NCBI GenBank assembly: GCA_003152325.1
Contig: PLZX01000060.1
Location: 14,534 to 78,533 of the forward strand
Length of the DNA: 64,000 nt
Reading direction: 5' to 3'
Source: Bryobacterales bacterium
Lineage (GTDB): Bacteria; Acidobacteriota; Terriglobia; Bryobacterales; Bryobacteraceae
Within the stretch, counting starts at the first letter, position 1, and the number at the start of each line of letters is the position of its first letter. Under the pieces are notes generated by a model. The model made no database searches, was not told the origin of the DNA, and was given only the letters and a program-made list of their open reading frames with translations. This document shows, piece after piece, positions 1 through 64,000 of the stretch. Both the position numbers and the translations under genes were made by a program.

Positions 1-596
1 CGCGCCAGAATCGAACGTCCGAAAAGACCAATGGCGACCGCCATAATGACCCCCGCGAGCACCAAGGCGGATACCCACAGCGTTTTCCGGTCCGAAGAGG
101 CTATCACCGTAATCGCGCGCACCTTGGCAGCGAGCGGTGGCGCCGTAGCCTGATGGTCCGCCGCCATTTCCGAGCCAACCCGAGCGGGGACGATCAACTC
201 CACAGCCGGAGGCCTGAACTTGGGAATATACGAGCCCGAAGTCACGTCAATCCGGATCTCGCCTTCGTGCCCGGACTCGTGATAGTATTGCGCGATGCGC
301 TTGCGAACCTCCACTGCGGAGGTGCGCACAATCGGGTCGTCGTTGGTATCGTAAGTTGGTTTGCGCCCGAAGACGGCTACGCCAATCGCGCGCTCTTTCA
401 GGTACTCTCCGCGCCCCTCAATGGCTTCCGTGACGATGTATTTCAGCAGTGGTCCACAACGTTTGCTGTGCTTGAACAGAGTGCTCGCCAGAATTCGGTT
501 GAGTTGCTCGATTACAGCATTCCGGTTAACCGTCGTCTCCAAGGGCTGAGGCGCGGTCTCGTAGTTACCCCTAGCGAGAGAAACCGGCTCCGACAT
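1..596 (-). CDS. ToxR/CadC-like membrane-anchored regulator, N-terminal part only (C-terminus lies beyond window start); paralog of 22619..23893
   Basis: Hand translation of minus strand from ATG 596..594: MSEPVSLARGNYET...LFKHSKRCGPLLKYIVTEAIEGRGEYLKERAIGVAVFGRKPTYDTNDDPIVRTSAVEVRKRIAQYYHESGHEGEIRIDVTSGSYIPKF, then hydrophobic WVSALVLAGVIMAVAIGLF. Frame stays open to position 1. Aligns block by block with the 424-aa ORF at 22619..23893. Absent from the ORF track, probably because the window edge truncates it. Confidence 0.6.
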   Translation of the reverse strand, partial: MSEPVSLARGNYETAPQPLETTVNRNAVIEQLNRILASTLFKHSKRCGPLLKYIVTEAIEGRGEYLKERAIGVAVFGRKPTYDTNDDPIVRTSAVEVRKRIAQYYHESGHEGEIRIDVTSGSYIPKFRPPAVELIVPARVGSEMAADHQATAPPLAAKVRAITVIASSDRKTLWVSALVLAGVIMAVAIGLFGRSILA

Positions 597-822
597 GGCA
601 AACCTCTGTTGTGAACCCTCAGCTTAGCAGACGTACACTCACCCGTGTTCAACAGTGCCAAGATGCCCGCCAACTGTTTGATAGCAAATGGCTTACTATC
701 AGCAATACCGTACCGCACCTGTAGCGCTGGTGGCACGCCTGCTACATCTGGATTGTCGAGCGTATTTGAAGGTCGGGTTTCTTCTTCAGGTTCTCCGCGA
801 ACGGGAACTTGGATGATCTGGT

Positions 823-2124
823 ATGCGTCTGTGGCTACTTATCGCCGTTCTTGCGTATGAGTGCCTGAGTATTCTGGGCATCAGTTGGTACCTGTCCAGA
901 AAGCACGGCACCGCCGAGACTTTCCTCTTCGCCAACCGCAACCTTTCCTGGCCCACCCTGGCAATCACCATGGCCTTGACGGTTCTGGGAACACCGCACA
1001 TCCTGGGAATGTTCGAACAGACTTGGGACCTCGGCGCGGTCAGTCTTTGGTTCTCGTTTGCCCACGTCATTCTATTGGTCCTGGCCTGCGTGGCCACCGG
1101 GCGCTGGGTCCGGCGGCTGAACGTTTCTTCCATGCCGGAAGTGGTCCACCTCCTATTCGGCCCTGAGACCCGGCTCATCGCCTGCTGCGTGCTGATCCCG
1201 CTGGTTTGGGGAATCACCACGCTTGAACTGCAAGGCATGGGCATCATTCTCGCACTGCTCACCGGCTCCTCCATCCAGCATGGCGTCTTGATCGGCGCCG
1301 TGCTCGGCATGCTCTACGTCGTGCTTGCCGGCCTGCAGGAGATTGCCGCGCTGAACATCATCAACGCGGTGGTGAAGTATGCTGGGGTCATCATGGCTAC
1401 GGTGTGGTTGACGTTCCGTCTGCCCAAAGGCTGGGCCGGCGTCAGCCAGTATTACAAGGACGCCGGGCAGCCTCACATGCTGAGCATCTTCGGAACTTCG
1501 GAAACTCTCTTCTCCTATGGAATCGGCGTGGTGATCGCAACTTGTGTCTGCCAGGGGATCAGCCAGCAACTGTTGCAACCCGCCATGGCCGCGCGCGACG
1601 AAGAGACCGTCATGAAAGCCATGTGGCCCGCCACCATCATCAACGGTATGTTCGCGGTATTCACGGTGGCCATGGGCCTGGCGGCCAAGAGCATCCCCGA
1701 ATTTCGCCGGCTGGGACCAAAGATGGCAGCGCCGGCGATGCTGGCCACCTATCTGCCGGCCTGGCTGGTCGCAATGGTCCTGGCCGTGTTCCTGGGGTCG
1801 ATCCTCTCGGCCTTTTCCATGACCGTGCTCGCGCCGGCCACCATGTTCACCAGGGACATCTACATCAATCTGTTCAACCCGAAAGCCTCTCCCGCCACCG
1901 AAAAGCGTGTGGCCCGCGTCGCCATCGCCACGCTCATCCTGATGGCGGCGTCGATTGCCACCGTCCTGCCGCCCATCGTCGCGGCCATCAATTGGCTTTT
2001 TGCGTGGTCGGCGCCGGTGTTCGTAATGATCATCATAGGCCTGTTCTGGAAGCGTTCCACCAACTGCCGCGATTGCCACTTTCTTCGCAGCGTGGATCGT
2101 AAATATCGCCTGGTCATTCACTAG
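823..2124 (+). CDS. sodium:solute symporter (SSF) family transporter; apparent +1 frameshift near 2039-2062, with TM-like C-terminus continuing in another frame to 2275
   Basis: 433-aa ORF with many hydrophobic segments and an SSF-like N-terminus (FLFANRNLSWPTLAITMALTVLG). The last ~20 aa (NCRDCHFLRSVDRKYRLVIH) are not membrane-like. The +1 frame reads PTAAIATFFAAWIVNIAWSFTSLPAQLGLQIFAHSNAYATLAVSLVVGSALTAMIEGKPGYFKQISWIGTH to TAA 2273..2275. Confidence 0.75.
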   Translation: MRLWLLIAVLAYECLSILGISWYLSRKHGTAETFLFANRNLSWPTLAITMALTVLGTPHILGMFEQTWDLGAVSLWFSFAHVILLVLACVATGRWVRRLNVSSMPEVVHLLFGPETRLIACCVLIPLVWGITTLELQGMGIILALLTGSSIQHGVLIGAVLGMLYVVLAGLQEIAALNIINAVVKYAGVIMATVWLTFRLPKGWAGVSQYYKDAGQPHMLSIFGTSETLFSYGIGVVIATCVCQGISQQLLQPAMAARDEETVMKAMWPATIINGMFAVFTVAMGLAAKSIPEFRRLGPKMAAPAMLATYLPAWLVAMVLAVFLGSILSAFSMTVLAPATMFTRDIYINLFNPKASPATEKRVARVAIATLILMAASIATVLPPIVAAINWLFAWSAPVFVMIIIGLFWKRSTNCRDCHFLRSVDRKYRLVIH

Positions 2125-2276
2125 CCTGCCAGCCCAACTGGGGCTGCAGATCTTTGCGCATTCCAACGCATACGCCACTTTGGCGGTTTCTCTTGTCGTG
2201 GGATCCGCCCTGACGGCGATGATCGAGGGCAAACCGGGTTACTTCAAACAGATCAGCTGGATAGGGACACACTAAG

Positions 2277-2402
2277 ATGCTCTTCTGGAGACTGTTCTTC
2301 TCAGCGCTGGCGATCATCATTGCGGCCAACATTGTTGGCCAGATCATCATCAGCGCCGTCAGGCGAAGGCATCGAAGGGAGAGTTCAGAGAATCATGATT
2401 GA
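2277..2402 (+). CDS. possible 41-aa single-TM mini-protein
   Basis: Hand-translated: MLFWRLFFSALAIIIAANIVGQIIISAVRRRHRRESSENHD. Its ATG lies 1 nt after the TAA of the shifted symporter frame. Hydrophobic helix followed by a basic tail. Confidence 0.25.
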   Translation: MLFWRLFFSALAIIIAANIVGQIIISAVRRRHRRESSENHD

Positions 2403-2508
2403 ATCCACTTGGATGCTCGGCATCATCGCCTTCATGCTGATTCTAGGCGTAGTCGCGCTAGCCGGAGCCAGAATCAGGGCGAAGAGAGCTGATAGCGCTC
2501 AGCGATAG
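2395..2508 (+). CDS. possible 37-aa single-TM mini-protein
   Basis: MIESTWMLGIIAFMLILGVVALAGARIRAKRADSAQR, an internal Met of track ORF 2320..2508. The ATG overlaps the previous mini-ORF stop (ATGATTGA). Confidence 0.25.
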   Translation: MIESTWMLGIIAFMLILGVVALAGARIRAKRADSAQR

Positions 2509-2939
2509 TTTAGTGTGAACGAGCGTCCCGCTAACCCTGAACAACCAGAAAGATTCCTCGGCACTCCTGCCGACGCCCGCGCCTCCTGGTTCATTCCCAA
2601 ACCCGAGTTCAATTCATTCTTCCTCCAGAATGAATCACTTGCCGCGAATCTCTTGCACCATGCGTCTGCTACTCTAAAGCCAGGTAGGAGGCGTGACAAG
2701 ATGCCGACCCGTCATCCTCCCGCCTCCAATAGCGCGGCCGGCCGCAAAACTTCGTGCGTCACGAAACCGCCTGCACAGAACCGCGACTTGTCGCACGAGC
2801 GTAAGCGAGTCGGCCCGGGGTTGGGATTGAATCCCCTCAGCCAAGTCAACCAGAACGCCCAAACCGCCGAAGCTGTGGCGGTCTGTATCGCATAACTGAT
2901 ATCAGTTGCAACAAATCACCGAGTCGATTCGTCGCGAAG

Positions 2940-3608
2940 CTATTTCGCTGGGCGGCCAAATACTTCGGCCTCGATGTAATGATTCAAATCGTTGACGTTG
3001 TTCCCGGCGCTATACAAACGGACGTAACGGGCAGTTACTCCCTTGGTGTCCACTAGCTTTCCCTCGTATGTCTCGATGTAATTCATGTTCTTGCCGGCGC
3101 CCTGCTTGGCTTTGTTTCCGGTATCGTTGTTGAACCACGTCTGGAGGTTCTTGGTGAAGGCTTCATTATCAGCCGTCTGGACCACGACGCAGAAGTATAC
3201 TCTGGGCTGAAAATAATGCCAGAAGAGAATTCCGTAGATCTCGTGTGCGGAGCCTAAGTCGATGGTGACAGATTGAACTCCGGGCCCCAGTTCGACATAA
3301 TTGCCATCAACTTGGGTCTTGTCGCCGTCAGTGACCATAGTCAGGTCGCCGACCACCGGATCCTTTTCGGTGCTGGTGACTTTCTTCCCCTTGGCAACAT
3401 TTGTCACGCCGGCGGGAGCCAGGAACGGCGCACGTTCCTTGGTGGCTACCTTCTCCAGATTCGGAATGCTCAGATTCGCGGGAGTGCCTTCGTAGCCGGG
3501 CTTCGGCAATTCAACGGGAACCGGCACCAGCTTGGGCGCCTGTGCGTAAAGGCTGACGGCACTCAAGCAGAGTGCCGCAAAAGCCAGGGATTTTGTCGTC
3601 AAGTTCAT
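2940..3608 (-). CDS. secreted F5/8 type C (discoidin)-like carbohydrate-binding domain protein
   Basis: Start moved to internal ATG 3608 (MNLTTKSLAFAALCLSAVSLYAQAP, a Sec-type signal). C-terminal VTIDLGSAHEIYGILFWHY...ARYVRLYSAGNN...YIEAEVFGRP is typical of discoidin domains. Confidence 0.7.
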   Translation of the reverse strand: MNLTTKSLAFAALCLSAVSLYAQAPKLVPVPVELPKPGYEGTPANLSIPNLEKVATKERAPFLAPAGVTNVAKGKKVTSTEKDPVVGDLTMVTDGDKTQVDGNYVELGPGVQSVTIDLGSAHEIYGILFWHYFQPRVYFCVVVQTADNEAFTKNLQTWFNNDTGNKAKQGAGKNMNYIETYEGKLVDTKGVTARYVRLYSAGNNVNDLNHYIEAEVFGRPAK

Positions 3609-3648
3609 AATGATCGATGTCCTTTCCTTCGCCACTTTTTCTTTCGCG

Positions 3649-4650
3649 TCACGGTACGTGGGAAACAGACTGCTTCCCGTTCTCATCTTCCTGACCCTGT
3701 TCAATAAGCCATGCCTCCAATCCGGGAACCCTGCGGCAGCAGTCTTCAATCTCACCGCGGCCCAGGATCATAAATGCTGTTGAGAATACTTCCGCCACCG
3801 CGGCCGGCCAATCACTCACTGGCGTGTCGCTGGCGCCTAGAATGCCGGCCCGGCGGCAGAACGGGACAAGCGCGTCGATGTCCGCTGCAACCCAGGTCGC
3901 CAGGCGAAGCGGAGCAGCCTGGCCTTCTCTGGGATTCCGAATATGATCACCCTTCCGCAAACCCGATGCGCTCAGAACTCTTTGCCTCGCGTGAAGGAGG
4001 TTGAAGCTCTCTCCTTGCACTTCATCCGGCACGGTCATGGTCAGCGGCCAGCCTTCCCAACCGGAGGGCGGGTTCATCGCCAGCACCGAGCTATAGCCGG
4101 CGTGCAGGATCACCTGGTGGATGTCCCAATCGACTAGCACTTCCGCCATGCGGTCCAGGGCGTAGCCCTTCCCGATGCCGCCGAGGTCGAGGCGGATGCC
4201 ATCGGTTCCGGCACGGACCAAAAAGTCGCGGGGCAAAAGCTCAAGCCGCTGCAGGCCAGTGCCGAGCGAAATATCAAAAGCTCCGCCAGTCTCGGCATGC
4301 GCGATCTGCGCCAGCAGCAGGCACTCCATGGTCCACCGGCTGACCCGAACAGTCTCGCCCGCCGCCAGATTATTGATGCGGGAAATATCGCTGTTCTCGA
4401 TGAAGCGGCTCAGTTCCTGCTCGAGCCGGTCGGCCAGTCCAAAGGACGCCCGCGCGGCCTGGCGTGCATATTCCGGATCCGGATGGGCGCAGAAGATTTC
4501 AAAGACGGTGGCCATCGCCTGGTGGGAGAAACAATGCAACGCCTCTTCCAGGGAAGCCTGCTGGTCATCAGGCACCTGTAGCGACAGCTTCCGGAGGTTC
4601 AAACCTGCGCGCGGATCCATGGCTTTCGCGAGGCTTATGGATTTTCCCAT
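3649..4650 (-). CDS. apbE: FAD:protein FMN transferase (ApbE family)
   Basis: 333-aa ORF with the ApbE hallmark LDLGGIGKGYALD and an N-terminal AMATVFEI block. No obvious signal peptide or lipobox. Alternative start at MDPRAG (4620). Confidence 0.85.
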   Translation of the reverse strand: MGKSISLAKAMDPRAGLNLRKLSLQVPDDQQASLEEALHCFSHQAMATVFEIFCAHPDPEYARQAARASFGLADRLEQELSRFIENSDISRINNLAAGETVRVSRWTMECLLLAQIAHAETGGAFDISLGTGLQRLELLPRDFLVRAGTDGIRLDLGGIGKGYALDRMAEVLVDWDIHQVILHAGYSSVLAMNPPSGWEGWPLTMTVPDEVQGESFNLLHARQRVLSASGLRKGDHIRNPREGQAAPLRLATWVAADIDALVPFCRRAGILGASDTPVSDWPAAVAEVFSTAFMILGRGEIEDCCRRVPGLEAWLIEQGQEDENGKQSVSHVP

Positions 4651-6215
4651 AGCGACCTCACGACATAGCCTCTCATTTCGACCTGCGGCCGTAACTCGAC
4701 GTACCGGTCGAACAGACTCACGTACATCTCACGCTGACCTGGAGGCGGCAGGTCATACAGTTTTCGAACGAGCGCGGGTTCCATCTCCGGGCTGATGAGA
4801 ACCACCGGCGTCATGGGCGCCGTATCGGACACGCCGTTCCACCATTGCACCGTAGAGAACTTTCGCAAGTACCACGGCAAGGGCCATAAGTTCTCACGGC
4901 TGATAATGCTGACCGGCAGCGATGCGCGACCTCCCGGGTAAGAGGATGCCAGGAGTTCGAGATCCCGAACCATCAGGTAGACATCCTTCCCCGTGTGGGC
5001 GTATACCCAGGGGTTGCGCGGATCAGAGCCAAAGGGGACACTGCTCTCCCAGGCCTCCCAGCCAAGATGCGCAAGACCCGCACACAGGACAGCAAGTATC
5101 ACCACCTGGAAGGAGCGCTTCTGGACTGCGCGGACCAGCGAAACCGCGCCAACGCCGCCCAGCAAAATCATTCCATGCAGGAAGCCGAGCAGGTTCCAGG
5201 GAGCTTTATAGGGAATTAAAGAATAGACCACGATCATCAGTAGGGAGTAAATGCCCAGGAAACGGATCACCAAAACATTTGCTCCCGGTACGCCGTCTTT
5301 GCGGAACGCGGCGCGGATACCGAACAGGGCGAGTACGGCAATCAGAGCCTCGGACCAGAACGGACCGCCGGGGACGTGATACAAGAGCAGAAGACTAAGG
5401 TAATAATTCCAGGGGTGGACGTGAAATGTATTGATTCCCGAACCTCGCGCAAAGTAAGTCCGGTAGGCGAGAACGGAATCGATCACTCCCTGCGGATGCG
5501 TGAAAAATGCGGACATCAGCGCAGCCCCAACCACCACGGCGCTGCCCAGCGCGATCGCCAGATGCTGCCCGCAAATCAACTTGCGGCCCGCCACCAGAGT
5601 GGTTTTTTCGATAAGGATCAGCATCACCGCGGCCAGCACCATGCAGCTCAGCGGAATGATCACGGTCTCTTTAGTCGCATACATGAGCCCCGCGCAAACA
5701 CCCGCGGCGCAGGCCCACAGCGCACTTTTTCGCTCGCAATATTTCAAGAACAGCAACAGAGTACCAAAGGTCAGAAACACCAGCAGCATTTCGTGAATGT
5801 AGTACCGGCTGTAATAGACCATGGCCGGCGACACAGCGGTCAATAGTGCTGTCAGCGCGGCGGCATACAAGCCGAAATACGGAATCAGGAAGAAGTGCGC
5901 GCCCACCAGGAGCACGCCTAAAATAGCCGCCACGGATCGCAGCGTGACTTCGTTCAGATCGACGTAACGAGTGATGCCTTGAATCCGCGCCGCAGCGAGA
6001 GTCAGGTAATAAAGCGTGGGGCCATGATAATCTGCAGTTGAGTATTCGTAGCGGCCACGTTCCAGGAGCAGGCCGAATTTGTCGCCATTCACTGCCTCAT
6101 CGCAGTGCATGGGCCGCTCGGCTAGAAGTGGAAAACGAAAAGCGGCAGCGACCAACATGAGGCCCACGAAGATCATCGACGTGCGGAAGGGACTCGGTAT
6201 TGCGGTTGGAGGCAT
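4635..6215 (-). CDS. GT-C fold membrane glycosyltransferase (GT39/ArnT/PMT-like, TIGR03663-like)
   Basis: 526-aa polytopic membrane protein. Asp-Glu pair in the first loop (PMHCDEAVNG) as in PMT/ArnT-type enzymes. Large hydrophobic core followed by a soluble C-terminal domain. Confidence 0.6.
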   Translation of the reverse strand: MPPTAIPSPFRTSMIFVGLMLVAAAFRFPLLAERPMHCDEAVNGDKFGLLLERGRYEYSTADYHGPTLYYLTLAAARIQGITRYVDLNEVTLRSVAAILGVLLVGAHFFLIPYFGLYAAALTALLTAVSPAMVYYSRYYIHEMLLVFLTFGTLLLFLKYCERKSALWACAAGVCAGLMYATKETVIIPLSCMVLAAVMLILIEKTTLVAGRKLICGQHLAIALGSAVVVGAALMSAFFTHPQGVIDSVLAYRTYFARGSGINTFHVHPWNYYLSLLLLYHVPGGPFWSEALIAVLALFGIRAAFRKDGVPGANVLVIRFLGIYSLLMIVVYSLIPYKAPWNLLGFLHGMILLGGVGAVSLVRAVQKRSFQVVILAVLCAGLAHLGWEAWESSVPFGSDPRNPWVYAHTGKDVYLMVRDLELLASSYPGGRASLPVSIISRENLWPLPWYLRKFSTVQWWNGVSDTAPMTPVVLISPEMEPALVRKLYDLPPPGQREMYVSLFDRYVELRPQVEMRGYVVRSLWENP

Positions 6216-6228
6216 TACATTAGACTGC

Positions 6229-6840
6229 TCAGTCTTGGGCCCGCACTCGCCAACTCACCAGAGCAAAGTACGCGAACAGCAATCCGGCCGCGGCCAACGG
6301 TAGCGCGCAGGAGCGGTGGATCAGGAACAGGGTCTGCTGTTCATCGGGACTTGGCAGAGGAAACATTGCCGCCAGAATGGAGACCATGGTCGGCACTGCC
6401 AACGCGACTGCGACCCAGAAAAAAATCTTTCGCAGCACCACAGCCCAGGCGCCGCCGGGCTCGGACGCTTCCGAACGCAGTCGCAAGCGTTTCCAATCCG
6501 CGGCCGTGAATTGGTTGCGGTGCGCCCAGAATATTGCGATCAGCGTGCCGGTAATCGCAAACATCGGCGCGGCGATCACGTGCGCCATGAGCCGGTAACC
6601 GCTCAGGCTGTTCTGCTCCGTGAGAACGGACAGAAAGCCGCTCCCCGCCACTGCCGCAAAGCAGGCAAGCCCGGCGAGATTGACCGAGACCCGTAGCAAT
6701 TTGAATAAGGGACTCGCCGTCCCTCGCTCGCGGAGGACCGCCTTTCGACGGAGCAGGATCCGGCAGACGGCGTCCACTGCGATGATCGCCAGGATCGCTA
6801 CCAGAACGTCAACGACCGCGGTTCGATACATAAATTTCAT
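6229..6840 (-). CDS. hypothetical polytopic membrane protein, translationally coupled to the multiheme cytochrome
   Basis: Start moved to ATG 6840 (MKFMYRTAVVDVLVAILAIIAV), which overlaps the cytochrome stop as ATGA. About 5-6 hydrophobic segments. Conserved-looking His residues in MAHVIAAP, FWAHRNQF, LIHRSC. Confidence 0.5.
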   Translation of the reverse strand: MKFMYRTAVVDVLVAILAIIAVDAVCRILLRRKAVLRERGTASPLFKLLRVSVNLAGLACFAAVAGSGFLSVLTEQNSLSGYRLMAHVIAAPMFAITGTLIAIFWAHRNQFTAADWKRLRLRSEASEPGGAWAVVLRKIFFWVAVALAVPTMVSILAAMFPLPSPDEQQTLFLIHRSCALPLAAAGLLFAYFALVSWRVRAQD

Positions 6841-8759
6841 TGCGTCCCGGCAACCTTCGCCGACAGGCCGACCAGGCCTTTCAAAACGAAGCCCAATATA
6901 AATAAGAACAACACCGCCGCTGCTCCCAAACCAATGATCTTGAGCCAGGGTCGGTAGATCCAAGAACTCGCCAGGCTGGACTGATAAGCAATATCCAGCT
7001 TCTTCTCAAAGCGATTCATCTTCCAGGGACGTTCGCCGCCGAGTGGCGAATCGACCGTGACATTTCCGAAAAAGATGGCTGCATCGCTGGAATGGCAATC
7101 CTGGCAACCGCGCGCGCCCAAGGCCTGCGAGGCCGGGCGGACATCATGACCGAGAGGCCACAAATACGGCTGGGCCTGTTGATGATCTTCGGACTTCAAC
7201 CGGCCCGCGGTATCCAGGCGCCGAAGTTTGCCGCCCGCGATATACACGGCAGCTCCTCGGCCCGCACTTTCCTGGTCAAGCACGCGAAGAACCTGCGTCA
7301 CCCAGGCGTCGTCGATCTTAGGCCAACTGCCATCGAGAGCCGGCTCGCGGTTCAGCTTGGCCACATCCAGAACACGTTTGACATCTTTCGGATTGAGTGG
7401 CTCTACCTGTTCCGATTTCAGTCTGCCCCAAAACGCCGGCCAGACCATCCGGTAAGGCGCGAGTCTTCCATCTGCCTCTTGCGCGAAAACGGGGTAATAG
7501 ATATGAGGCAGCGCTTCGGTCGCCTTGTTGACGTTGTGCTCACTGAGGCCATGCGCCAACCCGTTCTTCATGCGGTGGGTATCGGCGTCGGGCCAAGGCC
7601 CGGAATGGCAGGCCGTGCATGACAACTTTTCCAAGTGGAGAGGAGGGATGCCTCCGTGATCGGGATGGGGCGCGCCCAAACTGCGTCCCATTCCGGAATG
7701 CGGGCCAGTGGCCGTTCCCATATGGCAGCCGCGACAAGAGAGAGAAGCCGCAAACGCATCTTTGGCGGCAGGTTCCCCTTCGTATCCGCGAGTCATCGCA
7801 TGGTCGAGACCGTTGCGGTGGCATTGCACGCAGGTCATGCCGCGCGCCAGGTGAACATCCTCACTGGCTTCCCACCGGGAATTGCCGGTCTGCTCCACGT
7901 CGATATTGGTGTGGCAGTAATAGCAGCGGCTGGCCTTCACTTCCCTCACCACATCGAAAGCGACCTTGTCTCCCGGCAAGAAACGATTGCGCGCATAGTG
8001 CACAGTGGGAATGTCCGACTGCAAGGCGTCCTCTACCGAATTCGGCAGCAGGTAGTCGAAGAGGCTGGTCATCTGCTTCGTCGAACCGGTCATCATGGCG
8101 ATACTGGTGGCGGCCGTCGGCGCGTAGCGGAAATTCTCCATGGCGACCTGCCGGGCGTACTCCGCCTGATCGTAGGTGGGTGAGGCATCATGACAAGCCA
8201 GGCAGTTCACTTCGAGGTTGCCGGATACCTTCCAACGAGCTTCCTCGGCGTGATTGTCGCCGCCATCACTCATCAATCCGCCAGGCATTCGCCCGCCGAA
8301 GTGCAAGGCAAATTCCCTGACGCCCATCCCAAGTTGCGCCGGCCTGTAGGTTCCCGGCCACGAACGGTACGACAAAGGAATCTGCGTCGCGGTCGCTCCG
8401 TCGATCAAGAGCCATGGCTGACCCTTCCTACCGGCGGGGACTCCCGGCATCGTCGCATTGAAATGCCAGCCCCGGGTGATGGCCCGCACATCGTGGCAAT
8501 CGCCGCCGCATGTCTGGAGAGTCGAAAAAGGCAGCGGCCTGCGGTCGTCCGGCTGGATGGTATCGCCTTCGGGATCTCTCAGCGGAATGATATGGACTGG
8601 CTGCGCCAAACTGCCGGCTGGGTTATCACCAAGCAACACTTTGGGCGGCGCAGCCGGTTGAGGGGGAGCGGCGGGTTGTTTTCGGTCGCTCGAGGCGGCT
8701 GGGTGAGATACCACCACAGCGGCGGTCAGCAGAACCACGGCTAGGGAAATCCGTGACAT
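6837..8759 (-). CDS. multiheme c-type cytochrome (7 CxxCH), signal peptide and C-terminal TM anchor
   Basis: Seven heme-binding motifs: CGGDCH, CLACH, CYYCH, CVQCH, CRGCH, CTACH, CQDCH. N-terminal MSRISLAVVLLTAAVVVSHPAASS. C-terminal hydrophobic IIGLGAAAVLFLFILGFVL. Confidence 0.85.
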   Translation of the reverse strand: MSRISLAVVLLTAAVVVSHPAASSDRKQPAAPPQPAAPPKVLLGDNPAGSLAQPVHIIPLRDPEGDTIQPDDRRPLPFSTLQTCGGDCHDVRAITRGWHFNATMPGVPAGRKGQPWLLIDGATATQIPLSYRSWPGTYRPAQLGMGVREFALHFGGRMPGGLMSDGGDNHAEEARWKVSGNLEVNCLACHDASPTYDQAEYARQVAMENFRYAPTAATSIAMMTGSTKQMTSLFDYLLPNSVEDALQSDIPTVHYARNRFLPGDKVAFDVVREVKASRCYYCHTNIDVEQTGNSRWEASEDVHLARGMTCVQCHRNGLDHAMTRGYEGEPAAKDAFAASLSCRGCHMGTATGPHSGMGRSLGAPHPDHGGIPPLHLEKLSCTACHSGPWPDADTHRMKNGLAHGLSEHNVNKATEALPHIYYPVFAQEADGRLAPYRMVWPAFWGRLKSEQVEPLNPKDVKRVLDVAKLNREPALDGSWPKIDDAWVTQVLRVLDQESAGRGAAVYIAGGKLRRLDTAGRLKSEDHQQAQPYLWPLGHDVRPASQALGARGCQDCHSSDAAIFFGNVTVDSPLGGERPWKMNRFEKKLDIAYQSSLASSWIYRPWLKIIGLGAAAVLFLFILGFVLKGLVGLSAKVAGTQ

Positions 8760-8761
8760 CG

Positions 8762-10129
8762 TCAGATCTCGAAGTCTTCCGGTTTGAATTCGAGCCGGGT
8801 ACGCGCCTCTACGGCCTGGTTGACCTTGAGCACTGTCACAGCAGTCTCATAGCCTATTTCTCCGGGACAGTTCAGCTTGGTTTTGCCTCGAACGGCCCCG
8901 AAGAAATTCTCCAAATGCGGCTGATGGTATTTCTTCCTCATCTGCACGGGGATGCCATAACTGGGAGGAGGAGCGGTTTCGCGGACATCCAATACCGCCG
9001 CGGGTTTGGCCAGCTTGACCTCTTCCACCGGCGCCAGCAACAGGCCGTCTTTGACGAAAGGCTTCCAATCCGGCGCGTTGGCTACGTCGCGATAAATTGA
9101 ACCACGGCCAGCCGATTCCGAAAGTTCCAGCGCGCCTTGATCGCCCATGAAGACTTCGTAATAACCGCCAAAACCATTGGTGGTGAGTGTCTGGTAGAAG
9201 GCGCGAACCACGCCGTGCGGCGTCTCGTAATCGTAGACCGCCATCACGGTGTCATACCATTCGTGCGTGGCTTTGCTGTAGTAATCCGTGCCGCCGCTAG
9301 CCATCACACCTTTCGGACGCGCATCCAGGTACCAGTTGAAAACGTCGATCTGATGCGAACCCAGATCCACAATCGGCCCGCCGCCCAAACCGCGGAACCA
9401 GCGCCAGTTGAGGAACTGCTGCATCGACTGGAAGCCGTATTTCTCCAGGATCTCCGGCTTGATGGCATACCGCTCCGGCATGGTGGCAAACTCGCGCTTG
9501 GCGCGGTTCCACTGTCCGTTGATAGTGGTCATCCTGCCCAACAGTTTGGCTTCTGCGATGAGCTTCTCATAACAGAACCGGTAGCGCGGATTGCTGCGGC
9601 GCTGGTGTCCGATTTGCAGCAACCTCCCGGTCTCGCGGGAGGTTTGCACCATGCGGCGCGCGTCCGCCAGGCTGTTGGACATCTCCTTCTCGCAGTAGAC
9701 GTCCAGCCCGGCTTTCATGCAGGCGATGGCGTGCTCGGCGTGCCAGAAATCCGGGGTGGCGATCAGAACGGCATCGATCTTTCCCTTCTCCTTGTCGAGT
9801 AACTCGCGGTAGTCCACATAGGCATTGTTGGGATGCCCGCTGTCTTTCATCAGGCGCGAAACGCGCCGCTGGTTGTAGTCCGTCCAGATATCGCAAACCG
9901 CAACAAAGCGCACGTCGGGAATCTGGAAAGAGGCGTCCAGCAGAACCTGCCCCTGGGCACCCGCGCCGATAAGCGCGACGCGAACTTCGTTCGAAGCCCG
10001 GTTGACCGCGGAGATAGGAGTGGCGGCGCCGGCCAGGGTCGCCCCGGCCACCGTAGCTGCCTTGAGGAACTCACGCCGATCCATCGATTTTGTGTCGTCC
10101 TGCAAACTCATGCATTTCTCTCCAGCCAC
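8762..10129 (-). CDS. Gfo/Idh/MocA family oxidoreductase with twin-arginine signal (Gfo1)
   Basis: MDRREFLKAATVAGATLAGAATPISA Tat motif. Rossmann block VRVALIGAGAQG. EKP motif (VYCEKEM). Stop lies 2 nt before the cytochrome ATG. Confidence 0.85.
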   Translation of the reverse strand: MAGEKCMSLQDDTKSMDRREFLKAATVAGATLAGAATPISAVNRASNEVRVALIGAGAQGQVLLDASFQIPDVRFVAVCDIWTDYNQRRVSRLMKDSGHPNNAYVDYRELLDKEKGKIDAVLIATPDFWHAEHAIACMKAGLDVYCEKEMSNSLADARRMVQTSRETGRLLQIGHQRRSNPRYRFCYEKLIAEAKLLGRMTTINGQWNRAKREFATMPERYAIKPEILEKYGFQSMQQFLNWRWFRGLGGGPIVDLGSHQIDVFNWYLDARPKGVMASGGTDYYSKATHEWYDTVMAVYDYETPHGVVRAFYQTLTTNGFGGYYEVFMGDQGALELSESAGRGSIYRDVANAPDWKPFVKDGLLLAPVEEVKLAKPAAVLDVRETAPPPSYGIPVQMRKKYHQPHLENFFGAVRGKTKLNCPGEIGYETAVTVLKVNQAVEARTRLEFKPEDFEI

Positions 10130-10216
10130 TCACACACTCATGGCAGCCTGCCTAGAGGTTTCGGCGATTTCGATCACACCAACGCTTGCGGGCTGACCGC
10201 GCGCAAGCGAGCGCGA

Positions 10217-11860
10217 TTACCCGATGAGACCTTCGGGCTTCCAACCCGGCCGGTATTCGCGGTTGAGGTATTTATTGGCCTCTTCGACGTTGGTGATTCT
10301 GCCTGCCGCGGAATCCCAGAGAAGCTTCTGGCCGCCCATTCGATAGGAGATGGCCACCAGATTGAAAGCTTCCGTGATGGGTTGCGCCAACAGGAAATCG
10401 CCGAAGGTCGGCGGTCCGCCCTTGATGGCTTCCACCCATGGACCAGCGTCGTTCGACCGGCCGGGGCCTGTGCCGCGCTGTTCGGGGCGCAACGGCGGAC
10501 GGCCTCCGGCGGCGCCGGCAGCCGCGCTGAAATTCATGTCCTGCAGCGGAGGAGGTGCTGCGATGCTTCTTTCCTTGCGGAATTCGGTGAACTTGCTTTC
10601 CGGAATGATTCGCGGGTTGTCACACTCAAATCCAGCGAGGATTTTTCCTTTGTCGCCCACCAGCATCATGCCTTCATTCGGCAAGGACCGGTCATCGGCC
10701 AACAGTTCGTCCGGCGTGGGCGGTCTCATGCCGCCGTCATACCAGAACAGGTCGAGAGCCGGCCGATCGCCCTTCTCGCGAAAACGCATTCGCGCGGTGC
10801 TGGCCAGGGGGAAGGAATAATCGTTGCGAATGCGGCTGACCGCATGGTTCGCCACCACCTGGCAGCCGCTGCTGATATTGGTCTCGACACTGAACGGGGC
10901 ATCCAGATTGAAGGTCTGGAAAACCGGCCAGTTACTGTAAATGCCCATGTCGTTGATGGCGCCGCCACCAAAGTCGTACCATCCACGGAAGGTCGTGTGG
11001 GTGTACCACGGATGATAGGGACGATCCAGAGCCGGTCCGAGCCACAAGTTCCAATCGAAGTCCTTGGGGATGGGCGGCTTTTCGGTCGGCAAGGTGAGGT
11101 ATTGAGGCCACACCGGGCGGCTGGACCAGTTGTGAATCTGGCGAAGCTGGCCGATGGCGCCTTCCTTGATCCAACCGGCGGCGGTTCGAAGTCCCAGCGA
11201 AATGCTGGCGGGCATATAGTGCGTCTTGAGCTTGGTCCGGCGGGCGGTTTCGATCACCAACCGGCCCTCATTGAGACGGTTCGCCATGGGCTTCGCCACC
11301 ACCACGTGCTTGCCCTTGTTCATGGCGGCGATGGCCACAATGGCATGCAGGTGATCCGGCGTGATGACCTTGACCGCATCCAGGTCCTTTTCTTTCTCCA
11401 GCAGTTCGCGGAAATCAACGTAGGTATTCACGCTGGGGAAGTTGTCGGTGCCGCGCTTTTTGGCGTAGAAAGTCTCGATGATTTCCTTTCCGACGTCTCG
11501 TCCGCCGGGCACCCAGTCCTTGCCTTCCCGCCAGTTCGGCTCGTCCAGCATCCGGCGGATGTCGTCGCGTACGCCATTGGGTGACCATTCCAGGTAGTTG
11601 CGGCCATCCTTTTCGACATCGCAGACCGCGGTCAAGTGGACCGACGGGTTTTCCAGTAAACTGGCAACCTCCCGGATGGCTTCAGTGCCGAAGCCAACGT
11701 GTGCCACGGTAATCTTGTCGCTGGGAGCAACATATCCCCGGCCCAGTACATGCCTCGGGACGATCGTGAAGGCGGCGGTGGTCAGGGCCGCGGATCCCAG
11801 AAATTTGCGTCGATTTATGTCAGATTCCATCTGGTCCTCTTTTGATTGCCAACTCCACAA
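10217..11860 (-). CDS. Gfo/Idh/MocA family oxidoreductase with twin-arginine signal and C-terminal extension (Gfo2)
   Basis: INRRKFLGSAALTTAAFTIVPRHVLG Tat motif. ITVAHVGFGTEA Rossmann block. HVVVAKPMA. Alternative start ATG 11830 (MESDINRRKF). Could also be a GH109-like NAD-dependent glycosidase. Confidence 0.8.
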   Translation of the reverse strand: MWSWQSKEDQMESDINRRKFLGSAALTTAAFTIVPRHVLGRGYVAPSDKITVAHVGFGTEAIREVASLLENPSVHLTAVCDVEKDGRNYLEWSPNGVRDDIRRMLDEPNWREGKDWVPGGRDVGKEIIETFYAKKRGTDNFPSVNTYVDFRELLEKEKDLDAVKVITPDHLHAIVAIAAMNKGKHVVVAKPMANRLNEGRLVIETARRTKLKTHYMPASISLGLRTAAGWIKEGAIGQLRQIHNWSSRPVWPQYLTLPTEKPPIPKDFDWNLWLGPALDRPYHPWYTHTTFRGWYDFGGGAINDMGIYSNWPVFQTFNLDAPFSVETNISSGCQVVANHAVSRIRNDYSFPLASTARMRFREKGDRPALDLFWYDGGMRPPTPDELLADDRSLPNEGMMLVGDKGKILAGFECDNPRIIPESKFTEFRKERSIAAPPPLQDMNFSAAAGAAGGRPPLRPEQRGTGPGRSNDAGPWVEAIKGGPPTFGDFLLAQPITEAFNLVAISYRMGGQKLLWDSAAGRITNVEEANKYLNREYRPGWKPEGLIG

Positions 11861-12140
11861 CTTCCGGCGTGCCTGGAGGCGTCCGTGGATAGAGGATCGC
11901 CTACATCAATGATTGTGTGGGGATTCCGACTTGCCCACAAGGTGCGCTACGGCCAATTGCCTACGCTGGGTGAGTACGCTACGAAAAGGCAGGAAAAAGC
12001 CCTTTGTGTCTGATTTTCCAAGAGATTGCACGGGCTGGCCCGGGGCCTGAAAGCGCACGTAAAGAACAGTTGTGCACGGGCGATTGGGAGTAAGAAAAGC
12101 GGAAGAGTGTACCGATTGACAGTTTACGGTTATTATTATA

Positions 12141-12156
12141 CGATACTCTAGTACCG
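12141..12156. promoter_or_regulatory. candidate operator box CGATACTCTAGTACCG
   Basis: Lies in the AT-rich divergent region between Gfo2 and the cupin operon. Matches 58761..58776 (CGATACTATCGTACCG) at 13 of 16 positions. Confidence 0.3.
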
Positions 12157-12206
12157 AGTTGTGGTACAGCAAAAGCCGATAGGGCCAACCTAAAGGAGCC
12201 AGCTAG

Positions 12207-12551
12207 ATGAAAAGGGTTGAGCTGAAGGACGCAAAGCCGTACTCCGCCCCTAAGCACTTTGATGTGACTACATTGAGGCTGCAGGGCAGAGAGGAATCGG
12301 GGGCGCAGAAGTTCTGGATGGGCTTATCGCACTTCCTTCCGAGCGGCGGGGCGGAGTTCGACGCTTCTCCGACCGAGAAAATCTACTTTGTGCTGGACGG
12401 AGAAGTGACCATCACCGATGTCAACAATCAGCGAATCGTTCTAAAGGCGTGGGATTCCATTCACATCGGGCCGAACGAGGGCCGCTCCATCTGCAATGAA
12501 ACCAAGCGGCCGGCCAGCATGCTGGTGGTGATCAACTACCCCGAAGCTTGA
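12207..12551 (+). CDS. cupin domain protein
   Basis: 114-aa ORF with a cupin_2-like core (GGAEFDASPTEKIYFVLDGEVTI...WDSIHIGPNEGR). Confidence 0.75.
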   Translation: MKRVELKDAKPYSAPKHFDVTTLRLQGREESGAQKFWMGLSHFLPSGGAEFDASPTEKIYFVLDGEVTITDVNNQRIVLKAWDSIHIGPNEGRSICNETKRPASMLVVINYPEA

Positions 12552-12575
12552 CGGGCCGAAGAAGGAGCTCTCCAG

Positions 12576-13367
12576 ATGAACCACGAAGTGGACCTGAACT
12601 ATGTGCGAAGCATGTTCAGTTTGGCCGGCAAGGTCGCTATTGTCACAGGCGGCTCCGGAGCTTTAGGTAAAGCCGTAGCCCAGTCACTGGCAGCATACTG
12701 CGCGGACGTGGTGGTCACGGGGCGCACGCCGGAAACACTGGAACCCGTCGTTAAGGCGGTTGAGGAGATGGGGCGCCGCGGACTGGCGGTCACTTGCGAT
12801 CCCAACAAGGAAGACAGCGTCGTCCGCATGGTGGAACGCACGGTGGAAGTTTTCGGGACGGTGGACATCCTGGTGACGGTAGCCGGGATGGCGAAACGCG
12901 CGCCCGCGGAAGACTTCCCGATCGACGAGTGGCAGCAGGTGATGGACGCCAACGTTCGCGGGACTTTTCTGTGCTGCAAACATGTTGGCAAGATATTCAA
13001 GGAAAAGAAACGGGGAAAGATCATCACCATTTCTTCCGTTCGGGCCTTTGCCGGGCACCCCGGGGGCTATGCCGCGTACGGCACCAGCAAGGGGGCGGTC
13101 AACCTGCTGACCAAGCAACTGGCTACGGAATGGGCTAAGTACAACATCAATGTGAACTCCATCGCGCCCTGCATCTTCTGGACCCCGCTCACGCAGGAAG
13201 TTCTGGAAAACAAGGCGCTGCATGACGTGTTCATGTCCCGCATCCCGATGGGCAGGGCGGCCGTAACGCAGGATTTCGCCGGCGCCGCCGTGTACCTTGC
13301 TTCGCCGGCTTCCGACTTCGTCACAGGACAGATTCTTTACGTGGATGGCGGAGCAACCGCCGGCTAA
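12576..13367 (+). CDS. SDR family oxidoreductase
   Basis: TGGSGALGKA cofactor motif. Catalytic Y-x3-K (YAAYGTSKGA). Length 263 aa. Confidence 0.9.
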   Translation: MNHEVDLNYVRSMFSLAGKVAIVTGGSGALGKAVAQSLAAYCADVVVTGRTPETLEPVVKAVEEMGRRGLAVTCDPNKEDSVVRMVERTVEVFGTVDILVTVAGMAKRAPAEDFPIDEWQQVMDANVRGTFLCCKHVGKIFKEKKRGKIITISSVRAFAGHPGGYAAYGTSKGAVNLLTKQLATEWAKYNINVNSIAPCIFWTPLTQEVLENKALHDVFMSRIPMGRAAVTQDFAGAAVYLASPASDFVTGQILYVDGGATAG

Positions 13368-13400
13368 ACCGGCACCAACCGACGACAGAGGAGAAATCAA

Positions 13401-14198
13401 ATGGCAATGAAACTTGTTGATCTCAGTCACCCCTTCGGTTCCGGGTGCCCGCTGTGGCCCTATTTCGAAGACGTCAAAATCGAGCGCGTACACTATCACG
13501 CCAAATCGGGTGTGCTTTCGCAGAAAGTCACTACCGTGATGCACTGCACAACGCATGCGGATTCCCCGGCGCATGTGATTGAGGGACTGGCGTTCACTCA
13601 CGAAATCCCGCTCGATCTTTATTACGGCACGGGAGTGGTGGTCGACATTCCGAAGAAGAAGTGGGAACTGATCACGGCCGAGGATCTGGAGAACGCGACA
13701 CCCAAGATCGAGAAGGGCGACATCGTCATCATCCATACGGGCTGGAATCGTTATTGGGGAGACAGCACGCAGTATTTCTGCTATTCGCCGGGCCTTGGGC
13801 GCGAAGCGGGTGAGTGGCTGGTTCAGAAGGGCGTCAAATCAGTTGGTGTGGACCAGCAGGCGCTGGATCACCCGCTGCATACCGCCATCGGGCCACACGG
13901 TCCCGGGCCCATTATGCCCGCGGTCAACGCCGAGTACAAAGCACTCACCGGACACGAAGTGAAGCAGGATTTCCCCGAGTGGGAACCCTGCCATCATGCC
14001 CTGCTGAGCCACGGGATTGTGGGCTGGGAAAACGTGGGCGGCGACATTGCGAAAGTGGTGGGGAAGCGCGTCACCATCATGGGCTTCCCGATCCGCTGGT
14101 ATATGGGCGACGGTTCCATCGTCCGGTTAGTGGCGATGATCGACGAAGCCGACATGAACCAGGTGCCGGATCGCATCTACAAGTACGGCGTCGTCTAG
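13401..14198 (+). CDS. cyclase family protein (kynurenine formamidase-like metal hydrolase)
   Basis: HCTTHADSPAH matches the HxGTHxDxPxH cyclase-family motif. Length 265 aa. Confidence 0.8.
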   Translation: MAMKLVDLSHPFGSGCPLWPYFEDVKIERVHYHAKSGVLSQKVTTVMHCTTHADSPAHVIEGLAFTHEIPLDLYYGTGVVVDIPKKKWELITAEDLENATPKIEKGDIVIIHTGWNRYWGDSTQYFCYSPGLGREAGEWLVQKGVKSVGVDQQALDHPLHTAIGPHGPGPIMPAVNAEYKALTGHEVKQDFPEWEPCHHALLSHGIVGWENVGGDIAKVVGKRVTIMGFPIRWYMGDGSIVRLVAMIDEADMNQVPDRIYKYGVV

Positions 14199-14206
14199 CC
14201 AAATTC

Positions 14207-15124
14207 ATGGAGCACATTGCGGTTATAGGCGCCGGGCTGATGGGCCACGGCATCGCGCAGGTATTCGCGGTGCACGGGCACACGGTCGCGATCCATGACC
14301 CGGTTGCGGAGGTCCTGGCGCAGGTGCCCGAGCGGGTACGGGCGAATCTGAGCGCGCTGGGCCTCGCCGAGGCAGCGGCTGATCGAATCACCTTGCAGTC
14401 AACGCTAGCAGGAGCAGTTTCCGCGGCGGATGTGGTCTTCGAAGCGGCTCCCGAGGACCTGAAACTGAAGCAAACGATCTTCTTCGAACTCGCCGCGGCC
14501 ACACCGCCGGGCTGCATTCTAGCCAGTAACACGTCCGTGATTCCGATCGCCGAGATTTCCGCTCGGGTAGTGGACGCGCGGCGCGTCGTGGGCACGCACT
14601 GGTGGAACCCGCCCTATCTGATACCTCTGGTGGAAGTGGTCCAGGCTACCCGCACGGAGCCGGCAACCGTGGTCCGGATGATGGACTTACTGAAACGCGC
14701 CGGCAAAGTACCCGTACACGTGAAGCGGGACGTTCCAGGCTTCGTCGGAAACCGCCTGCAGCATGCTCTTTGGCGCGAAGCCATCTCCATTGTCGCGGCG
14801 GGCATTTGCGACGCCGAGACGGTCGACCTGGTGGTGAAGAACAGTTTCGGCATGCGTCTTCCAGTGCTGGCGCCTCTGGAGAATGCGGACCTGGTGGGAT
14901 TGGATCTCACGCTCGCGATCCACAACACCATCCTGCGGCACCTGGAAACGTCCGGAGAGCCGAGCCCGCTGCTGCAGCAATATGTGGAACAGCAGCGGCT
15001 CGGGATGAAAAGCGGCCGGGGATTCTACGACTGGACACCCGAAGCCGCGCAGCAAGTGCGCGACCGCCTGACCGCGCATCTTCGCAGGGTCACGGAGATT
15101 GGTCCGGCGGGTGAATCGAAATAA
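14207..15124 (+). CDS. 3-hydroxyacyl-CoA dehydrogenase family NAD-binding protein
   Basis: Start moved to ATG 14207 (MEHIAVIGAGLMGHGIAQVF, a GxGxxG Rossmann motif). The upstream part of track ORF 13814.. overlaps the cyclase gene in another frame. Confidence 0.85.
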   Translation: MEHIAVIGAGLMGHGIAQVFAVHGHTVAIHDPVAEVLAQVPERVRANLSALGLAEAAADRITLQSTLAGAVSAADVVFEAAPEDLKLKQTIFFELAAATPPGCILASNTSVIPIAEISARVVDARRVVGTHWWNPPYLIPLVEVVQATRTEPATVVRMMDLLKRAGKVPVHVKRDVPGFVGNRLQHALWREAISIVAAGICDAETVDLVVKNSFGMRLPVLAPLENADLVGLDLTLAIHNTILRHLETSGEPSPLLQQYVEQQRLGMKSGRGFYDWTPEAAQQVRDRLTAHLRRVTEIGPAGESK

Positions 15125-16630
15125 TCCTGAATCCCGAAGTTCAAGTGCGGGCGGCCGGTAAGGTCTGAGACAACAGAGGGGTGGAAACCAAGACCGCGGA
15201 CAAATCTGTTCCGCGGGAAATCACCGCTCTGCTGTCCAGCGAGCGGCTGATCCTAGCGCGAGACCAAACGGGCGGTCACGCCCTTCGGTGGAGTGGCCGT
15301 CTTCGTTTCCTTTCTACAGAGGATCGATTTTGGTGGGTCAACTGCGGCAGCACATGCCGGTCCAGTGGAAGTCACCGAATCAGATGGATCCCAGCTCTAC
15401 GTTCGTAGCCTTCCTGATGACCCTGCTGGTGGGTGCCAAGCGCTTCGCTCACGCCGCCCTGTTGCGGGGCGACCAGGCCCTGCAGGCGCTGTTGGGAATG
15501 AAACGGTTTCCCATCGACGACACCATCCGCAACCTGTTCCGGGCGTTCAGCATGGGACACGTACAACGCCTTTACGAGCCGCTGACCGAATGGCAGATGC
15601 AACGGTTGCCGCTGCGCGCCGAGGGCTATACGTTGGATCTGGATTCGACCGTCTTGGAGCGCTACGGCAAGCAGGAGGGATCGCTGAAAGGTCACAGCCC
15701 ACGCAAACACGGCCGCCCCAGTCATCATCCTCTACTGGCCGTGCTGAGCGAAGCGCACTTCCTCCTCCACGGCTGGCTCCGCAGCGGCAACTGCGGAACC
15801 GCCTGTGGCGCGAAGGAATTTCTCAAAGAAGCTCTCGCGCTGTGGGGACAGCGCCAGAAGATCCGTCGGCTAAGAGCTGATTCCGGCTTCTTCGCGGACC
15901 AGCTGCTGGGCTTTTTGGAACAGCGCCAGCTGCCCTACATTGTAGTCGCCCGCCTAGACGAAATGGGTAAAGCGGAGTGCGCAACGAGTGGAACAGTGGC
16001 GGGAAGTGGATGAGAACTTCGCGGTGGGCGAGTTCCGGCTACGGTTGCATGGCTGGAATGTGGAGCGGCGATTCGTGGCCATTCGGGAACGAGTGCGTGA
16101 GGGTCGGGACAGCGTAGGCCGCAAACTGATCGACGTGCCGGGCTACACCTTCCGCGTCTTCGTCACTAGTTGCCCCGACGCTCCCGAGGAGATCTGGCGC
16201 GATTACAACCGGCGCGCCGACATGGAAAACCGGATTGCCGAATTGAAGCACGACCTGGGCGCCGATGGCTTTTGCCTGAAGGAGTTCTTCGCCACCGAAG
16301 CCGCCTTTCGCGCGGTCCTGCTGCTGTTCAATCTCCTGGCCGAGTTCCAACGCGCCGCCGCATTGCCGAGCTATCGGGCTCCGGCGACGGTCCGCATGCA
16401 GGTCCGCACTTGCAGAGCCATTCTCGGCCGTGCCGGCCGCCGCCTGGTGGTCCACCTCTCCCAGAGTTGGGGCGGACTGAAATCACGAATCCCCTTGCTG
16501 GACAGCATCCTGACTTGTGAATTTCCAACTTCGCCGAAGTTGACGCCGGCCCTGGAAACCTGACCCGGAACGCCGCCGCCAAAACTCCCGCCGAAAGGAG
16601 AATCTATCGCTCAACTTCGGAATTCAGGAT
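15124..16630. mobile_element. decayed IS1380-like insertion sequence (1507 bp) with 18-bp terminal inverted repeats and 4-bp AATA target duplication
   Basis: IRL 15124..15141 is atcctgaatcccgaagtt. The reverse complement of IRR 16613..16630 is atcctgaattccgaagtt, a 17/18 match. Flanking direct repeats aata at 15120..15123 and 16631..16634. The interior encodes a DDE transposase broken across several frames. Confidence 0.8.
15181..16563 (+). pseudogene. IS1380-family DDE transposase, disrupted by multiple frameshifts
   Basis: Transposase-like text is spread over at least 3 frames. The pieces are VTPFGGVAVFVSFLQRIDFGG (frame of 15293), then QLRQHMPVQWKSPNQ...LDLDSTVLERYGKQEG...RSGNCGTACGAKEFL...RADSGFF (15288..16013), then WREVDENFAVGEF...YNRRADMENRIAELKHDLG (15988..16563). 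There is also an in-frame TAG at 15254. Confidence 0.75.
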
Positions 16631-16647
16631 AATAGTTCTTGCAGGCG

Positions 16648-18120
16648 TCAGCCGAGTTCCCAGCCTTTGCGGAATTTCGGCTTCAGGAACGCATTGGCTT
16701 CGGGGCGGTTGGTGATCTTCATCTTCTGGCTGTCCCATTCCAACTTGCCTTCAAAGTGAACCGCCATGGCCGCCAGCTGCACGATCTCGGTCAACGGCGC
16801 TGAGACGGAGAAGTTGGAGCAGGCGGGATCGCCTCCCTTACAGGCGCGGATCCAATCGGCATAGTGTCCCGGAGAACGGGTCAACACTTGCGGCGGCAGC
16901 TTGTACTCGCTGTGGCGTGCCAGCGGCAGCAGACGGACATTGGCGCCGTAATTATCAGTGGTGAGGTATCCCTTGGTGCCGACGAAGATGGCTCCGCTCC
17001 CGGTTGGCGTGTTGATCGCCCTGCCCTCAAATGTGGGGGCGTAGGGCGAGGCGGCGCGCGGCGCTCCATTCTTTGGCGCGATGAACATGGGAAGTCCGGG
17101 GGATAAGTCACCGTTGCCGCCGAAAGCGCCCTTGCCGCTGATCAGGGGTTCACTCTCTGGAATCCCTTCGGGGCGGTAGACGGGACCATCCGCCGCGTCC
17201 GACCAAAAAACCTTGACAGGAGCGAGTGCGCCGCGAGCGGGGAATTGAAACTCGGTGACGGATCTCTTGGGGAACGCGTAGGAACCTCGGTTCTCCTGCT
17301 TGACCACTTCGACCGAACAGGAAGAGCCGCCCAGACGGAGAGCCATGTTGACGGCTCCCCACACGTGGCATGCGATGTCACCCAGCGCGCCGCTGCCGAA
17401 ATCGAACCAGCCTCGCCAATTGAAGGGACAATACGCGGGACTGTAAGGCCGCATGGCCGCGGGCCCCAGCCAGACGTCCCAATCGAAACCGGCAGGCACC
17501 TTCTCCTCAGCCGGGCGCTTGTCCATGCCTTGCGGCCAGATGGGACGGTCGGTCCAGCAATGAACCTCCCGAACATCGCCGATCTCGCCCGACCAGATGA
17601 TCTCGGCTGCAATCCGCTCTCCTTCAAACGAATAACCCTGGTTGCCCATCTGCGTGGCGACCTTGAACTTCTCGGCGGCATCCGCCAGAAAGCGCGCTTC
17701 CCAAATGGAATGCGTCAGCGGCTTTTCACAGTAGACATGCTTGCCGTGCTGAATAGCCGCGTGGACCGCGACGGCGTGAGTGTGATCGGGAGTGGTAACG
17801 ATGACGGCATCGATATTCCCACTCTCCTTATCCAGCATGCGCCGAAAATCCTTGTGCTTGGCCGCCTTTTCATACTGCTGAAAGGTTGCGGCGGCGCGCT
17901 CGTCGTCGGGATCCGCAAAGGCCACCATGTTCTCCGCGGCGCAGCCTGCGATGTTGAAAACCGCCCTGCCTCCGGCGCCGATGGCGGCAATGTTCAGTTT
18001 CTCATTCGGCGATTTGAAACCGAGCTGCTTGAGCGATGGCGTGCTTCCGAATCCGCCGGAGGGTACGGCCCCCGCCAGCAGTGCTCCATAGAAAAAATGC
18101 CTTCTAGAAAACTTATTCAC
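16648..18120 (-). CDS. Gfo/Idh/MocA family oxidoreductase with twin-arginine signal (Gfo3)
   Basis: MNKFSRRHFFYGALLAGAVPSGGFG Tat motif. LNIAAIGAGGRA Rossmann block. HVYCEKPL. Directly downstream (9-nt gap) of a9. Confidence 0.85.
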   Translation of the reverse strand: MNKFSRRHFFYGALLAGAVPSGGFGSTPSLKQLGFKSPNEKLNIAAIGAGGRAVFNIAGCAAENMVAFADPDDERAAATFQQYEKAAKHKDFRRMLDKESGNIDAVIVTTPDHTHAVAVHAAIQHGKHVYCEKPLTHSIWEARFLADAAEKFKVATQMGNQGYSFEGERIAAEIIWSGEIGDVREVHCWTDRPIWPQGMDKRPAEEKVPAGFDWDVWLGPAAMRPYSPAYCPFNWRGWFDFGSGALGDIACHVWGAVNMALRLGGSSCSVEVVKQENRGSYAFPKRSVTEFQFPARGALAPVKVFWSDAADGPVYRPEGIPESEPLISGKGAFGGNGDLSPGLPMFIAPKNGAPRAASPYAPTFEGRAINTPTGSGAIFVGTKGYLTTDNYGANVRLLPLARHSEYKLPPQVLTRSPGHYADWIRACKGGDPACSNFSVSAPLTEIVQLAAMAVHFEGKLEWDSQKMKITNRPEANAFLKPKFRKGWELG

Positions 18121-18129
18121 GGTTCCTCC

Positions 18130-18975
18130 CTACGCCTTTGCATATTTGGCAATCAACCGCTTGACTAGCGTGTGATGCGCCTTTACGACCTCGAGCGAAT
18201 CGGCATACTCGCCCAACTCGCCGCCTTCGAATTCCGTGGACATCCAGCCTCTGAAGCCGCCTGCCACCAGGGCTTTCACGATGCCATCGTAAGGTATTGC
18301 CGGAACATCGCCCTTGACCATCTGGTGGAACTTGCCGTGGACGTGGTTAATGTAGGGCGCCAGTTCCTTCAAAGTCGCGGGATTGGACGGCGGCGGCACC
18401 TCACCTTCCGGACCGACCGTGCCAGGCGCGACTTTTTCGAAAATGCTGCAGTCCGGGATCAGCCCCAGGTGCGGTGAAGAGATCTTCTTGACCTGCTGAA
18501 TCAACTCCTGCCCGAGGGGCGTTTCGAACATGATCGGTGTGTGCACCTCATACCCGATCTTGAGTTTGAGTTTCTCGGCGTACGGCAGCAGCCGCTCGAT
18601 CACCTTATAAATGAAGTATTGCGCGCGCACCACCGGGAAGCCCAGGCGCGCAGCGCCTTTCAGTTGCGGAATCGTATACTCGACCAGATCATCGTCGGTC
18701 AGGTCGCGATCGTGCCAGAAGAAGGGATCGGCGTACGCACCGTAAGAAGTGGGAACCAGGCTGTAGCGCTGGCAGGCGTTCTTGAACGTGGTCTCGAATT
18801 CCTTGGGGACGTTCGGAAAATCGCGGTGGTGCTGCGGACCGACGATCTCGACGCCCATGCCAGGGCCGAGTTCCGAGGCCTTTTTCATGCACTCGTCAAA
18901 CGACCATTTGTACGAGTAGAATTCAGTGGTGAAGCTGTATAGCGTGACGCCCACGCGGAAGGTGTTGGTTGCCAT
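18130..18975 (-). CDS. a9: xylose isomerase-like TIM-barrel protein (sugar phosphate isomerase/epimerase family), no signal; candidate glycoside lyase large subunit
   Basis: 281 aa. MATNTFRVGVTLYSF with no signal peptide. Motifs YEVHTP, LIPDCSIF, HVHGKFHQM, STEFEG. Lies 9 nt after the b9 stop, with a GAGG RBS. Confidence 0.8.
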   Translation of the reverse strand: MATNTFRVGVTLYSFTTEFYSYKWSFDECMKKASELGPGMGVEIVGPQHHRDFPNVPKEFETTFKNACQRYSLVPTSYGAYADPFFWHDRDLTDDDLVEYTIPQLKGAARLGFPVVRAQYFIYKVIERLLPYAEKLKLKIGYEVHTPIMFETPLGQELIQQVKKISSPHLGLIPDCSIFEKVAPGTVGPEGEVPPPSNPATLKELAPYINHVHGKFHQMVKGDVPAIPYDGIVKALVAGGFRGWMSTEFEGGELGEYADSLEVVKAHHTLVKRLIAKYAKA

Positions 18976-18984
18976 ATTGCGTCC

Positions 18985-19566
18985 TCAATCCACCTCTAGG
19001 CTTAGCCGCTTGGTGACCGCCTCATGAGGCCTTGCCCGCCCGCGCCCGCCGGTGCCGAACGGACCCTTCACGTTGATGTTGGCGGTAACTTCGTGTTCGC
19101 CCGGCGAAAGCGGGGTGACCCTGGGAACGAACAACTCCGCCCGGTCCAGAACAAACCACCAGGGGACGTCCTGCCAGCGGGTCCACTTGGTGAGCAGGTC
19201 GGGGACACGGTGGCTGTAACGATTGAGCGTCAGGATCATGTCCTTCGGGTCGAATTCTTCTCCGTCGACCGTCACCTCGAAACCTTCGACGCAGCAGAGA
19301 GGCTCGGCGCGATAGGGAACCATTCGCACTACCAACTGAAATCCCCTCTGTCCCTCGAGGGTGGTGTTCTTGAAGCCGTCTTCGCACAGCCAGAGAGGGC
19401 TTCGGAGCAGGTTCGGGTGCTGTTGCGGGCTGGGTTTGGGCGGCTGCTGCGCGACTGCTTGCGAAGTCGCGAGACCCGCGGTCAACGCCGCGCCGGTTGC
19501 CACCATCAGGCTACGCCGCGTGACGACGCCGGCTGAAAGGGAGCCAGGTGCTCTCTCGTTCTGCAT
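18985..19566 (-). CDS. b9: small partner protein carrying a Tat signal
   Basis: Start moved to ATG 19566, preceded by GGAGA. MQNERAPGSLSAGVVTRRSLMVATGAALTAGLATSQAVAQQ. C-terminal domain DGFKNTTLEGQRGFQLVV...VEGFEVTVDGEEFDP...SPGEHEV is alignable with b1-b8. Confidence 0.65.
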   Translation of the reverse strand: MQNERAPGSLSAGVVTRRSLMVATGAALTAGLATSQAVAQQPPKPSPQQHPNLLRSPLWLCEDGFKNTTLEGQRGFQLVVRMVPYRAEPLCCVEGFEVTVDGEEFDPKDMILTLNRYSHRVPDLLTKWTRWQDVPWWFVLDRAELFVPRVTPLSPGEHEVTANINVKGPFGTGGRGRARPHEAVTKRLSLEVD

Positions 19567-19607
19567 ATCATCTCCTTTCCTGAACGCGATCGGATTCCGT
19601 CGCGGGT

Positions 19608-20651
19608 TCACAACTTAAACAAGCGCTCCGCGTTGAGGTGATAGATTCTCTCGCGGTCTTCGTCGCTCATCGGAGTTCTCTCAAAGAACTGCACCGCCAG
19701 GTCTCCGTTCACGGCGGCAAAGTCCGTGGCGAAGAGGATGTGATCCGAGCCTATGGCGTTGATGGCGCAAGTCAGGGCCTCCGGATGGTAGTGTCCGCTG
19801 GTGCTGATGAAGATGTTCTCCTTGATATAGGCGGAGGGCGGCTTCTTGACTTTCCATGCCCTGGCGCCTTCATCCAGGCGACCTAGCCAGTAGGGAAGCA
19901 GCTCGCCGAGGTGGCCCAGGATCAGTTTCGCTTTAGGGAATTCGTCGAAAACGCCGCTGCCGATGATGCGAAGAACCTGCGTCCCGGTATAGATGGCGCC
20001 GGCCCACATCAGGTTCTGAACCTCGGCGTGGCCTTCCAGCAACTTGACGGATTCGGAATTGGGAATGTTGGGATGCAGGTAGAGGGGCACTTCGAGCGAA
20101 GCGGCGCACTCCCACAGCGGCCGGAAGGCCTGCGAGTCCAGGAATTCCCAATGCACGTGATCCTGGCCTTCGATCATGGCGCCGCGGAGCTTGAGTTTCG
20201 TGACGGCGCGCTCCAGTTCGGCAACGGCAGCCTTGGGATCCTGCGTGGGCAGAGCGGCCATGCCCGCAAAACGAGTGGGGTGCTTCACCACCGCTTCCGC
20301 CAGAATTTCATTGTTTACTTTGGCCAGATCCGTGGCTTTCGCCGCATCCGTGAGGAACTGGTAAGAGCTGTTCGAGATCACCTGCATGGTGACGCCCGCC
20401 GCATCCATTTCGCCCAGGCGGATGGCATCCAGATCAGCCTGGCGGTTTGCAGTCCCAGATGGGGTCCGCCCGGCGGCTTCGATGACGTTCAACGCCGTCC
20501 AGTGTTCTTCAACGCCGATCTTCTTGAACTGCTTGGGGGGCGGCGGCACCGCCTGCTGCGCGTGTAAGTTTCCCTGCAGCATCAACGGGGCGCCTGCCGC
20601 AAGAGCGGCCGTCCTGCCGAGAAATCCTCTTCTTCCGATTGCGCCGTTCAT
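19608..20651 (-). CDS. amidohydrolase_2 family protein (LigW/ACMSD-like) with Tat signal
   Basis: Start moved to ATG 20651 (MNGAIGRRGFLGRTAALAAGAPLMLQGNLHAQQ). IGVEEHW N-terminal metal motif, LYLHP, ATDF near the C-terminus. Confidence 0.8.
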   Translation of the reverse strand: MNGAIGRRGFLGRTAALAAGAPLMLQGNLHAQQAVPPPPKQFKKIGVEEHWTALNVIEAAGRTPSGTANRQADLDAIRLGEMDAAGVTMQVISNSSYQFLTDAAKATDLAKVNNEILAEAVVKHPTRFAGMAALPTQDPKAAVAELERAVTKLKLRGAMIEGQDHVHWEFLDSQAFRPLWECAASLEVPLYLHPNIPNSESVKLLEGHAEVQNLMWAGAIYTGTQVLRIIGSGVFDEFPKAKLILGHLGELLPYWLGRLDEGARAWKVKKPPSAYIKENIFISTSGHYHPEALTCAINAIGSDHILFATDFAAVNGDLAVQFFERTPMSDEDRERIYHLNAERLFKL

Positions 20652-20781
20652 TTTGAACTCCTGTAGTGACCAGACAATCACCGTGCCGCCATGCCAGGGA
20701 TCTCCAGGCATGGCGGTTTCCTAATTCAACGGCCTGAGCTCAGCAACTTGAGCGCAGCGGCCGGGCCGGAGCAGGCGGTGC

Positions 20782-21855
20782 TTACGCCACCTCACCGAAC
20801 AGCTTGCGCAACATAGCGTGGTGCCGGCGGAGCTGGTCGGAAGCGCGGAACAGATCGCGCGGACCCTCATACTCACTGGAGAAGTAGTGCTCGTAGCCGC
20901 CCTCAATGAAAGTCGGAATCACTTGCTCGTAGGGAATGCTGTACTCGTGCAAGTCCTCGGTCATCTCCCAGAACTTGCCGTGGACGTGGTAGACGTACGG
21001 CATCAACGGGAGCAGGTCCTTGGGATTGTTGTTGCTGAAGTGATAGACCCCGGCGAATGAGGCATACCGCAGTTCGGCTTCGTTGCCACCCATCTTCTTG
21101 ACTTCGGCTGTCGTCTTGTCCGGCCCCAGGTTGTTGATATAGGCGTTTCGGATGTATTGAATGATCTTCTCGCGCCCGCCCTGCCGCATCACGACGTCAT
21201 CGCGATACCTAGGCGGAGTCTTCGTGAAGATGCTCATGTCGGGCGTGAAGCCGAAGTGTTTTGTCTTGGTCCGGGTGATGATGTCCATCAGCTTGTGGAC
21301 GTCGTCCGAATTGAGGATGGCCGGCGAATGAAGTTCGATCGCGATCTTGACGTCGTATTCTTCCGCGTAAGGCAGGGCCTTTTCGATCAACTCCGGCACG
21401 GGGATGTCGGAGCTGCCGAAGGTGGGACGATTCACCTTGAATCCAAGGCGCTTGGCCAGTTTGAAATCGCGGACCATCATGTCCAGCGATTCCTTAACGG
21501 TCAACTGCCGGTCTTTGTGGAGCAGAGAATCCACGAAACTATCGAGACAGCTCGGCTTGGTTTTGTACTTATCCATCAGGCCGTGCCATTCCTCCACCCA
21601 GCGGTCGGTCGGGTTCGGATAGCCGTCAACGTGCGACTCTCCCAGAATTTCGATGCCTTCCGCGCCCATGTCGGCCACGTCGGCAATGCACTGCTCCAGG
21701 CTCATGGTTCCAGCCTGGAAGTCGCCGGTATAGCTGTACAACGTGACGCCGCGCTTGATCTTCGAAAGCGAAGCCGCCTTCGCCGGAGTATCAGAAAGGT
21801 ACGCAGCCGCTGCCGCCGCACCCGCCACCGTTTTCAGGAAATTTTTTCTTGTCAT
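20782..21855 (-). CDS. a1: Tat-signal xylose isomerase-like TIM-barrel protein, candidate glycoside lyase large subunit
   Basis: 357 aa. MTRKNFLKTVAGAAAAAAYLSDTPAKA. Motifs GVTLYSY, IELHSP, FTPDMSIF, HVHGKFWEM, SSEYEG. Confidence 0.8.
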   Translation of the reverse strand: MTRKNFLKTVAGAAAAAAYLSDTPAKAASLSKIKRGVTLYSYTGDFQAGTMSLEQCIADVADMGAEGIEILGESHVDGYPNPTDRWVEEWHGLMDKYKTKPSCLDSFVDSLLHKDRQLTVKESLDMMVRDFKLAKRLGFKVNRPTFGSSDIPVPELIEKALPYAEEYDVKIAIELHSPAILNSDDVHKLMDIITRTKTKHFGFTPDMSIFTKTPPRYRDDVVMRQGGREKIIQYIRNAYINNLGPDKTTAEVKKMGGNEAELRYASFAGVYHFSNNNPKDLLPLMPYVYHVHGKFWEMTEDLHEYSIPYEQVIPTFIEGGYEHYFSSEYEGPRDLFRASDQLRRHHAMLRKLFGEVA

Positions 21856-21893
21856 TTTGATTTCTCCTTACCTGAGTCCTTTGCTTCGGGCAA

Positions 21894-22289
21894 TCAAACC
21901 ACGAGTGGCATTTTCTTTTGGAAAAGGTAAGTGGAAGGCTTGATGGGCATGTAGGGGACGCGGATCTTCTCGACCACCTGCACATCGTGCATCCCCACTT
22001 TAAGGCCACCCACCTTGCTAACGGTGAGCGTCGCAACGTCGCGGAACGGCCAGCGTTGATCGGTAAGGTTGGTCAACTCGTCCAGAGTGAACGTCTGGTT
22101 GCCGAGGGAAAAACGGATCTGTTCGCGCTTGAACGTCTCTCCGTCGATGGTGACGTCAAAGCCCTCAACCAGCGAGAGGTAAACTCCTCGATAGTAGGCG
22201 GTGCGGAGTTGCAGTTGAAAGCCAGTCACCTGCCCTGCGCTGCTCACATTTTTGAATCCGCCTGGAAGCACCATGTCCTGCTCGGGCAT
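21894..22289 (-). CDS. b1: small partner protein (no signal)
   Basis: Start moved to ATG 22289, preceded by GGAGA. MPEQDMVLPGGFKNVSSAGQVTGFQLQLRTAYYRGVYLSLVEGFDVTIDGETF...ATLTVSKVGGLKVGMHDV...MPLVV. Confidence 0.7.
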   Translation of the reverse strand: MPEQDMVLPGGFKNVSSAGQVTGFQLQLRTAYYRGVYLSLVEGFDVTIDGETFKREQIRFSLGNQTFTLDELTNLTDQRWPFRDVATLTVSKVGGLKVGMHDVQVVEKIRVPYMPIKPSTYLFQKKMPLVV

Positions 22290-22351
22290 CGATTCTCCTT
22301 TCCTACGGCCACGCAGCGAGGCCGGCCGGAGCACAAGAACAACCCGCGATT

Positions 22352-22365
22352 CGATACAAGTGTCC
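22352..22365 (-). promoter_or_regulatory. candidate operator box GGACACTTGTATCG (gene orientation) upstream of b1
   Basis: Lies 62 nt upstream of the b1 ATG. Near-identical box GGACCACTTGTATCG at 51608..51622 upstream of b6. Confidence 0.3.
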
Positions 22366-22618
22366 TGCCAAAGTATACATGCGTGCGAGAGGATTTGGAA
22401 GGGTTTTGTGGTGTGAGGTGTTGGTTGTTGACGGACCGGAGGTTTTTCGGGAAGGGGTTGGTCGAGTTGAGTCAACCCCGACCGATTCGCTTACGCTCCC
22501 AGTTCTGTGGGGGTGCGTCGAACGAAGAGCGATCATCGCGATCCAAGAAGCGCTGGCTTTCAGCCGGCGGCAGCCAGGATTGGCTACCCGACAGAACAGG
22601 CGGTTCTGCGGCACATGT

Positions 22619-23893
22619 TTACCAGAAGTGGAAATCTACAATCCGCGGGGGGCCGACATTTCCGTTGATGACTTCCGTGCCAATTACCACCTGAAGGTTT
22701 TTTCTTTGCCAGCCCGCGGGCGCCTTCTTCGCCAGGGATTCCAGGTACTTGGACTGGGTTACAAACTCGCCTGCGGCCGTGGTGCCGTCCCTGCCCAGAC
22801 CGGCTAGAAGCAATACTGTCTGCTCCGTGCGAGGGTCGCTGAAGCGGGATATTACGGCCCAGTCTTCCGTGCGTCCCGAGTATGGCGCTGTGGGGTCGGC
22901 GCGCCATGGCGCCTGTGAACTCTTCTGACGGTCGACGATCTGCACCAGGCCGGTACTTGGATCTCGTTCGATGTAGAAACGCAATGCAGCGTTCAGACGC
23001 AGGGTCCAGGGATTGTTGATGGCGCCGATGAGAACGGAGGGCATCTTTCGCAAATCATCGAGGGTTAGCGACGCCGCGCGCCGGATTTCTACCTCTTTTC
23101 CGTCGGCCCCCAACATGGCGGAAACACGCGCCATGGTGATGGCGTCGGCGAAGCCTACCTGATCGGCGCGAAAGATCTCGAGCGAATTCAGCTCGTCGCC
23201 AGGCTTGGGAGGCTGGCCGGCATGAAGTGCCTGGTCCAGGCTTGTTCCAGCTCCCAGAATGATAGTGTCGGAGTTTCGCCAGATCGGCGTCCAGAAGGCT
23301 TTCCGCGGATCCTGGGGCCGCATGAGAACGCCCACGGCCGTAACCAGTGTGACCAAAATCACTCCCCCGATCAGCAAGGGTGTACGGTTACGAGCCTTTC
23401 TTGCGGACTGGGGAGCAATGGAAACACTGATATCCGGGGGAGTTTCAACGGCAGGCTGGGTGGAGACAGCCTGCTGCGCGGGCCCCGGATGCAGCGTTAC
23501 CGGCTCCAGGAAGCGGAATTCCGGAATGTACGATCCTGAAGCCACGTCAATCCGAAGTTCGGTTTCATGCCCAAGCTCGTGATAGTACTGGGCAAGGCGC
23601 TTGCGCACCTCCATGGCCGAGGTTCGGACAATCGGGTCTTCATTGGTATCGTAATCGGGCTGGCGTCCAAAAGCCGATATTCCGATGGTTCGTTCCTTCA
23701 ATTGCTCGCCGCGTCCCTCAAGCACTTCGCTCACCACGTAGCGTAGTAAAGAGTTGCAACGTTTGCTATTGCGGAACAGGTGGCTGGAGAGGATCTGCTC
23801 GAGTTGTGCGCGAATGGCGTCCCGATCCGCCTGCCTCTCCGGAGCGGAAGACGCAATCTCAGCGTCAGTGCCCGAAATGGTTCGTCCCTGCAT
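22619..23893 (-). CDS. ToxR/CadC-like membrane-anchored regulator (wHTH-like N-domain, one TM, periplasmic domain)
   Basis: 424 aa. N-domain LFRNSKRCNSLLRYVVSEVLEGRGEQLKERTIGISAFGRQPDYDTNEDPIVRTSAMEVRKRLAQYYHELGHETELRIDVASGSYIPEF parallels the OmpR/PhoB recognition-helix and wing pattern. TM segment TPLLIGGVILVTLVTAVGVLM. About 230 aa C-terminal domain. Confidence 0.55.
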   Translation of the reverse strand: MQGRTISGTDAEIASSAPERQADRDAIRAQLEQILSSHLFRNSKRCNSLLRYVVSEVLEGRGEQLKERTIGISAFGRQPDYDTNEDPIVRTSAMEVRKRLAQYYHELGHETELRIDVASGSYIPEFRFLEPVTLHPGPAQQAVSTQPAVETPPDISVSIAPQSARKARNRTPLLIGGVILVTLVTAVGVLMRPQDPRKAFWTPIWRNSDTIILGAGTSLDQALHAGQPPKPGDELNSLEIFRADQVGFADAITMARVSAMLGADGKEVEIRRAASLTLDDLRKMPSVLIGAINNPWTLRLNAALRFYIERDPSTGLVQIVDRQKSSQAPWRADPTAPYSGRTEDWAVISRFSDPRTEQTVLLLAGLGRDGTTAAGEFVTQSKYLESLAKKAPAGWQRKNLQVVIGTEVINGNVGPPRIVDFHFW

Positions 23894-24212
23894 GGCGGTG
23901 TATCGAAATTAGAGTCTAACATGCCCTACCCGTGGGCACGTTGCGGCAAGGCATGAACGGTGCAACACGGCTGCGTATAGGTCTGATTGCAGGCCGTTTA
24001 CGCCCGCGTTACTGTACCGCACGTAGGGAGGCAGGGCGACCCGCGCTAACATTGATCCGTTCGGTGTCTAGGCGTCCAGCGTGTTTACCCCAATCTCGGG
24101 TTGCGTGGATCATGATTGGGCACCGTCCGACATCGGCCAGGAATGGGCCGCGCGCCCAGCACTGGCGGCTTCCCCCCGCGGGCGGGATACCAGCGTGACA
24201 TAAGGAGAGAAA

Positions 24213-24608
24213 ATGTTCGACAAGTACATGCTGATCACCAGAGGTTTTCAGAACGTTACCCAGAATGGCCAGATCACCGGCTTTCAGATGAAGGTCCGCA
24301 TTACCTATTACAGAGGCGTGTTTTTGCCGCTCCTGACGGGTTTCGCCGTGACGGTGGATGGGGAGGAGTTCAAGCCGGAGCAGATGAGGTTTACCGTCAA
24401 CGACCACACCTACACCTTCGAGGAACTGGGGAAGGCGGAGAAGGTTCATTGGAATTTTGGCGACCCTGCGACCCTGACTGTTTTGAAACCGGGCGGCCTC
24501 AAACCTGGCATCCACCAGGTGGAAATTGTTGAAACCGTCAAGCCTTCGTACATGCCGGCCACGGGCTTCACCGGGCATACGAAGCGGAAGATCACTTTAG
24601 TGGCCTGA
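24213..24608 (+). CDS. b2: small partner protein (no signal)
   Basis: 131 aa. MFDKYMLITRGFQNVTQNGQITGFQMKVRITYYRGVFLPLLTGFAVTVDGEEFKP...WNFGDPATLTVLKPGGLKPGIHQV...KITLVA. AGGAGA RBS. Confidence 0.75.
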   Translation: MFDKYMLITRGFQNVTQNGQITGFQMKVRITYYRGVFLPLLTGFAVTVDGEEFKPEQMRFTVNDHTYTFEELGKAEKVHWNFGDPATLTVLKPGGLKPGIHQVEIVETVKPSYMPATGFTGHTKRKITLVA

Positions 24609-24648
24609 GGCGAGACAGATCCAGGGAACATTCACCAGGAGACTTCAT

Positions 24649-25728
24649 ATGACGCGAAAAGAATTCTTGAAAACAGTGACGGTGGCGGCAGCAGGAACGT
24701 TGATCCAGGCTGAGAACGCCGGCGCGCAGACGCCAAAGGCGAAGTTCAAGCGCGGCGTGACGCTGTACAGCTACCAGGAAGAGTACTACACGCATGCGAT
24801 GTCGCTCGAAGACTGCATCGCCGAAGTTGCGTCCATGGGAGCCGAAGGCGTCGAGGTGATTGCCGAAGAGATGGTACCCAACTATCCGGATCCGCCGGAA
24901 GCATGGGTGCAACACTGGCACGCGTTGATGGCAAAGTATCACACCAAACCGGCCTGTCTCGACACGTTTGTAGACGTTTACTGGGGCGGACGGCGGGATA
25001 TGACGGTCCAGGAATCGGTGGACACGCTGGCAGCGCAGTTGAAGCTGGCAAACCGGATGGGCTTCAAAGTAATGCGGCCGACTACCGGTCCGGTTCGCGA
25101 TTCCGCGCCGGAGATGATCGAGAAGGCCCTGCCGATCGCCGAGAAGTATGACGTTCGGATCACCCCGGAGATCCACGCACCTATTCCGACCAAGGGAAAG
25201 TTCATCGACTCCTACATGGAGATCATCGCCAAAACGAAGACCAAGTACCTGGGATTCAATCCGGACATGGGCATCTTCGCCAAGCGAATTCCGCGCATCG
25301 TACTTGCCCGGCACCTGCGGGACGGCGCGTCGGAGAAGGTCATTCAATACCTGGACCAGGCGTTCCAGGATGGCGTCAGCGCGGAAACCCGGGCAGCCGA
25401 AGCGGCCAAGATGAGCAACCGGGAAGAAGATGTGCGGGCAGCCTTGATGACGGGCGGTTACGGCCCCATTTCCAACAACCCCAGGGACCTGCTGGCCATC
25501 ATGCCGTACGTTTATAACGTTCACGGCAAGTTCTACGAAATGACGGACGATCTCAAGGAATACAGCATTCCTTACGACGAAGTGATGCCAATATTCATCG
25601 AAGGCGGCTACACCGGGTACATCAATAGCGAATACGAAGGGCAGCGCAACACCCAGGACGTGAAGGAGACGGATAGCTGCGAAGAGATCCGCCGCCACCA
25701 CGTGATGATGGCCCGGTTGATGGCGTAA
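24649..25728 (+). CDS. a2: Tat-signal xylose isomerase-like TIM-barrel protein
   Basis: 359 aa. MTRKEFLKTVTVAAAGTLIQAENAGAQ. Motifs GVTLYSY, PEIHAP, FNPDMGIF, NVHGKFYEM, NSEYEG. Confidence 0.8.
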   Translation: MTRKEFLKTVTVAAAGTLIQAENAGAQTPKAKFKRGVTLYSYQEEYYTHAMSLEDCIAEVASMGAEGVEVIAEEMVPNYPDPPEAWVQHWHALMAKYHTKPACLDTFVDVYWGGRRDMTVQESVDTLAAQLKLANRMGFKVMRPTTGPVRDSAPEMIEKALPIAEKYDVRITPEIHAPIPTKGKFIDSYMEIIAKTKTKYLGFNPDMGIFAKRIPRIVLARHLRDGASEKVIQYLDQAFQDGVSAETRAAEAAKMSNREEDVRAALMTGGYGPISNNPRDLLAIMPYVYNVHGKFYEMTDDLKEYSIPYDEVMPIFIEGGYTGYINSEYEGQRNTQDVKETDSCEEIRRHHVMMARLMA

Positions 25729-25785
25729 ACCGAGCAGCGCCCTGGTGAAAGTATCGAAACCGACTGAACCTGGAAGGGAGAAGAT

Positions 25786-26184
25786 ATGTTCGATGAAAGC
25801 GTAATCCACGGGGATCTAATCTATCGGGACGACGACCAGCTCTCCAGCGTCCGTTTCAAGATTCGGTTGCCCTGGTATCGATCGTTAACCGCATCGTGCA
25901 TCGAGGGAATTGACATCACCATTGGCGGAGCGGAGGTAAGCCGGAAGGATGTCGCCTTAACCCTGTACGGACTCACTCACAGCCTGGATGAAGTGGCTGG
26001 TCTGAGCGACGTCTTGTGGTTCGTCAGGGACGCGGTCGACGTTCATGTTCGCACCCCGACGCCCCTCAAACCTGGACCGCAAGATGTCAAGGTGGTCATG
26101 CGGGTGAGGATTCCCTACGGCCCAGATTTCAACGAGATCGCGATTTGTCAAAAGCGCCTCACTCTCGTGGGATCGGATTACTAA
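25786..26184 (+). CDS. b3: divergent small partner protein (no signal)
   Basis: 132 aa. MFDESVIHGDLIYRDDDQLSSVRFKIRLPWYRSLTASCIEGIDITIGGAEV...LKPGPQDVKV...RLTLVG. Same length and motif positions as the other b proteins but much more divergent. Confidence 0.6.
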   Translation: MFDESVIHGDLIYRDDDQLSSVRFKIRLPWYRSLTASCIEGIDITIGGAEVSRKDVALTLYGLTHSLDEVAGLSDVLWFVRDAVDVHVRTPTPLKPGPQDVKVVMRVRIPYGPDFNEIAICQKRLTLVGSDY

Positions 26185-26271
26185 GACCGACGATCCTAAT
26201 TCTTGAATTGGCCTGAGCGATGGCGCTAGGAGAGGACTTCTAGCGCCAGAAATTGAGGAAGGGAGACATCA

Positions 26272-27330
26272 ATGGATATGACGCGGAAACAATTCCTGGG
26301 AACGGCCGCGGGGGCCACGACCGCGGGGTTGGCTCTATCGGCCGCCGACGCGCTGGCAGGGACCAAGGCAAGAGAACCATTTCACCTAGGGGTCACGCTC
26401 TATAGCTTTAATGACGAGTTCTATCATTACAAGTACTCGTTTCACGATTGCATGGAGAAGGCTGGATCTCTGGGCCCGGGCACGGGACTCGAGTTAGTCG
26501 GGCCGCAGATGATCAATAGCTGGCCCGAGGTGTCGCTGGAATTCGAAAGAACGTTCAAGAGCCTGGTGGAACGATACAACCTGCGGCCTGTGTCTTACGG
26601 CGGCTATGCGGATCCAGAAAGGATCACCGGCAAGTCGCTGACAGACGCGGAGAATGCGGAGTACATTAAGCTTCAACTCCGCAGCGCGAAACAACTGGGG
26701 TTCCCGATTATCCGGGGAGGACGTGGCGATCTGGTGGCCTATGCGGAGAAATACGGTGTCAAGATGGCGCCGGAAATTCATTCGCCGCATATCATCGAAA
26801 GTCCGGAGACACAGAAGTTACTGGCGGAAGTCAGTAAGATCAACTCCCCGTTCTACGGAGTAACTCCTGATTGCGGCGTGTTCGCATCCAAATGCGCCAA
26901 GCCTTATCTGGACAAGTTTACGCAGATGGGCGTGCCTGCCCCGATCCGAACGCGCATCGTCGAAATGTGGCAGCAAAAGCTGCCGCTCGACAAGATGTTT
27001 GCCGAAGTCAAGGCTATGGGCGGCGACGAGATGGCGATGCTGATGGCCCGCGAATCGAAGATTTACTTCGGACAGGGCGATCCGAAAGCGCTACTCCAGA
27101 TCATGCCCTACGTCATTCACTGCCACGGGAAGTTTTTTGGCATGGACCCGAAGACTGGAGACGAACCTGCGGTGCCGTATCCGGAAATCATCGCCGCTTT
27201 CACGAAGGGCGGCTTCAAGGGAACCATGGTGTCCGAGTACGAAGGCCACCATTGGATGCCGGGCGGAGATGCCCTGTGGCAGGTCAAGACTCATCAGGCC
27301 ATGATCCGGAAGTTGTTCGCAAAAGCCTGA
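26272..27330 (+). CDS. a3: Tat-signal xylose isomerase-like TIM-barrel protein (a9/a10-like subfamily)
   Basis: 352 aa. MDMTRKQFLGTAAGATTAGLALSAADALA. Motifs GVTLYSF, PEIHSP, VTPDCGVF, HCHGKFFGM, VSEYEG. N-terminal region aligns best with a9 and a10 (YKYSFHDCMEKAGSLGPGTGLELVGPQ). Confidence 0.8.
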   Translation: MDMTRKQFLGTAAGATTAGLALSAADALAGTKAREPFHLGVTLYSFNDEFYHYKYSFHDCMEKAGSLGPGTGLELVGPQMINSWPEVSLEFERTFKSLVERYNLRPVSYGGYADPERITGKSLTDAENAEYIKLQLRSAKQLGFPIIRGGRGDLVAYAEKYGVKMAPEIHSPHIIESPETQKLLAEVSKINSPFYGVTPDCGVFASKCAKPYLDKFTQMGVPAPIRTRIVEMWQQKLPLDKMFAEVKAMGGDEMAMLMARESKIYFGQGDPKALLQIMPYVIHCHGKFFGMDPKTGDEPAVPYPEIIAAFTKGGFKGTMVSEYEGHHWMPGGDALWQVKTHQAMIRKLFAKA

Positions 27331-27382
27331 AGAAGCGAATTGCGCGCGGGCCAAGTATCGAAACTGAGCAAAGGAGAGAACG

Positions 27383-27772
27383 ATGCAATACAACATTCTC
27401 AACAGAGGATTCAAAAATGTTTCGCAGAACGGGCAGGTAAACGGATTCAAAATCGACGTCCTGTCCGGTTATTATCGCGGCGTCTACGTGACGTTGATTG
27501 AAGGATTCGATGTGACCGTGGATGGCAAAACCTTCCCGCGGGACCAGGTGCGCTGCACCTTCGGCAGCAAGACATACACGCAGGACCAGTTGGAAAAACT
27601 ATCCGACGTGCGCTGGCAATGCGACGAGCCGGTCACGCTGCTGGTTAGCAAGGCGGGGGGGCTGGAACCTGGGATGCATGACATCAAGGTGGTGGCGAAG
27701 ATCCGGGTTTCGTACATGCCGGTGCAGCCCAGTGTGTACAACTTTGAAGCCAGGATCCCATTGGTAGGATGA
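27383..27772 (+). CDS. b4: small partner protein (no signal)
   Basis: 129 aa. MQYNILNRGFKNVSQNGQVNGFKIDVLSGYYRGVYVTLIEGFDVTVDGKTFP...VTLLVSKAGGLEPGMHDI...IPLVG. Confidence 0.75.
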   Translation: MQYNILNRGFKNVSQNGQVNGFKIDVLSGYYRGVYVTLIEGFDVTVDGKTFPRDQVRCTFGSKTYTQDQLEKLSDVRWQCDEPVTLLVSKAGGLEPGMHDIKVVAKIRVSYMPVQPSVYNFEARIPLVG

Positions 27773-27809
27773 GGCGCGGCTAAGGTCAATCAAGAGTCGA
27801 GAGGAAAAT

Positions 27810-28943
27810 ATGGACATTACACGAAAAGAATTCTTCGGAACACTAGCAGCCGGGGCCGCCACGGCCTATCTGACAAACTCCGCCGCCGCTCCAGCGAACG
27901 CCGCACCGGCAGGCTCGTCGAAAATGAAGCTCGGCATCACCGCGTATAGCTACACTTACGACCTTCGGGCACGCGCCATGACCCTGGAAGACGTGGTCGC
28001 GGATGTCGCCGATATGGGGGGCGAGGGCGTGGAGATCCTGGGCGAGGCACACGTGCCGGGCTATCCGAATCCGCCGCAGAAGTGGGTGGAGCAGTGGTTC
28101 GCCTGGATGGAGAAGTATCACACCAAGCCCAGCGCGTACGACACGTTCGTCGACACGATGTTTTATAAGGACCGGCTGTTGACCGTGGACGAAGCCGTCG
28201 AACGCCTCGTGACCGATTTCAAACTGGCCAACCGGCTCGGCTTCAAAGTGCTGCGGCAGCAATGGCCGCCGTACAAGGCGGACAATCCAGCCGATCAGAT
28301 CTGGGCCCCGTATTGCAAGTCGGCAATGGCAATGCAGGTGATGCAGAAGGCGCTTCCCTTCGCCGAGAAGTATGACGTGAAGATGGCGGTGGAGCTGCAT
28401 TCGCCCACGCAATTGAAATCGGAATGGATTGACGATTTCCTGGAGGTTCTGAACAGAACCAAGACGAAGCATTTCGGCTTCTGCCCGGACATGAGCATCT
28501 TCGTCGAGCGGGCGCCCAAGAGCCACCTTACCGAACTGCGCCGCGAGGGGGCACGAGATAACATCCTCGATTACATCAACAGGGCTTACGAAGAGAACCT
28601 GGGGGCCGAGAAGACGGTCGCCGAGGTGGTGAAGATGGGTGGCAATGAGGCCGAACAGAAGTGGGGCTCGATGGCCGGCATCTATCACTTCAGCAAGAAC
28701 GACCCCAAGGACATGGCGCGGCTGGCACCTTATATTTATCACGTCCACGCGAAATTCTACGAGATGATGGACGACCTGCACGAGTACAGCATCCCGTACG
28801 AAACAGTGATTCCGGTGCTTGCCGCCGGCGGCTATAGCGGTTACCTCTCAAGCGAGTATGAAGGCGCACGCGAGGACTTCCAGACGTCGGCGCAGATCCG
28901 CCTGCAGCAAGTCATGCTGAAGCGATTGCTGGCAGCAGTCTAG
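27810..28943 (+). CDS. a4: Tat-signal xylose isomerase-like TIM-barrel protein
   Basis: 377 aa. MDITRKEFFGTLAAGAATAYLTNSAAAPANA. Motifs GITAYSY, VELHSP, FCPDMSIF, HVHAKFYEM, SSEYEG. Confidence 0.8.
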   Translation: MDITRKEFFGTLAAGAATAYLTNSAAAPANAAPAGSSKMKLGITAYSYTYDLRARAMTLEDVVADVADMGGEGVEILGEAHVPGYPNPPQKWVEQWFAWMEKYHTKPSAYDTFVDTMFYKDRLLTVDEAVERLVTDFKLANRLGFKVLRQQWPPYKADNPADQIWAPYCKSAMAMQVMQKALPFAEKYDVKMAVELHSPTQLKSEWIDDFLEVLNRTKTKHFGFCPDMSIFVERAPKSHLTELRREGARDNILDYINRAYEENLGAEKTVAEVVKMGGNEAEQKWGSMAGIYHFSKNDPKDMARLAPYIYHVHAKFYEMMDDLHEYSIPYETVIPVLAAGGYSGYLSSEYEGAREDFQTSAQIRLQQVMLKRLLAAV

Positions 28944-29064
28944 ATGAGATTTCGGCCTGATCGGCATTAAGGCGAATTGGGCGGTCTTTGGCGTGCGGCG
29001 CGTTTCCGATTCAGCTCAGATGAACCGGAAGCGTCAGTTCCAACAGGAGAAAGGACAAGAGCAG

Positions 29065-29529
29065 ATGCTAGAGAGAGAACCAGTTCAACAGCGAGGATTT
29101 AAGAACGTCTATAAGGATGGCCAGTGCGTCGGTTTCCAAATACTTTATAGATCGAGGTACTACCGGGGGATCTGGCTGTCCCTGTCTAAGGGGTTTTCCG
29201 TCCTGGTGGATGGCGAGTTGTTTCCGAGGGAGGCGATTACGGTCACCATCGGAGGCAAGACGTACACGCAGGATCAGATGACAAAGATCGGCGATGTTCA
29301 CTGGGGACGAAGTGAGCCGGCCATTCTGACAGTGGCCAAGCCGGGCGGCCTCAAGATGGGGGTGCACGAGGTTACAGTCAATTGGTCCCACCGTGTCTCC
29401 TACATGGCTCCAGTCCCCAAAGCCCCTAAACAGACTGAAGCGGCCGTAGTTGGCGGTCCTGGCGCGACAGGCATCGCCGGTGCTTTTGGCGGCGGCAACT
29501 GCACACGGGACCTGGTGTTGATGAGATGA
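29065..29529 (+). CDS. b5: small partner protein with Gly/Ala-rich C-terminal extension (no signal)
   Basis: Start moved to ATG 29065, after an AGGAGA/AAGGA RBS. MLEREPVQQRGFKNVYKDGQCVGFQILYRSRYYRGIWLSLSKGFSVLVDGELFP...AILTVAKPGGLKMGVHEV. Then an extra tail ...AAVVGGPGATGIAGAFGGGNCTRDLVLMR. Confidence 0.7.
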   Translation: MLEREPVQQRGFKNVYKDGQCVGFQILYRSRYYRGIWLSLSKGFSVLVDGELFPREAITVTIGGKTYTQDQMTKIGDVHWGRSEPAILTVAKPGGLKMGVHEVTVNWSHRVSYMAPVPKAPKQTEAAVVGGPGATGIAGAFGGGNCTRDLVLMR

Positions 29530-29560
29530 GGCGCAGCAGAGCGAAGAGGAGAAGACTGTT

Positions 29561-30562
29561 ATGACGCGAAAAGACTTTCTGAACACTGTTGCGGGCGGGG
29601 CTCTCGTTTCCGCCATATCCGCGACCACAACCACGACTGCTTCCGCGGCTCCCGAGAGGAAGGGTCCCAAGCGTGGCGTCTCTATTTACAGCTATGCGCA
29701 TGACTTCGACGTGACTGCGACCTTGGAAGACTGTCTCATGGAGGTTTCCGAATTGGGAACGCCGGGCCAGAAAATGGGCTTGGAGATTCTCGCCAACGGG
29801 CACATTGAAGGTTATCCCAAGCCGAGCGAAGCGTGGGTGAGGAACTGGCACGACATGTGCACCAAGTTCGACCTCCTCCCCGTGGAGTATGGCCACTGGA
29901 TAGACTCCAAACTGTATGCCGAAGGACCGGAAGGTTTGTTGGACACGAAAGAGTCGGTAGCGAAGCTTATTGATGACATTAAGCTGGGCAACAGGCTCGG
30001 ATTCACACGGGGCCGGACCAAACTCGGGATGATTGATAACGACGGAATGCCCACGCCGAACTGGCGGGAAATCATTAAAGGGGCTCTCCCCGCCGCGGAA
30101 AAGTACAACTTCCGGATGCTGACCGAGTTCCATTCACCCACGCCTTTGAAGGGACGGGTGATGGATGAGTATATGGACTTCATCACGAAGGAGAAGTGCA
30201 ATCCCTGGTTCGGACTGAACGTCGACTTTAGCGTGTTCCAGACCCAACGTGGAGAGGGAGGATTAGGAGGTCCGAGCACTGGGCCGGGACGGCCAGCGTT
30301 CACCATGCCGCTTTCCCAACCCGAGGACATCATCCCGTATCTGCCCTACGTGCATTGCTGTCACGCCAAGTTCAACGAGATTAACAGAGACTGTGTAGAC
30401 CAGACGATTCCATACCCGGCGATCATCAAGATTCTGGTGGAGCACCAGTGGGATGGCTACATGATGAGCGAATACGAGGGATTGGACAAGCTCACCGGCG
30501 GGTCCTGGTCCGCTGTTCGCAGACAGCACGTCATGCTGAAGCGCTTGCTGGGCGAGGCATAG
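29561..30562 (+). CDS. a5: Tat-signal xylose isomerase-like TIM-barrel protein
   Basis: 333 aa. MTRKDFLNTVAGGALVSAISATTTTTASA. Motifs GVSIYSY, TEFHSP, LNVDFSVF, CCHAKFNEI, MSEYEG. Confidence 0.8.
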   Translation: MTRKDFLNTVAGGALVSAISATTTTTASAAPERKGPKRGVSIYSYAHDFDVTATLEDCLMEVSELGTPGQKMGLEILANGHIEGYPKPSEAWVRNWHDMCTKFDLLPVEYGHWIDSKLYAEGPEGLLDTKESVAKLIDDIKLGNRLGFTRGRTKLGMIDNDGMPTPNWREIIKGALPAAEKYNFRMLTEFHSPTPLKGRVMDEYMDFITKEKCNPWFGLNVDFSVFQTQRGEGGLGGPSTGPGRPAFTMPLSQPEDIIPYLPYVHCCHAKFNEINRDCVDQTIPYPAIIKILVEHQWDGYMMSEYEGLDKLTGGSWSAVRRQHVMLKRLLGEA

Positions 30563-30617
30563 CAGATTAGCGCAAAGTACCGGGCGCCTTCCTGTGATCT
30601 GAATTTGACCGCCCGCT

Positions 30618-31589
30618 TCACAGCCCGAGCAGGCGTTCCGCGTTGCCGTGCGCAATCCGCGTCCTGTCGGAGGCGCTCACCGGCAATTGGTCCAGGAAGG
30701 TGCGCGCCTGCGCCATGGAACCGTAGGGGTAATCGGCCGAAAAGATAATTCGATCCACTCCAACCTGAAGGAGCAAATCGAGGAACGTCGGAATGAAGTT
30801 GAAGCCGCTGAAGGTGTAGTAAACGTTCTCACGAAGGTAGGCACTGACCGGCCGCTTGAGCCCCGTAATGGCCGTGGTCATGACATCGACTCGCGACGAC
30901 ATAAAGGGAAGCGCTTCGCCCATGTGGCCGATGATCAGTTGCAGAGCCGGAAATCGGTCGAAGGCTCCACCAAGGATCGTGCGGAGCACATGGATGGCGG
31001 TCTCGATGTGCCAGCCCCAACCAGCGCCGGCGAGCATGTAGGTGACGTCGGGCTTGAACCCTCCGTAGGACGCCTCAATCACCGGCTGCGGAGGTTGCGT
31101 GGGGTGCAGGTAAATGGGAACACCAAGCGATTCGGCGCGTTCGAGAATGGGCCAAAAGAAACTGTCATCCAGATACCGTCCCCGGTGGTGACCATTAATG
31201 ATCGCTCCCCGAAAACCGCACTGGCGGACCATGCATTCCAGTTCGTCGGCCGCCTGCTCAGGGGCCGCCAGCGGAAGCGCGGCGAATCCGGCAAACCGCG
31301 CTGGATAGCGCTCGACGGCGGCTGCGACGAAATCGTTCGCTTCTCGCGCGAGCGCCGCTGCCTCGACCGCGTCGCACTGCTCCAGACCTGGAGTGTTGAG
31401 CGACAGCACCTGCATATCGATTCCGGCGGCGTCCATCTCCGCGATTCGTTTGTCTCCGACATCGCGGAGCCGTTCGAGGATCTGAGCCATCCGGTCCCCG
31501 GGCAATGCCGCACGTTCCACGATTGGGCGACCTGGCCCACTCAGAAATCCTGGGGTCGCATAATGCTCTTCAAGGGTGATGGTTCGCAT
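30618..31589 (-). CDS. amidohydrolase_2 family protein (LigW/ACMSD-like), cytoplasmic
   Basis: Start moved to ATG 31589 (MRTITLEEHYATPGF). The 168 codons upstream in the track ORF are R/P-rich and overlap the MFS gene. Motifs IYLHP, IIGHMGE, SADYPY. Confidence 0.8.
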   Translation of the reverse strand: MRTITLEEHYATPGFLSGPGRPIVERAALPGDRMAQILERLRDVGDKRIAEMDAAGIDMQVLSLNTPGLEQCDAVEAAALAREANDFVAAAVERYPARFAGFAALPLAAPEQAADELECMVRQCGFRGAIINGHHRGRYLDDSFFWPILERAESLGVPIYLHPTQPPQPVIEASYGGFKPDVTYMLAGAGWGWHIETAIHVLRTILGGAFDRFPALQLIIGHMGEALPFMSSRVDVMTTAITGLKRPVSAYLRENVYYTFSGFNFIPTFLDLLLQVGVDRIIFSADYPYGSMAQARTFLDQLPVSASDRTRIAHGNAERLLGL

Positions 31590-31636
31590 GGCGTCGCACC
31601 TGTACGTGTGGGGTGGGCTTCGAGTGTCGCAAACGG

Positions 31637-33004
31637 CTACGGCGAGATGTCCTCCAGGCGGCGGCCGCGAGTCTCGGTGACGCCGAGTGCGAACCCGACG
31701 CCGGAAACCGCGATCAAGCCGAACAGGAGGAATACGCCAGCCACGCCGTAACTGGCGAGGATGGGACCAACCACTAAGGGGCCAGCCGCCGACGCTACCC
31801 GCAGCCAGGCGCTGGCGGCGCCGGTGCCCAGCGTGCGAAGCCGCGTCGGGTAGATCTCGGGCGTGTAGAGATAAACGAGCATCGAATTCGAAGTAATGAA
31901 CAGGAAGCTGGTCGAGGCAAGCAGGATCACCGGCCCGGGACTCTTCGCGCCGAGGAGACACAACACGAAAAGCGGCACTCCACCAAGCAGAAAGGCGGCA
32001 ATGAACCAGGGTTTGCGGCCTAAACGATCCACCGCCATGGCGCAAAGGAACGCGCCCGCGACGCCCGCGATGTTCGTCAAAACGCCATTCCAAAGAGCGT
32101 CGGCGACGCTGAGCTTATACACCGTGCGATAGATGGTGGGCAGCCAGGTGTTGATTCCGTAGGTGACAAAATACGTGGAGATCCACAGCCCCCAGACGAT
32201 GAGCGTGCGACGCCGGTAGATCCCCCGAAACAGTTCCGTCCAGGCAGTCTGTTGCGGCGGCTGGGAGGAGATTTCGATTGCCGGAACGGGGGGAAGCGAA
32301 ACGGCACCGTTGCGGGAGGCCGCGCGCTCCATGGACACAACCACCAGCTCTGCTTCGTCCATCCTGCCTTTAGAGACCAGCCAGCGTGGGGACTCCGGCA
32401 GGATTCGCTGCACAAACACGGCGAGCAATGCGGGGGCTCCTCCAATTAGAAACATGGAACGCCAGCCGAAGCGTGGCACTAACCAGAACCCCACAAGAGA
32501 TGCTCCGACCAAGCCCAGCGGGAAGATCAACTGGTACAGAAGAAAGGTGCGCCCGCGTTTCTTCGCCGTCAGCACTTCGTTGATGTAGGCTGCGGCGATC
32601 GGCACCTCGCCGCCGAGTCCGATGCCCTGGATGGTGCGAAAGACCAGGAGTGCCGAAACGCTCCACGAAGCGGCCGCAAAGAAGCTCATCAACGAGAAGA
32701 GCCCCATGGCATAAGCGGCCGCACGCAAGCGGCCTATCCGACCCGCCAGAGCGCCGAACAACAGCGCTCCTCCAATCTGCCCGACGAAGCCGGCGGAGAT
32801 CAGCAGACCAATCTGTTGCGGAGTCAGTTTCCATGCGCCCACTAGCACTGGCAGCACATAGGCAATGGAGAGCACGTCCAGCGCGTCGAAGAACGTTGCC
32901 GCGCCCATGACCAGGCACGCCTTGACGTGCCAGGCCGAAATGGGCAGCCGTTCGATTCGAGCCAGCAGCAGTGCTGCCTGTTGTGAATTCCTATCTGGTG
33001 TCAA
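31637..33004 (-). CDS. MFS transporter (metabolite/aromatic acid:H+ symporter-like)
   Basis: 455 aa, about 12 TM. GRIGRLRA loop motif, PESPRWL after TM6. Layout is typical of the sugar-porter/AAHS branch. Confidence 0.8.
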   Translation of the reverse strand: MTPDRNSQQAALLLARIERLPISAWHVKACLVMGAATFFDALDVLSIAYVLPVLVGAWKLTPQQIGLLISAGFVGQIGGALLFGALAGRIGRLRAAAYAMGLFSLMSFFAAASWSVSALLVFRTIQGIGLGGEVPIAAAYINEVLTAKKRGRTFLLYQLIFPLGLVGASLVGFWLVPRFGWRSMFLIGGAPALLAVFVQRILPESPRWLVSKGRMDEAELVVVSMERAASRNGAVSLPPVPAIEISSQPPQQTAWTELFRGIYRRRTLIVWGLWISTYFVTYGINTWLPTIYRTVYKLSVADALWNGVLTNIAGVAGAFLCAMAVDRLGRKPWFIAAFLLGGVPLFVLCLLGAKSPGPVILLASTSFLFITSNSMLVYLYTPEIYPTRLRTLGTGAASAWLRVASAAGPLVVGPILASYGVAGVFLLFGLIAVSGVGFALGVTETRGRRLEDISP

Positions 33005-33026
33005 AATGGCCGTCCAGATTCCCTGA

Positions 33027-34829
33027 TCAGAGCGCTGCTCGGTTTGCCGGAATTAGCGGAATCTGCAGGAACGAGTCGTACTCACCGCCGGCGTGGATGA
33101 CGTGGTCACCCCGGTTGATGGTCGGGATGGCGGGACCTACCGACGAAGCGGCGCCGCTCGCGATCACCACGCGCAATTGCTCACCGGCGTGCCACAACAT
33201 GCTTGCAGGCCACAGCGAAATTTCCACCGGAACAATTTGCGCGGGAGCCAGGGGCTCCGAGACCGTGTGAGTGAGATACGGCTCCCAAGGTGTCGAGCGC
33301 GCAGGATCCAGGCGCCGCTGCGAAACGCGGATCCGTCCCTTAGGCCCCGTGTAGGCGGGATTCGCCGGCGAGGTGACAATCTGTGCGACCTGTCCGGCGG
33401 CGTCCACTTTCTGAATGTCGACGAACAGATCCATATCGTCCGCTGCAGGCGCTTGTACCCAGAGGTGGAGCTTAAAGTACCCGGTCAGCTCCGTGTCACG
33501 GTCGAAACGATGATTGAATGCAACGTGCCCATCGGGCGATTCCGAGTTGTACCGCGCGGTTGCCGCCTTGGCGACGGGCGCTGGTGAAAGCCCATTGGCC
33601 TCCGCATCCAGGTAAAGCTTGGTGTACTGGGTCCGAGCCAGCGGAAATTCCTTTTCAGGACGGTAGAGAACGTCGTGGCCGCTTGGATCGAGGATCGTCA
33701 ACCGGACGCGCGGCGTCGACTCCCAGCCGTTCTTCACGCCTCTCAAGTAACGGTCGAAGAACTTCCTCAGATCTTCAGTCGCGGCGGAACTGTAAAGGTC
33801 GGGCCACTCATGTGAATTGTGAACGCGCAGCCATTTTTCGTTGGAAGCCAGGCGGCGGAAAGCGTTGAACGTACCGTGCGTGTGCAGCGAATTGGTCCAG
33901 GTGGCGCTGACATACGCAGGGATATGGATATTCTCAACGCGCGCGATCTTGTCTTCCCAATACTCATTCATCAAGGGGTACCGGCGGGCCATCGCGGCGG
34001 TATCTTCAACGCGGTTCTTGCCTCTCATGCGGCCAAGGATACCGTCGGTAAAGGCGAGATCCGGAATGCCTCCGCGCATCAGAGAATCGCGATACACGTC
34101 GTCGATGCCTTCCCACGGGGCGATGGCGGCGAGGTGCGGGGGTTGCTCGGCGGCAATGAACCATTGAGAAATGGCCAGCCAGGAATTTCCAGCCAGGCCG
34201 ATCTTGCCCTGGCACCAATCGCGCGCGGCCAGCCATTCGATGAGGTCGCGAGCATCGAGGGCGTCGAAGCGGCCCCAGCAGTGAATGTCGCCTTCGGAGT
34301 GCAAAGCACCGCGGATGTCTGGGTTCACCACGGCGTAGCCATGATTGCACCAGTAGGCCGGGTCAGGCGCCTCGAATTTCTCCATGGCGGAGACGGAACT
34401 CAGAGGCACGCCACCGCGATTGGGAAACGAGTCCATTCGGGCGTCGCCGGCCGACTTCCCGTATGGGCTCCAACAGACCACGGCGGGGACTTTGCCGCCC
34501 AACGCGGGACGGAAGATGTCGGTGTACAGCACTACGCCGTCACGCAGCTTCACCGGCACATCGCGTTCGAAAATGATGTCGCAGGGCAAGGGCAGGGCGC
34601 CGGGAATCTTGACGAATCCCTTGAGCAGGATGGTTTTGGTGGTTTGGAAATCAGGATATCCGGGTTCGGACGTACCTGCCGACGTAGCTTTCCGGAATTG
34701 CACCGGAATACTTCCGACTGCGTCACTCTGCGGCTCCGCGGATGTTTTCTTATCCGGCGCTCCGCGAAGAATCGCCTGGGATGCAACGCTCGCCAACAGA
34801 AAACCACGTCTTGAGAATTTTGAGTTCAT
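33027..34829 (-). CDS. CocE/NonD family hydrolase (S15 alpha/beta hydrolase) with Tat-type signal
   Basis: Start moved to ATG 34829 (MNSKFSRRGFLLASVASQAILRG). Motifs CWSPYGKS and GLAGNSWLAISQW (nucleophile elbow). Long C-terminal beta domain. Confidence 0.7.
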   Translation of the reverse strand: MNSKFSRRGFLLASVASQAILRGAPDKKTSAEPQSDAVGSIPVQFRKATSAGTSEPGYPDFQTTKTILLKGFVKIPGALPLPCDIIFERDVPVKLRDGVVLYTDIFRPALGGKVPAVVCWSPYGKSAGDARMDSFPNRGGVPLSSVSAMEKFEAPDPAYWCNHGYAVVNPDIRGALHSEGDIHCWGRFDALDARDLIEWLAARDWCQGKIGLAGNSWLAISQWFIAAEQPPHLAAIAPWEGIDDVYRDSLMRGGIPDLAFTDGILGRMRGKNRVEDTAAMARRYPLMNEYWEDKIARVENIHIPAYVSATWTNSLHTHGTFNAFRRLASNEKWLRVHNSHEWPDLYSSAATEDLRKFFDRYLRGVKNGWESTPRVRLTILDPSGHDVLYRPEKEFPLARTQYTKLYLDAEANGLSPAPVAKAATARYNSESPDGHVAFNHRFDRDTELTGYFKLHLWVQAPAADDMDLFVDIQKVDAAGQVAQIVTSPANPAYTGPKGRIRVSQRRLDPARSTPWEPYLTHTVSEPLAPAQIVPVEISLWPASMLWHAGEQLRVVIASGAASSVGPAIPTINRGDHVIHAGGEYDSFLQIPLIPANRAAL

Positions 34830-34899
34830 ATAGAGGTTCTTAACGTGGTTACAGGAGGACGGCTCCAATGGCCGCAAGAATTCTCGTGATCGGTCCGCA

Positions 34900-35784
34900 T
34901 CAGGCCTTCGAGTACTTGGCGATCGCATCTTTGACAATCTTGTGATGCACCTGGACGACCTCGAAGGAGTTCTGGTATTCGCCCAGTTCCCCGCCCTCGA
35001 ACTCAGTTGACATCCAACCCTTGAATCCGAGCTTGAGCAGAAGTTCCGTAATCTTGTCGAACGGAACCGCGGGAATCGTACCCTTCTCGGCCCAGTGAAA
35101 TTTCCCGTGCATGTGCATCATCCACGGCGCAACATCCACCAGGCGCTCGTAGTCCGCCGCCGGGATGCGTTGAGGACTCTGTCCCCCGCCTTCTCCACGG
35201 CCTCCGGTTCCCGGCGCTGGACCCGCCGGACCCTTTCCTCCGCGCTCCTTTCTCCGGTCTTCAAACATGTTGCAGTCCGGATTGAAGCCCAGCCATTCCG
35301 AGTTGATCCGCTTCACGGTTTCGACCATCGTGCCTTCGGGATTCATGAGGTTGCTTCCCGAAGTGATCTCCACCGCCAACTTCACCTTCATCTTCTCTGC
35401 TACCGGCGCCAATCTCTCCAGCAACGGATCACACCCCGGCGTCTGGATGCGGCAGAGCGGAAAACCCAATTTCTTCGTGGTCTGCATCTGGAGAATGTGA
35501 AAATCGAAGCGATCATCCAGATCCACCACGATGGCGGCTTCCGAGTACGCACCATACTGCGTGGGGGTCAACTCCCAACGCTCGCAGCCGCTCTTGAAGG
35601 CGCGCTCAAACTCGTTGGAGAGTCCCGGCCAACAGCGGTGGTGCATCGGTCCCACGATCTCGACGCCCTTGTCGCCTCCCGTCATCGAGGCCAGTTGCAT
35701 GCAGTCTTCGAAGGACCACTCATGATTAAGGTATTCGAGCTGCAAGCTGTATAGCGAAGCGCCAACCTTAAATGTGTTTGCCAT
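34900..35784 (-). CDS. a10: xylose isomerase-like TIM-barrel protein without signal; the His of the E-x-H motif is replaced
   Basis: Start at ATG 35784 (MANTFKVGASLYSL), after GGGAGGA. VEITSG where the other nine a proteins have E(I/L/V/F)H. Other motifs FNPDCNMF, HMHGKFHWA, STEFEG. Carries a G/P-rich insert KERGGKGPAGPAPGTGGRGEGGGQSP. Confidence 0.75.
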   Translation of the reverse strand: MANTFKVGASLYSLQLEYLNHEWSFEDCMQLASMTGGDKGVEIVGPMHHRCWPGLSNEFERAFKSGCERWELTPTQYGAYSEAAIVVDLDDRFDFHILQMQTTKKLGFPLCRIQTPGCDPLLERLAPVAEKMKVKLAVEITSGSNLMNPEGTMVETVKRINSEWLGFNPDCNMFEDRRKERGGKGPAGPAPGTGGRGEGGGQSPQRIPAADYERLVDVAPWMMHMHGKFHWAEKGTIPAVPFDKITELLLKLGFKGWMSTEFEGGELGEYQNSFEVVQVHHKIVKDAIAKYSKA

Positions 35785-35801
35785 ATTTTCCTCCCATTGC
35801 C

Positions 35802-36443
35802 TCAAAGAGCGAGATACGCTACTTCATCCGAGATTTTCAAACGCTCCTTGGCGCCATTTGTCGCCGTTCCAGCGTTGTAAGTGTTGGCATAGTTGTAGTC
35901 CACCGCCACTTCATGCTCTCCCGGCGAAATACTTCCTGGGACGAAAAGAGTTGCCCAGTCGAACACCCACCATTGCATGCCCAGAAGGTTTTTCAACTCG
36001 CTCGGCTTGTAGGCAGTGTTGTTGTACACAAAGATCATTGTGTTAGGGTCCACCGCCTTCCCGTCCAGAGACACGGTGAGATCTTTGACCGTATAGATGG
36101 GGATGCCGCGGTAGCCAGTCGGCTTGATCTGCACGGACCACCCGGCTTGCTTCTTGAACTTGGCGATCTTGATGCCCTCTTGCACATTGATGAGGCTGGT
36201 CAGCCGATGCTGGCCGCCGGTAGGGGCGCCAGCCAGAGCGTTGGCATCGCCGCCTCTCGTGAGCCGCTTCGGCAGCCATTCCAGCGGTGACCTTGCCGGC
36301 ACGCGCGCTCCACCAGTCGACGTCGCCTTGCTTGCCGCGCTCTGAGCGAAGCCGCTCGACGCCATGGCGCCGCCGCCAAGGGCTCCCGCGGTCAGGATCA
36401 AGGCCCTTCGGCTGATTCGACTTGTTCTTAGATACTCAGGCAT
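35802..36443 (-). CDS. b10: small partner protein carrying a Tat signal
   Basis: 213 aa. MPEYLRTSRISRRALILTAGALGGGAMASSGFAQSA. C-terminal domain ...GWSVQIKPTGYRGIPIYTVKDLTVSLDGKAVDP...SPGEHEVAV is alignable with b9. Confidence 0.6.
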   Translation of the reverse strand: MPEYLRTSRISRRALILTAGALGGGAMASSGFAQSAASKATSTGGARVPARSPLEWLPKRLTRGGDANALAGAPTGGQHRLTSLINVQEGIKIAKFKKQAGWSVQIKPTGYRGIPIYTVKDLTVSLDGKAVDPNTMIFVYNNTAYKPSELKNLLGMQWWVFDWATLFVPGSISPGEHEVAVDYNYANTYNAGTATNGAKERLKISDEVAYLAL

Positions 36444-36536
36444 TTCTTCCCCTTTTTCCTATGAATGGGACACCACCCGCTGTCAGCTTGGGGAGAGCAT
36501 CCCTGTTGAACCATGACCACGTCGCGTCTATGCGAC

Positions 36537-36570
36537 CGAGACCGGAGGCCCTAGGCGGCCGCCGGTCTCG
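36537..36570 (-). terminator. hairpin downstream of the TonB receptor gene (weak terminator candidate)
   Basis: cgagaccgg (36537..36545) pairs with ccggtctcg (36562..36570), a 9-bp stem with a 16-nt loop. No clear U-tract. Confidence 0.3.
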
Positions 36571-36595
36571 GTGTACATCGGTTTTACGTCGGTTG

Positions 36596-39500
36596 CTAGA
36601 AAATCAACTTGAGCGCAAATTGGAGCTGGCGCGGAATTGCAAAGGTATTCGTGCCGGTGATCTGTCCGAAAGCCCCCGCTGTGCTTGGAGCACCGCTGGA
36701 GGTATAGGAGGAAACAGCGGCGTTCGGTGTGCCGAAATTAGGTGTGTTGCTAATGTTGTAACCTTCGGCGCGGAACTGCAGCCTCACGGATTCCTTGATC
36801 TGGAAATCCTTAAAGAAAGAGAGGTCCAGGTGCCGGTACGGCGGCATGAAGAAGGCCATCTCCCCTTCGTTCCCCGCCGTCCCGAACGCCTGCTGCCGGA
36901 ACTGCGTGATGTCAAACCACTCGCCGGGGCCTTGGTTGAAGCTGGAAGCCGGTACGAGATCCATCCGTTCGCCGGAAGCGGTGTTGTTCTGGTTGTTGCG
37001 GCTGTCGGTAACGGTGAAGGGGATACCGGTCGAATAGACGTAGATCGTGTTGATCTGCCAACCCTTGGCAAGCACTCCCTCGACGCCTTTCAGATTCTGG
37101 CCGAACGGCAGCGAATAGCTGGCGGAGAATGTGAACCGGTGGCGCACCATGTACATGTTGTGGCCGTAATCGCGACCAAAATCGTTGACTACTTGCGTGC
37201 AGGAGCCGCAGGCGCCGCCCGGCCCGCCCGTATCAGACAGGTTGCTGGTGTAGGTGTAGTTGGAAGAAATCGACAGGCCTTTGCTCAAACTCCGCCTGAA
37301 CTCCACTTCAAGTGCATTGTAGTTGACGATCCCGTTGCTTTCCAGCAACTGAACCGCCGTGACCAGCGGTATCGAGCTGTAGTAAGGCTGGCAGGGGCTG
37401 GGAAGGCTCAGAGTTGTGGTGACGCCACATCCACCGCGCCCCAGCGGCGGCACCGGCAGGTTGACGTTGGCGACCACGCGGCCCAGGTTGCGAGTATATT
37501 GGCCGACGAAGCCGGCGCTGATGACGTTGCCGGCGATTTCCTTCTCCAGCGTAAGGTTCGCCATATAGACCGAGGCCCATCTGAAATTTTGAGCAATGGC
37601 GTTGGGCACGGACTTGGTACCGGTGGCGCCGCAACTGGCCACCAGGCAGGTCGAATCGGGGGCTAACGACGGCGCCGCGGTCCATCCCGCCAGGGCGTTC
37701 GTCGCGTTGTAGATGACTGTGGCGCTGGAGGTGTTGGGCGCGTTCTTCATTGACGCCGGGGAGGCCTGGTTGGTGGGGAAGTACGACATGCCGAAGCCGC
37801 CGCGCAGTACCATCCCATGCCCCAACGTCGCGGCAACGCCAATGCGCGGTTGGAAGTCGTGGAACTCTGTTTTCAATCCGACACTGGCGCCGTATCCGCC
37901 CGCGCCGGCCACCTGGACCATCCCGCTCGCCAGCATAGCGGCATTGGTCGGGTCAAAGTCGGAAATATTGTTGTGCTTCTCGTGGCTTGGCGTGAAGACG
38001 TCCCAGCGGAGTCCCAGATTCACAGTGAGCCAATGTGTGGCACGCCAGTCGTCCTGGATGAATTCTCCGAATTCGTTCGCCCGATACTGAGGCGCAGTCA
38101 AACTCATGTTGCGCGTGAATTGGAAGGGATCGCCCTCCAGCATTGCCGCAAAATCGTTGCCCGGTCCACTGCTCCCTTGGAACGAATACCTGGCCTTGAA
38201 CAGTTGTTGCTTAACGCTCCAGTCGCGGTGAATCAAGGTCGTGCCGACCTTAATGGAGTGCGCCCCTTTGGTCCAATTCAGGCTTGCGGAATACTGCTCG
38301 GTGGTGTCAAAGTATGCGGTCGGGAGGGCAAACTGGTCCCCCAGGCCAACATAGTCTCCGTCGTTGAAAGCCAGGAGCGCCAGGCCGTCGGTTCCGAATG
38401 CAGAACCGTTGATGTTGGCGGGGCCGCCAAACGCATTGTTGACAGCCTTGCCTGCGTTGAGCGTCTCCGAATCGGTCACGTAGCGGGAAAGTTGGCCGCC
38501 GAGTTGCAGGATCAGGCTCGGCGACAAGATGTGTGTATAGCCCAGCGTCAAGGCCTGCTGGCGCTGTTCCGCCGTGCCCGGAAATGTGGTGTTAAAGTTC
38601 ACACCGGTACCTTGCACCAACATTCCGGCCACGTTTACGGCCGGAATATTGCCTGCATTGGTGGTGGTGGTCTGATTGACGGAGTAGCGCCCGAAGAAGG
38701 TATTCTTATCGTTTATGTGGTAGTCGACGCGGGCGTCGCCCGTGTGGGCGAACTGGGTGCCGATCGGGCTGGATCGGTACAAACACGTGGTTCCCGTGCA
38801 AGCGGAAGACGGCAGCGAAGGATACAGGGCCGCATAATCCTGCGAAACCTGGTTGATGGAAGTCAACGGGATGATGTTGTTCGGCAAGGGAGTCCCGGAG
38901 ACAGTGTTGATCTGCTTGGTCAGGTCGGAGAAGTTCCCGAGCTGGGTGATCCCGTTGCAAGCGGCCCGGCCCAGTTCGCATGCGGTAGGAATCAGATCCG
39001 CCGCGGTGCTTGCCTGGATTCTGCGGAAACCTTCGTAATCCACGAAGAAGAACAGCTTGTCTTTCCGGATGGGGCCACCGAAGCTGCCGCCAAACTGGTT
39101 CTGCCGGAATTCCGGCTTTACGCCGGCCAGGGGGTTGCCGGCTTGCGGGATGTTGAAAAAGTTCTTGGCGTCGAACTTGTCGTTGCGCAGGAACTCAAAC
39201 AGCGATCCGTGGAACTTATTCGCTCCGGACTTGGTGATTTCGTTGACCACCGCGCCGCCCGCCCGGCCGACCGATGCCGGATACAGGCTGGTTTGAACCT
39301 GCACTTCGGCCAACCCGTCGATGGAAGGCTTCACGATTACCGTGCCGATGGCCCGCTCGTTGTTGTCCATGCCGTCCAGCAGGAAGTTGTTGGCGGAGTC
39401 GTTCTGCCCGTTGGCAGAGACCGTGGAAGTCTGGCGCCGGTCGTCGGGGCGGGCGCCGCCGCCGAGCGAACTCTGGTTGGACTCATTGATGCCAGCGCCG

Positions 39501-39982
39501 ATTTGCACCAGGGTGATGAAGTTGCGCCCGTTGGCGGGCAAATCCTGAACCGCCGCGCTTGAAACGGACGAGCCGACCGCCGCGCTGTCGGTTTGCAGAG
39601 CGATTGTCTGCTCTGCGACTTCCACTGATTGAGTGATTTCGCCTACCTGCATCTTGCCGTCGACGCGAACTCGATCGCCGGCCGTCAGCGCGACGCCGGT
39701 GTCAACGAACTTCTTAAAACCGGCAGCCTCGATGGTGACGGAATAGTTCCCGATTGGCAACAACGTGAACGCGAAGTCGCCAGCGGAACTTGTCGGCATG
39801 GTGCGCTTCGCACCCGTGCCGAGGTTTGTAACGGTGACAGTAGCCGTGGTCATTACGGCACCTGAGTTATCGGTTACGGTGCCCACGATATCCGCGGTGG
39901 CCTGCGCCAAGAGGCTAGTGGAGCAGAGCAGCAGCGCGCAAAACGTAACCAATAAAAGGAAAGCTCGATGTCTGACTAACAT
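36596..39982 (-). CDS. TonB-dependent receptor with N-terminal carboxypeptidase-regulatory-like domain
   Basis: 1128 aa. Signal MLVRHRAFLLLVTFCALLLCSTSLLAQA. GTVTDNSGAVMTTATVTVTN...AGDFAFTLLPIGNYSVTIEAAGFK (CarbopepD_reg-like). C-terminal FALKLIF with a terminal aromatic residue. Confidence 0.85.
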   Translation of the reverse strand: MLVRHRAFLLLVTFCALLLCSTSLLAQATADIVGTVTDNSGAVMTTATVTVTNLGTGAKRTMPTSSAGDFAFTLLPIGNYSVTIEAAGFKKFVDTGVALTAGDRVRVDGKMQVGEITQSVEVAEQTIALQTDSAAVGSSVSSAAVQDLPANGRNFITLVQIGAGINESNQSSLGGGARPDDRRQTSTVSANGQNDSANNFLLDGMDNNERAIGTVIVKPSIDGLAEVQVQTSLYPASVGRAGGAVVNEITKSGANKFHGSLFEFLRNDKFDAKNFFNIPQAGNPLAGVKPEFRQNQFGGSFGGPIRKDKLFFFVDYEGFRRIQASTAADLIPTACELGRAACNGITQLGNFSDLTKQINTVSGTPLPNNIIPLTSINQVSQDYAALYPSLPSSACTGTTCLYRSSPIGTQFAHTGDARVDYHINDKNTFFGRYSVNQTTTTNAGNIPAVNVAGMLVQGTGVNFNTTFPGTAEQRQQALTLGYTHILSPSLILQLGGQLSRYVTDSETLNAGKAVNNAFGGPANINGSAFGTDGLALLAFNDGDYVGLGDQFALPTAYFDTTEQYSASLNWTKGAHSIKVGTTLIHRDWSVKQQLFKARYSFQGSSGPGNDFAAMLEGDPFQFTRNMSLTAPQYRANEFGEFIQDDWRATHWLTVNLGLRWDVFTPSHEKHNNISDFDPTNAAMLASGMVQVAGAGGYGASVGLKTEFHDFQPRIGVAATLGHGMVLRGGFGMSYFPTNQASPASMKNAPNTSSATVIYNATNALAGWTAAPSLAPDSTCLVASCGATGTKSVPNAIAQNFRWASVYMANLTLEKEIAGNVISAGFVGQYTRNLGRVVANVNLPVPPLGRGGCGVTTTLSLPSPCQPYYSSIPLVTAVQLLESNGIVNYNALEVEFRRSLSKGLSISSNYTYTSNLSDTGGPGGACGSCTQVVNDFGRDYGHNMYMVRHRFTFSASYSLPFGQNLKGVEGVLAKGWQINTIYVYSTGIPFTVTDSRNNQNNTASGERMDLVPASSFNQGPGEWFDITQFRQQAFGTAGNEGEMAFFMPPYRHLDLSFFKDFQIKESVRLQFRAEGYNISNTPNFGTPNAAVSSYTSSGAPSTAGAFGQITGTNTFAIPRQLQFALKLIF

Positions 39983-40076
39983 GGTCCAACTCCCATTTCC
40001 GGCCCTGCTTTTGCGGGCCGAATCCAGTCTTTTGGTCTGAACTACGTGCCGAGACCGGCACCCCTATGTTCCACCA

Positions 40077-40089
40077 TACGATACATGCG
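40077..40089 (-). promoter_or_regulatory. candidate operator box CGCATGTATCGTA (gene orientation) upstream of the TonB receptor
   Basis: Lies 94 nt upstream of ATG 39982. Shares the 9-mer CGCATGTAT with 22375..22383 (upstream of b1). Shares GTATCGTA with 12139..12146 and 58890..58897. Confidence 0.3.
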
Positions 40090-40767
40090 ATCCGTTTTAG
40101 GATACACCAGGAATCAATTTCTGTACAGAGGAAATTGCGGACAAAGGCTGCTCCGTGACCCTGGGGCTTCGATAACCACCCTGAATACTTCCTTCCTAAG
40201 AAGCTTGAAGCTGCTTCGCCGGCAACCCCCGTTGGTTGCAGGCTAAGGCCCTGAACTTTTTATATCTAAAGGCATTTTGCGCTGGATGAGTGCAACGGAC
40301 AAGGTGTCCTACGGGAGTTTGTGAAGGAGGCGGATTTTGGTTCGGGGCGTTGCAGTTACAGCTGACTAAGGCCGGTCGGGACACGTACCGAGACGTTCTG
40401 AACGGTAACGCACGGGTGATACAGGGTGTGGCGGATCGCGGCGGGGCGGCGCGGATTGGCGGCTAGCAGAGAGAGATTTGAGCAGTTCACCCTTTAGAAC
40501 TAAAGAGATATGAATATCCATTGCCAACAAGGGCCTGCCGGCGCTCTCAGAGGCGCTCAACTGAGGGTTGACTCTCCTACGTACCTTGCGCCCGAAACCT
40601 AATGCCCGCAGAATTGGCTTGAGGCTTAGGAACGAAGCCGAATCGCACTAAATTGTAAAGACTCGAGTTCCAGTCGAGTCTTCGTTTCCATGGCTCAGGG
40701 CGGAAATCGCCTCTGCCGTTGCCCAGTGACCCCGTTTTGAGTCGCTTTCCGAGTCGAGGAGCACCTA

Positions 40768-42114
40768 ATGTTGCCAGATTATCTCGCAAAGGCAGTCCCG
40801 AATCCCGTTAGCAAGCGCGCTCCCTGGTATACCAACACGGCACCCAGCTATGCCGGGATTTTTCTTTGGATCGCATTTTACAAGACGATTGCCACTGGGA
40901 CCATCACCCAGGCGGGGGTCGGTCTGTGCCTGACGGCATTAGTGGTGGCTGCCGTGCTCTGCTACTTCCTCTACTACCGGGTGCCGGCGACGTTGGGCAT
41001 GAGCACAGGCTATCCCCTTTATGTCGTCGGGAGTTCCACCTTCGGCACCAAGGGCGGATACTTCATGCCGGGGTTGTTGATGGGACTTCTGCAGATCGGC
41101 TGGTTCGCCATCGCCACTCTGGTGTCCGCTGATTTCATCCTGAAGGGACTCGGCATTGATGCCCAGCCCGGCAGTATGCCGTTCATCATTACGGGGGTGG
41201 TGTGGGGGCTGGTGTTCGCCTGGGTGGGCGCGAAAGGGATTCAGTACGTTTCAAAAGTCGCCCTGCTACTGAATGCCATCCCCTTGCTGATGCTGCTGGT
41301 GGTGCTGTTCCAGACCGCGGGAGGGATAGGAAATTACCGGGTTCCGGCAGGACATGAGAACGCGTTTGGCGGCTTCACCACCATGATCGCGATCGTCGCC
41401 GGCTTCTTTGCAACGGCAGGCGCGGCGGGCGCGGACTTCGGAATGAACGCGCGGCACAAGACCGATGTCAAATGGGGCGGACTGGTGGGCGTCACGCTGG
41501 CCGCGATTATCGCCGGCGGACTACCGCTGATCACCATCGCGGGCGCGCATGGCGCAAATCCGGCACTGGCCGGCTTCGACTACGACAACATTCTGCAATC
41601 CATCGGCGGGCCGATTGCGGCGGCCATGTTCTTCCTGTTTGCGATCGCATCAATTCCACCTACGTGCTTCTGCATCTTTATCGCAGGCAACAGCTTCTCT
41701 ACTATGATCCCGGGCGTCCCGCGGGTGGCGTCGTCGATGGCGGCAGCGTTTGTGGGCATCATTCTGGCGGTTACGGGGATCGCGGCGAATCTGGCGTCGT
41801 TCTTCACCATTGTGGGGGCATCGTTCGGACCGATTTGCGGCGCGATGACGGCGGATTATCTACTCTCTGGACGACGCTGGGCGGGACCGAGGCAGGGCGT
41901 GAACCTGGCCGGATACCTGGCCTGGGCATTGGGCTTCATTGTGGGAATCCTGCCATTCCTTCCGCTGCCGGCGGAGGTGAAGCCGTACCTGCAACCGGCG
42001 GTGATCTACAGTTACATCACAGGATTCGTTGTGTACGCCGTGCTGGCGAAGGCCGGCCTGGAGCCGAAAGCCGCACCCATGACGGAACCGGTCCCGGCTG
42101 CCAGCCACGCTTAG
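40768..42114 (+). CDS. NCS1-type (purine-cytosine permease-like) transporter
   Basis: 448 aa, about 12 TM. N-terminal PWYTNTAPSYAGIFLWIAF and the overall layout resemble the CodB/CytX-like NCS1 family. GAGGA RBS. Confidence 0.55.
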   Translation: MLPDYLAKAVPNPVSKRAPWYTNTAPSYAGIFLWIAFYKTIATGTITQAGVGLCLTALVVAAVLCYFLYYRVPATLGMSTGYPLYVVGSSTFGTKGGYFMPGLLMGLLQIGWFAIATLVSADFILKGLGIDAQPGSMPFIITGVVWGLVFAWVGAKGIQYVSKVALLLNAIPLLMLLVVLFQTAGGIGNYRVPAGHENAFGGFTTMIAIVAGFFATAGAAGADFGMNARHKTDVKWGGLVGVTLAAIIAGGLPLITIAGAHGANPALAGFDYDNILQSIGGPIAAAMFFLFAIASIPPTCFCIFIAGNSFSTMIPGVPRVASSMAAAFVGIILAVTGIAANLASFFTIVGASFGPICGAMTADYLLSGRRWAGPRQGVNLAGYLAWALGFIVGILPFLPLPAEVKPYLQPAVIYSYITGFVVYAVLAKAGLEPKAAPMTEPVPAASHA

Positions 42115-42138
42115 GCGAGCAAGAAATAGGAGGATATT

Positions 42139-43098
42139 TTGAGAATCGGTGTCTTTACTCCACTGTTGTCGCAGCTTCCGCTTGAGGACGTGCTGACAAA
42201 ACTGGCGTCGCTTCAGATCCAGACCGTCGAACTCGGTACGGGCAATTATCCCGGCGACGCTCACTGCAAATTGTCCATGCTGGACAAGGCAGACGAGTTG
42301 GCTGTCTTCCAGGCGAAGCTGGCTGATCGTGGTTGTATGATCAGCGCGCTCAGCAGCCACGGCAATCCTCTTCATCCGGACGCGGATCGCGCGAAACACG
42401 ATCAGGAAGTTTCGCGGAAGACCATCCTGCTGGCTGAAAAGCTCGGGATCCCGGTGGTGGTCGATTTCTCCGGTTGCCCCGGCGATTCGCCGAAGGCGAA
42501 GTGGCCTAACTGGGTGACCTGTCCGTGGCCGCCGGATTATCTGGAGATTCTGAAGTGGCAGTGGGACGAAGTGGTTGCTCCCTACTGGACTGCGCATGCC
42601 AAGTTCGCAGCCGACCACGGCGTCAAAATTGCCATCGAGATGCATCCCGGTTTCGTGGTCTATAGCCCCGAGACCATGTTGAAGCTCATCTCCATCACAG
42701 GACCGTCGGTGGGCTGCAATTACGATCCAAGCCATATGTTCTGGCAGGGCATCGACCCGATCGCCGCGATTCGCGTTCTGGGCAACACGATTCTGCACGT
42801 GCACGCGAAAGACACACAGATGTATCCCGTCAACCTGCCCAAAACCGGTGTACTCGACACCAAACCTTATACGGACGAACGCAATCGCGGCTGGATCTTC
42901 CGGACGTGCGGCTACGGACACGGTGAAGAATGGTGGAGGGAATTCGTTTCCACGCTGCGCATGTTTGGCTATGACTATGCTCTCTCCATCGAGCACGAAG
43001 ACAGCCTGCTCTCCCCCGAAGAAGGCCTGCGGAAGGCAGCCACGTTCCTGCAGCAGATTGTGATTCGCGAACAGGCCGCTGCGGCCTGGTGGGTCTAA
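42139..43098 (+). CDS. sugar phosphate isomerase/epimerase (xylose isomerase-like TIM barrel), cytoplasmic, unpaired
   Basis: 319 aa, TTG start. Motifs IAIEMHPG, YDPSHMFWQG, HVHAKD, LSIEHED. No small partner gene upstream. Confidence 0.85.
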   Translation: MRIGVFTPLLSQLPLEDVLTKLASLQIQTVELGTGNYPGDAHCKLSMLDKADELAVFQAKLADRGCMISALSSHGNPLHPDADRAKHDQEVSRKTILLAEKLGIPVVVDFSGCPGDSPKAKWPNWVTCPWPPDYLEILKWQWDEVVAPYWTAHAKFAADHGVKIAIEMHPGFVVYSPETMLKLISITGPSVGCNYDPSHMFWQGIDPIAAIRVLGNTILHVHAKDTQMYPVNLPKTGVLDTKPYTDERNRGWIFRTCGYGHGEEWWREFVSTLRMFGYDYALSIEHEDSLLSPEEGLRKAATFLQQIVIREQAAAAWWV

Positions 43099-43107
43099 GG
43101 AACGGCG

Positions 43108-44262
43108 ATGAGAACCAGATTGAAGACGGCACTTCTGGGGACCGGATTTGTAGGGCGGGTCCACCTGGAAAACCTGCGGCGGATCGGCCAGGTGGATGTC
43201 ACCGCGCTGGGCACCGCCGATCCGGACCAGGCACACAAGCTTGCGGCGGAGTTTGGAATCGGGAGAGTGGAAACCGATTACCGCCGGATTCTGGAGGACC
43301 GCGAAATCGATGCGGTCCACATCTGTACGCCCAACTCTTTCCACGCGGCCATCGCTAGCGACGCGCTGCTGGCAGGAAAGCATGTGCTGTGTGAAAAGCC
43401 CTTAGCGACTTCAGCCGAGGCCGCACGCCAACTGGTGGCGCTGGCCGCCGAGAAGAAGCTTCGCAACTGCACCTGCCATAACCTCCGGTTCTATCCCCTG
43501 GTGCAGCAAATGCGGCGCATGCGGGAGAGCGGCGAGTTAGGTGAGATCCTGGTGGTTCAAGGCACCTATTCTCAAGACTGGCTCTTCCTCGATACGGACT
43601 GGAACTGGCGTCTGGACTCGAAGGAAAACGGCCCTTCGCGCACTATGGCCGATATTGGCTCGCACTGGTGCGATATGGCCGAACACGTCACGGGCCTACG
43701 AATTACTTCTCTTTGCGCGGACCTGCAAACGTTCCACAAGATGCGCAAACAGCCTAAGAGCCCCATTGAAACCTTCGCCGGCAAACTGCTGACGGCCGAG
43801 GATTACCACGAAGTTCCCATCGACACCGAGGATTTCGGCGCGATGGTATTTCGGATGGGAGATCGCACCCGCGGCGGCTTCACGGCCAGTCAGGTCTCGG
43901 CTGGGCGCAAGAACCGCCTGAATCTTGAAGTGTACGGATCAAAAGCGGGAGTGGCCTGGGACGGCGAACGTCCCAACGAGTTATGGATCGGTAAACGCAA
44001 TGCACCGAACCAGACACTGCTCAAAGATCCGTCTCTACTGGAGCCGCAAGCGCGCTGTTATGCGGACCTGCCGGGCGGACATGCCGAAGGGTATGCCGAT
44101 ACATTCAAGCAAGTCTTTCGCCGGTTCTATCAGTCCATTGAAGATCCTGGCGCAGAACCCGAATACCCGCAGTTCGCGGACGGCTTACGTCAGTTGACAG
44201 TCGTCGAATCCGAGTTGGAGAGCAGCCGGACGCATGCGTGGGTAGAGGTTCCCAAATCCTAG
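43108..44262 (+). CDS. Gfo/Idh/MocA family oxidoreductase, cytoplasmic (Gfo4)
   Basis: 384 aa. LKTALLGTGFVGRVH Rossmann block. HVLCEKPLA. No signal peptide. Confidence 0.85.
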   Translation: MRTRLKTALLGTGFVGRVHLENLRRIGQVDVTALGTADPDQAHKLAAEFGIGRVETDYRRILEDREIDAVHICTPNSFHAAIASDALLAGKHVLCEKPLATSAEAARQLVALAAEKKLRNCTCHNLRFYPLVQQMRRMRESGELGEILVVQGTYSQDWLFLDTDWNWRLDSKENGPSRTMADIGSHWCDMAEHVTGLRITSLCADLQTFHKMRKQPKSPIETFAGKLLTAEDYHEVPIDTEDFGAMVFRMGDRTRGGFTASQVSAGRKNRLNLEVYGSKAGVAWDGERPNELWIGKRNAPNQTLLKDPSLLEPQARCYADLPGGHAEGYADTFKQVFRRFYQSIEDPGAEPEYPQFADGLRQLTVVESELESSRTHAWVEVPKS

Positions 44263-44295
44263 AAGCTTGATTGACGACGCTGAGCAATACAATCT

Positions 44296-45189
44296 ATGAA
44301 ACTCGCAACTTTTGTTTTTGGAAACCAGGAGCGCGCCGGGATCGTTGTTGACGATTGCGTGGAGCCGTTGAACATCCCCAACATGCGGGCCCTTTTCGAA
44401 CTGGGCCCGCCGCAACTACACGCGCCCAAACTAACGACGGGTGAACGAATCCCGCTGAAGAACGTCACGCTGAAAGCGCCTATCATCCCCAAGAAGTTCT
44501 TCCATACGGCAGGCAATTTCCGCGAACACGCAGAGGAGGGGAAGAAGGCCAATTGGGTACATCCCATCAAGCCGTGGATCGTCTTCTTCCAGAACATCGA
44601 CGCGATCATTGGCCCGGACGCTCCTGTGATATATCCCGAGCATCTCACCGAAGAGCTGGACTACGAGCTGGAACTGGCGGTGATCCTCGCCAAGCCGGGC
44701 AAGCATTTTTCAGCGGCTGAAGCCGAGGAGTACATCGGTGGTTACGTCATCTTCAACGACATTACGGCGCGCGACATCCAGCGACGGGAAATGCAATCGG
44801 CGAACTTCTGCTTTAGCAAAAGCATTGACACATTTTGCCCCTTAGGCCCCTGGATTGTGACACCCGACGAGATCCCGAACCCGCGCGACCTCCGCATGGA
44901 ACTTCGTGTGAACGGGCAATCCCGCCAGGTTTCGCATTCCGGCAGGATGTCCGTGACCATTCCGGAAATTCTGGCGCAGTATTCGCCGCTTGGTTACTCC
45001 GCCGGCGACGTGCTCAGCACCGGAACGGTTTCCGGAGTGGCGGCCTTCAGTGACGATCCAGCCTCGAAGTATCTCAAGCCAGGCGACGTGGTGGAAGCCG
45101 AGATCGAACATATCGGGGTACTTCGCAATCCGATCATTTCCTGGGAGCAGGGTCACGGTGTCCCTGCCCCACCGAGAATTCGTTGGTGA
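44296..45189 (+). CDS. fumarylacetoacetate hydrolase (FAH) family protein
   Basis: 297 aa. Motifs DYELELAVI, NDITARD, KSIDTFCPLGPW. Confidence 0.85.
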   Translation: MKLATFVFGNQERAGIVVDDCVEPLNIPNMRALFELGPPQLHAPKLTTGERIPLKNVTLKAPIIPKKFFHTAGNFREHAEEGKKANWVHPIKPWIVFFQNIDAIIGPDAPVIYPEHLTEELDYELELAVILAKPGKHFSAAEAEEYIGGYVIFNDITARDIQRREMQSANFCFSKSIDTFCPLGPWIVTPDEIPNPRDLRMELRVNGQSRQVSHSGRMSVTIPEILAQYSPLGYSAGDVLSTGTVSGVAAFSDDPASKYLKPGDVVEAEIEHIGVLRNPIISWEQGHGVPAPPRIRW

Positions 45190-45193
45190 AAAG

Positions 45194-46378
45194 ATGCCAA
45201 AACTGAATCCAAATCAAATATGGTCCGGGGACTTGAACCGCATAGCCATGCCCAAGCCAGCGCCGGCCAGTGTCGGCCTGTACGACACGACGCTTCGCGA
45301 CGGCGAGCAGGCCGTGGGAGTGGTGTTCGGTCCTGAACAGAAACTCGAACTGGCGAAGCTGCTCGATTCGATGGGGATCGACCGCATTGAAGCCGGCTTC
45401 GCCCGCGTTTCAGAGGACGACAGCCGGGCGATCGAGATGATTCTCGCCGCCGGCCTCAAGGCGGAAGTCTGGGCCTTTGCCCGGGCGCTCATCGAAGATG
45501 TCGATGCGGTTGCGAAGCTGGGTTGCCGTTACACCATCATCGAAGCGCCGCTGGCAGACCGGAAGCTTAGCGCGCTCGGTGTGTCGAGGGAAAAGATTCT
45601 GCAGCGCATTACGGACTCCATCACTCACGCTAATCGGCAGGGCCTGTGCGTGGCCTTCTTTGGCGTGGACGGTTCGCGAGCAGACCTGCACTTTCTGGAA
45701 GCGGCGTACAAAACAGCGATCGATGCGGGTGCGAAGGAAGCGGTGGTGGTGGACACCATTGGCATCGCCGCACCTGAAAGCGTGGCATTCCTGGTGATGC
45801 GAGTCATTCAGTGGGTGGGGAAGGACGTCCCAGTCCATTTTCACGGACACAATGATTTCGGACTAGCGACGGCATCCGCAGTCGCGGCGGTGCAAGCGGG
45901 CGCATCGTGGATTCACGGCACGCTGGATGGCATTGGAGAGCGGGCGGGCAATGCCAATCTGGCTCAAGTGGCATTGGCACTAGGCGCCATCTACGGCACC
46001 GAGACCAACCTGCGCCTGGACCGGGTACGCGCGGCCTCGGCCCGGTTACGCGAAATTGCGAAATACGATCTGGAGCCGTGGAAGCCGGTGGTGGGTGACA
46101 ACCTCTTTATTCGTGAGACCGGCGCGGTAGCAGCGCAATTTCATATCCCAGAGGCCATTGAACCTTACTCCGCGGAGATTCTGGCGACCCGACGCGCGGT
46201 GGTGCTGGGTAAGAAGAGCGGGGTCGCTTCCATCCGAATCAAGTGTGAGGAATTGGGACTGGATGTACCCGAGGACCGGCACGCAGCATTGCTCGCAGCG
46301 GTCAAAGGACTGGCAATTCGGAAAAGGGGGCTGCTGACAGATGCCGAATTCCGGGAGCTCGCCGCAGTCAATCGGTAG
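45194..46378 (+). CDS. DRE-TIM metallolyase (2-isopropylmalate/homocitrate synthase-like, pyruvate carboxyltransferase domain)
   Basis: Start moved to ATG 45194 (MPKLNPNQIW). LYDTTLRDGEQ signature, HFHGHNDFGLATA. No LeuA-type regulatory domain at this length. Confidence 0.8.
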   Translation: MPKLNPNQIWSGDLNRIAMPKPAPASVGLYDTTLRDGEQAVGVVFGPEQKLELAKLLDSMGIDRIEAGFARVSEDDSRAIEMILAAGLKAEVWAFARALIEDVDAVAKLGCRYTIIEAPLADRKLSALGVSREKILQRITDSITHANRQGLCVAFFGVDGSRADLHFLEAAYKTAIDAGAKEAVVVDTIGIAAPESVAFLVMRVIQWVGKDVPVHFHGHNDFGLATASAVAAVQAGASWIHGTLDGIGERAGNANLAQVALALGAIYGTETNLRLDRVRAASARLREIAKYDLEPWKPVVGDNLFIRETGAVAAQFHIPEAIEPYSAEILATRRAVVLGKKSGVASIRIKCEELGLDVPEDRHAALLAAVKGLAIRKRGLLTDAEFRELAAVNR

Positions 46379-47726
46379 CGGAGGACACAGCGTGGATGGC
46401 CCCGCCATTGATGTCCGCGATGCGATTGAGAATGCACCGGTGGGGCGCTACCATTTGTTTCTCGCCTCGCTGATCGCTCTGATCGTTTTGTTTGAAGGCT
46501 ACGGGAACTTCAACGCAGCCTATGTGATTCCCTATGTGATGGGTCCGTGGCATCTGCTGCATGGACAGGCCGGCCTGCTGGTATCGAGCGGCATGATCGG
46601 CTTTGCATTCGGCTCCCTGGCGCAAGGCAAGTTCTCCGACCGCTTCGGACGCCGCATCATGATCCTATGCGCTCTGTGGGTGGCCACCGTCTTCAGTTTT
46701 GCGACAGCCACAGCGACCTCATTTCTCACCTTCTGCATCTGGCGATTCTGCACGGGAATTGGCTTGGGCGTTTTGCTGCCGCTCGGCATCACATACATGA
46801 ACGAGTATTCGCCGAAGCGGCTGAAACACACATTCTCCACCTGGGGATGGGGCTTGGGCTTTTCCGCCGGCGGAGTGGCCGCTTCGGCGGTCGGGGTGTT
46901 CCTGACTCCCTCGTTCGGCTGGCAATCTCTGTACTATGTCGCCAGTCTTTCGGTCGTCTTGGCGGTGGTATGCCACGTGGCGCTCCCGGAGTCGCTGCAA
47001 TTTCGAGCGATGCGCGGAGATACCGAAGGAATCGCTGCCGTACTCGGCCGCCTGGATCCCGCCAATGCGGAACGGTACCGCGCCCCGGGGGTCCGCTTCA
47101 CGTTTCCCGAGCGCAACGACCGGCCTGCGTCCATATCCTTATTATTGTCGCCGCGCTATCGCCGCACCAGCCTGGCCGTGTGGGCCGCCGCTTTCTTTAT
47201 CCTGTTCGCGGTCTATGGCCTCACTGGCTGGGTGCCGACTGCGATGATGCAACGGGGCGAGACATTTAGCGCCAGTTTCGCGTTCGGAGCCATGATCCTT
47301 GGAATGAATTTCTTCGGCACGCTGGGATGCGGATTCTGCGCGGACCGGTGGACCAATGGACGAACTGCCCTGATGTTGTGGTGGATTGGCGGCGCGCTGG
47401 CAATCGGTGTGCTCGCCGTCGCCAACGGACACTGGCTGAACCTGTTTTCCATGGCCTGCGCTGGATTCTTTGTATTAGGCGGACAGGGCACGCTGAATAA
47501 CCTCACCGCAAGCTGGTATGAAACCGAGGTGCGCGGCACCGCGGTTGGCATGATGCTGGGGATCGGACGATTCGGCGGCGTGCTCGGACCTTTCCTGCTC
47601 GGCCTGGTACAGCAAGCCTGGCCGGGTTCGCTAGGACTCTTTGTTTCCATCAGCGTGGCGGTTTTGGTGGGCGCAGCCTGCATCGCGTTCGCCGGTTCGC
47701 GGCCTGAGACTATTTCGATTCAGTAA
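46341..47726 (+). CDS. MFS transporter (aromatic acid:H+ symporter-like)
   Basis: 461 aa. Motifs FSDRFGRRIM, PESLQFRAMRGD. The start is uncertain because 46341 overlaps the previous gene by 38 nt. GTG 46391 is an alternative. Confidence 0.75.
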   Translation: MPNSGSSPQSIGSGGHSVDGPAIDVRDAIENAPVGRYHLFLASLIALIVLFEGYGNFNAAYVIPYVMGPWHLLHGQAGLLVSSGMIGFAFGSLAQGKFSDRFGRRIMILCALWVATVFSFATATATSFLTFCIWRFCTGIGLGVLLPLGITYMNEYSPKRLKHTFSTWGWGLGFSAGGVAASAVGVFLTPSFGWQSLYYVASLSVVLAVVCHVALPESLQFRAMRGDTEGIAAVLGRLDPANAERYRAPGVRFTFPERNDRPASISLLLSPRYRRTSLAVWAAAFFILFAVYGLTGWVPTAMMQRGETFSASFAFGAMILGMNFFGTLGCGFCADRWTNGRTALMLWWIGGALAIGVLAVANGHWLNLFSMACAGFFVLGGQGTLNNLTASWYETEVRGTAVGMMLGIGRFGGVLGPFLLGLVQQAWPGSLGLFVSISVAVLVGAACIAFAGSRPETISIQ

Positions 47727-47737
47727 GGGGATTGTTT

Positions 47738-48505
47738 ATGAAACGACTTCAAGATCGATATGCGTTAGTAACCGGAGCGGGCCGCGGCCTAGGCGCCGTA
47801 ATCGCCAAGTCCCTGGCGGAAGAAGGGGCGCACGTCGCCATACATTACAACAGTTCAGCCGAGGGAGCCGAGGCAGTCTCCGAAGCCATTCGACAGTCGG
47901 GTCGCGAGTCATTCACGGTACAGGGCGACATCACGAAGTGGGCGGACGTGAAGCACGTTGCCGAGACGGTGTTCTCTCGATTCGGCCGGCTGGACGTGCT
48001 TGTGAACAATGTGGGCGACATGGCTTCCGGTCAAAACTCCTGGCGGGAAATCACCGAAGAAGCCATCGACCATGTGCTGGCCGTCGATATCAAAGGCACC
48101 ATGCTGATGATCCACGAAGTTGGATCCAGAATGTTGGACCAGGGCAGCGGCTCGATTGTGAATATTGGTTCCCGGGTGGTAGCGGCCGGAAGCCCCCGTG
48201 CGCCGCAATATGCGGCCGGCAAATATGGAATCATCGGGCTGACGAAGTCCTACGCACTGGCCTTCGCGCCGAAAGTGCGAGTCAACACGCTGGGCCCCGG
48301 CTTCATTGAAACCGAGAGATTGCTCGCCCGCAAGGACTGGCAGACCGGGCGGCGGGAACAGATCCTCTCGCAGACTCCGCTCAAGCACATCGCGCAACCA
48401 GAGGATGTCATGGGGCCTGTGCTCTTCCTGGCCAGCGAGGATTCCCGGCACATTACCGGCGGCTTCCTGATCTGTGACGGCGGGCTGACCATGATGGGGG
48501 CTTAA
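47738..48505 (+). CDS. SDR family oxidoreductase (FabG-like)
   Basis: Start at ATG 47738, after AAGGGG. VTGAGRGLG cofactor motif. YAAGKYG (Y-x3-K). Confidence 0.9.
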   Translation: MKRLQDRYALVTGAGRGLGAVIAKSLAEEGAHVAIHYNSSAEGAEAVSEAIRQSGRESFTVQGDITKWADVKHVAETVFSRFGRLDVLVNNVGDMASGQNSWREITEEAIDHVLAVDIKGTMLMIHEVGSRMLDQGSGSIVNIGSRVVAAGSPRAPQYAAGKYGIIGLTKSYALAFAPKVRVNTLGPGFIETERLLARKDWQTGRREQILSQTPLKHIAQPEDVMGPVLFLASEDSRHITGGFLICDGGLTMMGA

Positions 48506-48541
48506 GGCGGCTCGCCCTGTCGGAATCATCCTTGAATAACA

Positions 48542-49336
48542 CTAACGGCCGCGATAGACTGGGCTGCGCTTCTCCAAGAACGCACGGATTCCTTCTGTCT
48601 TATCTTCGGAGGAAAAGAGAATCTGGAAGGCTTTGGCTTCGAGGCGCACACCGGACTCCAAAGTGGAGTTCATACTCTCGATCACCAGCTCCTTAATTTG
48701 GCGAACGGCCAAAGTGGGAGACGCCGCGATTCGCTTTGCAAGTTCCATCGAGCAGTCCAAGGTTTCCTGGTCCGGTACGACGGTGCTGACGAGCCCGAAC
48801 GAGAGCGCTTCGGCGGCGGAGATCATCTCGCCCGTCAACAACAGTTTCATGGCCCGAGCTTTGCCCACAGCTCGAGTCAGGCGCTGGGTCGCACCGGCCC
48901 CGGGCATCAGGCCAACTCGCACTTCCGGTTGCCCGAATCGGGCCGATTCTCCTGCGACAATGATGTCGGCCTGCATGGCCAGTTCGCAGCCTCCGCCCAA
49001 CGCGTATCCGTTCACGGCGGCAATGATCGGCTTGGGACACCCGGAAATCGCTGACCAAAGCTGGCGCAGGTTCCTTTGGGCGATGTCGACCGTGGTGGCA
49101 TTCAAGTACTCGCGGAGGTCGGCACCGCCACAAAATGCGCGATCGTCACCGGTGATGACAATACAATGCACGGCGTCGTCTTCAGTCAATTCGCGAAAAC
49201 GCTGGGAGAGCTGAATGCGCGTGGCCAGATTGAGGGCGTTGCGCACCTCGGGCCGATTGAGCCGTACCAGGGCAACTTGCGGGAAGGGACGTTCGACCAT
49301 CACGAAGTCGTTATTCGAGTCGTCAGAGGTGGGCAT
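48542..49336 (-). CDS. enoyl-CoA hydratase/isomerase (crotonase) family protein
   Basis: 264 aa. AAVNGYALGGGCELAMQADIIVA, GLMPGAGATQRL. Confidence 0.9.
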   Translation of the reverse strand: MPTSDDSNNDFVMVERPFPQVALVRLNRPEVRNALNLATRIQLSQRFRELTEDDAVHCIVITGDDRAFCGGADLREYLNATTVDIAQRNLRQLWSAISGCPKPIIAAVNGYALGGGCELAMQADIIVAGESARFGQPEVRVGLMPGAGATQRLTRAVGKARAMKLLLTGEMISAAEALSFGLVSTVVPDQETLDCSMELAKRIAASPTLAVRQIKELVIESMNSTLESGVRLEAKAFQILFSSEDKTEGIRAFLEKRSPVYRGR

Positions 49337-49339
49337 GTG

Positions 49340-50170
49340 TCAGTTTCCGGTGAATACGGGCGTCCGCTTTTCCAGAAGCGCATTTACTCCTTCCGCGTGA
49401 TCGGTCGTACCATGCGCCATAGCCTGATAGGCAGCCGCCAGGTTCAGCGTCTGATCCAGGCTTAGACTGTGGGACTCGCGCAAAAGACGTTTGGTCCATC
49501 GAAGGACGTACGGTGGGTTGGCGGCAATTCGTTCCGCAAGGTTCATGGCATCCTGCATGAGGGCTTCCGGGGCGAGTACGCGAGAAACGAGGCCGGCTTT
49601 GAGTGCCTCCTCGGCATCCAACGGTGCCCCGCCAAACGCCATCTCTGCCGCCCGGGAATATCCGACAATGCGTGGCAGGAACCATGTCCCTCCGAATCCA
49701 GGCACCAGACCGACCTTGCCGTAGCTTTCCGCAAACAGCGCCTTGGTCGACGCGATTCGAATGTCGCATGCACACGCCAGATCGCAGCCAGCACCAATCG
49801 CCGGCCCGTTGACAGCGGCGATGGTGGGTACGTCTATTTGGAATAGTGCACGAGGAATTCGCTGGATACCTCTCTCGTACTGACTCGCGATTTCCGGAGC
49901 CGTGCCGCCGAACATGCCTTCTTTGGCTTGCATCTGCCGGAGGTTGCCGCCTGAACAAAAAACGGTCCCGGTTGCGGTAAGGACCACAACCCGCACGGTC
50001 ATATCGGCATTGATTTTGCTTGCGGCCTTCTCGAATGCTTCGAAGAGTTCGTCACTCCCCAGAGAATTCCTTGTGGAGGGATCATTCAACGTCAGCACCG
50101 CTACGTGCTGGTGCGTGGCGAATTCCAGGATGTTGGTCATCGCATCACCTTCTTGAAGGCGCGTCGGCAT
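49340..50170 (-). CDS. enoyl-CoA hydratase/isomerase (crotonase) family protein
   Basis: 276 aa (alternative start ATG 50140, MTNILEF). AAVNGPAIGAGCDLACACDIRIA, GLVPGFGGTWFLPR. Confidence 0.85.
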   Translation of the reverse strand: MPTRLQEGDAMTNILEFATHQHVAVLTLNDPSTRNSLGSDELFEAFEKAASKINADMTVRVVVLTATGTVFCSGGNLRQMQAKEGMFGGTAPEIASQYERGIQRIPRALFQIDVPTIAAVNGPAIGAGCDLACACDIRIASTKALFAESYGKVGLVPGFGGTWFLPRIVGYSRAAEMAFGGAPLDAEEALKAGLVSRVLAPEALMQDAMNLAERIAANPPYVLRWTKRLLRESHSLSLDQTLNLAAAYQAMAHGTTDHAEGVNALLEKRTPVFTGN

Positions 50171-50288
50171 CCCGAACGATGCTTGGCTCCGCGATTGATT
50201 GCAGCTTGCATGAGAATGGCGTGCCCATCTCCAGTATCATTGATAAAATGTCGCATGATGGGTTCAATTCATCATACCGAATCGAAGG

Positions 50289-51536
50289 TTGATGCCACAC
50301 CAAGAATCTCATAACGCCCCCCGCGCCCTAAAGCACATGACATCTGCTCTGGATGGACTTCGCATACTCGATTTCTCGCATGCCTTGGCTGGTCCCTATT
50401 GCACCCTTCTCCTGGCCGACTATGGCGCCTGCGTATATAAGGTCGAACCGCCGGGCCACGGCGATATGGGTCGCGGCTGGGGTCCTCCATTCATCGGCGA
50501 TCATTCAGCTTTCTTTGCCGGCCTGAATCGCGGCAAGTTCGGCATTGCCATTGACCTCAAGCGGCCTGCCGGCATTGAGCTCTGCTTAAGTCTCATCGAG
50601 AAAATGGACGTGTTGATCGAGAACTTCCGGCCGGGGACCATGCAACGGCTGGGGTTGGGTTATGAAACGGTCCGCCCGCGGAACCCACGATTAATTTATT
50701 GCTCGATCTCCGGCTACGGGCAAGACGGTCCGTCGAGAGACGAGACTGCCATGGACCTGATTGTCCAATGCTCCAGCGGACTGATGAGTATCACAGGCAC
50801 GGAAGCAGGAGAGCAGGTTCGCTGCGGCCACGGCATTTCGGACGTGACGGCCGGGCTCTTTGCGGTGATCGGGATTCTGACGGCGCTCCGGGCGAGAGAA
50901 CAGACCGGCAATGGCCAGTATGTCGACGTCTCCATGCTTGACTCCATGATCTCCACGATGACCTCGAATTTCATGACGCATCTGGGATCAGGCAACACTC
51001 CGCGACCGCTCGGCACGGCCTTCCCCACGATCGTTCCTTATCGCGTCTATAGCGCGAGCGACCGGGCTTTCGGACTGGCGGTTGGCAGCGAGAAATTGTG
51101 GTCGGCTCTTTGCTGTGTGATGGAGAGGCTGGATCTGGAGAACCATCCGGACTATGCGACCAACGCGTTGCGCGTGCAGAATCGAGACTCCCTGGAGCCG
51201 GTGTTAGATGGCGTATTTCGGCAACGCAGCGCGGATGATTGGGTGAGCCGGCTGCAGGCGGCTGGAATTCCCTGTTCGCTGGTCCGAACATTTCCCGAGG
51301 TAGTCGAGAACCCGCAGACCAGCGTCCGAGAGATGTTCCCGGTTGTCGCGGACCCGGTAGCGGGCGATCATCGCGTCACGGGCACACCTGTGAAACTCTC
51401 CGACACGCCGGGCCGTCATGACGTGCCGGCACCGTCGTTAGGCCAACACACCCGAGAGGCTCTCGCGGAATTGCTGGGACTCGACCAAGCGGACCTCGAC
51501 GGACTGTTCGCGGCCGGCGTTTTGACAGGGTGCTAG
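50289..51536 (+). CDS. family III CoA-transferase (CaiB/BaiF)
   Basis: LDGLRILDFSHALAGPYCTLLLADYGA signature. Likely true start ATG 50337 (MTSALDG). Confidence 0.9.
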   Translation: MMPHQESHNAPRALKHMTSALDGLRILDFSHALAGPYCTLLLADYGACVYKVEPPGHGDMGRGWGPPFIGDHSAFFAGLNRGKFGIAIDLKRPAGIELCLSLIEKMDVLIENFRPGTMQRLGLGYETVRPRNPRLIYCSISGYGQDGPSRDETAMDLIVQCSSGLMSITGTEAGEQVRCGHGISDVTAGLFAVIGILTALRAREQTGNGQYVDVSMLDSMISTMTSNFMTHLGSGNTPRPLGTAFPTIVPYRVYSASDRAFGLAVGSEKLWSALCCVMERLDLENHPDYATNALRVQNRDSLEPVLDGVFRQRSADDWVSRLQAAGIPCSLVRTFPEVVENPQTSVREMFPVVADPVAGDHRVTGTPVKLSDTPGRHDVPAPSLGQHTREALAELLGLDQADLDGLFAAGVLTGC

Positions 51537-51607
51537 AGCGCACCGCGATCTCTTCAGAACCCAAAAAACTTCCTTTTCAGACACGCGTGTCTGGTGTACA
51601 CTATACT

Positions 51608-51622
51608 GGACCACTTGTATCG
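51608..51622 (+). promoter_or_regulatory. candidate operator box GGACCACTTGTATCG upstream of b6
   Basis: Lies 116 nt upstream of ATG 51739. Differs by one inserted base from the box upstream of b1 (22352..22365, opposite strand, same orientation relative to its gene). Confidence 0.3.
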
Positions 51623-51738
51623 CATGGTGAAGTGAGCGCAGTGAGCCGTCCCTCACCGCGCCACCGCTACCTGGCGCTTTTCAGGGCAGGCGACCCCGGA
51701 AAGAACAGGGACCAGAGCAGGGACAGAAAGGAAGCTGC

Positions 51739-52131
51739 ATGTTCGACAAGTACATGGTGATGACCCGAGGATTCCAGAACACTTCTCAGAACGGGAAAAT
51801 CATCGGATTCGAAATGAAGGTTCGTATCACCTATTATCGCGGCGTTTTCCTGCCACTCCTGACGGGATTCGACGTCGCAGTAGATGGGGAAAAGTTCAAG
51901 CCGGAAAACATGCGTTTCACGTATGGCGGCCACACCTATACGTTCGATGAAATCGGCAAGGCCGAGAAAGTGCATTGGGATTTTGGCGAGCCGGCCACAC
52001 TCACCATCCTGAAGCCGGGCGGGTTGAAGCCGGGCATCCACGATCTGGAGGTGGTTCAGACCGTCAAGCCATCGTATATGCCAAATGGTTTTACAGGCAG
52101 TACCAAGAGAAAGATCACGTTGGTGGCATGA
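51739..52131 (+). CDS. b6: small partner protein (no signal); close paralog of b2
   Basis: 130 aa. MFDKYMVMTRGFQNTSQNGKIIGFEMKVRITYYRGVFLPLLTGFDVAVDGEKFKP...WDFGEPATLTILKPGGLKPGIHDL...KITLVA. Confidence 0.75.
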   Translation: MFDKYMVMTRGFQNTSQNGKIIGFEMKVRITYYRGVFLPLLTGFDVAVDGEKFKPENMRFTYGGHTYTFDEIGKAEKVHWDFGEPATLTILKPGGLKPGIHDLEVVQTVKPSYMPNGFTGSTKRKITLVA

Positions 52132-52153
52132 CCGGGCACAGGAGGATTTGAAG

Positions 52154-53230
52154 ATGACTCGCAAACATTTTATACAAACACTCTCAGCCGCCGCCGCGGC
52201 GACCATGCTTCAGGGCGAAGGCCAGGCGCAAACGGCACGCACCACGGTGAAACGGGGCGTAACGCTATACAGCTACCAGGAAGAATATTACACGCATGCG
52301 ATGAACCTGGAGGATTGCATTGCGGAGGTGGCGTCGATGGGCGCCGAGGGAATCGAGATCATCGGGGAAGAGATGGTTCCGAATTACCCGAACCCTCCGG
52401 AAGCCTGGGTACAACACTTCAAGGCCCTACTGGCAAAGTATCACACCAAGCCCGCTTGCCTCGACACGTTTGTCGACATCACCTGGGGCGGACGGCGGAA
52501 CATGACCAAGCAGGAAGCCGTGGATACGCTGGTTGTCCAAATGAAGCTTGCCAAGCGGCTTGGATTCGATACGTTCCGGCCGGCGTTTGGCGGGCGGACC
52601 ACGAATCCGATGGAGCTGGTCAAGGCGGCGATTCCGCATTTGGAAGAAAACGACGTCCGGCTCGCGCTGGAAATCCACGCGCCTGCGCAACTCGATTCCG
52701 AACAGATCACGGGGTATCTGGATCTGATTTCGACCACGAAAACCAAGCATTTCGGCTTCACGCCGGACATGGGAATTTTCTGTAAGCGGGTTCCGCGCGT
52801 GATGTTCCAGAACTTCGTACGCCACGGCGCCACTGAGAAGGTGGTGGAGTATATCGACTCCGCATTCCAGAACGGAACGCCGAACGATCAGATTGTGGCT
52901 GAGATCGCGAAAATGGGCGCCAATGACAAGGACCGCGAGTGCGCCGCCCACGCCAGCGGCTACGGCCCCGCGAGCAACAATCCCAAGCAGCTCGCCAAGG
53001 TGCTGCCGTACAGCTACAACATCCACGGAAAGTTCTATGAAATGACGGAAGATCTGCACGAATACAGCATTCCGTACGACGACATCGTGCCCGTCCTGAA
53101 GGCCAGCACTTACGATCGCTACATCAACAGCGAATACGAAGGCCAACGCTGGACACAAGACGCCAAGGAAACCGACAGTTGCGAGGAGATCCGCCGCCAG
53201 CACGCCATGCTGCGGGAGCTTTTGGCTTAG
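52154..53230 (+). CDS. a6: Tat-signal xylose isomerase-like TIM-barrel protein; close paralog of a2
   Basis: Start moved to ATG 52154, after GGAGGA (MTRKHFIQTLSAAAAATMLQGEGQAQ). Motifs GVTLYSY, LEIHAP, FTPDMGIF, NIHGKFYEM, NSEYEG. Confidence 0.8.
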   Translation: MTRKHFIQTLSAAAAATMLQGEGQAQTARTTVKRGVTLYSYQEEYYTHAMNLEDCIAEVASMGAEGIEIIGEEMVPNYPNPPEAWVQHFKALLAKYHTKPACLDTFVDITWGGRRNMTKQEAVDTLVVQMKLAKRLGFDTFRPAFGGRTTNPMELVKAAIPHLEENDVRLALEIHAPAQLDSEQITGYLDLISTTKTKHFGFTPDMGIFCKRVPRVMFQNFVRHGATEKVVEYIDSAFQNGTPNDQIVAEIAKMGANDKDRECAAHASGYGPASNNPKQLAKVLPYSYNIHGKFYEMTEDLHEYSIPYDDIVPVLKASTYDRYINSEYEGQRWTQDAKETDSCEEIRRQHAMLRELLA

Positions 53231-53291
53231 GTCTCAGCGCTGAAGCGAACCGGCCTGAAAGAGCTTGCTGAAAAAAGCCAAAGCATAGCTG

Positions 53292-53380
53292 GCCGCCGAT
53301 GAACACAGATGAACGCGGATTGAAAACAATTGCCTTATCGGCGTTCATCAGCGTTCAGTTCATCAGCGTTCATCGGCGGC
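53292..53380. repeat. REP-like palindromic element built from GATGAAC heptamers
   Basis: Perfect 13-bp inverted arms: gccgccgatgaac (53292..53304) and gttcatcggcggc (53368..53380). GATGAAC at 53298 and 53308. GTTCATC at 53343, 53358 and 53368, plus a partial gttcag at 53353. Confidence 0.65.
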
Positions 53381-53469
53381 TCAATTTGCTCTTTCCGGAC
53401 TTCTTCAGCAACCTCCTGAAAGCCGGCCGGAATCTTAACCAAGACTTTTGAGAACCAAGGAGATGAACA

Positions 53470-53871
53470 ATGCTTGAAAAAGAAATGATCCAGGAAAAGG
53501 GATTCAAAAACATTTCCCGAAACGGACAGATCACCGGCTTTCAGGTAGCGGTTCGCACGCTCTACTATCGCGGTATCTGGGCCTCTCTGCTGGAGGGCGC
53601 CGAAGTCACCGTTGACGGGGAAAAGTTTCCCAAGGAACAAGTTACCTGGACCATCGGAACCCGTACTTTCACGGTTGCAGATTTCCCGAATGCGGCCAAT
53701 GTGCGCTGGCCCTTTGAGGAGACTGCCACGCTCACCATTAACAAGCCCGGCGGATTGAAACCGGGCTTCCACGATTTTGAGATCGCGGTGATCTTCCGGG
53801 CCTCCTACATGCCTATCGAGATGCAGCCCTGGATCAACCGGGCGAGTAGAAAACTGGTACTGGTGCAGTGA
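53470..53871 (+). CDS. b7: small partner protein (no signal)
   Basis: 133 aa. MLEKEMIQEKGFKNISRNGQITGFQVAVRTLYYRGIWASLLEGAEVTVDGEKFP...ATLTINKPGGLKPGFHDF...KLVLVQ. AAGGAG RBS. Confidence 0.75.
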   Translation: MLEKEMIQEKGFKNISRNGQITGFQVAVRTLYYRGIWASLLEGAEVTVDGEKFPKEQVTWTIGTRTFTVADFPNAANVRWPFEETATLTINKPGGLKPGFHDFEIAVIFRASYMPIEMQPWINRASRKLVLVQ

Positions 53872-53896
53872 GGCACAGGGCCAAAGGAGATATGAA

Positions 53897-54844
53897 ATGA
53901 CTCGGAAAAGCTTCCTTGAAGTGATGGCCGGCACCGCAGCCGTGGCTGCCATGCCTTTATCCGCCGCACCCGCACAGAAGTCTAAGATCAAGCTCGGTGT
54001 GACTTTGTATAGTTACACGGGCGACTACCAGGTCACGATGTCCCTGGAAGATTGCATCGCCGACGCGGCCGATCTTGGCGCTGAGGGGATTGAGATCCTG
54101 TCGGAGACGCACATCCCCGGTTATCCGAATCCGGACAGCAAGTGGATAGACCAGTGGCACAACTTGATGGCGAAGTACCAGACCAAGCCCACTTGTTATG
54201 ACTGCTGGATCGACTCCCGGCTGCATAAAGACCGCACGCTGACAGTGCAGGAGTCGCTCGACTTTCTTCTGATGGACATGAAGTTGGCCAACCGGCTGGG
54301 GTTCAAAATCATGAGGCCCAAGCTGGGCGTTGTGACGCCGGACCTGATGCCGGATCCGGCGTGGCGTGAGACGATTGAACGGGCACTTCCGATGGCGGAG
54401 AAGCTGAACGTCAAAATCGCGCCGGAGATCCACTCGCCAACCGCCCTGCAATCGAAGATCACCGACACTTACATGGAGTTGATCACCAAGACCAAAACGA
54501 AGTACTTTGGCTTCGTGATCGATTTCAGTGTCTTTCAGGTGCGGCCGCGCCGCGACGTACCACCACGGCCCAGGGCAGCCGGGGAGATCCCTTCAGAACT
54601 CGCGGAAGATCCGAAGCACCTGATCCCGCTGTTGCCTTATACGTTCCACTACCACGCCAAGTTTTTTGAGATGACCGATGAATTTCGCGAGTACAGCATA
54701 CCGTACGAGAAAGTGCTGCCGGTATTGGTGGAAAGCGGATTCGACGGTTACCTGTCGAGCGAATATGAGGGAATCCGAGAACTAGGCCGCGGCGCGGATC
54801 AACTGCGCCGCCAGCACTTAATGCTGCGGCAACTTCTGGCCTAG
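53897..54844 (+). CDS. a7: Tat-signal xylose isomerase-like TIM-barrel protein
   Basis: 315 aa. MTRKSFLEVMAGTAAVAAMPLSAAPA. Motifs GVTLYSY, PEIHSP, FVIDFSVF, HYHAKFFEM, SSEYEG. Confidence 0.8.
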   Translation: MTRKSFLEVMAGTAAVAAMPLSAAPAQKSKIKLGVTLYSYTGDYQVTMSLEDCIADAADLGAEGIEILSETHIPGYPNPDSKWIDQWHNLMAKYQTKPTCYDCWIDSRLHKDRTLTVQESLDFLLMDMKLANRLGFKIMRPKLGVVTPDLMPDPAWRETIERALPMAEKLNVKIAPEIHSPTALQSKITDTYMELITKTKTKYFGFVIDFSVFQVRPRRDVPPRPRAAGEIPSELAEDPKHLIPLLPYTFHYHAKFFEMTDEFREYSIPYEKVLPVLVESGFDGYLSSEYEGIRELGRGADQLRRQHLMLRQLLA

Positions 54845-54860
54845 GCCTGAAATGTTACAC

Positions 54861-54882
54861 GGGGCCGGCTCTTTCCGGCCCC
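54861..54882. terminator. GC-rich hairpin between convergent genes (bidirectional terminator candidate)
   Basis: ggggccgg (54861..54868), loop ctcttt, ccggcccc (54875..54882). Lies 16 nt after the a7 stop and 5 nt after the DoxX stop on the other strand. Confidence 0.55.
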
Positions 54883-54887
54883 GGTTA

Positions 54888-55370
54888 TTACAAGCCGGCG
54901 CGACTCGCGCCGATGGGGTCGGCCGCGGTTTCCGGCACCGCCTTTCGCCGCGAACGGAAGAGGTACCGGTCGAGGCTCCACTCTCCTGCACCAGTGAAGG
55001 AGAACAGCAGAAAAACGAAGCAATTCAGCACAGCGCTCTCTCCGCCATTGAACAGCGGGCACCATCCCAGTTGGCCGTGTGACAGGAAGTATGCCACTGC
55101 CATCTCACCAGACAGAATAAACGCCACGACCGGCGTGAAAAGACCAAGAATCAAGAGTGTGCCACCGCCGATGGCAAACGTTCCGGCGAGGACGTGCAGA
55201 ACGGCTTCGACGCCTGCTGAGACTCCCGGCGGCGGAGTGGCGTGGTGCCGCACTCCGGGCGGTACGATCCATCCCCACAACTGGCAACCGTGCAAGAAGA
55301 GCATCATGCCGAAAACGATGCGCACGATGGAAAGGACGTAAGGGGTGCAGGCAGCGAAGTTACGATGCAC
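54888..55370 (-). CDS. DoxX family membrane protein
   Basis: 160 aa, 4 hydrophobic segments. IVRIVFGMMLFLHG, LGLFTPVVAFILSGEMAVAYF, GGESAVLNCFVFLLFSFTGAGEWSLD. Confidence 0.75.
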   Translation of the reverse strand: MHRNFAACTPYVLSIVRIVFGMMLFLHGCQLWGWIVPPGVRHHATPPPGVSAGVEAVLHVLAGTFAIGGGTLLILGLFTPVVAFILSGEMAVAYFLSHGQLGWCPLFNGGESAVLNCFVFLLFSFTGAGEWSLDRYLFRSRRKAVPETAADPIGASRAGL

Positions 55371-55443
55371 GAAGTACCTCTTTCACTTTTGTGGCCTGGC
55401 ATAAGGAGCATTCCCCGACCACAGTTCGTTTTGCAGGAGCGAT

Positions 55444-57081
55444 TCATTTCGCCGGGCTCACGGAGCCTGTGTATTTCAAGACGCGCATACCGGCGGTCCC
55501 GTCCGTTACATAGAGATAGCCCTTCGGCCCTAGAACGACGTCGTAGGTGTCCGCACCGGCATACGCGCGGTCTTCCGCGGGAAGATCCCGATCAATCCGG
55601 TACTCGTAATATCCGGTTTCCACAGGATGGCGCGGGTCGGAAATGTCCATCACCCGCAACCCCATCCCATACCACGCCATAAAATACAGTCCGCTTCCGA
55701 GAGCATTGCCGAGATGCGAGGAGGCGCTGCGCTTGGGAAAACGCGAAGGGTCGGCCGATTGTTGGGGTTTGTCGGCGCTGCAGTTGGTGTTCTGATCGGT
55801 GGTGAAGTGGGAGAGAAGCTTGGGATTTTTGGGATCGGCTACGTCGTATATGCGGGCATGGCCGTACGGGCACGTGAAATATTCATCACTGACCATGAGC
55901 AGGTTGGTGCCGGGCACCATTTTCCCGGAGTGGGTATTCCCGCATGCCGCATCCTTCCCTCCCGCAGCTTTACGGCAGGCCTCAATATCCGGGTTGGTCG
56001 GGTCTGATCCCGGGACCATATAGTCGGTCCGGGAAAGCAACTTGGGGTGGGCGGGGTCCGCGATATCCAATAGGATGAGGCCAGCCTGGTGGTACGCAAG
56101 GTAGGCAACATTGCCTTCGATGCTCACGTAGTGCAAGGCCACGTATTTCGTCCACCTTCCGTCCGGGTTTTTGAAGACCGGGTAATAGGGTGTCTCCGGC
56201 TGAGTCCAATCGCGAGCCGCGTCTTCTTCCGGGGTCTTCTGGCCCTTGACCCACCATTTGCCGGCCTCTTTCGGGTGCCTTGGGTCGGTGGCATCGAGAA
56301 TGACCAGAATCCTTCCGACGAAGCCCTTGTATTCCGTCCCCAGATAGAGAAACCGGCCCTTGAAGTTGAAGTGATGAGAGCCGCGCGCATCCGCCCATAG
56401 ACCGGTCGCGCGATCGGGCGGTGTCGTGGGCGCTTCCCAGTAGGAGAGGAACTTCGGGGTGGCGGGGTCGGAAATGTCGTAGAATTTGACGCCGTGATAA
56501 CCGGCCTGGCGGTCCGTACCTCCGCGCAATCGCTCCTGGTTGACGGCGAGAATCTTCCCCGGCGCTTCCGCGACGTAGTGCGTGTGCGTGTTCCAGCCGG
56601 GATCCCAGCAGCCGGGAGCCTTCTTGCCCGCCGCGATATCGGGATCGCTCCAATTGACCATGCAAGGGATCTTGACGGGTAGGTTGGGGAACCGGTAATC
56701 CGGCGAGAAGACAATATGGTTCATGGGCGGTGCGGGCGAACGAACCGGATCATACGCGTAAACCGTGGCAAGGCGCCGGGGCTTCTCGGGATTCACCAGG
56801 TCGACGGTCATGAAGCAGCGGTTGGCCGCCGGATCGCCAGGAGCAAGCGGCGAGGGATCGTAACAGCCGGAATAGAGATACCTTCCATCGGTGTTGGGCC
56901 AAGGCGCCAGTTTGGAATAGGCGATCAGATCCGGTTTGCCGTCTGCCAGGGTCGCGACGCCGACCCGTTCGATGTTCCACGCGCGCTCCTGGGGTCCGGC
57001 CTGAGCGTGGCACGCGGGGATCAGGCTTCCGAACAACGCGCAAGCGACCATGACTGGCTCCACAAACTTCAATCTGCTCAT
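55444..57081 (-). CDS. secreted LVIVD-repeat beta-propeller protein
   Basis: Signal MSRLKFVEPVMVACALFGSLIPACHAQA. Six repeats of the xxxxD(I/V)xDPxxPK type: MTVDLVNPEKPRRL, VKFYDISDPATPKFL, LVILDATDPRHPKEA, LILLDIADPAHPKLL, ARIYDVADPKNPKLL, LRVMDISDPRHPVET. Confidence 0.7.
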   Translation of the reverse strand: MSRLKFVEPVMVACALFGSLIPACHAQAGPQERAWNIERVGVATLADGKPDLIAYSKLAPWPNTDGRYLYSGCYDPSPLAPGDPAANRCFMTVDLVNPEKPRRLATVYAYDPVRSPAPPMNHIVFSPDYRFPNLPVKIPCMVNWSDPDIAAGKKAPGCWDPGWNTHTHYVAEAPGKILAVNQERLRGGTDRQAGYHGVKFYDISDPATPKFLSYWEAPTTPPDRATGLWADARGSHHFNFKGRFLYLGTEYKGFVGRILVILDATDPRHPKEAGKWWVKGQKTPEEDAARDWTQPETPYYPVFKNPDGRWTKYVALHYVSIEGNVAYLAYHQAGLILLDIADPAHPKLLSRTDYMVPGSDPTNPDIEACRKAAGGKDAACGNTHSGKMVPGTNLLMVSDEYFTCPYGHARIYDVADPKNPKLLSHFTTDQNTNCSADKPQQSADPSRFPKRSASSHLGNALGSGLYFMAWYGMGLRVMDISDPRHPVETGYYEYRIDRDLPAEDRAYAGADTYDVVLGPKGYLYVTDGTAGMRVLKYTGSVSPAK

Positions 57082-57142
57082 GTTGAATCTCCTTATGACC
57101 GCCGGGGCGGTACTGATTCTTGAGCGAACGACGACGCTGGCC

Positions 57143-58240
57143 TTACACTTCTCCGAGCAATCTTCTGAGCATCACGTGGTGCCGGCGGATCTGTTCCAAC
57201 TCGTCGTAAGGATCCGTTGAAATATCCTGTTTGTCGCGCTGTCCTTCGTACTCGCTGGCAAGCGATGCGTTAAAGCCGGCCTCTATGAGAACTGGCATGA
57301 CCTCGTTGTAGGGAATGCTGGACTCGTGGCAGTCTTCTGTCATATTCCAGAACTTGGCGTGGCAGTGCCGGATGTATGGCTTCAGCGGAATAAGGGATTT
57401 GGGATCCTGCATCACGATGTTGTAGACCTGATCCACGTAGCGGGTGTCGCCGGGCTTGGGGTTCATTTTGGCGACTTCGTTCCGTGCCTGCTCCCTGGAT
57501 TGGCCGGCTTCGCGTGCATCTTCGATGTAACTGGCAATGTCCCTGGTCAATACGCCTTCGCGAATATTGCGCTCACGGGTTGCCGGGTTGGGCCGTTTCT
57601 GGAAGATGCTGAAGTCCGGGATGATGCCGACGTTTTGCGTCTTATTTCTTTCGATCATCTCCACCCAGAGGGTTATCAGCTTGGAGGCGATCTGGTTGGG
57701 CGCGTGGATTTCAAAGCCCATCCAGACCCCATACTTCTCTGCCAGCGGAATGGCTTTTTCAACCACGTCGATGGGAGTTCCGATTAGCAGGCGCATGTTT
57801 TTGAAGCCTAATCGGTTTGCCAGTTTCAGGTCCCTCTCCATCATGGCGACGCCCTTGTCGATGGGCTGGTCCTGGCCTTTGATCATCACCGTCTCCTGAA
57901 ACTGGGTGTATGTGTCGGCTTCCAGACCATACTTCTGCATCCAGTTCTTGAACTGGGTGACCCAGGCCTCAGGCGGATTCGGAAAATCGACAACCATCTC
58001 TTCCGCCAGCATTTCGATGGAAGAGGCACCTATGGAGCCGGCTTCCCGAAGGCAATCTTCCAAGCTCATCACCCGGGTGTAATATACCTCCTGGTAGCTA
58101 TAGAGCGTGATGCCGCGCCGCAGATTGGACTTTGGTGCGGCGTCCGCGACGGAGGATGCGGCGAGGGCCGCGGTTGCACCGGCGACCGTCTGCAAGAATG
58201 TTTTGCGTGTCATATCCATATGTCTCAGCTCCTTGTTCAT
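57143..58240 (-). CDS. a8: Tat-signal xylose isomerase-like TIM-barrel protein
   Basis: 365 aa. MNKELRHMDMTRKTFLQTVAGATAALAASSVADA. Motifs GITLYSY, FEIHAP, IIPDFSIF, HCHAKFWNM, ASEYEG. The ATG overlaps the b8 stop (ATGA). Confidence 0.8.
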   Translation of the reverse strand: MNKELRHMDMTRKTFLQTVAGATAALAASSVADAAPKSNLRRGITLYSYQEVYYTRVMSLEDCLREAGSIGASSIEMLAEEMVVDFPNPPEAWVTQFKNWMQKYGLEADTYTQFQETVMIKGQDQPIDKGVAMMERDLKLANRLGFKNMRLLIGTPIDVVEKAIPLAEKYGVWMGFEIHAPNQIASKLITLWVEMIERNKTQNVGIIPDFSIFQKRPNPATRERNIREGVLTRDIASYIEDAREAGQSREQARNEVAKMNPKPGDTRYVDQVYNIVMQDPKSLIPLKPYIRHCHAKFWNMTEDCHESSIPYNEVMPVLIEAGFNASLASEYEGQRDKQDISTDPYDELEQIRRHHVMLRRLLGEV

Positions 58241-58734
58241 TGCACCAAAGTCATCTTCTTGGTAGTAAGAGGCAGGATTGCCGGGGGCTCGCCGTAGTGA
58301 GTCACACCGTCCGGACCAACCGGACGCTCCGGCGTGGCATATAGACCTTCCTTGTCGATGCGCGGTCTGTAGGAGTTCCTGATGAAGAGGCCGAGTTGCA
58401 CGGTGTGGCTCCCTGGCTTCAGACCGCCCGGCTTGCTGATGGTGAGTGTAGCGGGATCACCAAAGAACCATCTGACATTGGTCGTTTTCGCCAACTCCGC
58501 GAAGGTGAAAGTGAGACGATTACTGGGAATGTTTGGTCCGTGCTGCGCGACCGAGAAAGTCATTTTGTCGAGCGGAATCTCTTCGCCATCGACAATCAGC
58601 TTCAGCGTGTCCACCTGGGACAGATAAACACCGCGGTAGTAGTCGATACGGATGTTCACTTGAAAGCCGTCAACCTGTCCGGCATGGCTGACGTTTTTGA
58701 AGTCCTGCACCATGATCATGTATTTTTCAAACAT
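58237..58734 (-). CDS. b8: small partner protein (no signal) with internal insert and C-terminal extension
   Basis: 165 aa. MFEKYMIMVQDFKNVSHAGQVDGFQVNIRIDYYRGVYLSQVDTLKLIVDGEEIP...WFFGDPATLTISKPGGLKPGSHTV...KMTLVQ. Confidence 0.75.
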   Translation of the reverse strand: MFEKYMIMVQDFKNVSHAGQVDGFQVNIRIDYYRGVYLSQVDTLKLIVDGEEIPLDKMTFSVAQHGPNIPSNRLTFTFAELAKTTNVRWFFGDPATLTISKPGGLKPGSHTVQLGLFIRNSYRPRIDKEGLYATPERPVGPDGVTHYGEPPAILPLTTKKMTLVQ

Positions 58735-58760
58735 GCGGAGTCTTGTCCTTTTCGATTTGC

Positions 58761-58776
58761 CGATACTATCGTACCG
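58761..58776. promoter_or_regulatory. candidate operator box CGATACTATCGTACCG
   Basis: Lies 27 nt upstream of the b8 ATG. Followed by the palindrome GTATCTTGATAC (58776..58787) and by GATACTCTAATA. A further box, CGATACTGATGTATC, is at 58892..58906. Confidence 0.3.
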
Positions 58777-58999
58777 TATCTTGATACTCTAATAAAGCTC
58801 GATCGGGGGACTAATAGTCGGCGGATTCCCTCGTCCGAACCCGCCCGCAACTACCAAAAACAGGCATTGCATTTGGATATGTACTGTATTACGATACTGA
58901 TGTATCTAAATAATTCCACTAGCCTCATCGACCCTGCCGCGCGCCAACGCGGCGGGGATCCTCGCCGGTCCTGCCGGAACGGAGCAGCTAATCATCCTT

Positions 59000-60331
59000 A
59001 TGAATCCACCGAACGGGATCGACCTGCCACCGCGGGCCGCTGACTTCAGGCGGCTACGCGCCACGCCCGCGCCGGCTTTTCGAACGATTGCGGGCTTCAT
59101 GATTGCCTGCCTGGCGGGGCTCGCCATGTCGGGTTGCACCAAACCCAGAGCAGCGACAGGCGGGGCTGGCCCCGCGGACGTTGAAGTAGTCCAGGTAGCG
59201 CAAAGCGACGTGCCGATCTATGGAGAGTGGGTGGGAACACTGGAGGGGTTGGTAAACGCTGACGTCAAGGCGCAGATCAGCGGCTACTTGATGAAGCAAG
59301 CTTACACCGAAGGGGCATTCGTCCGGCAGGGACAATTGCTATTCGAGATAGACGCGCGGCCATTCCAAGCGGCGGTAGACCAGGTAACCGGACAACTGGC
59401 GCTCGCGAACAGCCAGGTAGCGCAGACCACCGCGCAACTGGCGCAGGCGGAGGCGCAATTGAAGGTGGCCGAAGCGAACCAGCACAGAATCCAGCGTGAT
59501 GTGGAACGGTACACGCCGCTGGTCAAACAGGAAGCCGTCACCCAGCAGGACCTCGACAACGCCAGTGAGAACAACCTGGCCGCAATGGCTCAAGTTCAAA
59601 CGGCCAAGGCTGCGATCGAAATTGCGAAGGCGCAGGTTCAAGCGTCGCACGCCGCAGTCCAATCGGTAAAAGCTGCCATGGAAACCGCGTCGCTCAATCT
59701 TGGTTTCACGCGGCTGATATCGCCGATTGACGGGATCGCGGGAGCCGCGCAACAGCAGGTCGGGAACCTGGTGAGCCCCAACAGTCCCGCGGTGGCAACG
59801 GTCTCGACGCTGGATCCCATTAAAGTGTTCTTTACGGTCAGTGAACGGGAATACCTGGATTACTCAAAGCTCTTCACAGCCAGCGGATCCGGAGCGCCGC
59901 TGGAGCTGGTTCTGGCGAATGGAAAGGTGTACCCGCACCCCGGCAAGTTCTTCTTCACCGACCGCCAAGTGAACTCCACCACGGGCGCTATCCGGCTGGC
60001 CGGCCTTTTCCCGAATCCGGGGAACGTCATGCGGCCTGGCCAGTACGGCCGCGTGCGCGGTGTGACCTCGACCAAAAAAGGGGCGCTATTAATTCCACAG
60101 CGGGCCGTTACGGAACTACAAGGCGTTTACCAGGTGGCGGTAGTGAACGGTGAGAACAAGGTTCAGATCAAGACAGTGAGCCTGGGGGAGCGCGTTGGCG
60201 GCCTGTGGATTGTACAGAGCGGCCTGGCACTCGGCGAACGCGTGGTCTCCGAAGGGCTGCAGAAAGTTCGCCCGGGATCGCAGGTGAATCCGCGGCCGTT
60301 TCATCCACTTGCCGCGACGAAGGATGAGTAG
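59000..60331 (+). CDS. RND efflux periplasmic adaptor (MFP) lipoprotein
   Basis: 443 aa. Lipobox-like LAMSGC. LFEIDARPFQAAVDQ and long coiled-coil Q/A-rich hairpin. Alternative start ATG 59099. Confidence 0.85.
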   Translation: MNPPNGIDLPPRAADFRRLRATPAPAFRTIAGFMIACLAGLAMSGCTKPRAATGGAGPADVEVVQVAQSDVPIYGEWVGTLEGLVNADVKAQISGYLMKQAYTEGAFVRQGQLLFEIDARPFQAAVDQVTGQLALANSQVAQTTAQLAQAEAQLKVAEANQHRIQRDVERYTPLVKQEAVTQQDLDNASENNLAAMAQVQTAKAAIEIAKAQVQASHAAVQSVKAAMETASLNLGFTRLISPIDGIAGAAQQQVGNLVSPNSPAVATVSTLDPIKVFFTVSEREYLDYSKLFTASGSGAPLELVLANGKVYPHPGKFFFTDRQVNSTTGAIRLAGLFPNPGNVMRPGQYGRVRGVTSTKKGALLIPQRAVTELQGVYQVAVVNGENKVQIKTVSLGERVGGLWIVQSGLALGERVVSEGLQKVRPGSQVNPRPFHPLAATKDE

Positions 60332-60333
60332 CC

Positions 60334-63300
60334 ATGTCCAGGTTCTTTATCCACCGCCCCATCGTCGCGATCGTCATCTCCATTCTGATGGTTCTGGCGG
60401 GCGCGGTCACCGTCGTCAACTTGCCGGTGGCTCAGTTTCCGAGCATTGTGCCGCCGGAAATTCAAGTTGGCGCATTCTATGTCGGCTCAGATGCGCAAAC
60501 GGTGGAGCAATCGGTTGCGGCGCCCATCGAGCAGCAGATGAGCGGCGTGGACAGCATGAATTACATGTACTCGATCAATTCGAGTGCGAACGGCCAGATG
60601 AACCTGGTGGTGAATTTCGATGTGAAGACAGATCCCAACCTGGATCTGATTCTGGCGCAGAGCCGGACAACATTAGCGGCAGCGGCACTGCCCACGGACG
60701 TGACGAATTACGGCATCACGGTGAAGAAGTCCGTGATCGCGCCGCTGATGTTCATCGCGTTGTACTCGCCAAATGGAACCCGCGACCCACGGTTCTTGGC
60801 GAACTACGCCGTCATCAATCTCAACGACCAGTTCACTCGCATACCGGGCATCGGCAGCGTGCAGGTATTCGGGGCCGGCCAGTACGCGATGCGTTTGTGG
60901 GTCAAACCAGACCGCCTGGCAAAGCTCGGCATCACCGTACCGGACATTGTTAGCGCCGTCCAAACGCAGAACACGGTGAATCCGGCCGGACAGGTCGGCG
61001 GTGAACCAGTGCCTCAAGGACAGGAATTCAACTATTCGGTTCGCGCGCAGGGCCGGCTGGTATCGGCCGATGAGTTCGGTAACATCATCATCCGCGAGAC
61101 GCCGGACGGCGGCATCGTGCGCGTCCGAGATGTAGCGCGGGTTGAGTTAGGAGTGGCCGACTACACCGCGCGAGGCCGGTTCAACGGCAAGCCGACCGCG
61201 AACATCGCGCTCTACCAATTGCCCGGCTCGAACGCCGTACAGGCCGCCGCCAGCGTGAAGAAACTTTTGAAGGAGGTCAAACAGCGATTCCCCGAGGATG
61301 TCGACTATTCGGTGGCACTCGATACCACTCGAGCGGTAACGGAAGGCATGCGTGAAATCCTGGTAACGCTGGTCATCGCGGTGGCGCTGGTGTTGCTGGT
61401 GGTCTACATTTTTCTACAAAGCTGGCGCGCCACCCTCATTCCTCTGCTGGCGGTGCCGGTCTCATTGGTCGGCACGTTTGCGTTCTTCCCGGTCTTTGGA
61501 TTTTCCATCAATACGCTTTCCATGTTCGGCCTGGTGCTGGCAATCGGACTGGTGGTAGATGATGCCATCGTGGTGGTGGAAGCGGTGGAGCGTCACATCG
61601 AAGAAGGCATGGCTCCAAAGCCAGCGGCGTTGCGGGCGATGCAGGAAATCTCCGGTCCGTTGATCGGCATCGCGCTGGTGCTCAGTGCGGTATTCGTGCC
61701 CACCGCCTTCGTCCCGGGCATCACCGGCAGGCTGTATCAGCAATTCGCGGTAACCATCGCCATCTCGGTAATTCTCTCCGCCTTCAATGCCCTCACGCTT
61801 AGCCCGGCACTGGCGGCGCTGCTCCTGCGTCCGAAGGTCAAGAGCCGTGGTCTGCTGAGCCGGGGCTTCGATTGGTTCAACCGGATGTACCGGAGCGGCA
61901 CTGAAAAATACGTGCGGCTGTGCGGTGCTCTGGTCCGCAAGACGGTTCTGGTGGCGCTGGCTCTGGTAGTCTTCGGAGCGGCGGGAGCCTTCTTTGGAAC
62001 CCGGCTGCCCACCAGCTTCCTGCCCGATGAAGACCAGGGTTACCTTTACGTAAACCTCTCGTTGCCGAATGCGGCGTCTCTGCAAAGGACCGATGCCGTT
62101 TGCTCGGAAATCGAAAAGATTCTGGCTGAGACTCCGGGAGTGGAAAGTTCCACCACCGTAATCGGCTTCAGTTTGCTGAGCTTCGTGCGCAGCAGCTATG
62201 GCGCGTTCATGTCAGTCACATTGAAGGATTGGGGAGATCGCAGGAGCCGGGCGGAGCAGTATCAGCAGATCCGCGAGCACCTGAACCGTGCGCTGGCCAA
62301 GCTTCCGGAGGGAACGGCCTTCACATTTGCACCGCCGGCGATTCCTGGCGTAGGAACTTCCGGCGGCTTCACCTTCATGCTGGAAGACCGGGCCGGCAGA
62401 GACGTTCAGTTCCTGGCGGACAATCTGGCCACATTCCTGGCTGCGGCTCGCAAGCGGCCGGAAATCGCCAGCGTGAACAGTCTCTGGGTTCCGAACGTCC
62501 CGCAACTCTTCGTCAATGTGGATCGGGACAAGGTCTTCAAACTTGGTGTGCCGCTCAACGACGTCTATCGCACCATCCAGACTTTTATGGGTGGTTCGTT
62601 CGTAAACTACTTCAACCGGTTCGGACGACAGTGGCAGGTTTACGTGGAGGCCGAGGGGGACTATCGCACCAAGGCGGAGAACGTCGGCCAGTTTTACGTG
62701 CGGAACAACCAGGGCGGCATGGTGCCGCTCTCAGCGCTGAGCAATATTGAGTCGCGGTCCGGGCCGGAATATACGGTGCGTTACAACCTATACCGCTCGG
62801 CGCAGATTACGGGCAGTGCCGCCCCCGGTTTCAGTTCCGCCCAGGCGATGGCGGCGCTCGAAGACGTGTATGCGCAAACCATGCCGCGCGAAATGGGATT
62901 CGACTATATGGGCATGTCCTTCCAGGAAAAGAAGGCGCAGGAGGGCCTGCCGGCATCGGCCATCTTCGGATTCTCGCTGGTCTTTGTGTTCCTGATTCTG
63001 GCGGCGCTTTATGAAAGCTGGTCGCTGCCGTTCAGCGTTCTGCTCAGTACGCCGGTTGCGGTCTTTGGCGCCTTTGCGGCTCTCTGGTTGCGCCGCGTAG
63101 TGGCCGGACTCCTGATGCCCGGCAATGTCGCACAGATCGAGAACGATGTGTACTCGCAGATCGGACTGGTAATGCTGATCGGGCTTGCCGGCAAGAACGC
63201 CATCCTCATTGTCGAGTTCGCCAAGAAGGCGCACGAGGAAGGAAGGCCTATGATCGAGGCCGCGCTGGAAGGAGCCCGCTTGCGGTTGCGTCCCATCCTG

Positions 63301-63534
63301 ATGACGTCGTTTGCGTTCATTCTAGGCTGCGTGCCGCTGTGGATTGCCTCGGGCGCGGGGTCGGTGGGACGGCAGATCATGGGAACCACCGTCATTGGCG
63401 GCATGCTGGCAGCCAGCGTGATCGGCGTCTTCTTTATCCCGGCGATCTTCCTACTGGTGGGAACCGTAGCGGGCACAGGAAAGAAGCGCGTGGTCTCCAT
63501 CGACCCGGAACCAGCGCCGGCGGACGGAGAGTGA
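60334..63534 (+). CDS. RND efflux permease (AcrB/MexB-like, HAE1)
   Basis: 1066 aa. MSRFFIHRPIVAIVISILMVLAGAVTVVNLPVAQFPSI. 12-TM RND architecture. Starts 2 nt after the MFP stop. Confidence 0.9.
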   Translation: MSRFFIHRPIVAIVISILMVLAGAVTVVNLPVAQFPSIVPPEIQVGAFYVGSDAQTVEQSVAAPIEQQMSGVDSMNYMYSINSSANGQMNLVVNFDVKTDPNLDLILAQSRTTLAAAALPTDVTNYGITVKKSVIAPLMFIALYSPNGTRDPRFLANYAVINLNDQFTRIPGIGSVQVFGAGQYAMRLWVKPDRLAKLGITVPDIVSAVQTQNTVNPAGQVGGEPVPQGQEFNYSVRAQGRLVSADEFGNIIIRETPDGGIVRVRDVARVELGVADYTARGRFNGKPTANIALYQLPGSNAVQAAASVKKLLKEVKQRFPEDVDYSVALDTTRAVTEGMREILVTLVIAVALVLLVVYIFLQSWRATLIPLLAVPVSLVGTFAFFPVFGFSINTLSMFGLVLAIGLVVDDAIVVVEAVERHIEEGMAPKPAALRAMQEISGPLIGIALVLSAVFVPTAFVPGITGRLYQQFAVTIAISVILSAFNALTLSPALAALLLRPKVKSRGLLSRGFDWFNRMYRSGTEKYVRLCGALVRKTVLVALALVVFGAAGAFFGTRLPTSFLPDEDQGYLYVNLSLPNAASLQRTDAVCSEIEKILAETPGVESSTTVIGFSLLSFVRSSYGAFMSVTLKDWGDRRSRAEQYQQIREHLNRALAKLPEGTAFTFAPPAIPGVGTSGGFTFMLEDRAGRDVQFLADNLATFLAAARKRPEIASVNSLWVPNVPQLFVNVDRDKVFKLGVPLNDVYRTIQTFMGGSFVNYFNRFGRQWQVYVEAEGDYRTKAENVGQFYVRNNQGGMVPLSALSNIESRSGPEYTVRYNLYRSAQITGSAAPGFSSAQAMAALEDVYAQTMPREMGFDYMGMSFQEKKAQEGLPASAIFGFSLVFVFLILAALYESWSLPFSVLLSTPVAVFGAFAALWLRRVVAGLLMPGNVAQIENDVYSQIGLVMLIGLAGKNAILIVEFAKKAHEEGRPMIEAALEGARLRLRPILMTSFAFILGCVPLWIASGAGSVGRQIMGTTVIGGMLAASVIGVFFIPAIFLLVGTVAGTGKKRVVSIDPEPAPADGE

Positions 63535-63535
63535 G

Positions 63536-64000
63536 ATGCGGCAGCCGCTGATTGTCCTCACCGTAGTGATCGCGATATCACTCACAGGCTGTGTGGTTGG
63601 CCCGAACTACAACCGACCGAAAATCGACACGCCCGACACGTTCCGCGCTCCCGCTCCGCTCTCCGCCACCGAATCGGCTTCGTTAGCGGACCTCAAATGG
63701 TGGGAAGTTTTTCAGGATCCGCGGCTCCAGGAACTGGTGCGCGTCGCGCTGGCGCAGAATTACGATCTCCGGGATGCGGCCGCCCGGGTAGAACAGGCAC
63801 GCGCGCGTTTGGGTGTAACCGAATCTTATCAACTGCCGAACGCCGGCGCGTCCGGGAGTGTGGACTCGGCCCGTCTCAGCCGGAATGGCGCGACGCCGTT
63901 GCCTCCGGCAATCATGCCGAATCAGAATCGGACGTTCGGCACGGCGACGCTGAATCTGCTCTCCTTCGAAATTGACCTTTGGGGACGGCTGCGGCGTGCG
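63536..64000 (+). CDS. RND efflux outer-membrane factor lipoprotein (NodT family), 5-prime partial in window
   Basis: Hand translation from ATG 63536: MRQPLIVLTVVIAISLTGCVVGPNYNRPKIDTPDTFRAP...WWEVFQDPRLQELVRVALAQNYDLR. Lipobox LTGC. Frame is open to the window end. Confidence 0.8.
   Translation, partial: MRQPLIVLTVVIAISLTGCVVGPNYNRPKIDTPDTFRAPAPLSATESASLADLKWWEVFQDPRLQELVRVALAQNYDLRDAAARVEQARARLGVTESYQLPNAGASGSVDSARLSRNGATPLPPAIMPNQNRTFGTATLNLLSFEIDLWGRLRRA

Follow-up and report, generated by a model that had tools for sequence, protein, structure and literature searches.

Organization of the gene module

Six genes lie in one direction on the minus strand of the window (the whole 64,000-nucleotide stretch of DNA that was analysed), in the order b1, a1, a Tat-signal amidohydrolase gene, b9, a9 and Gfo3. 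These genes and the elements around them are listed from the upstream end.

22619..23893, minus strand: candidate membrane-anchored regulator, upstream of b1 on the same strand
21894..22289, minus strand: b1, predicted C-glycoside deglycosidase (CGD) beta subunit, 131 amino acids; AGGAG before the ATG
20782..21855, minus strand: a1, predicted CGD alpha subunit (long form), 357 amino acids; PDB and Pfam matches
20686..20716, no strand: perfect palindrome with a 10-bp stem, in the gap between a1 and the amidohydrolase gene
19608..20651, minus strand: amidohydrolase_2 (PF04909), 347 amino acids, Tat signal; AGGAG 8 nt upstream
18985..19566, minus strand: b9, predicted CGD beta subunit (long form), PF19906; GGAGA before the ATG
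18130..18975, minus strand: a9, predicted CGD alpha subunit (short form, of EuCGD-like length), 281 amino acids; PDB matches
16648..18120, minus strand: Gfo3, predicted AL3/BT2158-type glycoside 3-dehydrogenase, 490 amino acids, Tat signal; matches to NF058561, the PDB and GFO_IDH_MocA plus C2
15126..16628, plus strand: insertion sequence bounding the module; DDE_Tnp_1_4 transposase, split into two ORFs

The intergenic gaps measured 38 nt (b1–a1), 130 nt (a1–amidohydrolase), 41 nt (amidohydrolase–b9), 9 nt (b9–a9) and 9 nt (a9–Gfo3). The preliminary description, whose reading of the module proved largely right, had given the same order with a break of about 130 nt and gaps of 41, 9 and 9 nt, and all of these were found again. 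An alternative GTG start for b9 was present at 19611.

The 130-nt gap that separates b1/a1 from the remaining module contains a strong hairpin. Its palindrome occurs once in the window (chance expectation, 0) and is not followed by a U-tract, and the gap as a whole folds at -53.6 kcal/mol (z -1.7). A 272-residue CarboxypepD_reg gene occupies the corresponding site in a related metagenome locus, L091. Scanning for promoters and terminators gave counts at background level only. At the other end, the insertion sequence sits between the convergent stop codons of a 3-hydroxyacyl-CoA dehydrogenase gene and Gfo3; its terminal inverted repeats are complementary at 15 of 16 positions, and the direct repeat ATAAT is found on both sides.

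The regulator candidate had no match in a Pfam scan. A paralogue with 47% identity (C149:13846-15129) lies ahead of a parallel module on the same contig, and homologues were detected beside CGD–Gfo modules at L079 (E = 3e-113), L069 (9e-102) and L091 (1e-109), with a fragment at a contig end at L090 (about 1e-25).

Signal peptides were identified by direct reading of the protein sequences. Twin-arginine motifs were present in Gfo3 (SRRHFF), the amidohydrolase (GRRGFL) and b9 (TRRSLM...AVA-QQ), and a1 carries a Tat-like signal in which RK replaces RR (TRKNFLK). The same reading of b1 and a9 revealed no signal.

Two predicted C-glycoside deglycosidase pairs

By homology and retained residues, both b/a pairs are predicted CGD beta and alpha subunits. 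Pfam searches identified b1 (E = 1.1e-38) and b9 (E = 1.8e-16) as members of PF19906 (CGDB) and placed a1 and a9 among xylose-isomerase-like TIM barrels; each beta gene lies directly upstream of its own alpha gene. Among CGD alpha subunits in the PDB, a1 matched 8qvc most closely (2.5e-69), followed by 7bvs (3.8e-63) and 7bvr (8e-47), and also matched 7dnm, while a9 matched 7bvr (3e-41) and 7bvs (2e-32). The catalytic and metal residues of AgCGD2 are E147, H149, D179, H269, K271, E305 and E307 (PMC8563793). When a1 and a9 were aligned to AgCGD2, all seven were identical in both proteins, the a1 counterparts being E174, H176, D206, H292, K294, E328 and E330.

It is also conceivable, though unlikely, that the b/a heterodimers beta-eliminate 3-keto-glycosides in general, with O-, S- or N-glycosides of phenolics instead of C-glycosides as substrates, which would make the module the AL/BT pathway in acidobacterial form, equipped with a two-subunit lyase. 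AL3-type dehydrogenases are broad, the DUF1080 and Gfo partners are those of the O-glycoside pathway, and the 14 divergent pairs in this genome suggest a wide range of aglycones. On the other hand, both alpha subunits are homologous in sequence to proven C–C-cleaving CGDs and retain the His base and the Glu that have been assigned to aromatic enolization and C2 deprotonation. No PF19906 beta subunit is known so far outside CGDs, and the known O-glycoside eliminase AtOGE is of unrelated sequence.

Gfo3 resembles Tat-exported glycoside 3-dehydrogenases

Family searches and retained active-site residues suggest that Gfo3 belongs with the Tat-exported glycoside 3-dehydrogenases AL3 and BT2158. NF058561 (BT_2158_fam) was by far the best NCBIfam model (415 bits, E = 3.6e-124), with every other model at or below 69 bits, and the best-matching structures were 8tdf (E = 1e-93) and 8tdh (E = 5e-91). 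The substrate and NAD residues of the AL3 active site (Gln161, Arg192, Trp195, Asp248, His252 and Tyr349) are all six kept, as Q161, R192, W195, D248, H252 and Y391. The N-terminus, MNKFSRRHFFYGALLAGAV, bears the twin-arginine signal, and the crystallized 8tdf chain starts opposite residue 30 of Gfo3. A Rossmann domain was recognized by Pfam (PF01408, E = 1e-17), and the C-terminal third is divergent. The NF058561 score falls short of the 750-bit equivalog cut-off, as do those of the whole Gfo3 clade (390–470 bits); because of this and the divergent C-terminal third, the substrate range of AL3 is not transferable to Gfo3.

Placement of Gfo3 against DgpA, GFOR, LgdA and GH109, as the preliminary description had proposed, gave none of these as the nearest relative. 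Matches to DgpA-type enzymes (7xr9, 4e-11; 9m3d, 6e-12) covered residues 41–201 only, the Rossmann part, and those to GFOR (1e-8) and LGDH, for LgdA (3e-10), were also far weaker than that to 8tdf. The same description had raised the alternative of a GH109-like NAD-dependent glycoside hydrolase; in a wider form, Gfo3 would be such a hydrolase or an inositol or sugar-1-dehydrogenase, unrelated to the lyases. This is very improbable. The fold and the Tat signal are common to these groups, but the GH109 structure 6t2b was matched at E = 4.2e-5 (25.8 bits) in the N-terminal domain only, the iolG model gave 69 bits against a cut-off of 355, and the AL3 active site is fully retained. The grouping with GH109 hydrolases or inositol dehydrogenases that the preliminary description had named as counter-evidence was not seen.

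Gfo3 is syntenic with CGD pairs

The core amidohydrolase–b9–a9–Gfo3 was found in the same order in L067, L091 and L092, with gaps of about 10 nt and 80–91% protein identity. In all three the amidohydrolase orthologue is 88% identical and occupies this position, and b9 and a9 are 80% and 91% identical to their L067 and L091 orthologues. Since the core recurs with the same order and gaps in contigs from other samples, the arrangement is not due to chance. RR signals were present on the beta subunits of all a9-type pairs found in metagenomes. The b1/a1 pair lies outside the conserved core; the upstream pair of L091 is a4-like and only 52% identical to a1. In L067, L091 and L092 the core is followed by a PF06439 gene, the DUF1080 hydratase gene, and no such gene follows Gfo3 here; a Tat-signal DUF1080 protein encoded on contig C19 is the sole candidate elsewhere in the genome. 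The module had been called complete, which holds for oxidation and cleavage but not for this hydratase.

The parallel module has the order regulator, b-a pair, PhlG-type hydrolase, b-a pair and Gfo3', the last being 64–66% identical to Gfo3. All eight metagenome homologues examined at 68% identity or more adjoin CGD pairs: both subunits are in view at six, at P0003 the contig edge shows no more of an alpha gene than its C-terminal end, and the identity of the L079 protein (about 68%) was estimated via a near-identical tree neighbour, P0020. L093 carries three further Gfo3-type genes linked to CGD pairs. Synteny of the subclade with such pairs extends over no fewer than 12 independent samples and the second module of this contig. 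No CGD pair was found beside three metagenome homologues at 64–67% identity, beside 20 loci from the phylum, or beside the seven loci of named genomes that could be read, one more contig breaking off at the match. On the tree, a single state change separates 10 linked from 22 unlinked rows, and Gfo3 falls inside the linked clade.

As far as sequence and gene context go, the earlier proposal of Gfo3 as periplasmic 3-oxidase cognate to b9/a9, and perhaps to b1/a1, is supported by its grouping with AL3/BT2158, its predicted active site and its synteny. Alternatively, Gfo3 might only reduce or recycle the released keto-sugar, or act on free disaccharides like BT2158, with 3-oxidation left to a different enzyme, for instance a flavin oxidase. 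In favour of this, CGDs elsewhere have FAD/GMC oxidases as partners, a GMC-like gene lies near an a9-type pair in L084, and AL3 catalyses both directions. We nevertheless regard this alternative as improbable: there is no GMC oxidase among the window ORFs (Pfam-scanned and paralogue-screened) and no obvious one on a coarse ORF map of C19, the synteny of Gfo3 with CGDs is clade-specific across many samples, and in the AL3 ping-pong mechanism oxidation and reduction are halves of one cycle.

The amidohydrolase resembles hydroxybenzoate decarboxylases

The third gene product (PF04909, E = 3e-38) resembles non-oxidative hydroxybenzoate decarboxylases of the gamma-resorcylate/LigW type, for which it is a candidate; the closest structures were 3s4t (1.8e-59), 2dvt (1.3e-55) and LigW 4icm (3e-49). 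The metal and catalytic residues of 2DVT, namely E8/H10, H164, H218 and the catalytic Asp, have their aligned counterparts in its motifs EEH, YLHP, GHLGE and ATD, so that a Glu-His-His-Asp metal site is present together with the catalytic His.

Proposed pathway and comparison with known systems

Taken together, the region probably encodes a periplasmic system that oxidizes and then eliminates aryl C-glycosides, an exported gene set with which a soil acidobacterium most likely removes the sugars of plant C-glycosides. The sequences themselves show the family memberships, the retained catalytic residues, the signals and the recurring gene order; from these we infer the activities, substrate class, localization, hitchhiker export, route of NAD recycling and co-transcription. 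Gfo3 would fold in the cytoplasm around non-exchangeable NAD, be exported by Tat and oxidize the C3 hydroxyl of the glycoside sugar. The CGD heterodimers b9/a9, and probably b1/a1, each exported via the single Tat signal on one subunit, would then cut the C–C bond of the 3-keto-C-glycoside by metal-dependent beta-elimination (Mn in solved homologues), yielding the phenolic aglycone and 2-hydroxy-3-keto-glucal. Hydration would fall to the DUF1080 protein encoded right after Gfo3 in relatives, and here perhaps to its candidate on C19. Reduction of the hydrated keto-sugar would recycle the Gfo3 NADH, making the cycle redox-neutral. The amidohydrolase may remove a carboxyl ortho to the phenol, from either substrate or aglycone, and the upstream regulator probably controls the unit. 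The contig is a compositional outlier within its MAG, for which contamination is estimated at 5%, and the host assignment is therefore uncertain.

The genome contains 14 CGD betas but only two Gfo3-clade genes, as would fit a broad oxidase shared by several lyases. Tentatively, the module may be a cofactor-autonomous, redox-neutral machine of the periplasm whose shared hub is a single AL3-type dehydrogenase, exported by Tat with captive NAD, that oxidizes many different aryl C-glycosides and returns the hydride onto the released keto-sugar. The 14 interchangeable Tat-exported heterodimers, with the export signal on just one subunit of each, would set aglycone specificity. Exported ring-tailoring enzymes would act alongside them, namely a hydroxybenzoate decarboxylase of the periplasm in this module and an acylphloroglucinol hydrolase of PhlG type in its sister. 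If so, soil Acidobacteriota would have an extracytoplasmic route, not described before, by which flavonoid-type C-glycosides are degraded. In the literature we found no description of an AL3-type sugar 3-dehydrogenase, two C–C-cleaving lyase pairs and an aromatic-acid decarboxylase together.

The closest parallel for the dehydrogenase is AL1–AL3 of Alistipes and BT2156–BT2158 of Bacteroides thetaiotaomicron, which cleave glycosides by oxidation, elimination and hydration; AL3 bears a Tat signal, keeps its NAD tightly bound and is regenerated by 3-ketoglucose, BT2158 is reported to be GFOR-like and Tat-exported, and C-glycosides are oxidized by AL/BT3 to a product that the AL/BT1 lyases cannot cleave (bioRxiv 10.1101/2024.03.25.586180; PMC8121099). 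The present system shares with these the homologous, Tat-signal dehydrogenase with the same six active-site residues, the AL2-type DUF1080 gene (in orthologous cassettes), a predicted periplasmic location and, presumably, bound NAD and redox-neutral recycling. It differs in the equivalog score of Gfo3, in its acidobacterial rather than Bacteroidota host, in the decarboxylase within the unit and in its lyase, a two-subunit CGD in place of the single-chain TIM barrel of AL1 type. The AL/BT systems have no such CGD and for that reason cannot cleave 3-keto-C-glycosides.

C-Glycosides are deglycosylated in the gut by DgpA–DgpB–DgpC of strain PUE and DfgA–E of Eubacterium cellulosolvens (PMC8563793; PMC9939296). 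The b/a pairs are homologous to DgpB/DgpC (7bvr) with the same beta-then-alpha gene order, and an NAD-type Gfo/Idh/MocA 3-oxidase is likewise encoded alongside. The resemblance to dgpA–dgpBC noted previously is limited to the logic, Gfo3 being no orthologue of DgpA. The Dgp and Dfg proteins are described as soluble and are presumably cytoplasmic, whereas here a Tat signal is found on every component or on one subunit per pair. Soil CGD alpha/beta heterodimers are also known from CarA–CarB–CarC (Microbacterium), AgCGD and MtCGD (soil actinobacteria) and the Deinococcus-type CGD 8qvc, to which a1 is closest; in that group the oxidase is an FAD-dependent GMC enzyme using O2, in contrast to the predicted NAD-bound Gfo/Idh/MocA enzyme here.

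Finally, the amidohydrolase shares its fold and its metal and catalytic residues with gamma-resorcylate decarboxylase, LigW and 2,3-dihydroxybenzoate decarboxylase. To our knowledge, the characterized gamma-resorcylate decarboxylase/LigW-type members are cytoplasmic; unlike them, the protein encoded here bears a twin-arginine signal.

Gene organization and export signals

The module consists of six minus-strand genes, b1, a1, an amidohydrolase_2 gene, b9, a9 and Gfo3, where b and a denote beta and alpha genes of C-glycoside deglycosidase (CGD) pairs and Gfo3 is a Gfo/Idh/MocA protein. All six lie where the preliminary description had placed them, with the Pfam assignments given here.

21894-22289, minus: b1, 131 aa, CGD beta subunit (PF19906)
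20782-21855, minus: a1, 357 aa, xylose-isomerase-like TIM barrel
19608-20651, minus: amidohydrolase_2, 347 aa, Amidohydro_2
18985-19566, minus: b9, 193 aa, CGD beta subunit (PF19906)
18130-18975, minus: a9, 281 aa, xylose-isomerase-like TIM barrel
16648-18120, minus: Gfo3, 490 aa, GFO_IDH_MocA plus C2

The intergenic gaps from b1 to Gfo3 are 38, 130, 41, 9 and 9 nt, confirming the gap of about 130 nt between a1 and the amidohydrolase gene and the three that follow it, as first described. The b1, amidohydrolase and b9 starts each have a Shine-Dalgarno-like motif (AGGAG/GGAGA) in front of them, and the start chosen for b9 is backed by its orthologue in metagenome locus L067. Scans for promoters and terminators returned as many matches as in shuffled sequence. 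A sigma-54-like box upstream of b1 (TGGCA-N6-TTGT, 22356-22370) was discarded, as its 2 matches in the window do not differ significantly from the 1.2 expected.

Inspection of the sequence shows twin-arginine signals in Gfo3 (SRRHFF), the amidohydrolase (GRRGFL) and b9 (TRRSLM), and a Tat-like signal (TRKNFLK) in a1; b1 and a9 have none. Since a1 is the one signal-bearing subunit of b1/a1 and b9 that of b9/a9, there is exactly one export signal per lyase pair. The long alpha, a1, bears the signal itself, while the short alpha, a9, of EuCGD-like length, has it on its partner beta; every a9-type pair in the metagenomes likewise has a beta with an RR signal.

Both lyase pairs belong to the CGD family

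Compared with solved CGD alpha chains, a1 matches 8qvc (2.5e-69), 7bvs (3.8e-63) and 7bvr (8e-47), and a9 matches 7bvr (3e-41) and 7bvs (2e-32). In AgCGD2 the Mn-binding and catalytic positions comprise E147, D179, H269, K271 and E305 together with H149, which acts as the base, and E307 (Mori et al. 2021, PMC8563793). Each of the seven recurs unchanged in a1 (E174, H176, D206, H292, K294, E328 and E330) and, by alignment, in a9, and all seven recur in 10 of 11 further aligned alphas (10 paralogues of this contig and PDB 8qvc). These matches, together with the seven retained residues, place both pairs in the CGD family by sequence. The paralogue a10 (34900-35784) is the sole alpha in the alignment whose catalytic base His (AgCGD2 H149 position) is replaced by Thr; it keeps the remaining six residues.

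Gfo3 is related to AL3/BT2158 glycoside 3-dehydrogenases

Searched against NCBIfam, Gfo3 gave a single strong match, to NF058561 (BT_2158_fam glycoside 3-dehydrogenase; 415 bits, E 3.6e-124), with the runners-up at 69 bits or below (iolG, 69 bits; levoglucosan dehydrogenase, 59 bits). The best PDB chains were 8tdf (1e-93) and 8tdh (5e-91). We took 8tdf to be AL3, the Alistipes enzyme, because its numbering, at a constant offset of 29, yields the published AL3 active-site residues, Gln161, Arg192, Trp195, Asp248, His252 and Tyr349 (10.1101/2024.03.25.586180); at these positions Gfo3 has Q161, R192, W195, D248, H252 and Y391. By its NCBIfam and PDB matches Gfo3 is a relative of AL3 and of BT2158 from Bacteroides thetaiotaomicron, though it scores under the 750-bit equivalog cut-off of NF058561.

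Other families matched far more weakly and over the Rossmann part only: DgpA (6e-12), levoglucosan dehydrogenase 6a3f (2.7e-10), GFOR (about 1e-8) and GH109 6t2b (4e-5). These NCBIfam and PDB scores, far below those of BT_2158_fam and 8tdf, rule out Gfo3 as a relative of DgpA, GH109, GFOR, LgdA or inositol dehydrogenase. A GH109-like glycosidase, the alternative offered for Gfo3 in the preliminary description, is thus disfavoured (6t2b 4e-5 versus 8tdf 1e-93), and the grouping with GH109 or inositol dehydrogenases that it had named as decisive against an oxidase was not seen (6t2b as before; iolG 69 bits versus 415 bits for NF058561).

AL3 carries a twin-arginine signal, crystallises with NAD and is unaffected by added NAD(P)(H), the enzyme being recycled by 3-keto-sugar (10.1101/2024.03.25.586180). 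That BT2158 leaves the cytoplasm by Tat with its NAD(P) bound, as GFOR does, had been proposed earlier (Liu et al. 2021, PMC8121099). The AL/BT3 dehydrogenases also oxidise C-glycosides, but the resulting 3-keto-C-glycoside is not cleavable by the AL/BT1 lyases (10.1101/2024.03.25.586180).

A second relative of AL3/BT2158, Gfo2 (10217-11860; 282 bits), has Ala, Tyr and Glu at AL3 positions Gln161, His252 and Tyr349, and its operon includes a multihaem cytochrome c (6837-8759). This arrangement may bear on the published remark that cytochromes could re-oxidise AL3-type enzymes (10.1101/2024.03.25.586180).

Linkage of Gfo3 to CGD pairs

That Gfo3 is the cognate partner of CGD pairs, as initially proposed, is supported at the level of sequence and gene context by three lines of evidence, a parallel module, metagenome neighbourhoods and a phylogenetic tree, all of which argue for coupling to the lyases. 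The parallel minus-strand module lies on the same contig at C149:7948-15129, 1.5 kb past the window's left end (7948-14600 in locus L031, G000:C149:1-14600, continuing into window 1-596). Its order is paralogue of the membrane-anchored regulator candidate found upstream of b1 (47% identity), b-a, PhlG-type protein, b-a and Gfo3'; the first alpha is 60% identical to a1, and Gfo3' is 64-66% identical to Gfo3.

Among metagenome homologues, CGD genes accompany the closer relatives of Gfo3.

Metagenome homologues of Gfo3: identity to Gfo3 and gene neighbourhood
P0002, 82%: b-a-Gfo-DUF1080
P0003, 75%: alpha C-terminus-Gfo-DUF1080
P0005, 74%: b-a-TonB receptor-Gfo
P0008, 72%: a-b-a-Gfo
P0006, 71%: b-a-Gfo
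P0007, 69%: b-a-Gfo, three samples
P0020, 68%: regulator-Gfo-b-a-b-a
L079, about 68% (inferred from its near-identical tree neighbour P0020): regulator-Gfo-b-a-b-a
P0027, 67%: no CGD beta
P0016, 65%: no CGD beta
P0050, 64%: no CGD beta

In a maximum-likelihood tree of 84 rows, all ten CGD-linked proteins fell inside one 45-row clade (SH-aLRT 84), nested in a well-separated 63-row clade (support 100), and one change of state explains the 10 linked and 22 unlinked rows. No CGD genes were found within 10 kb of Gfo3 homologues (40-55% identity) at 20 loci from 200 other genomes of the phylum, and no CGD beta lay near the homologues of named species-representative genomes (at most 61% identity; Bryobacteraceae, Bryobacter, Solibacteraceae and others) at the 7 of 8 loci with readable flanks. 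The linkage is therefore limited to a subclade whose observed members all come from this MAG or from metagenome contigs.

A conserved core and a variable upstream pair

Three loci from other samples, L091, L092 and L067, have the same order, amidohydrolase-b9-a9-Gfo3, with spacers of about 10 nt and identities to the window of 88% (amidohydrolase), 80% (b9), 91% (a9) and 82% (Gfo3); in all three a PF06439 gene (DUF1080, '3keto-disac_hyd') comes after the core. In L093, also from a metagenome contig, two b-a pairs, two amidohydrolase_2 genes and one gene of the Gfo3 type follow one another, with another pair and two more Gfo3-type genes nearby. The pair upstream of the amidohydrolase varies: the L091 alpha is a4-like (65%) and shares just 52% identity with a1, and between that pair and the amidohydrolase, where the window has the 130-nt spacer, L091 has a CarboxypepD_reg fragment gene. 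This spacer holds a perfect palindrome at 20686-20716 (CCGCCATGCC-N11-GGCATGGCGG), unique in the window and lacking a U-tract. Given the recurring core, the variable upstream pair and the spacer, we regard amidohydrolase-b9-a9-Gfo3 as the core operon and b1-a1 as an adjoining cassette, perhaps co-transcribed with it and perhaps not.

L091 (JGI 3300037139) holds near-identical orthologues of other window genes (a8 97%, b8 95%, MFS 92%, S15 hydrolase 88%) alongside the less similar Gfo3 (82%) and b9 (80%), in a different gene order; cassettes appear to have been shuffled among close relatives.

Accessory enzymes

The amidohydrolase matches gamma-resorcylate decarboxylase (3s4t, 1.8e-59; 2dvt, 1.3e-55) and LigW (3e-49), and in alignment keeps both the metal site (Glu/His/His/Asp) and the catalytic His; its homologues at JGI are labelled 2,3-dihydroxybenzoate decarboxylase. 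To our knowledge, a twin-arginine signal is unusual on an enzyme of this type. In the sister module the corresponding place is taken by a C-C hydrolase of the acylphloroglucinol-cleaving PhlG type, with a DAPG/phloretin-hydrolase domain (PF18089, 6.7e-75) and no visible signal; phloretin hydrolase is a member of this family. We infer that each accessory enzyme takes a carbonyl substituent off a ring of the resorcinol or phloroglucinol type, the type that is C-glycosylated in flavonoid-type C-glycosides. This shared ring type supports aryl-C-glycosides as the probable substrate class.

The hydration step

In the AL/BT pathway, DUF1080 proteins convert 2-hydroxy-3-keto-glucal by hydration to 3-ketoglucose, and this sugar in turn re-oxidises the dehydrogenase (10.1101/2024.03.25.586180). 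The module had been described as a complete oxidoreductase and lyase set; Gfo3 and both lyase pairs are indeed present, but the window's module has no DUF1080 gene, unlike L091, L092 and L067.

An insertion sequence (DDE_Tnp_1_4, 1.5 kb, 15126-16628) lies between a 3-hydroxyacyl-CoA dehydrogenase gene and Gfo3, and loss of a DUF1080 gene through its insertion was considered. The element has terminal inverted repeats complementary at 15 of 16 positions, a transposase divided into two overlapping ORFs, and a 5-bp target duplication, ATAAT; it was inserted into the interval of about 20 nt that separates the stop codons of its two convergent neighbours. Nothing was displaced, which rules the element out as destroyer of a DUF1080 gene; such a loss is further disfavoured by the MAG having no homologue of the L091-type DUF1080.

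A Tat-signal DUF1080 protein of 495 aa is encoded on another contig of the MAG (C19, 10442-11929). This contig (G000:C19:1-25000) also carries two CGD pairs (a b-a pair and an a9-type pair), a TonB receptor and a close paralogue of the window's amidohydrolase_2 (2e-96). A further Tat-signal amidohydrolase there has a DVHHH motif, and another protein has an N-terminus like that of the PhlG-type hydrolase of the parallel module.

Within the window, a plus-strand cluster at 40768-45189 combines a permease and an FAA-family hydrolase with a signal-less Gfo resembling levoglucosan dehydrogenase (170 bits) and a xylose-isomerase-like TIM barrel of 319 aa that stands alone, without a beta partner. 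A keto- or anhydro-sugar product may be handled by this cluster in the cytoplasm.

Proposed pathway

In the pathway we propose, Gfo3 would take up NAD in the cytoplasm, leave by Tat and oxidise the glycoside at C3; metal-dependent CGD heterodimers would eliminate the aglycone, the keto-glycal would be hydrated and then reduced to the hexose by Gfo3-NADH, and the decarboxylase would tailor aglycone or substrate. Export by Tat would suit proteins that have to fold round NAD or Mn while still in the cytoplasm; it would also suit heterodimers in which one subunit hitchhikes on the signal of the other. The genome has 2 Gfo3-clade genes and 14 CGD betas, which fits one broad oxidase serving several specific lyases.

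The individual parts of the module are all of known kinds. In a limited literature search, no paper reported their combination, in which an AL3/BT2158-type dehydrogenase and CGD heterodimers are all Tat-targeted and are joined by an exported hydroxybenzoate decarboxylase, and none linked CGD to Tat export or to a dehydrogenase of the AL3 type. Vitexin, orientin, puerarin, nothofagin, mangiferin, carminic acid and other C-glycosides are resistant to ordinary glycosidases, and we know of just two kinds of oxidase partner for C-C lyases: gut Firmicutes use NAD enzymes of the DgpA type, and actinobacteria use FAD oxidases. A third solution is suggested here: a dehydrogenase of the AL3/BT2158 type that would hold its NAD captive and act outside the cytoplasm in soil Acidobacteriota, which are abundant but poorly cultured. 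If so, the oxidation by AL/BT3 of C-glycosides that AL/BT1 cannot cleave gains a natural complement. For biocatalysis the module offers concrete sets of enzymes to deglycosylate with, and for work on Tat it offers a test case in which enzyme complexes would be exported already loaded with metal and NAD.

Host genome and distribution

Completeness of the MAG is 82%, and its estimated contamination is 5%. PF19906 was absent from all 60 relatives (genus, family and order) and present in 1 of 200 other sampled genomes of the phylum, so that 199 of 201 phylum genomes lack it. The GC contents of C149 (58.7%) and C19 (58.8%) are 2.7-2.8 SD below the MAG mean (62.1 +/- 1.25%); in tetranucleotide space each of the two is the other's closest contig, and no MAG contig of at least 40 kb deviates more than C149. 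Rarity and outlier composition together may reflect either horizontal acquisition of an island or mis-binning; we did not accept the rarity of PF19906 as proof of recent acquisition, since C149 and C19, both outliers in composition, may be mis-binned. The source names of the homologues indicate Acidobacteriota of the Bryobacteraceae/Solibacteraceae type.

What the first reader, a model, noticed from the sequence alone, without database searches (positions are those of the whole stretch)
18130..58734. Ten paralogous small-protein + TIM-barrel cassettes: candidate expanded battery of C-glycoside / 3-keto-glycoside lyase heteromers
Seen in sequence: ten gene pairs, always with the small gene first and the large gene next on the same strand.
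- b1/a1: 22289..20782 (-)
- b2/a2: 24213..25728
- b3/a3: 25786..27330
- b4/a4: 27383..28943
- b5/a5: 29065..30562
- b6/a6: 51739..53230
- b7/a7: 53470..54844
- b8/a8: 58734..57143 (-)
- b9/a9: 19566..18130 (-)
- b10/a10: 36443..34900 (-)

Within-pair gaps are 9-87 nt. The b8/a8 pair overlaps as ATGA.

Most of the small proteins share GF(K/Q)NV..G(Q)..GF, YYRG, (E)GF.VTVDG(E).F, PATLT..KPGGLKPG.H and an L-V C-terminal tail; b3, b9 and b10 match only in part. The large proteins share GVTLYS(Y/F), E-x-H-x-P, PD(M/C).(I/V)F, H.H(G/A)KF and SEYEG. That is a Glu/His/Asp/His/Glu pattern as in xylose-isomerase-like TIM-barrel metal sites.

Established knowledge: C-glycoside deglycosidases (DgpB/DgpC of gut strain PUE, CarB/CarC of Microbacterium and Arthrobacter) are heteromers of such a TIM-barrel subunit and a roughly 15 kDa partner. 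They cleave 3-keto-C-glycosides produced by a Gfo/Idh/MocA (DgpA) or flavin oxidase. Related TIM barrels perform beta-elimination in 3-keto-O-glycoside and levoglucosan pathways.

Inference: the window encodes a ten-fold expanded set of such lyases together with four Gfo/Idh/MocA oxidoreductases. I believe the small proteins belong to the family catalogued as the C-glycoside deglycosidase beta subunit (DUF6379-type), but I cannot confirm that without a search. To my knowledge the scale of the expansion, the predicted periplasmic location and the TonB-receptor context are uncharacterised.
Basis: partly seen in the sequence, partly recalled or inferred. Interest (0 to 1): 0.9.

Follow-up and report, generated by a model that had tools for sequence, protein, structure and literature searches.

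The report
Periplasmic C-glycoside lyase gene battery
A soil/peat Acidobacterium carries ten (at least thirteen on the full contig) two-gene sets for the known enzyme that cuts sugars off plant C-glycosides. All appear to be exported to the periplasm as pre-assembled pairs, so this is a known enzyme family at a scale and in a location I found no report of.

Summary
Ten small-gene/large-gene pairs lie at the stated coordinates.

- **Family:** all ten small proteins match Pfam PF19906 (C-glycoside deglycosidase beta subunit). All ten large proteins are xylose-isomerase-like TIM barrels whose best solved relatives are C-glycoside deglycosidase (CGD) alpha subunits.
- **Active site:** the Mn ligands, the supporting Glu and the beta-subunit Tyr needed for C-C cleavage are invariant. 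The catalytic His is present in 9 of 10; a10 has Thr, as do its orthologues.
- **Scale:** the contig (class Terriglobia by best hit) carries three more pairs just outside the window, giving at least 13. Each paralogue has its own 78-97% orthologues elsewhere, and alpha and beta co-diverged (r = 0.85).
- **Export:** there is one signal per pair. Eight alphas carry T-R-K-x-F-L, which is R-R in near-orthologues. In pairs 9 and 10 the beta subunit carries a canonical R-R signal. Partners have no signal, which implies Tat "hitchhiker" export.
- **Context:** three Tat-signal Gfo/Idh/MocA enzymes resembling the Bacteroides periplasmic glycoside 3-dehydrogenase sit alongside.

Substrates and export are untested. 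This is a new variant of a known kind.

The parts
21894..22289 (-). b1, CGD beta subunit (131 aa), no signal
   Evidence: PF19906 E 1.1e-38. SD + ATG.
20782..21855 (-). a1, CGD alpha subunit (357 aa), N-terminal MTRKNFLK signal
   Evidence: PF01261 E 1.3e-15. All catalytic residues present. Signal features.
24213..24608 (+). b2, CGD beta (131 aa), no signal; a stop codon lies 3 codons upstream of the ATG
   Evidence: PF19906 E 3.7e-39. PDB DfgB E 9e-23 and DgpB E 4e-14. Upstream stop.
24649..25728 (+). a2, CGD alpha (359 aa), MTRKEFLK signal
   Evidence: PDB 8qvc_A E 1.1e-79 and DgpC E 3e-45. P0104, 86% identical, has MRRREFLQ at the same place.
25786..26184 (+). b3, divergent CGD beta (132 aa), no signal
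   Evidence: PF19906 E 8.7e-19.
26272..27330 (+). a3, divergent CGD alpha (352 aa), MDMTRKQFLG signal; groups with a9/a10
   Evidence: PF01261 29.8 bits. 45% identical to a9. Catalytic residues intact.
27383..27772 (+). b4, CGD beta (129 aa)
   Evidence: PF19906 E 7e-35.
27810..28943 (+). a4, CGD alpha (377 aa), MDITRKEFFG signal
   Evidence: PF01261 E 2.9e-17..
29065..29529 (+). b5, CGD beta (154 aa) with a long C-terminal loop
   Evidence: PF19906 E 1.5e-34. Loop length.
29561..30562 (+). a5, short-lid CGD alpha (333 aa), MTRKDFLN signal
   Evidence: PF01261 E 6.7e-9. Lid of 45 aa against 84-91 aa in the long forms.
51739..52131 (+). b6, CGD beta (130 aa), 81% identical to b2
   Evidence: PF19906 E 1.6e-37..
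52154..53230 (+). a6, CGD alpha (358 aa), MTRKHFIQ signal
   Evidence: PF01261 E 7e-14. 60% identical to a2.
53470..53871 (+). b7, CGD beta (133 aa)
   Evidence: PF19906 E 4.7e-38.
53897..54844 (+). a7, short-lid CGD alpha (315 aa), MTRKSFLE signal
   Evidence: PF01261 E 1.4e-17..
58237..58734 (-). b8, CGD beta (165 aa) with insertions
   Evidence: PF19906 E 5.2e-33.
57143..58219 (-). a8, CGD alpha (358 aa; 365 aa if it starts at 58240), MDMTRKTFLQ signal
   Evidence: PF01261 E 7.2e-13..
18985..19566 (-). b9, CGD beta (193 aa) that itself carries a twin-arginine signal (VTRRSLMV)
   Evidence: PF19906 E 1.5e-16. TIGR01409 14.3 bits, under the 16.7 cutoff. The RR signal is conserved in homologues down to 41% identity.
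18130..18975 (-). a9, short-lid CGD alpha (281 aa) without any signal
   Evidence: PDB DgpC 7bvr_A E 3e-41. N-terminus MATNTFRV.
35802..36443 (-). b10, CGD beta (213 aa) with an RR signal (SRRALIL) and a conserved ~45-aa extension
   Evidence: PF19906 E 2.4e-15. AF2 core matches DgpB, TMt 0.82. The extension is conserved in about 20 homologues.
34900..35784 (-). a10, CGD-alpha-like (294 aa), no signal, catalytic His replaced by Thr (EITS)
   Evidence: PDB CGD alphas E 8.5e-23. His->Thr is conserved in orthologues.
16648..18120 (-). GFO_c, Tat-signal (SRRHFF) Gfo/Idh/MocA, glycoside 3-dehydrogenase-like, immediately downstream of a9
   Evidence: NF058561 BT_2158_fam E 3.6e-124, 415 bits against a cutoff of 750. 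PDB 8tdf_A E 1e-93.
10217..11830 (-). GFO_b, Tat-signal (NRRKFL) Gfo/Idh/MocA with C2 domain
   Evidence: NF058561 E 5e-84..
8762..10111 (-). GFO_a, Tat-signal (DRREFLK) Gfo/Idh/MocA
43108..44262 (+). GFO_d, cytoplasmic Gfo/Idh/MocA, candidate keto-sugar reductase
   Evidence: LevoglcsnDh model E 5e-50, under its cutoff. No signal.
42139..43098 (+). Solo cytoplasmic AP_endonuc_2 TIM barrel, candidate 2-hydroxy-3-keto-glucal hydratase
   Evidence: PDB 8ro4_A '2-hydroxy-3-keto-glucal hydratase' E 6.7e-13. Not hit by the CGD alpha HMM.
19608..20711 (-). Tat-signal (GRRGFL) Amidohydro_2 protein inside the b1-a1-...-b9-a9-GFO_c gene string
   Evidence: PF04909 E 3.7e-38. N-terminus.
36596..39982 (-). 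1128-aa outer-membrane beta-barrel (CarboxypepD_reg + OMP_b-brl_4) upstream of b10
   Evidence: PF25183 E 4.5e-193.
33027..34877 (-). Tat-signal (SRRGFL) CocE/NonD-family hydrolase downstream of a10
   Evidence: TIGR00976 E 2.5e-69..
31637..33004 (-). MFS sugar-transporter-family protein in the same gene string as pair 10
   Evidence: Precomputed Pfam Sugar_tr/MFS_1.

Best explanation
The window comes from an Acidobacteriota (class Terriglobia by best hit) genomic island. It encodes a battery of heterodimeric, Mn-dependent C-glycoside-deglycosidase-type lyases: ten pairs here and at least thirteen on the contig.

**Shown**
- Each pair is a CGD beta subunit gene followed by a CGD alpha TIM-barrel gene.
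- The published metal ligands, the supporting Glu and the beta-subunit Tyr that enables C-C cleavage are intact in all pairs. The catalytic His is intact in all but pair 10.
- Alpha and beta duplicated and diverged together.
- Each paralogue is separately conserved in other metagenomes.
- The regions that line the aglycone pocket differ between paralogues: lid length, the beta C-terminal loop and the PuCGD Tyr303 position.

**Inferred**
- Each heterodimer assembles and binds metal in the cytoplasm. It is then exported folded by the Tat pathway on a single signal peptide. That signal is a T-R-K-x-F-L variant on alpha for pairs 1-8, and a canonical R-R signal on beta for pairs 9 and 10. The unsigned partner hitchhikes.
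- In the periplasm, Tat-exported Gfo/Idh/MocA glycoside 3-dehydrogenases (BT_2158-like) oxidise the sugar C3-OH of imported plant glycosides.
- The lyases then remove the aglycone by beta-elimination. This is C-C cleavage for C-glycosides, and probably also C-O cleavage for O-glycosides.
- Different paralogues handle different aglycones.
- The keto-glycal product is taken up and converted to glucose by a cytoplasmic hydratase-like TIM barrel and reductase (42139-44262).

Pair 10, with no catalytic His and a conserved beta extension, probably performs a modified or different step.
For: **Family**
- PF19906 in 10/10 betas and PF01261 in 10/10 alphas.
- The best PDB relatives are solved CGDs only.
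- Even the most divergent beta, b10, models onto DgpB with TMt 0.82, and its 17 top structural hits are all CGD betas.

**Active site**
- E147/D179/H269/K271/E305/E307 (AgCGD2 numbering, PMC8563793) were mapped through the HMMER alignment. They are invariant in 13/13 paralogues, and His149 is present in 12/13.
- PuCGE Tyr39-beta is essential for C- but not O-glycoside cleavage (PMC10628242). It is invariant in 13/13.

**Heteromer**
- Alpha and beta identity matrices correlate, r=0.85, Mantel p=1e-4.
- Natural beta-alpha fusions exist: the solved 8qrz matches both b2 and a2, and there are five database fusions.

**Divergent, maintained paralogues**
- Identity is 20-60% between paralogues but 78-97% to each one's own orthologue.
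- The lid is 84-91 aa in nine paralogues and 37-55 aa in four, and pocket positions vary.

**Export**
- A 33-41 aa N-terminal extension is absent from the solved CGD alphas aligned here: their chains begin aligning at a2 residues 28-34.
- The extension has T-R-K-x-F-L, an Ala-rich h-region (KD 1.2-1.8, the same as the RR signals of b9/b10) and small-x-small sites.
- Near-orthologues carry R-R at the same position: P0104 (86% identical to a2), L010, L011, L012 and L018.
- Betas 2, 3, 4, 7 and 10 have stop codons 1-6 codons upstream of the ATG, so no hidden signal is possible.
- In pairs 9 and 10 the signal is on beta, and alpha begins 7-8 residues before the conserved core.
- The neighbouring operon members are all RR proteins.

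**Oxidase and product handling**
- GFO_c matches BT_2158_fam at E 4e-124 and PDB 8tdf at E 1e-93.
- Beta-alpha-GFO strings recur: b9-a9-GFO_c, b12-a12-GFO_e and L093.
- The solo TIM barrel hits the 2-hydroxy-3-keto-glucal hydratase 8ro4 at E 7e-13.
Against: - No activity, substrate, complex or localisation was tested.
- The R-K motif is not a canonical twin-arginine. The TIGR01409 Tat model gave no hit on the four RK alphas scanned (a1, a2, a3, a7) and only sub-threshold hits on b9 and GFO_b.
- Some homologues even have R-Q or R-T at that position.
- A heterodimer model could not be computed.
- PuCGE also cleaves 3-keto-O-glucosides, so C-glycoside specificity cannot be inferred from family membership.
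- GFO_c scores below the NCBIfam equivalog cutoff, 415 against 750 bits.
- a10 lacks the catalytic base.
- No Tat machinery genes lie in the window.
- The taxon assignment rests on best-hit identity (82%) to one MAG.
Confidence: 0.7

Rival explanations
1. The pairs are general 3-keto-glycoside beta-eliminases of an oxidative 'alternative glycan breakdown' pathway, like the Bacteroides BT2156-2160 / AL1-5 system. They would act mainly on O-glycosides or oligosaccharides rather than on C-glycosides. The battery would then reflect sugar or linkage diversity, not aglycone diversity.
For: - The adjacent dehydrogenases are closest to the BT_2158 family and to PDB 8tdf/8tdh from that pathway.
- PuCGE cleaves 3-keto-O-glucosides as well.
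- O-glycosides are far more abundant than C-glycosides in plant litter (own knowledge).
- One class-10 homologue (L091) sits next to Pel9A-like beta-helix and SASA (PF03629) domain proteins.
Against: - The known O-specific eliminases (AtOGE, and the Bacteroides AL/BT1 lyases) are described without a partner subunit, and AL/BT1 do not cleave 3-keto-C-glycosides.
- Here every TIM barrel keeps a beta subunit with the Tyr39 that is specifically needed for C-C cleavage.
- A phloretin/DAPG-hydrolase-like gene lies between pairs 11 and 12.
Confidence: 0.2
2. The N-terminal T-R-K-x-F-L extensions are not Tat signals. Either they are Sec signals, so that alpha alone is exported and beta acts elsewhere, or they are not export signals at all and the enzymes are cytoplasmic like all characterised CGDs.
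For: - The motif has R-K, not R-R.
- TIGR01409 does not detect it.
- Rare homologues have R-Q or R-T.
- The CGD papers read here do not mention export signals, and the solved CGD alpha chains lack this extension.
Against: - Conservation of the whole T-R-K-x-F-L block in 74 of the 120 closest homologues, with R-R in near-orthologues, is not expected of a Sec n-region.
- Sec export of alpha alone would separate it from a beta that is essential in PuCGE.
- Paralogues 9 and 10 put a canonical RR signal on beta and none on alpha. This only makes sense if the dimer travels together.
- Lys can in principle keep the salt bridge that the second Arg makes to TatC E103 (structure in PMC13323110; inference).
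Confidence: 0.08
3. The multiplicity is an artefact (assembly chimera or collapsed strain variants), or most copies are decaying pseudogenes.
For: - The source is a metagenome assembly.
- An IS element (two DDE_Tnp ORFs, 15333-16563) sits in the island.
Against: - The same order appears in two ENA records from different samples, 66 kb and 116 kb.
- Paralogues are only 20-60% identical, so they cannot be strain variants.
- All 20 ORFs are intact, with SD sites and conserved catalytic residues.
- Each paralogue has close orthologues elsewhere.
Confidence: 0.02

Closest known systems
C-glycoside deglycosidases / beta-eliminases: CarBC (Microbacterium, Arthrobacter AgCGD2), DgpBC (strain PUE), DfgAB (E. 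cellulosolvens), Deinococcus aerius CGD (8qvc), Microbacterium testaceum fused CGD (8qrz)
   Same: - The two-gene beta/alpha architecture is the same.
- The beta subunit family (PF19906) is the same, and so is the TIM-barrel alpha with identical Mn ligands, catalytic His, Glu307 and beta Tyr39.
- a2 is alignable to 8qvc_A over its full mature length at E 1e-79.
   Different: - The solved CGD alpha chains lack the N-terminal extension, so they show no export signal. Here each pair has one Tat-type signal.
- Known genomes have 1-6 pairs, against at least 13 here in about 83 kb.
- The partner oxidase here is BT_2158-like with a Tat signal, not cytoplasmic DgpA or the FAD oxidase CarA.
- One pair lacks the catalytic His.
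- The host phylum, Acidobacteriota, is not among those listed by Mori et al..
Catenibacillus decagia / C. scindens multi-copy dgpBC (PMC11170127)
   Same: - One genome holds several divergent dgpBC clusters and many DgpA homologues.
- The authors interpret this as breadth of C-glycoside substrate range.
   Different: - Those genomes have six and four clusters, scattered in a Gram-positive gut anaerobe and therefore cytoplasmic.
- Here there are at least 13 pairs concentrated in one island of a diderm soil bacterium, with export signals.
Bacteroides / metagenomic AL1-5 = BT2156-2160 alternative glycoside-processing pathway (bioRxiv 10.1101/2024.03.25.586180)
   Same: - It is a periplasmic oxidise-then-eliminate logic.
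- A Tat-signal Gfo/Idh/MocA 3-dehydrogenase with tightly bound cofactor is involved. GFO_c is its homologue (E 1e-93 to 8tdf).
   Different: - Its lyase (AL/BT1) is listed as a single protein with no partner subunit, and it does not cleave 3-keto-C-glycosides.
- Here the lyases are CGD-type heterodimers.
Agrobacterium tumefaciens GlycDH / AtOGE / AtHYD system (PMC10628242; PDB 8ro4)
   Same: - It performs beta-elimination of 3-keto-glucosides at a Mn TIM-barrel site, followed by hydration of 2-hydroxy-3-keto-glucal.
- The window's solo TIM barrel hits the hydratase 8ro4.
   Different: - AtOGE is a homodimer unrelated in sequence to CGD alpha. It has no beta subunit and is O-specific.
Tat hitchhiker complexes: NiFe hydrogenase (signal on small subunit), formate dehydrogenase (signal on catalytic subunit), Burkholderia FAD-glucose dehydrogenase gamma-alpha
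   Same: - There is one signal peptide per hetero-oligomer, and the unsigned partner is co-exported.
- Both arrangements are known: signal on the small subunit or on the catalytic subunit.
   Different: - Here both arrangements occur among paralogues of one enzyme family in one genome.
- Most signals use R-K.
- Nothing has been tested experimentally.

Membership tests
C-glycoside deglycosidase (CGD/CGE, alpha-beta) | Small subunit belongs to PF19906 (CGDB / DUF6379) | tested here: met
   10/10 are above the gathering score: 56.8-133.5 bits against a cutoff of 27.6. The b10 model matches DgpB at TMt 0.82.
C-glycoside deglycosidase (CGD/CGE, alpha-beta) | Large subunit is a xylose-isomerase-like TIM barrel homologous to solved CGD alpha chains | tested here: met
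   PF01261 hits 10/10, with a3 1.3 bits under the cutoff. For a2, a9 and a10 the only PDB sequence hits at E<=0.001 are CGD alphas, E 1e-79 to 8.5e-23.
C-glycoside deglycosidase (CGD/CGE, alpha-beta) | Alpha and beta genes are adjacent | tested here: met
   Gaps are 9-87 nt, same strand, beta first, in 10/10, and also in 3 further pairs outside the window.
C-glycoside deglycosidase (CGD/CGE, alpha-beta) | Mn ligands Glu147, Asp179, His269, Lys271, Glu305 (AgCGD2 numbering) | tested here: met
   Invariant in 13/13.
C-glycoside deglycosidase (CGD/CGE, alpha-beta) | Catalytic base His149, with supporting Glu307 | tested here: met
   Met in pairs 1-9. Glu307 is present in 13/13. His149 is present in 12/13.
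C-glycoside deglycosidase (CGD/CGE, alpha-beta) | Catalytic base His149, in pair 10 specifically | tested here: not met
   a10 has Thr (EITS). Two independent alignments agree. Orthologues have EITQ. Pair 10 is therefore filed as CGD-like, not as a CGD.
C-glycoside deglycosidase (CGD/CGE, alpha-beta) | Beta-subunit Tyr39 (PuCGE), required for C- but not O-glycoside cleavage | tested here: met
   It is the second Y of YYRG. It is invariant in 13/13 and was mapped through the DgpB alignment.
C-glycoside deglycosidase (CGD/CGE, alpha-beta) | Alpha and beta form a specific heteromer with the active site at the interface | not testable with these tools
Indirect support comes from co-divergence (r=0.85, p=1e-4) and natural fusions.
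C-glycoside deglycosidase (CGD/CGE, alpha-beta) | Cleaves the C-C bond of 3-oxo-C-glycosides | not testable with these tools
   A biochemical assay is needed.
Tat hitchhiker export | A twin-arginine signal peptide on exactly one subunit | tested here: inconclusive
   b9 and b10 have S/T-R-R-x-L motifs. For b9, TIGR01409 gives 14.3 bits, under the 16.7 cutoff; b10 has no hit. Alphas 1-8 have T-R-K-x-F-L. TIGR01409 gave no hit on the four scanned (a1, a2, a3, a7), but R-R occupies the same position in near-orthologues.
Tat hitchhiker export | The partner subunit has no signal of its own | tested here: met
   Betas 1-8 start 7-10 residues before the conserved core, and five betas have upstream in-frame stops. 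a9 and a10 start 7-8 residues before the core.
Tat hitchhiker export | Export depends on TatABC and on complex formation | not testable with these tools
   Genetic and biochemical tests are needed.
BT_2158-family glycoside 3-dehydrogenase (NF058561) | Score at or above the NCBIfam equivalog cutoff of 750 bits | tested here: not met
   GFO_c scores 415 bits and GFO_b 283 bits. They are homologues (PDB 8tdf E 1e-93), not equivalogs.
BT_2158-family glycoside 3-dehydrogenase (NF058561) | Tat signal, implying a periplasmic location | tested here: met
   RR motifs are present in GFO_a, GFO_b, GFO_c and, outside the window, GFO_e. For GFO_b, TIGR01409 gives 14.1 bits, under the cutoff.

The most novel reading that the evidence does not exclude
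Terriglobia run a dedicated periplasmic 'oxidative deglycosylation' system.
- An outer-membrane barrel imports plant polyphenol glycosides.
- Tat-exported NAD-bound 3-dehydrogenases oxidise them, possibly wired to a neighbouring membrane-anchored hexahaem cytochrome.
- A panel of at least 13 substrate-specialised CGD heterodimers strips the sugar outside the cytoplasm, so that potentially toxic aglycones are never imported. Each heterodimer is carried across the membrane on a single signal that evolution has placed on either subunit.
- Within this system the His-less class-10 pair, whose beta subunit has a conserved QH(R/H)L-containing extension, performs a new chemistry. This could be keto-glycal hydration or isomerisation, or catalysis with a base supplied in trans by beta.
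Probability: 0.3. Interest if true: 0.75.

Novelty: new variant of a known kind. Interest (0 to 1): 0.6.

Why it matters
C-glycosides are among the most hydrolysis-resistant plant metabolites. Their cleavage has been worked out only for cytoplasmic enzymes of gut Firmicutes, Actinobacteria and a Deinococcus.

If this reading is right, several things follow:
- Abundant but poorly cultured peat and soil Acidobacteria would hold the largest known repertoire of these lyases. They would use it in the periplasm, linked to the recently described periplasmic glycoside 3-dehydrogenases.
- Polyphenol-glycoside turnover in peat (the 'enzyme latch' debate) would become directly testable with a defined gene set.
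- The island would supply a ready-made panel of 13 naturally diversified lyases for mapping aglycone specificity and for biocatalysis.
- It would offer a natural experiment on Tat hitchhiking: R-K signals, and a signal that sits on either subunit.

Tried and rejected
- **Genome scan with betas.** The alpha alignment was used instead.
- **Heterodimer modelling.** I tried to model b9+a9 as one chain, using the fact that they are in frame.
- **Promoter and terminator scan, 16-31 kb.** Counts equalled the shuffle expectation, so the scan was uninformative. Operons were inferred from gene spacing only.
- **NCBIfam.** It has no model that names these proteins. The seven CGD subunits scanned (five alphas, two betas) got no hit or only chance-level hits.
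- **TIGR01409.** It did not detect the R-K signals.
- **Phloroglucinol pathway idea.**
  - The SDR-cyclase-3HCDH string at 12576-15124 shares three families with the PGR-DPGC-TfD cluster of C. scatologenes.
  - The SDR and cyclase are no closer to anything specific in PDB or NCBIfam, and the TAL gene is absent. I left this as an inconclusive side note.
- **Recent tandem duplication.** Rejected, because paralogues are 20-60% identical and each has its own 78-97% orthologues.
- **Assembly artefact.** Rejected.
- **a10 as a decaying copy.** Rejected, because His->Thr is conserved in orthologues from other samples.

Full report
**1. Observation**

Every gene has a Shine-Dalgarno-like sequence before its ATG. 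Within-pair gaps are 9-87 nt.

Three start codons need adjusting:
- a6 most likely starts at 52154.
- a10 most likely starts at 35784.
- a8 starts at 58219 or 58240, and only the latter gives the ATGA overlap.

HMMs built from the pairs find exactly ten alpha and ten beta ORFs in the window. The same gene order occurs in two ENA records from different samples, of 66 kb and 116 kb. The array is therefore neither chance nor an assembly artefact.

**2. Family assignment**

- All ten small proteins exceed the Pfam gathering score for PF19906, 'C-glycoside deglycosidase beta subunit' (E 1e-39 to 2e-15). b3, b9 and b10 are the weakest.
- All ten large proteins match PF01261, the xylose-isomerase-like TIM barrel.
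- Against PDB sequences, a2 aligns over its whole mature length to the Deinococcus aerius C-glucosyl deglycosidase alpha chain 8qvc_A (E 1e-79). It also matches DgpC, DfgA and AgCarB2 (names).
- b2 matches DfgB, DgpB and AgCarC2.
- The divergent a9, a10 and b9 also hit only CGD chains.
- An AlphaFold2 model of b10 (pLDDT 84) superposes on DgpB with TM 0.82. Its 17 best structural matches are all CGD beta subunits.

**3. Active-site test**

Mori et al. (PMC8563793) define the Mn ligands Glu147, Asp179, His269, Lys271 and Glu305, the catalytic base His149 and the supporting Glu307 in AgCGD2. The HMMER alignment to 7dnm_A reproduces that numbering exactly, so I could map these residues onto the paralogue alignment.

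- All ligands and Glu307 are invariant in the ten window alphas and in three more from the flanks.
- His149 is present in all but a10, which has Thr.
- Bitter et al. (PMC10628242) showed that Tyr39 of the PuCGE beta subunit is essential for C-glycoside but not O-glycoside cleavage. It is the second Tyr of the YYRG motif and is invariant in all thirteen betas.

Elements that shape the aglycone pocket differ between paralogues:
- The lid between Asp179 and His269 is 84-91 residues in nine alphas and 37-55 in a5, a7, a9 and a10.
- The position of PuCGD Tyr303 is P/Q/H/A/L/I/G/D.
- The beta C-terminal loop ranges from 29 to 56 residues.

**4. Scale and history**

Fetching the flanks of the longer contig shows two more pairs upstream. 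A DAPG/phloretin-hydrolase-like gene lies between them and a Tat-signal Gfo/Idh/MocA gene follows them. One more pair lies downstream. That gives at least 13 pairs in about 83 kb, and about 28 kb of the contig remains unseen.

- Paralogues are 20-60% identical as alphas and 14-81% as betas.
- The two identity matrices correlate (r=0.85, Mantel p=1e-4), so pairs duplicated and diverged as units.
- Most paralogues have their own orthologues at 78-97% identity in other metagenome contigs. The copies are therefore old and individually maintained.
- The closest genome hit is a Terriglobia MAG from the SPRUCE peat site (82% to a2). Other signal-bearing relatives are Bryobacterales, Terracidiphilus, Ca. 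Acidoferrum and Steroidobacteraceae.
- In 80 related loci most genomes show one or two pairs per 21 kb, and a few show 3-6.
- The highest multiplicity I found in the literature is six dgpBC clusters, in Catenibacillus decagia.

**5. Export**

The alphas of pairs 1-8, and of the three flank pairs, carry a 33-41 residue N-terminal extension. The solved CGD alphas lack it: their chains begin aligning at a2 residues 28-34.

The extension has these features:
- It reads M-T-R-K-x-F-(L/F/I), followed by an Ala/Gly/Thr-rich stretch and small-x-small sites.
- Its hydrophobicity matches that of the canonical R-R signals of b9 and b10.
- There is no lipobox Cys.

Among the 120 closest alpha homologues in a 5.8-billion-protein collection, the N-termini divide as follows:

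| N-terminal feature | Number of homologues |
|---|---|
| T-R-K-x-F-L block | 74 |
| R-R | 6 |
| No signal | 13 |
| Beta-alpha fusion | 5 |

The six R-R cases include one clear R-R counterpart of a2, and a few of the remaining homologues have R-Q or R-T. P0104 is 86% identical to a2 and reads MRRREFLQT where a2 reads MTRKEFLKT. Bryobacterales, Steroidobacteraceae and Acidoferrum relatives also have R-R. The R-K motif therefore occupies the position of a genuine twin-arginine.

The beta partners have no signal. Five of them have an in-frame stop within six codons upstream of the ATG.

In pairs 9 and 10 the arrangement is reversed:
- The beta subunit has a canonical twin-arginine signal. It is conserved in homologues down to 41% identity and in about 20 b10-like proteins.
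- The alpha subunit starts 7-8 residues before its conserved core.

The simplest reading is folded, metal-loaded heterodimers exported by Tat with one signal per dimer. This is the hitchhiker mechanism known from hydrogenases, formate dehydrogenases and the Burkholderia FAD-glucose dehydrogenase. It is inferred, not shown. The TIGR01409 model does not detect the R-K signals and only marginally detects the R-R ones.

**6. Context and pathway**

By spacing, the genes b1, a1, Amidohydro_2, b9, a9 and GFO_c run consecutively on the minus strand (22289 to 16648) and look like a single operon. Every member either has a signal (R-K or R-R) or is a predicted hitchhiker.

- GFO_c and GFO_b resemble the BT_2158 glycoside 3-dehydrogenase family (E 4e-124 and 5e-84, both below the equivalog cutoff). 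They also resemble the solved dehydrogenases 8tdf/8tdh (E 1e-93).
- That family is the periplasmic, Tat-exported oxidase of the Bacteroides alternative glycoside pathway. Its own lyase cannot cleave 3-keto-C-glycosides.
- Beta-alpha-GFO strings recur: b12-a12-GFO_e on the flank, and GFO plus class-10 plus class-9 pairs in another metagenome.
- Pair 10 lies in a string with a 1128-aa outer-membrane barrel, a Tat-signal CocE/NonD hydrolase, an MFS transporter and an Amidohydro_2 protein.
- A cytoplasmic solo TIM barrel related to the 2-hydroxy-3-keto-glucal hydratase 8ro4 (E 7e-13) sits next to a cytoplasmic Gfo/Idh/MocA. This fits downstream handling of the elimination product.

**7. Pair 10**

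- a10 and its orthologues have E-I-T-(S/Q)-G where the other alphas have E-x-H-x-P.
- Their betas share a strongly conserved extension, RSPxEWLPK…RGGD…AGAPxGxQH(R/H)LTS.
- AlphaFold2 models this extension with low confidence when beta is folded alone. That is consistent with folding only against alpha.
- The subfamily is small: 13 representatives at E<=1e-10 among 1.84 billion.

I file pair 10 as CGD-like, not as a CGD. Its chemistry is open.

**8. Comparison and novelty**

The enzyme family, its mechanism and its two-subunit architecture are known, and multi-copy sets have been discussed. I found no paper describing any of the following (the library is incomplete):
- export signals on CGDs, or a periplasmic location for them;
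- CGDs in Acidobacteria;
- CGD pairing with BT_2158-type dehydrogenases;
- a His-less subclass.

Public annotations of the homologues are generic: 'sugar phosphate isomerase/epimerase', 'TIM barrel protein', 'DUF6379'.

**9. Verdict**

This is a new variant of a known kind.

| Claim | Confidence |
|---|---|
| Family membership | about 0.95 |
| Periplasmic hitchhiker export | about 0.75 |
| Paralogue-specific aglycone specialisation | about 0.6 |
| C-glycosides as the main substrates | about 0.45 |

Noticed in passing
window 34900-36443 (-); L091 6001-7532; L093 6001-7524: The class-10 pair has an alpha whose catalytic His is replaced by Thr (EITS/EITQ), conserved in orthologues. Its beta has an RR signal and a conserved ~45-aa extension (RSPxEWLPK..RGGD..GAPxGxQH(R/H)LTS), which is low-confidence when modelled alone. 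In L093 it sits in one string with a Tat-GFO and a class-9 pair.
   Followed up: partly
window 6229-11830 (-): Two Tat-signal Gfo/Idh/MocA genes are followed by a 640-aa protein with a signal peptide, six CxxCH haem motifs and a C-terminal membrane anchor (Pfam multihaem hits). Next comes a 203-aa membrane protein with a weak cytochrome b561 match (E 0.001). This could be an electron outlet for periplasmic sugar dehydrogenases.
   Followed up: partly
window 12207-15124 (+): A Cupin, SDR, 'cyclase'-family and 3-hydroxyacyl-CoA-dehydrogenase-family string. The last three are the same families as the PGR-DPGC-TfD phloroglucinol cluster of Clostridium scatologenes. No TAL gene is present, and sequence searches were not specific.
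   Followed up: partly
window 15333-16563 (+): Two overlapping DDE_Tnp_1_4 transposase ORFs (226 and 191 aa), apparently a split IS element. It lies between the SDR-cyclase-3HCDH string and GFO_c.
   Followed up: no
L089 2593-8117 (just upstream of window position 1): Two more CGD pairs flank a PF18089 DAPG/phloretin-hydrolase-like gene (NF047887 E 3.5e-31, below cutoff). A Tat-signal GFO_C2 gene follows them.
   Followed up: partly
window 42139-44262 (+): A cytoplasmic solo AP_endonuc_2 protein related to the 2-hydroxy-3-keto-glucal hydratase 8ro4 (E 7e-13). It is next to a cytoplasmic Gfo/Idh/MocA and follows a Transp_cyt_pur permease.
   Followed up: partly
window 44296-51536: A block of FAA_hydrolase, HMGL-like (isopropylmalate/citramalate-synthase-like), MFS, SDR, two enoyl-CoA hydratases and a family III CoA-transferase lies between pair 10 and pair 6. 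It is possibly an acid/CoA catabolic module. Its role is unknown.
   Followed up: no
window 22619-23893 (-): A 424-aa protein with no Pfam or NCBIfam hit lies between the divergent CGD operons. By eye, its N-terminus looks like a winged-helix DNA-binding domain followed by one membrane span and a periplasmic domain, which would suit a candidate sensor-regulator.
   Followed up: no
window 55444-57081 (-): A 545-aa secreted protein with an LVIVD repeat and beta-propeller-like hits lies downstream of a8 and upstream of a DoxX gene. Its function is unknown.
   Followed up: no
L009 (DATLSU010000018.1, 38 kb contig): A MAG labelled 'Patescibacteria group' carries 5-6 tandem CGD pairs without signal peptides, 62-71% identical to window alphas. 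Either the contig is mis-binned or this is a cytoplasmic version of the same array.
   Followed up: no
databases (P0102-P0221): T-R-K-x-F-L, rather than S/T-R-R-x-F-L-K, is the majority signal motif of this alpha clade (74 of 120). Other Tat-type proteins in the same window all use R-R.
   Followed up: partly
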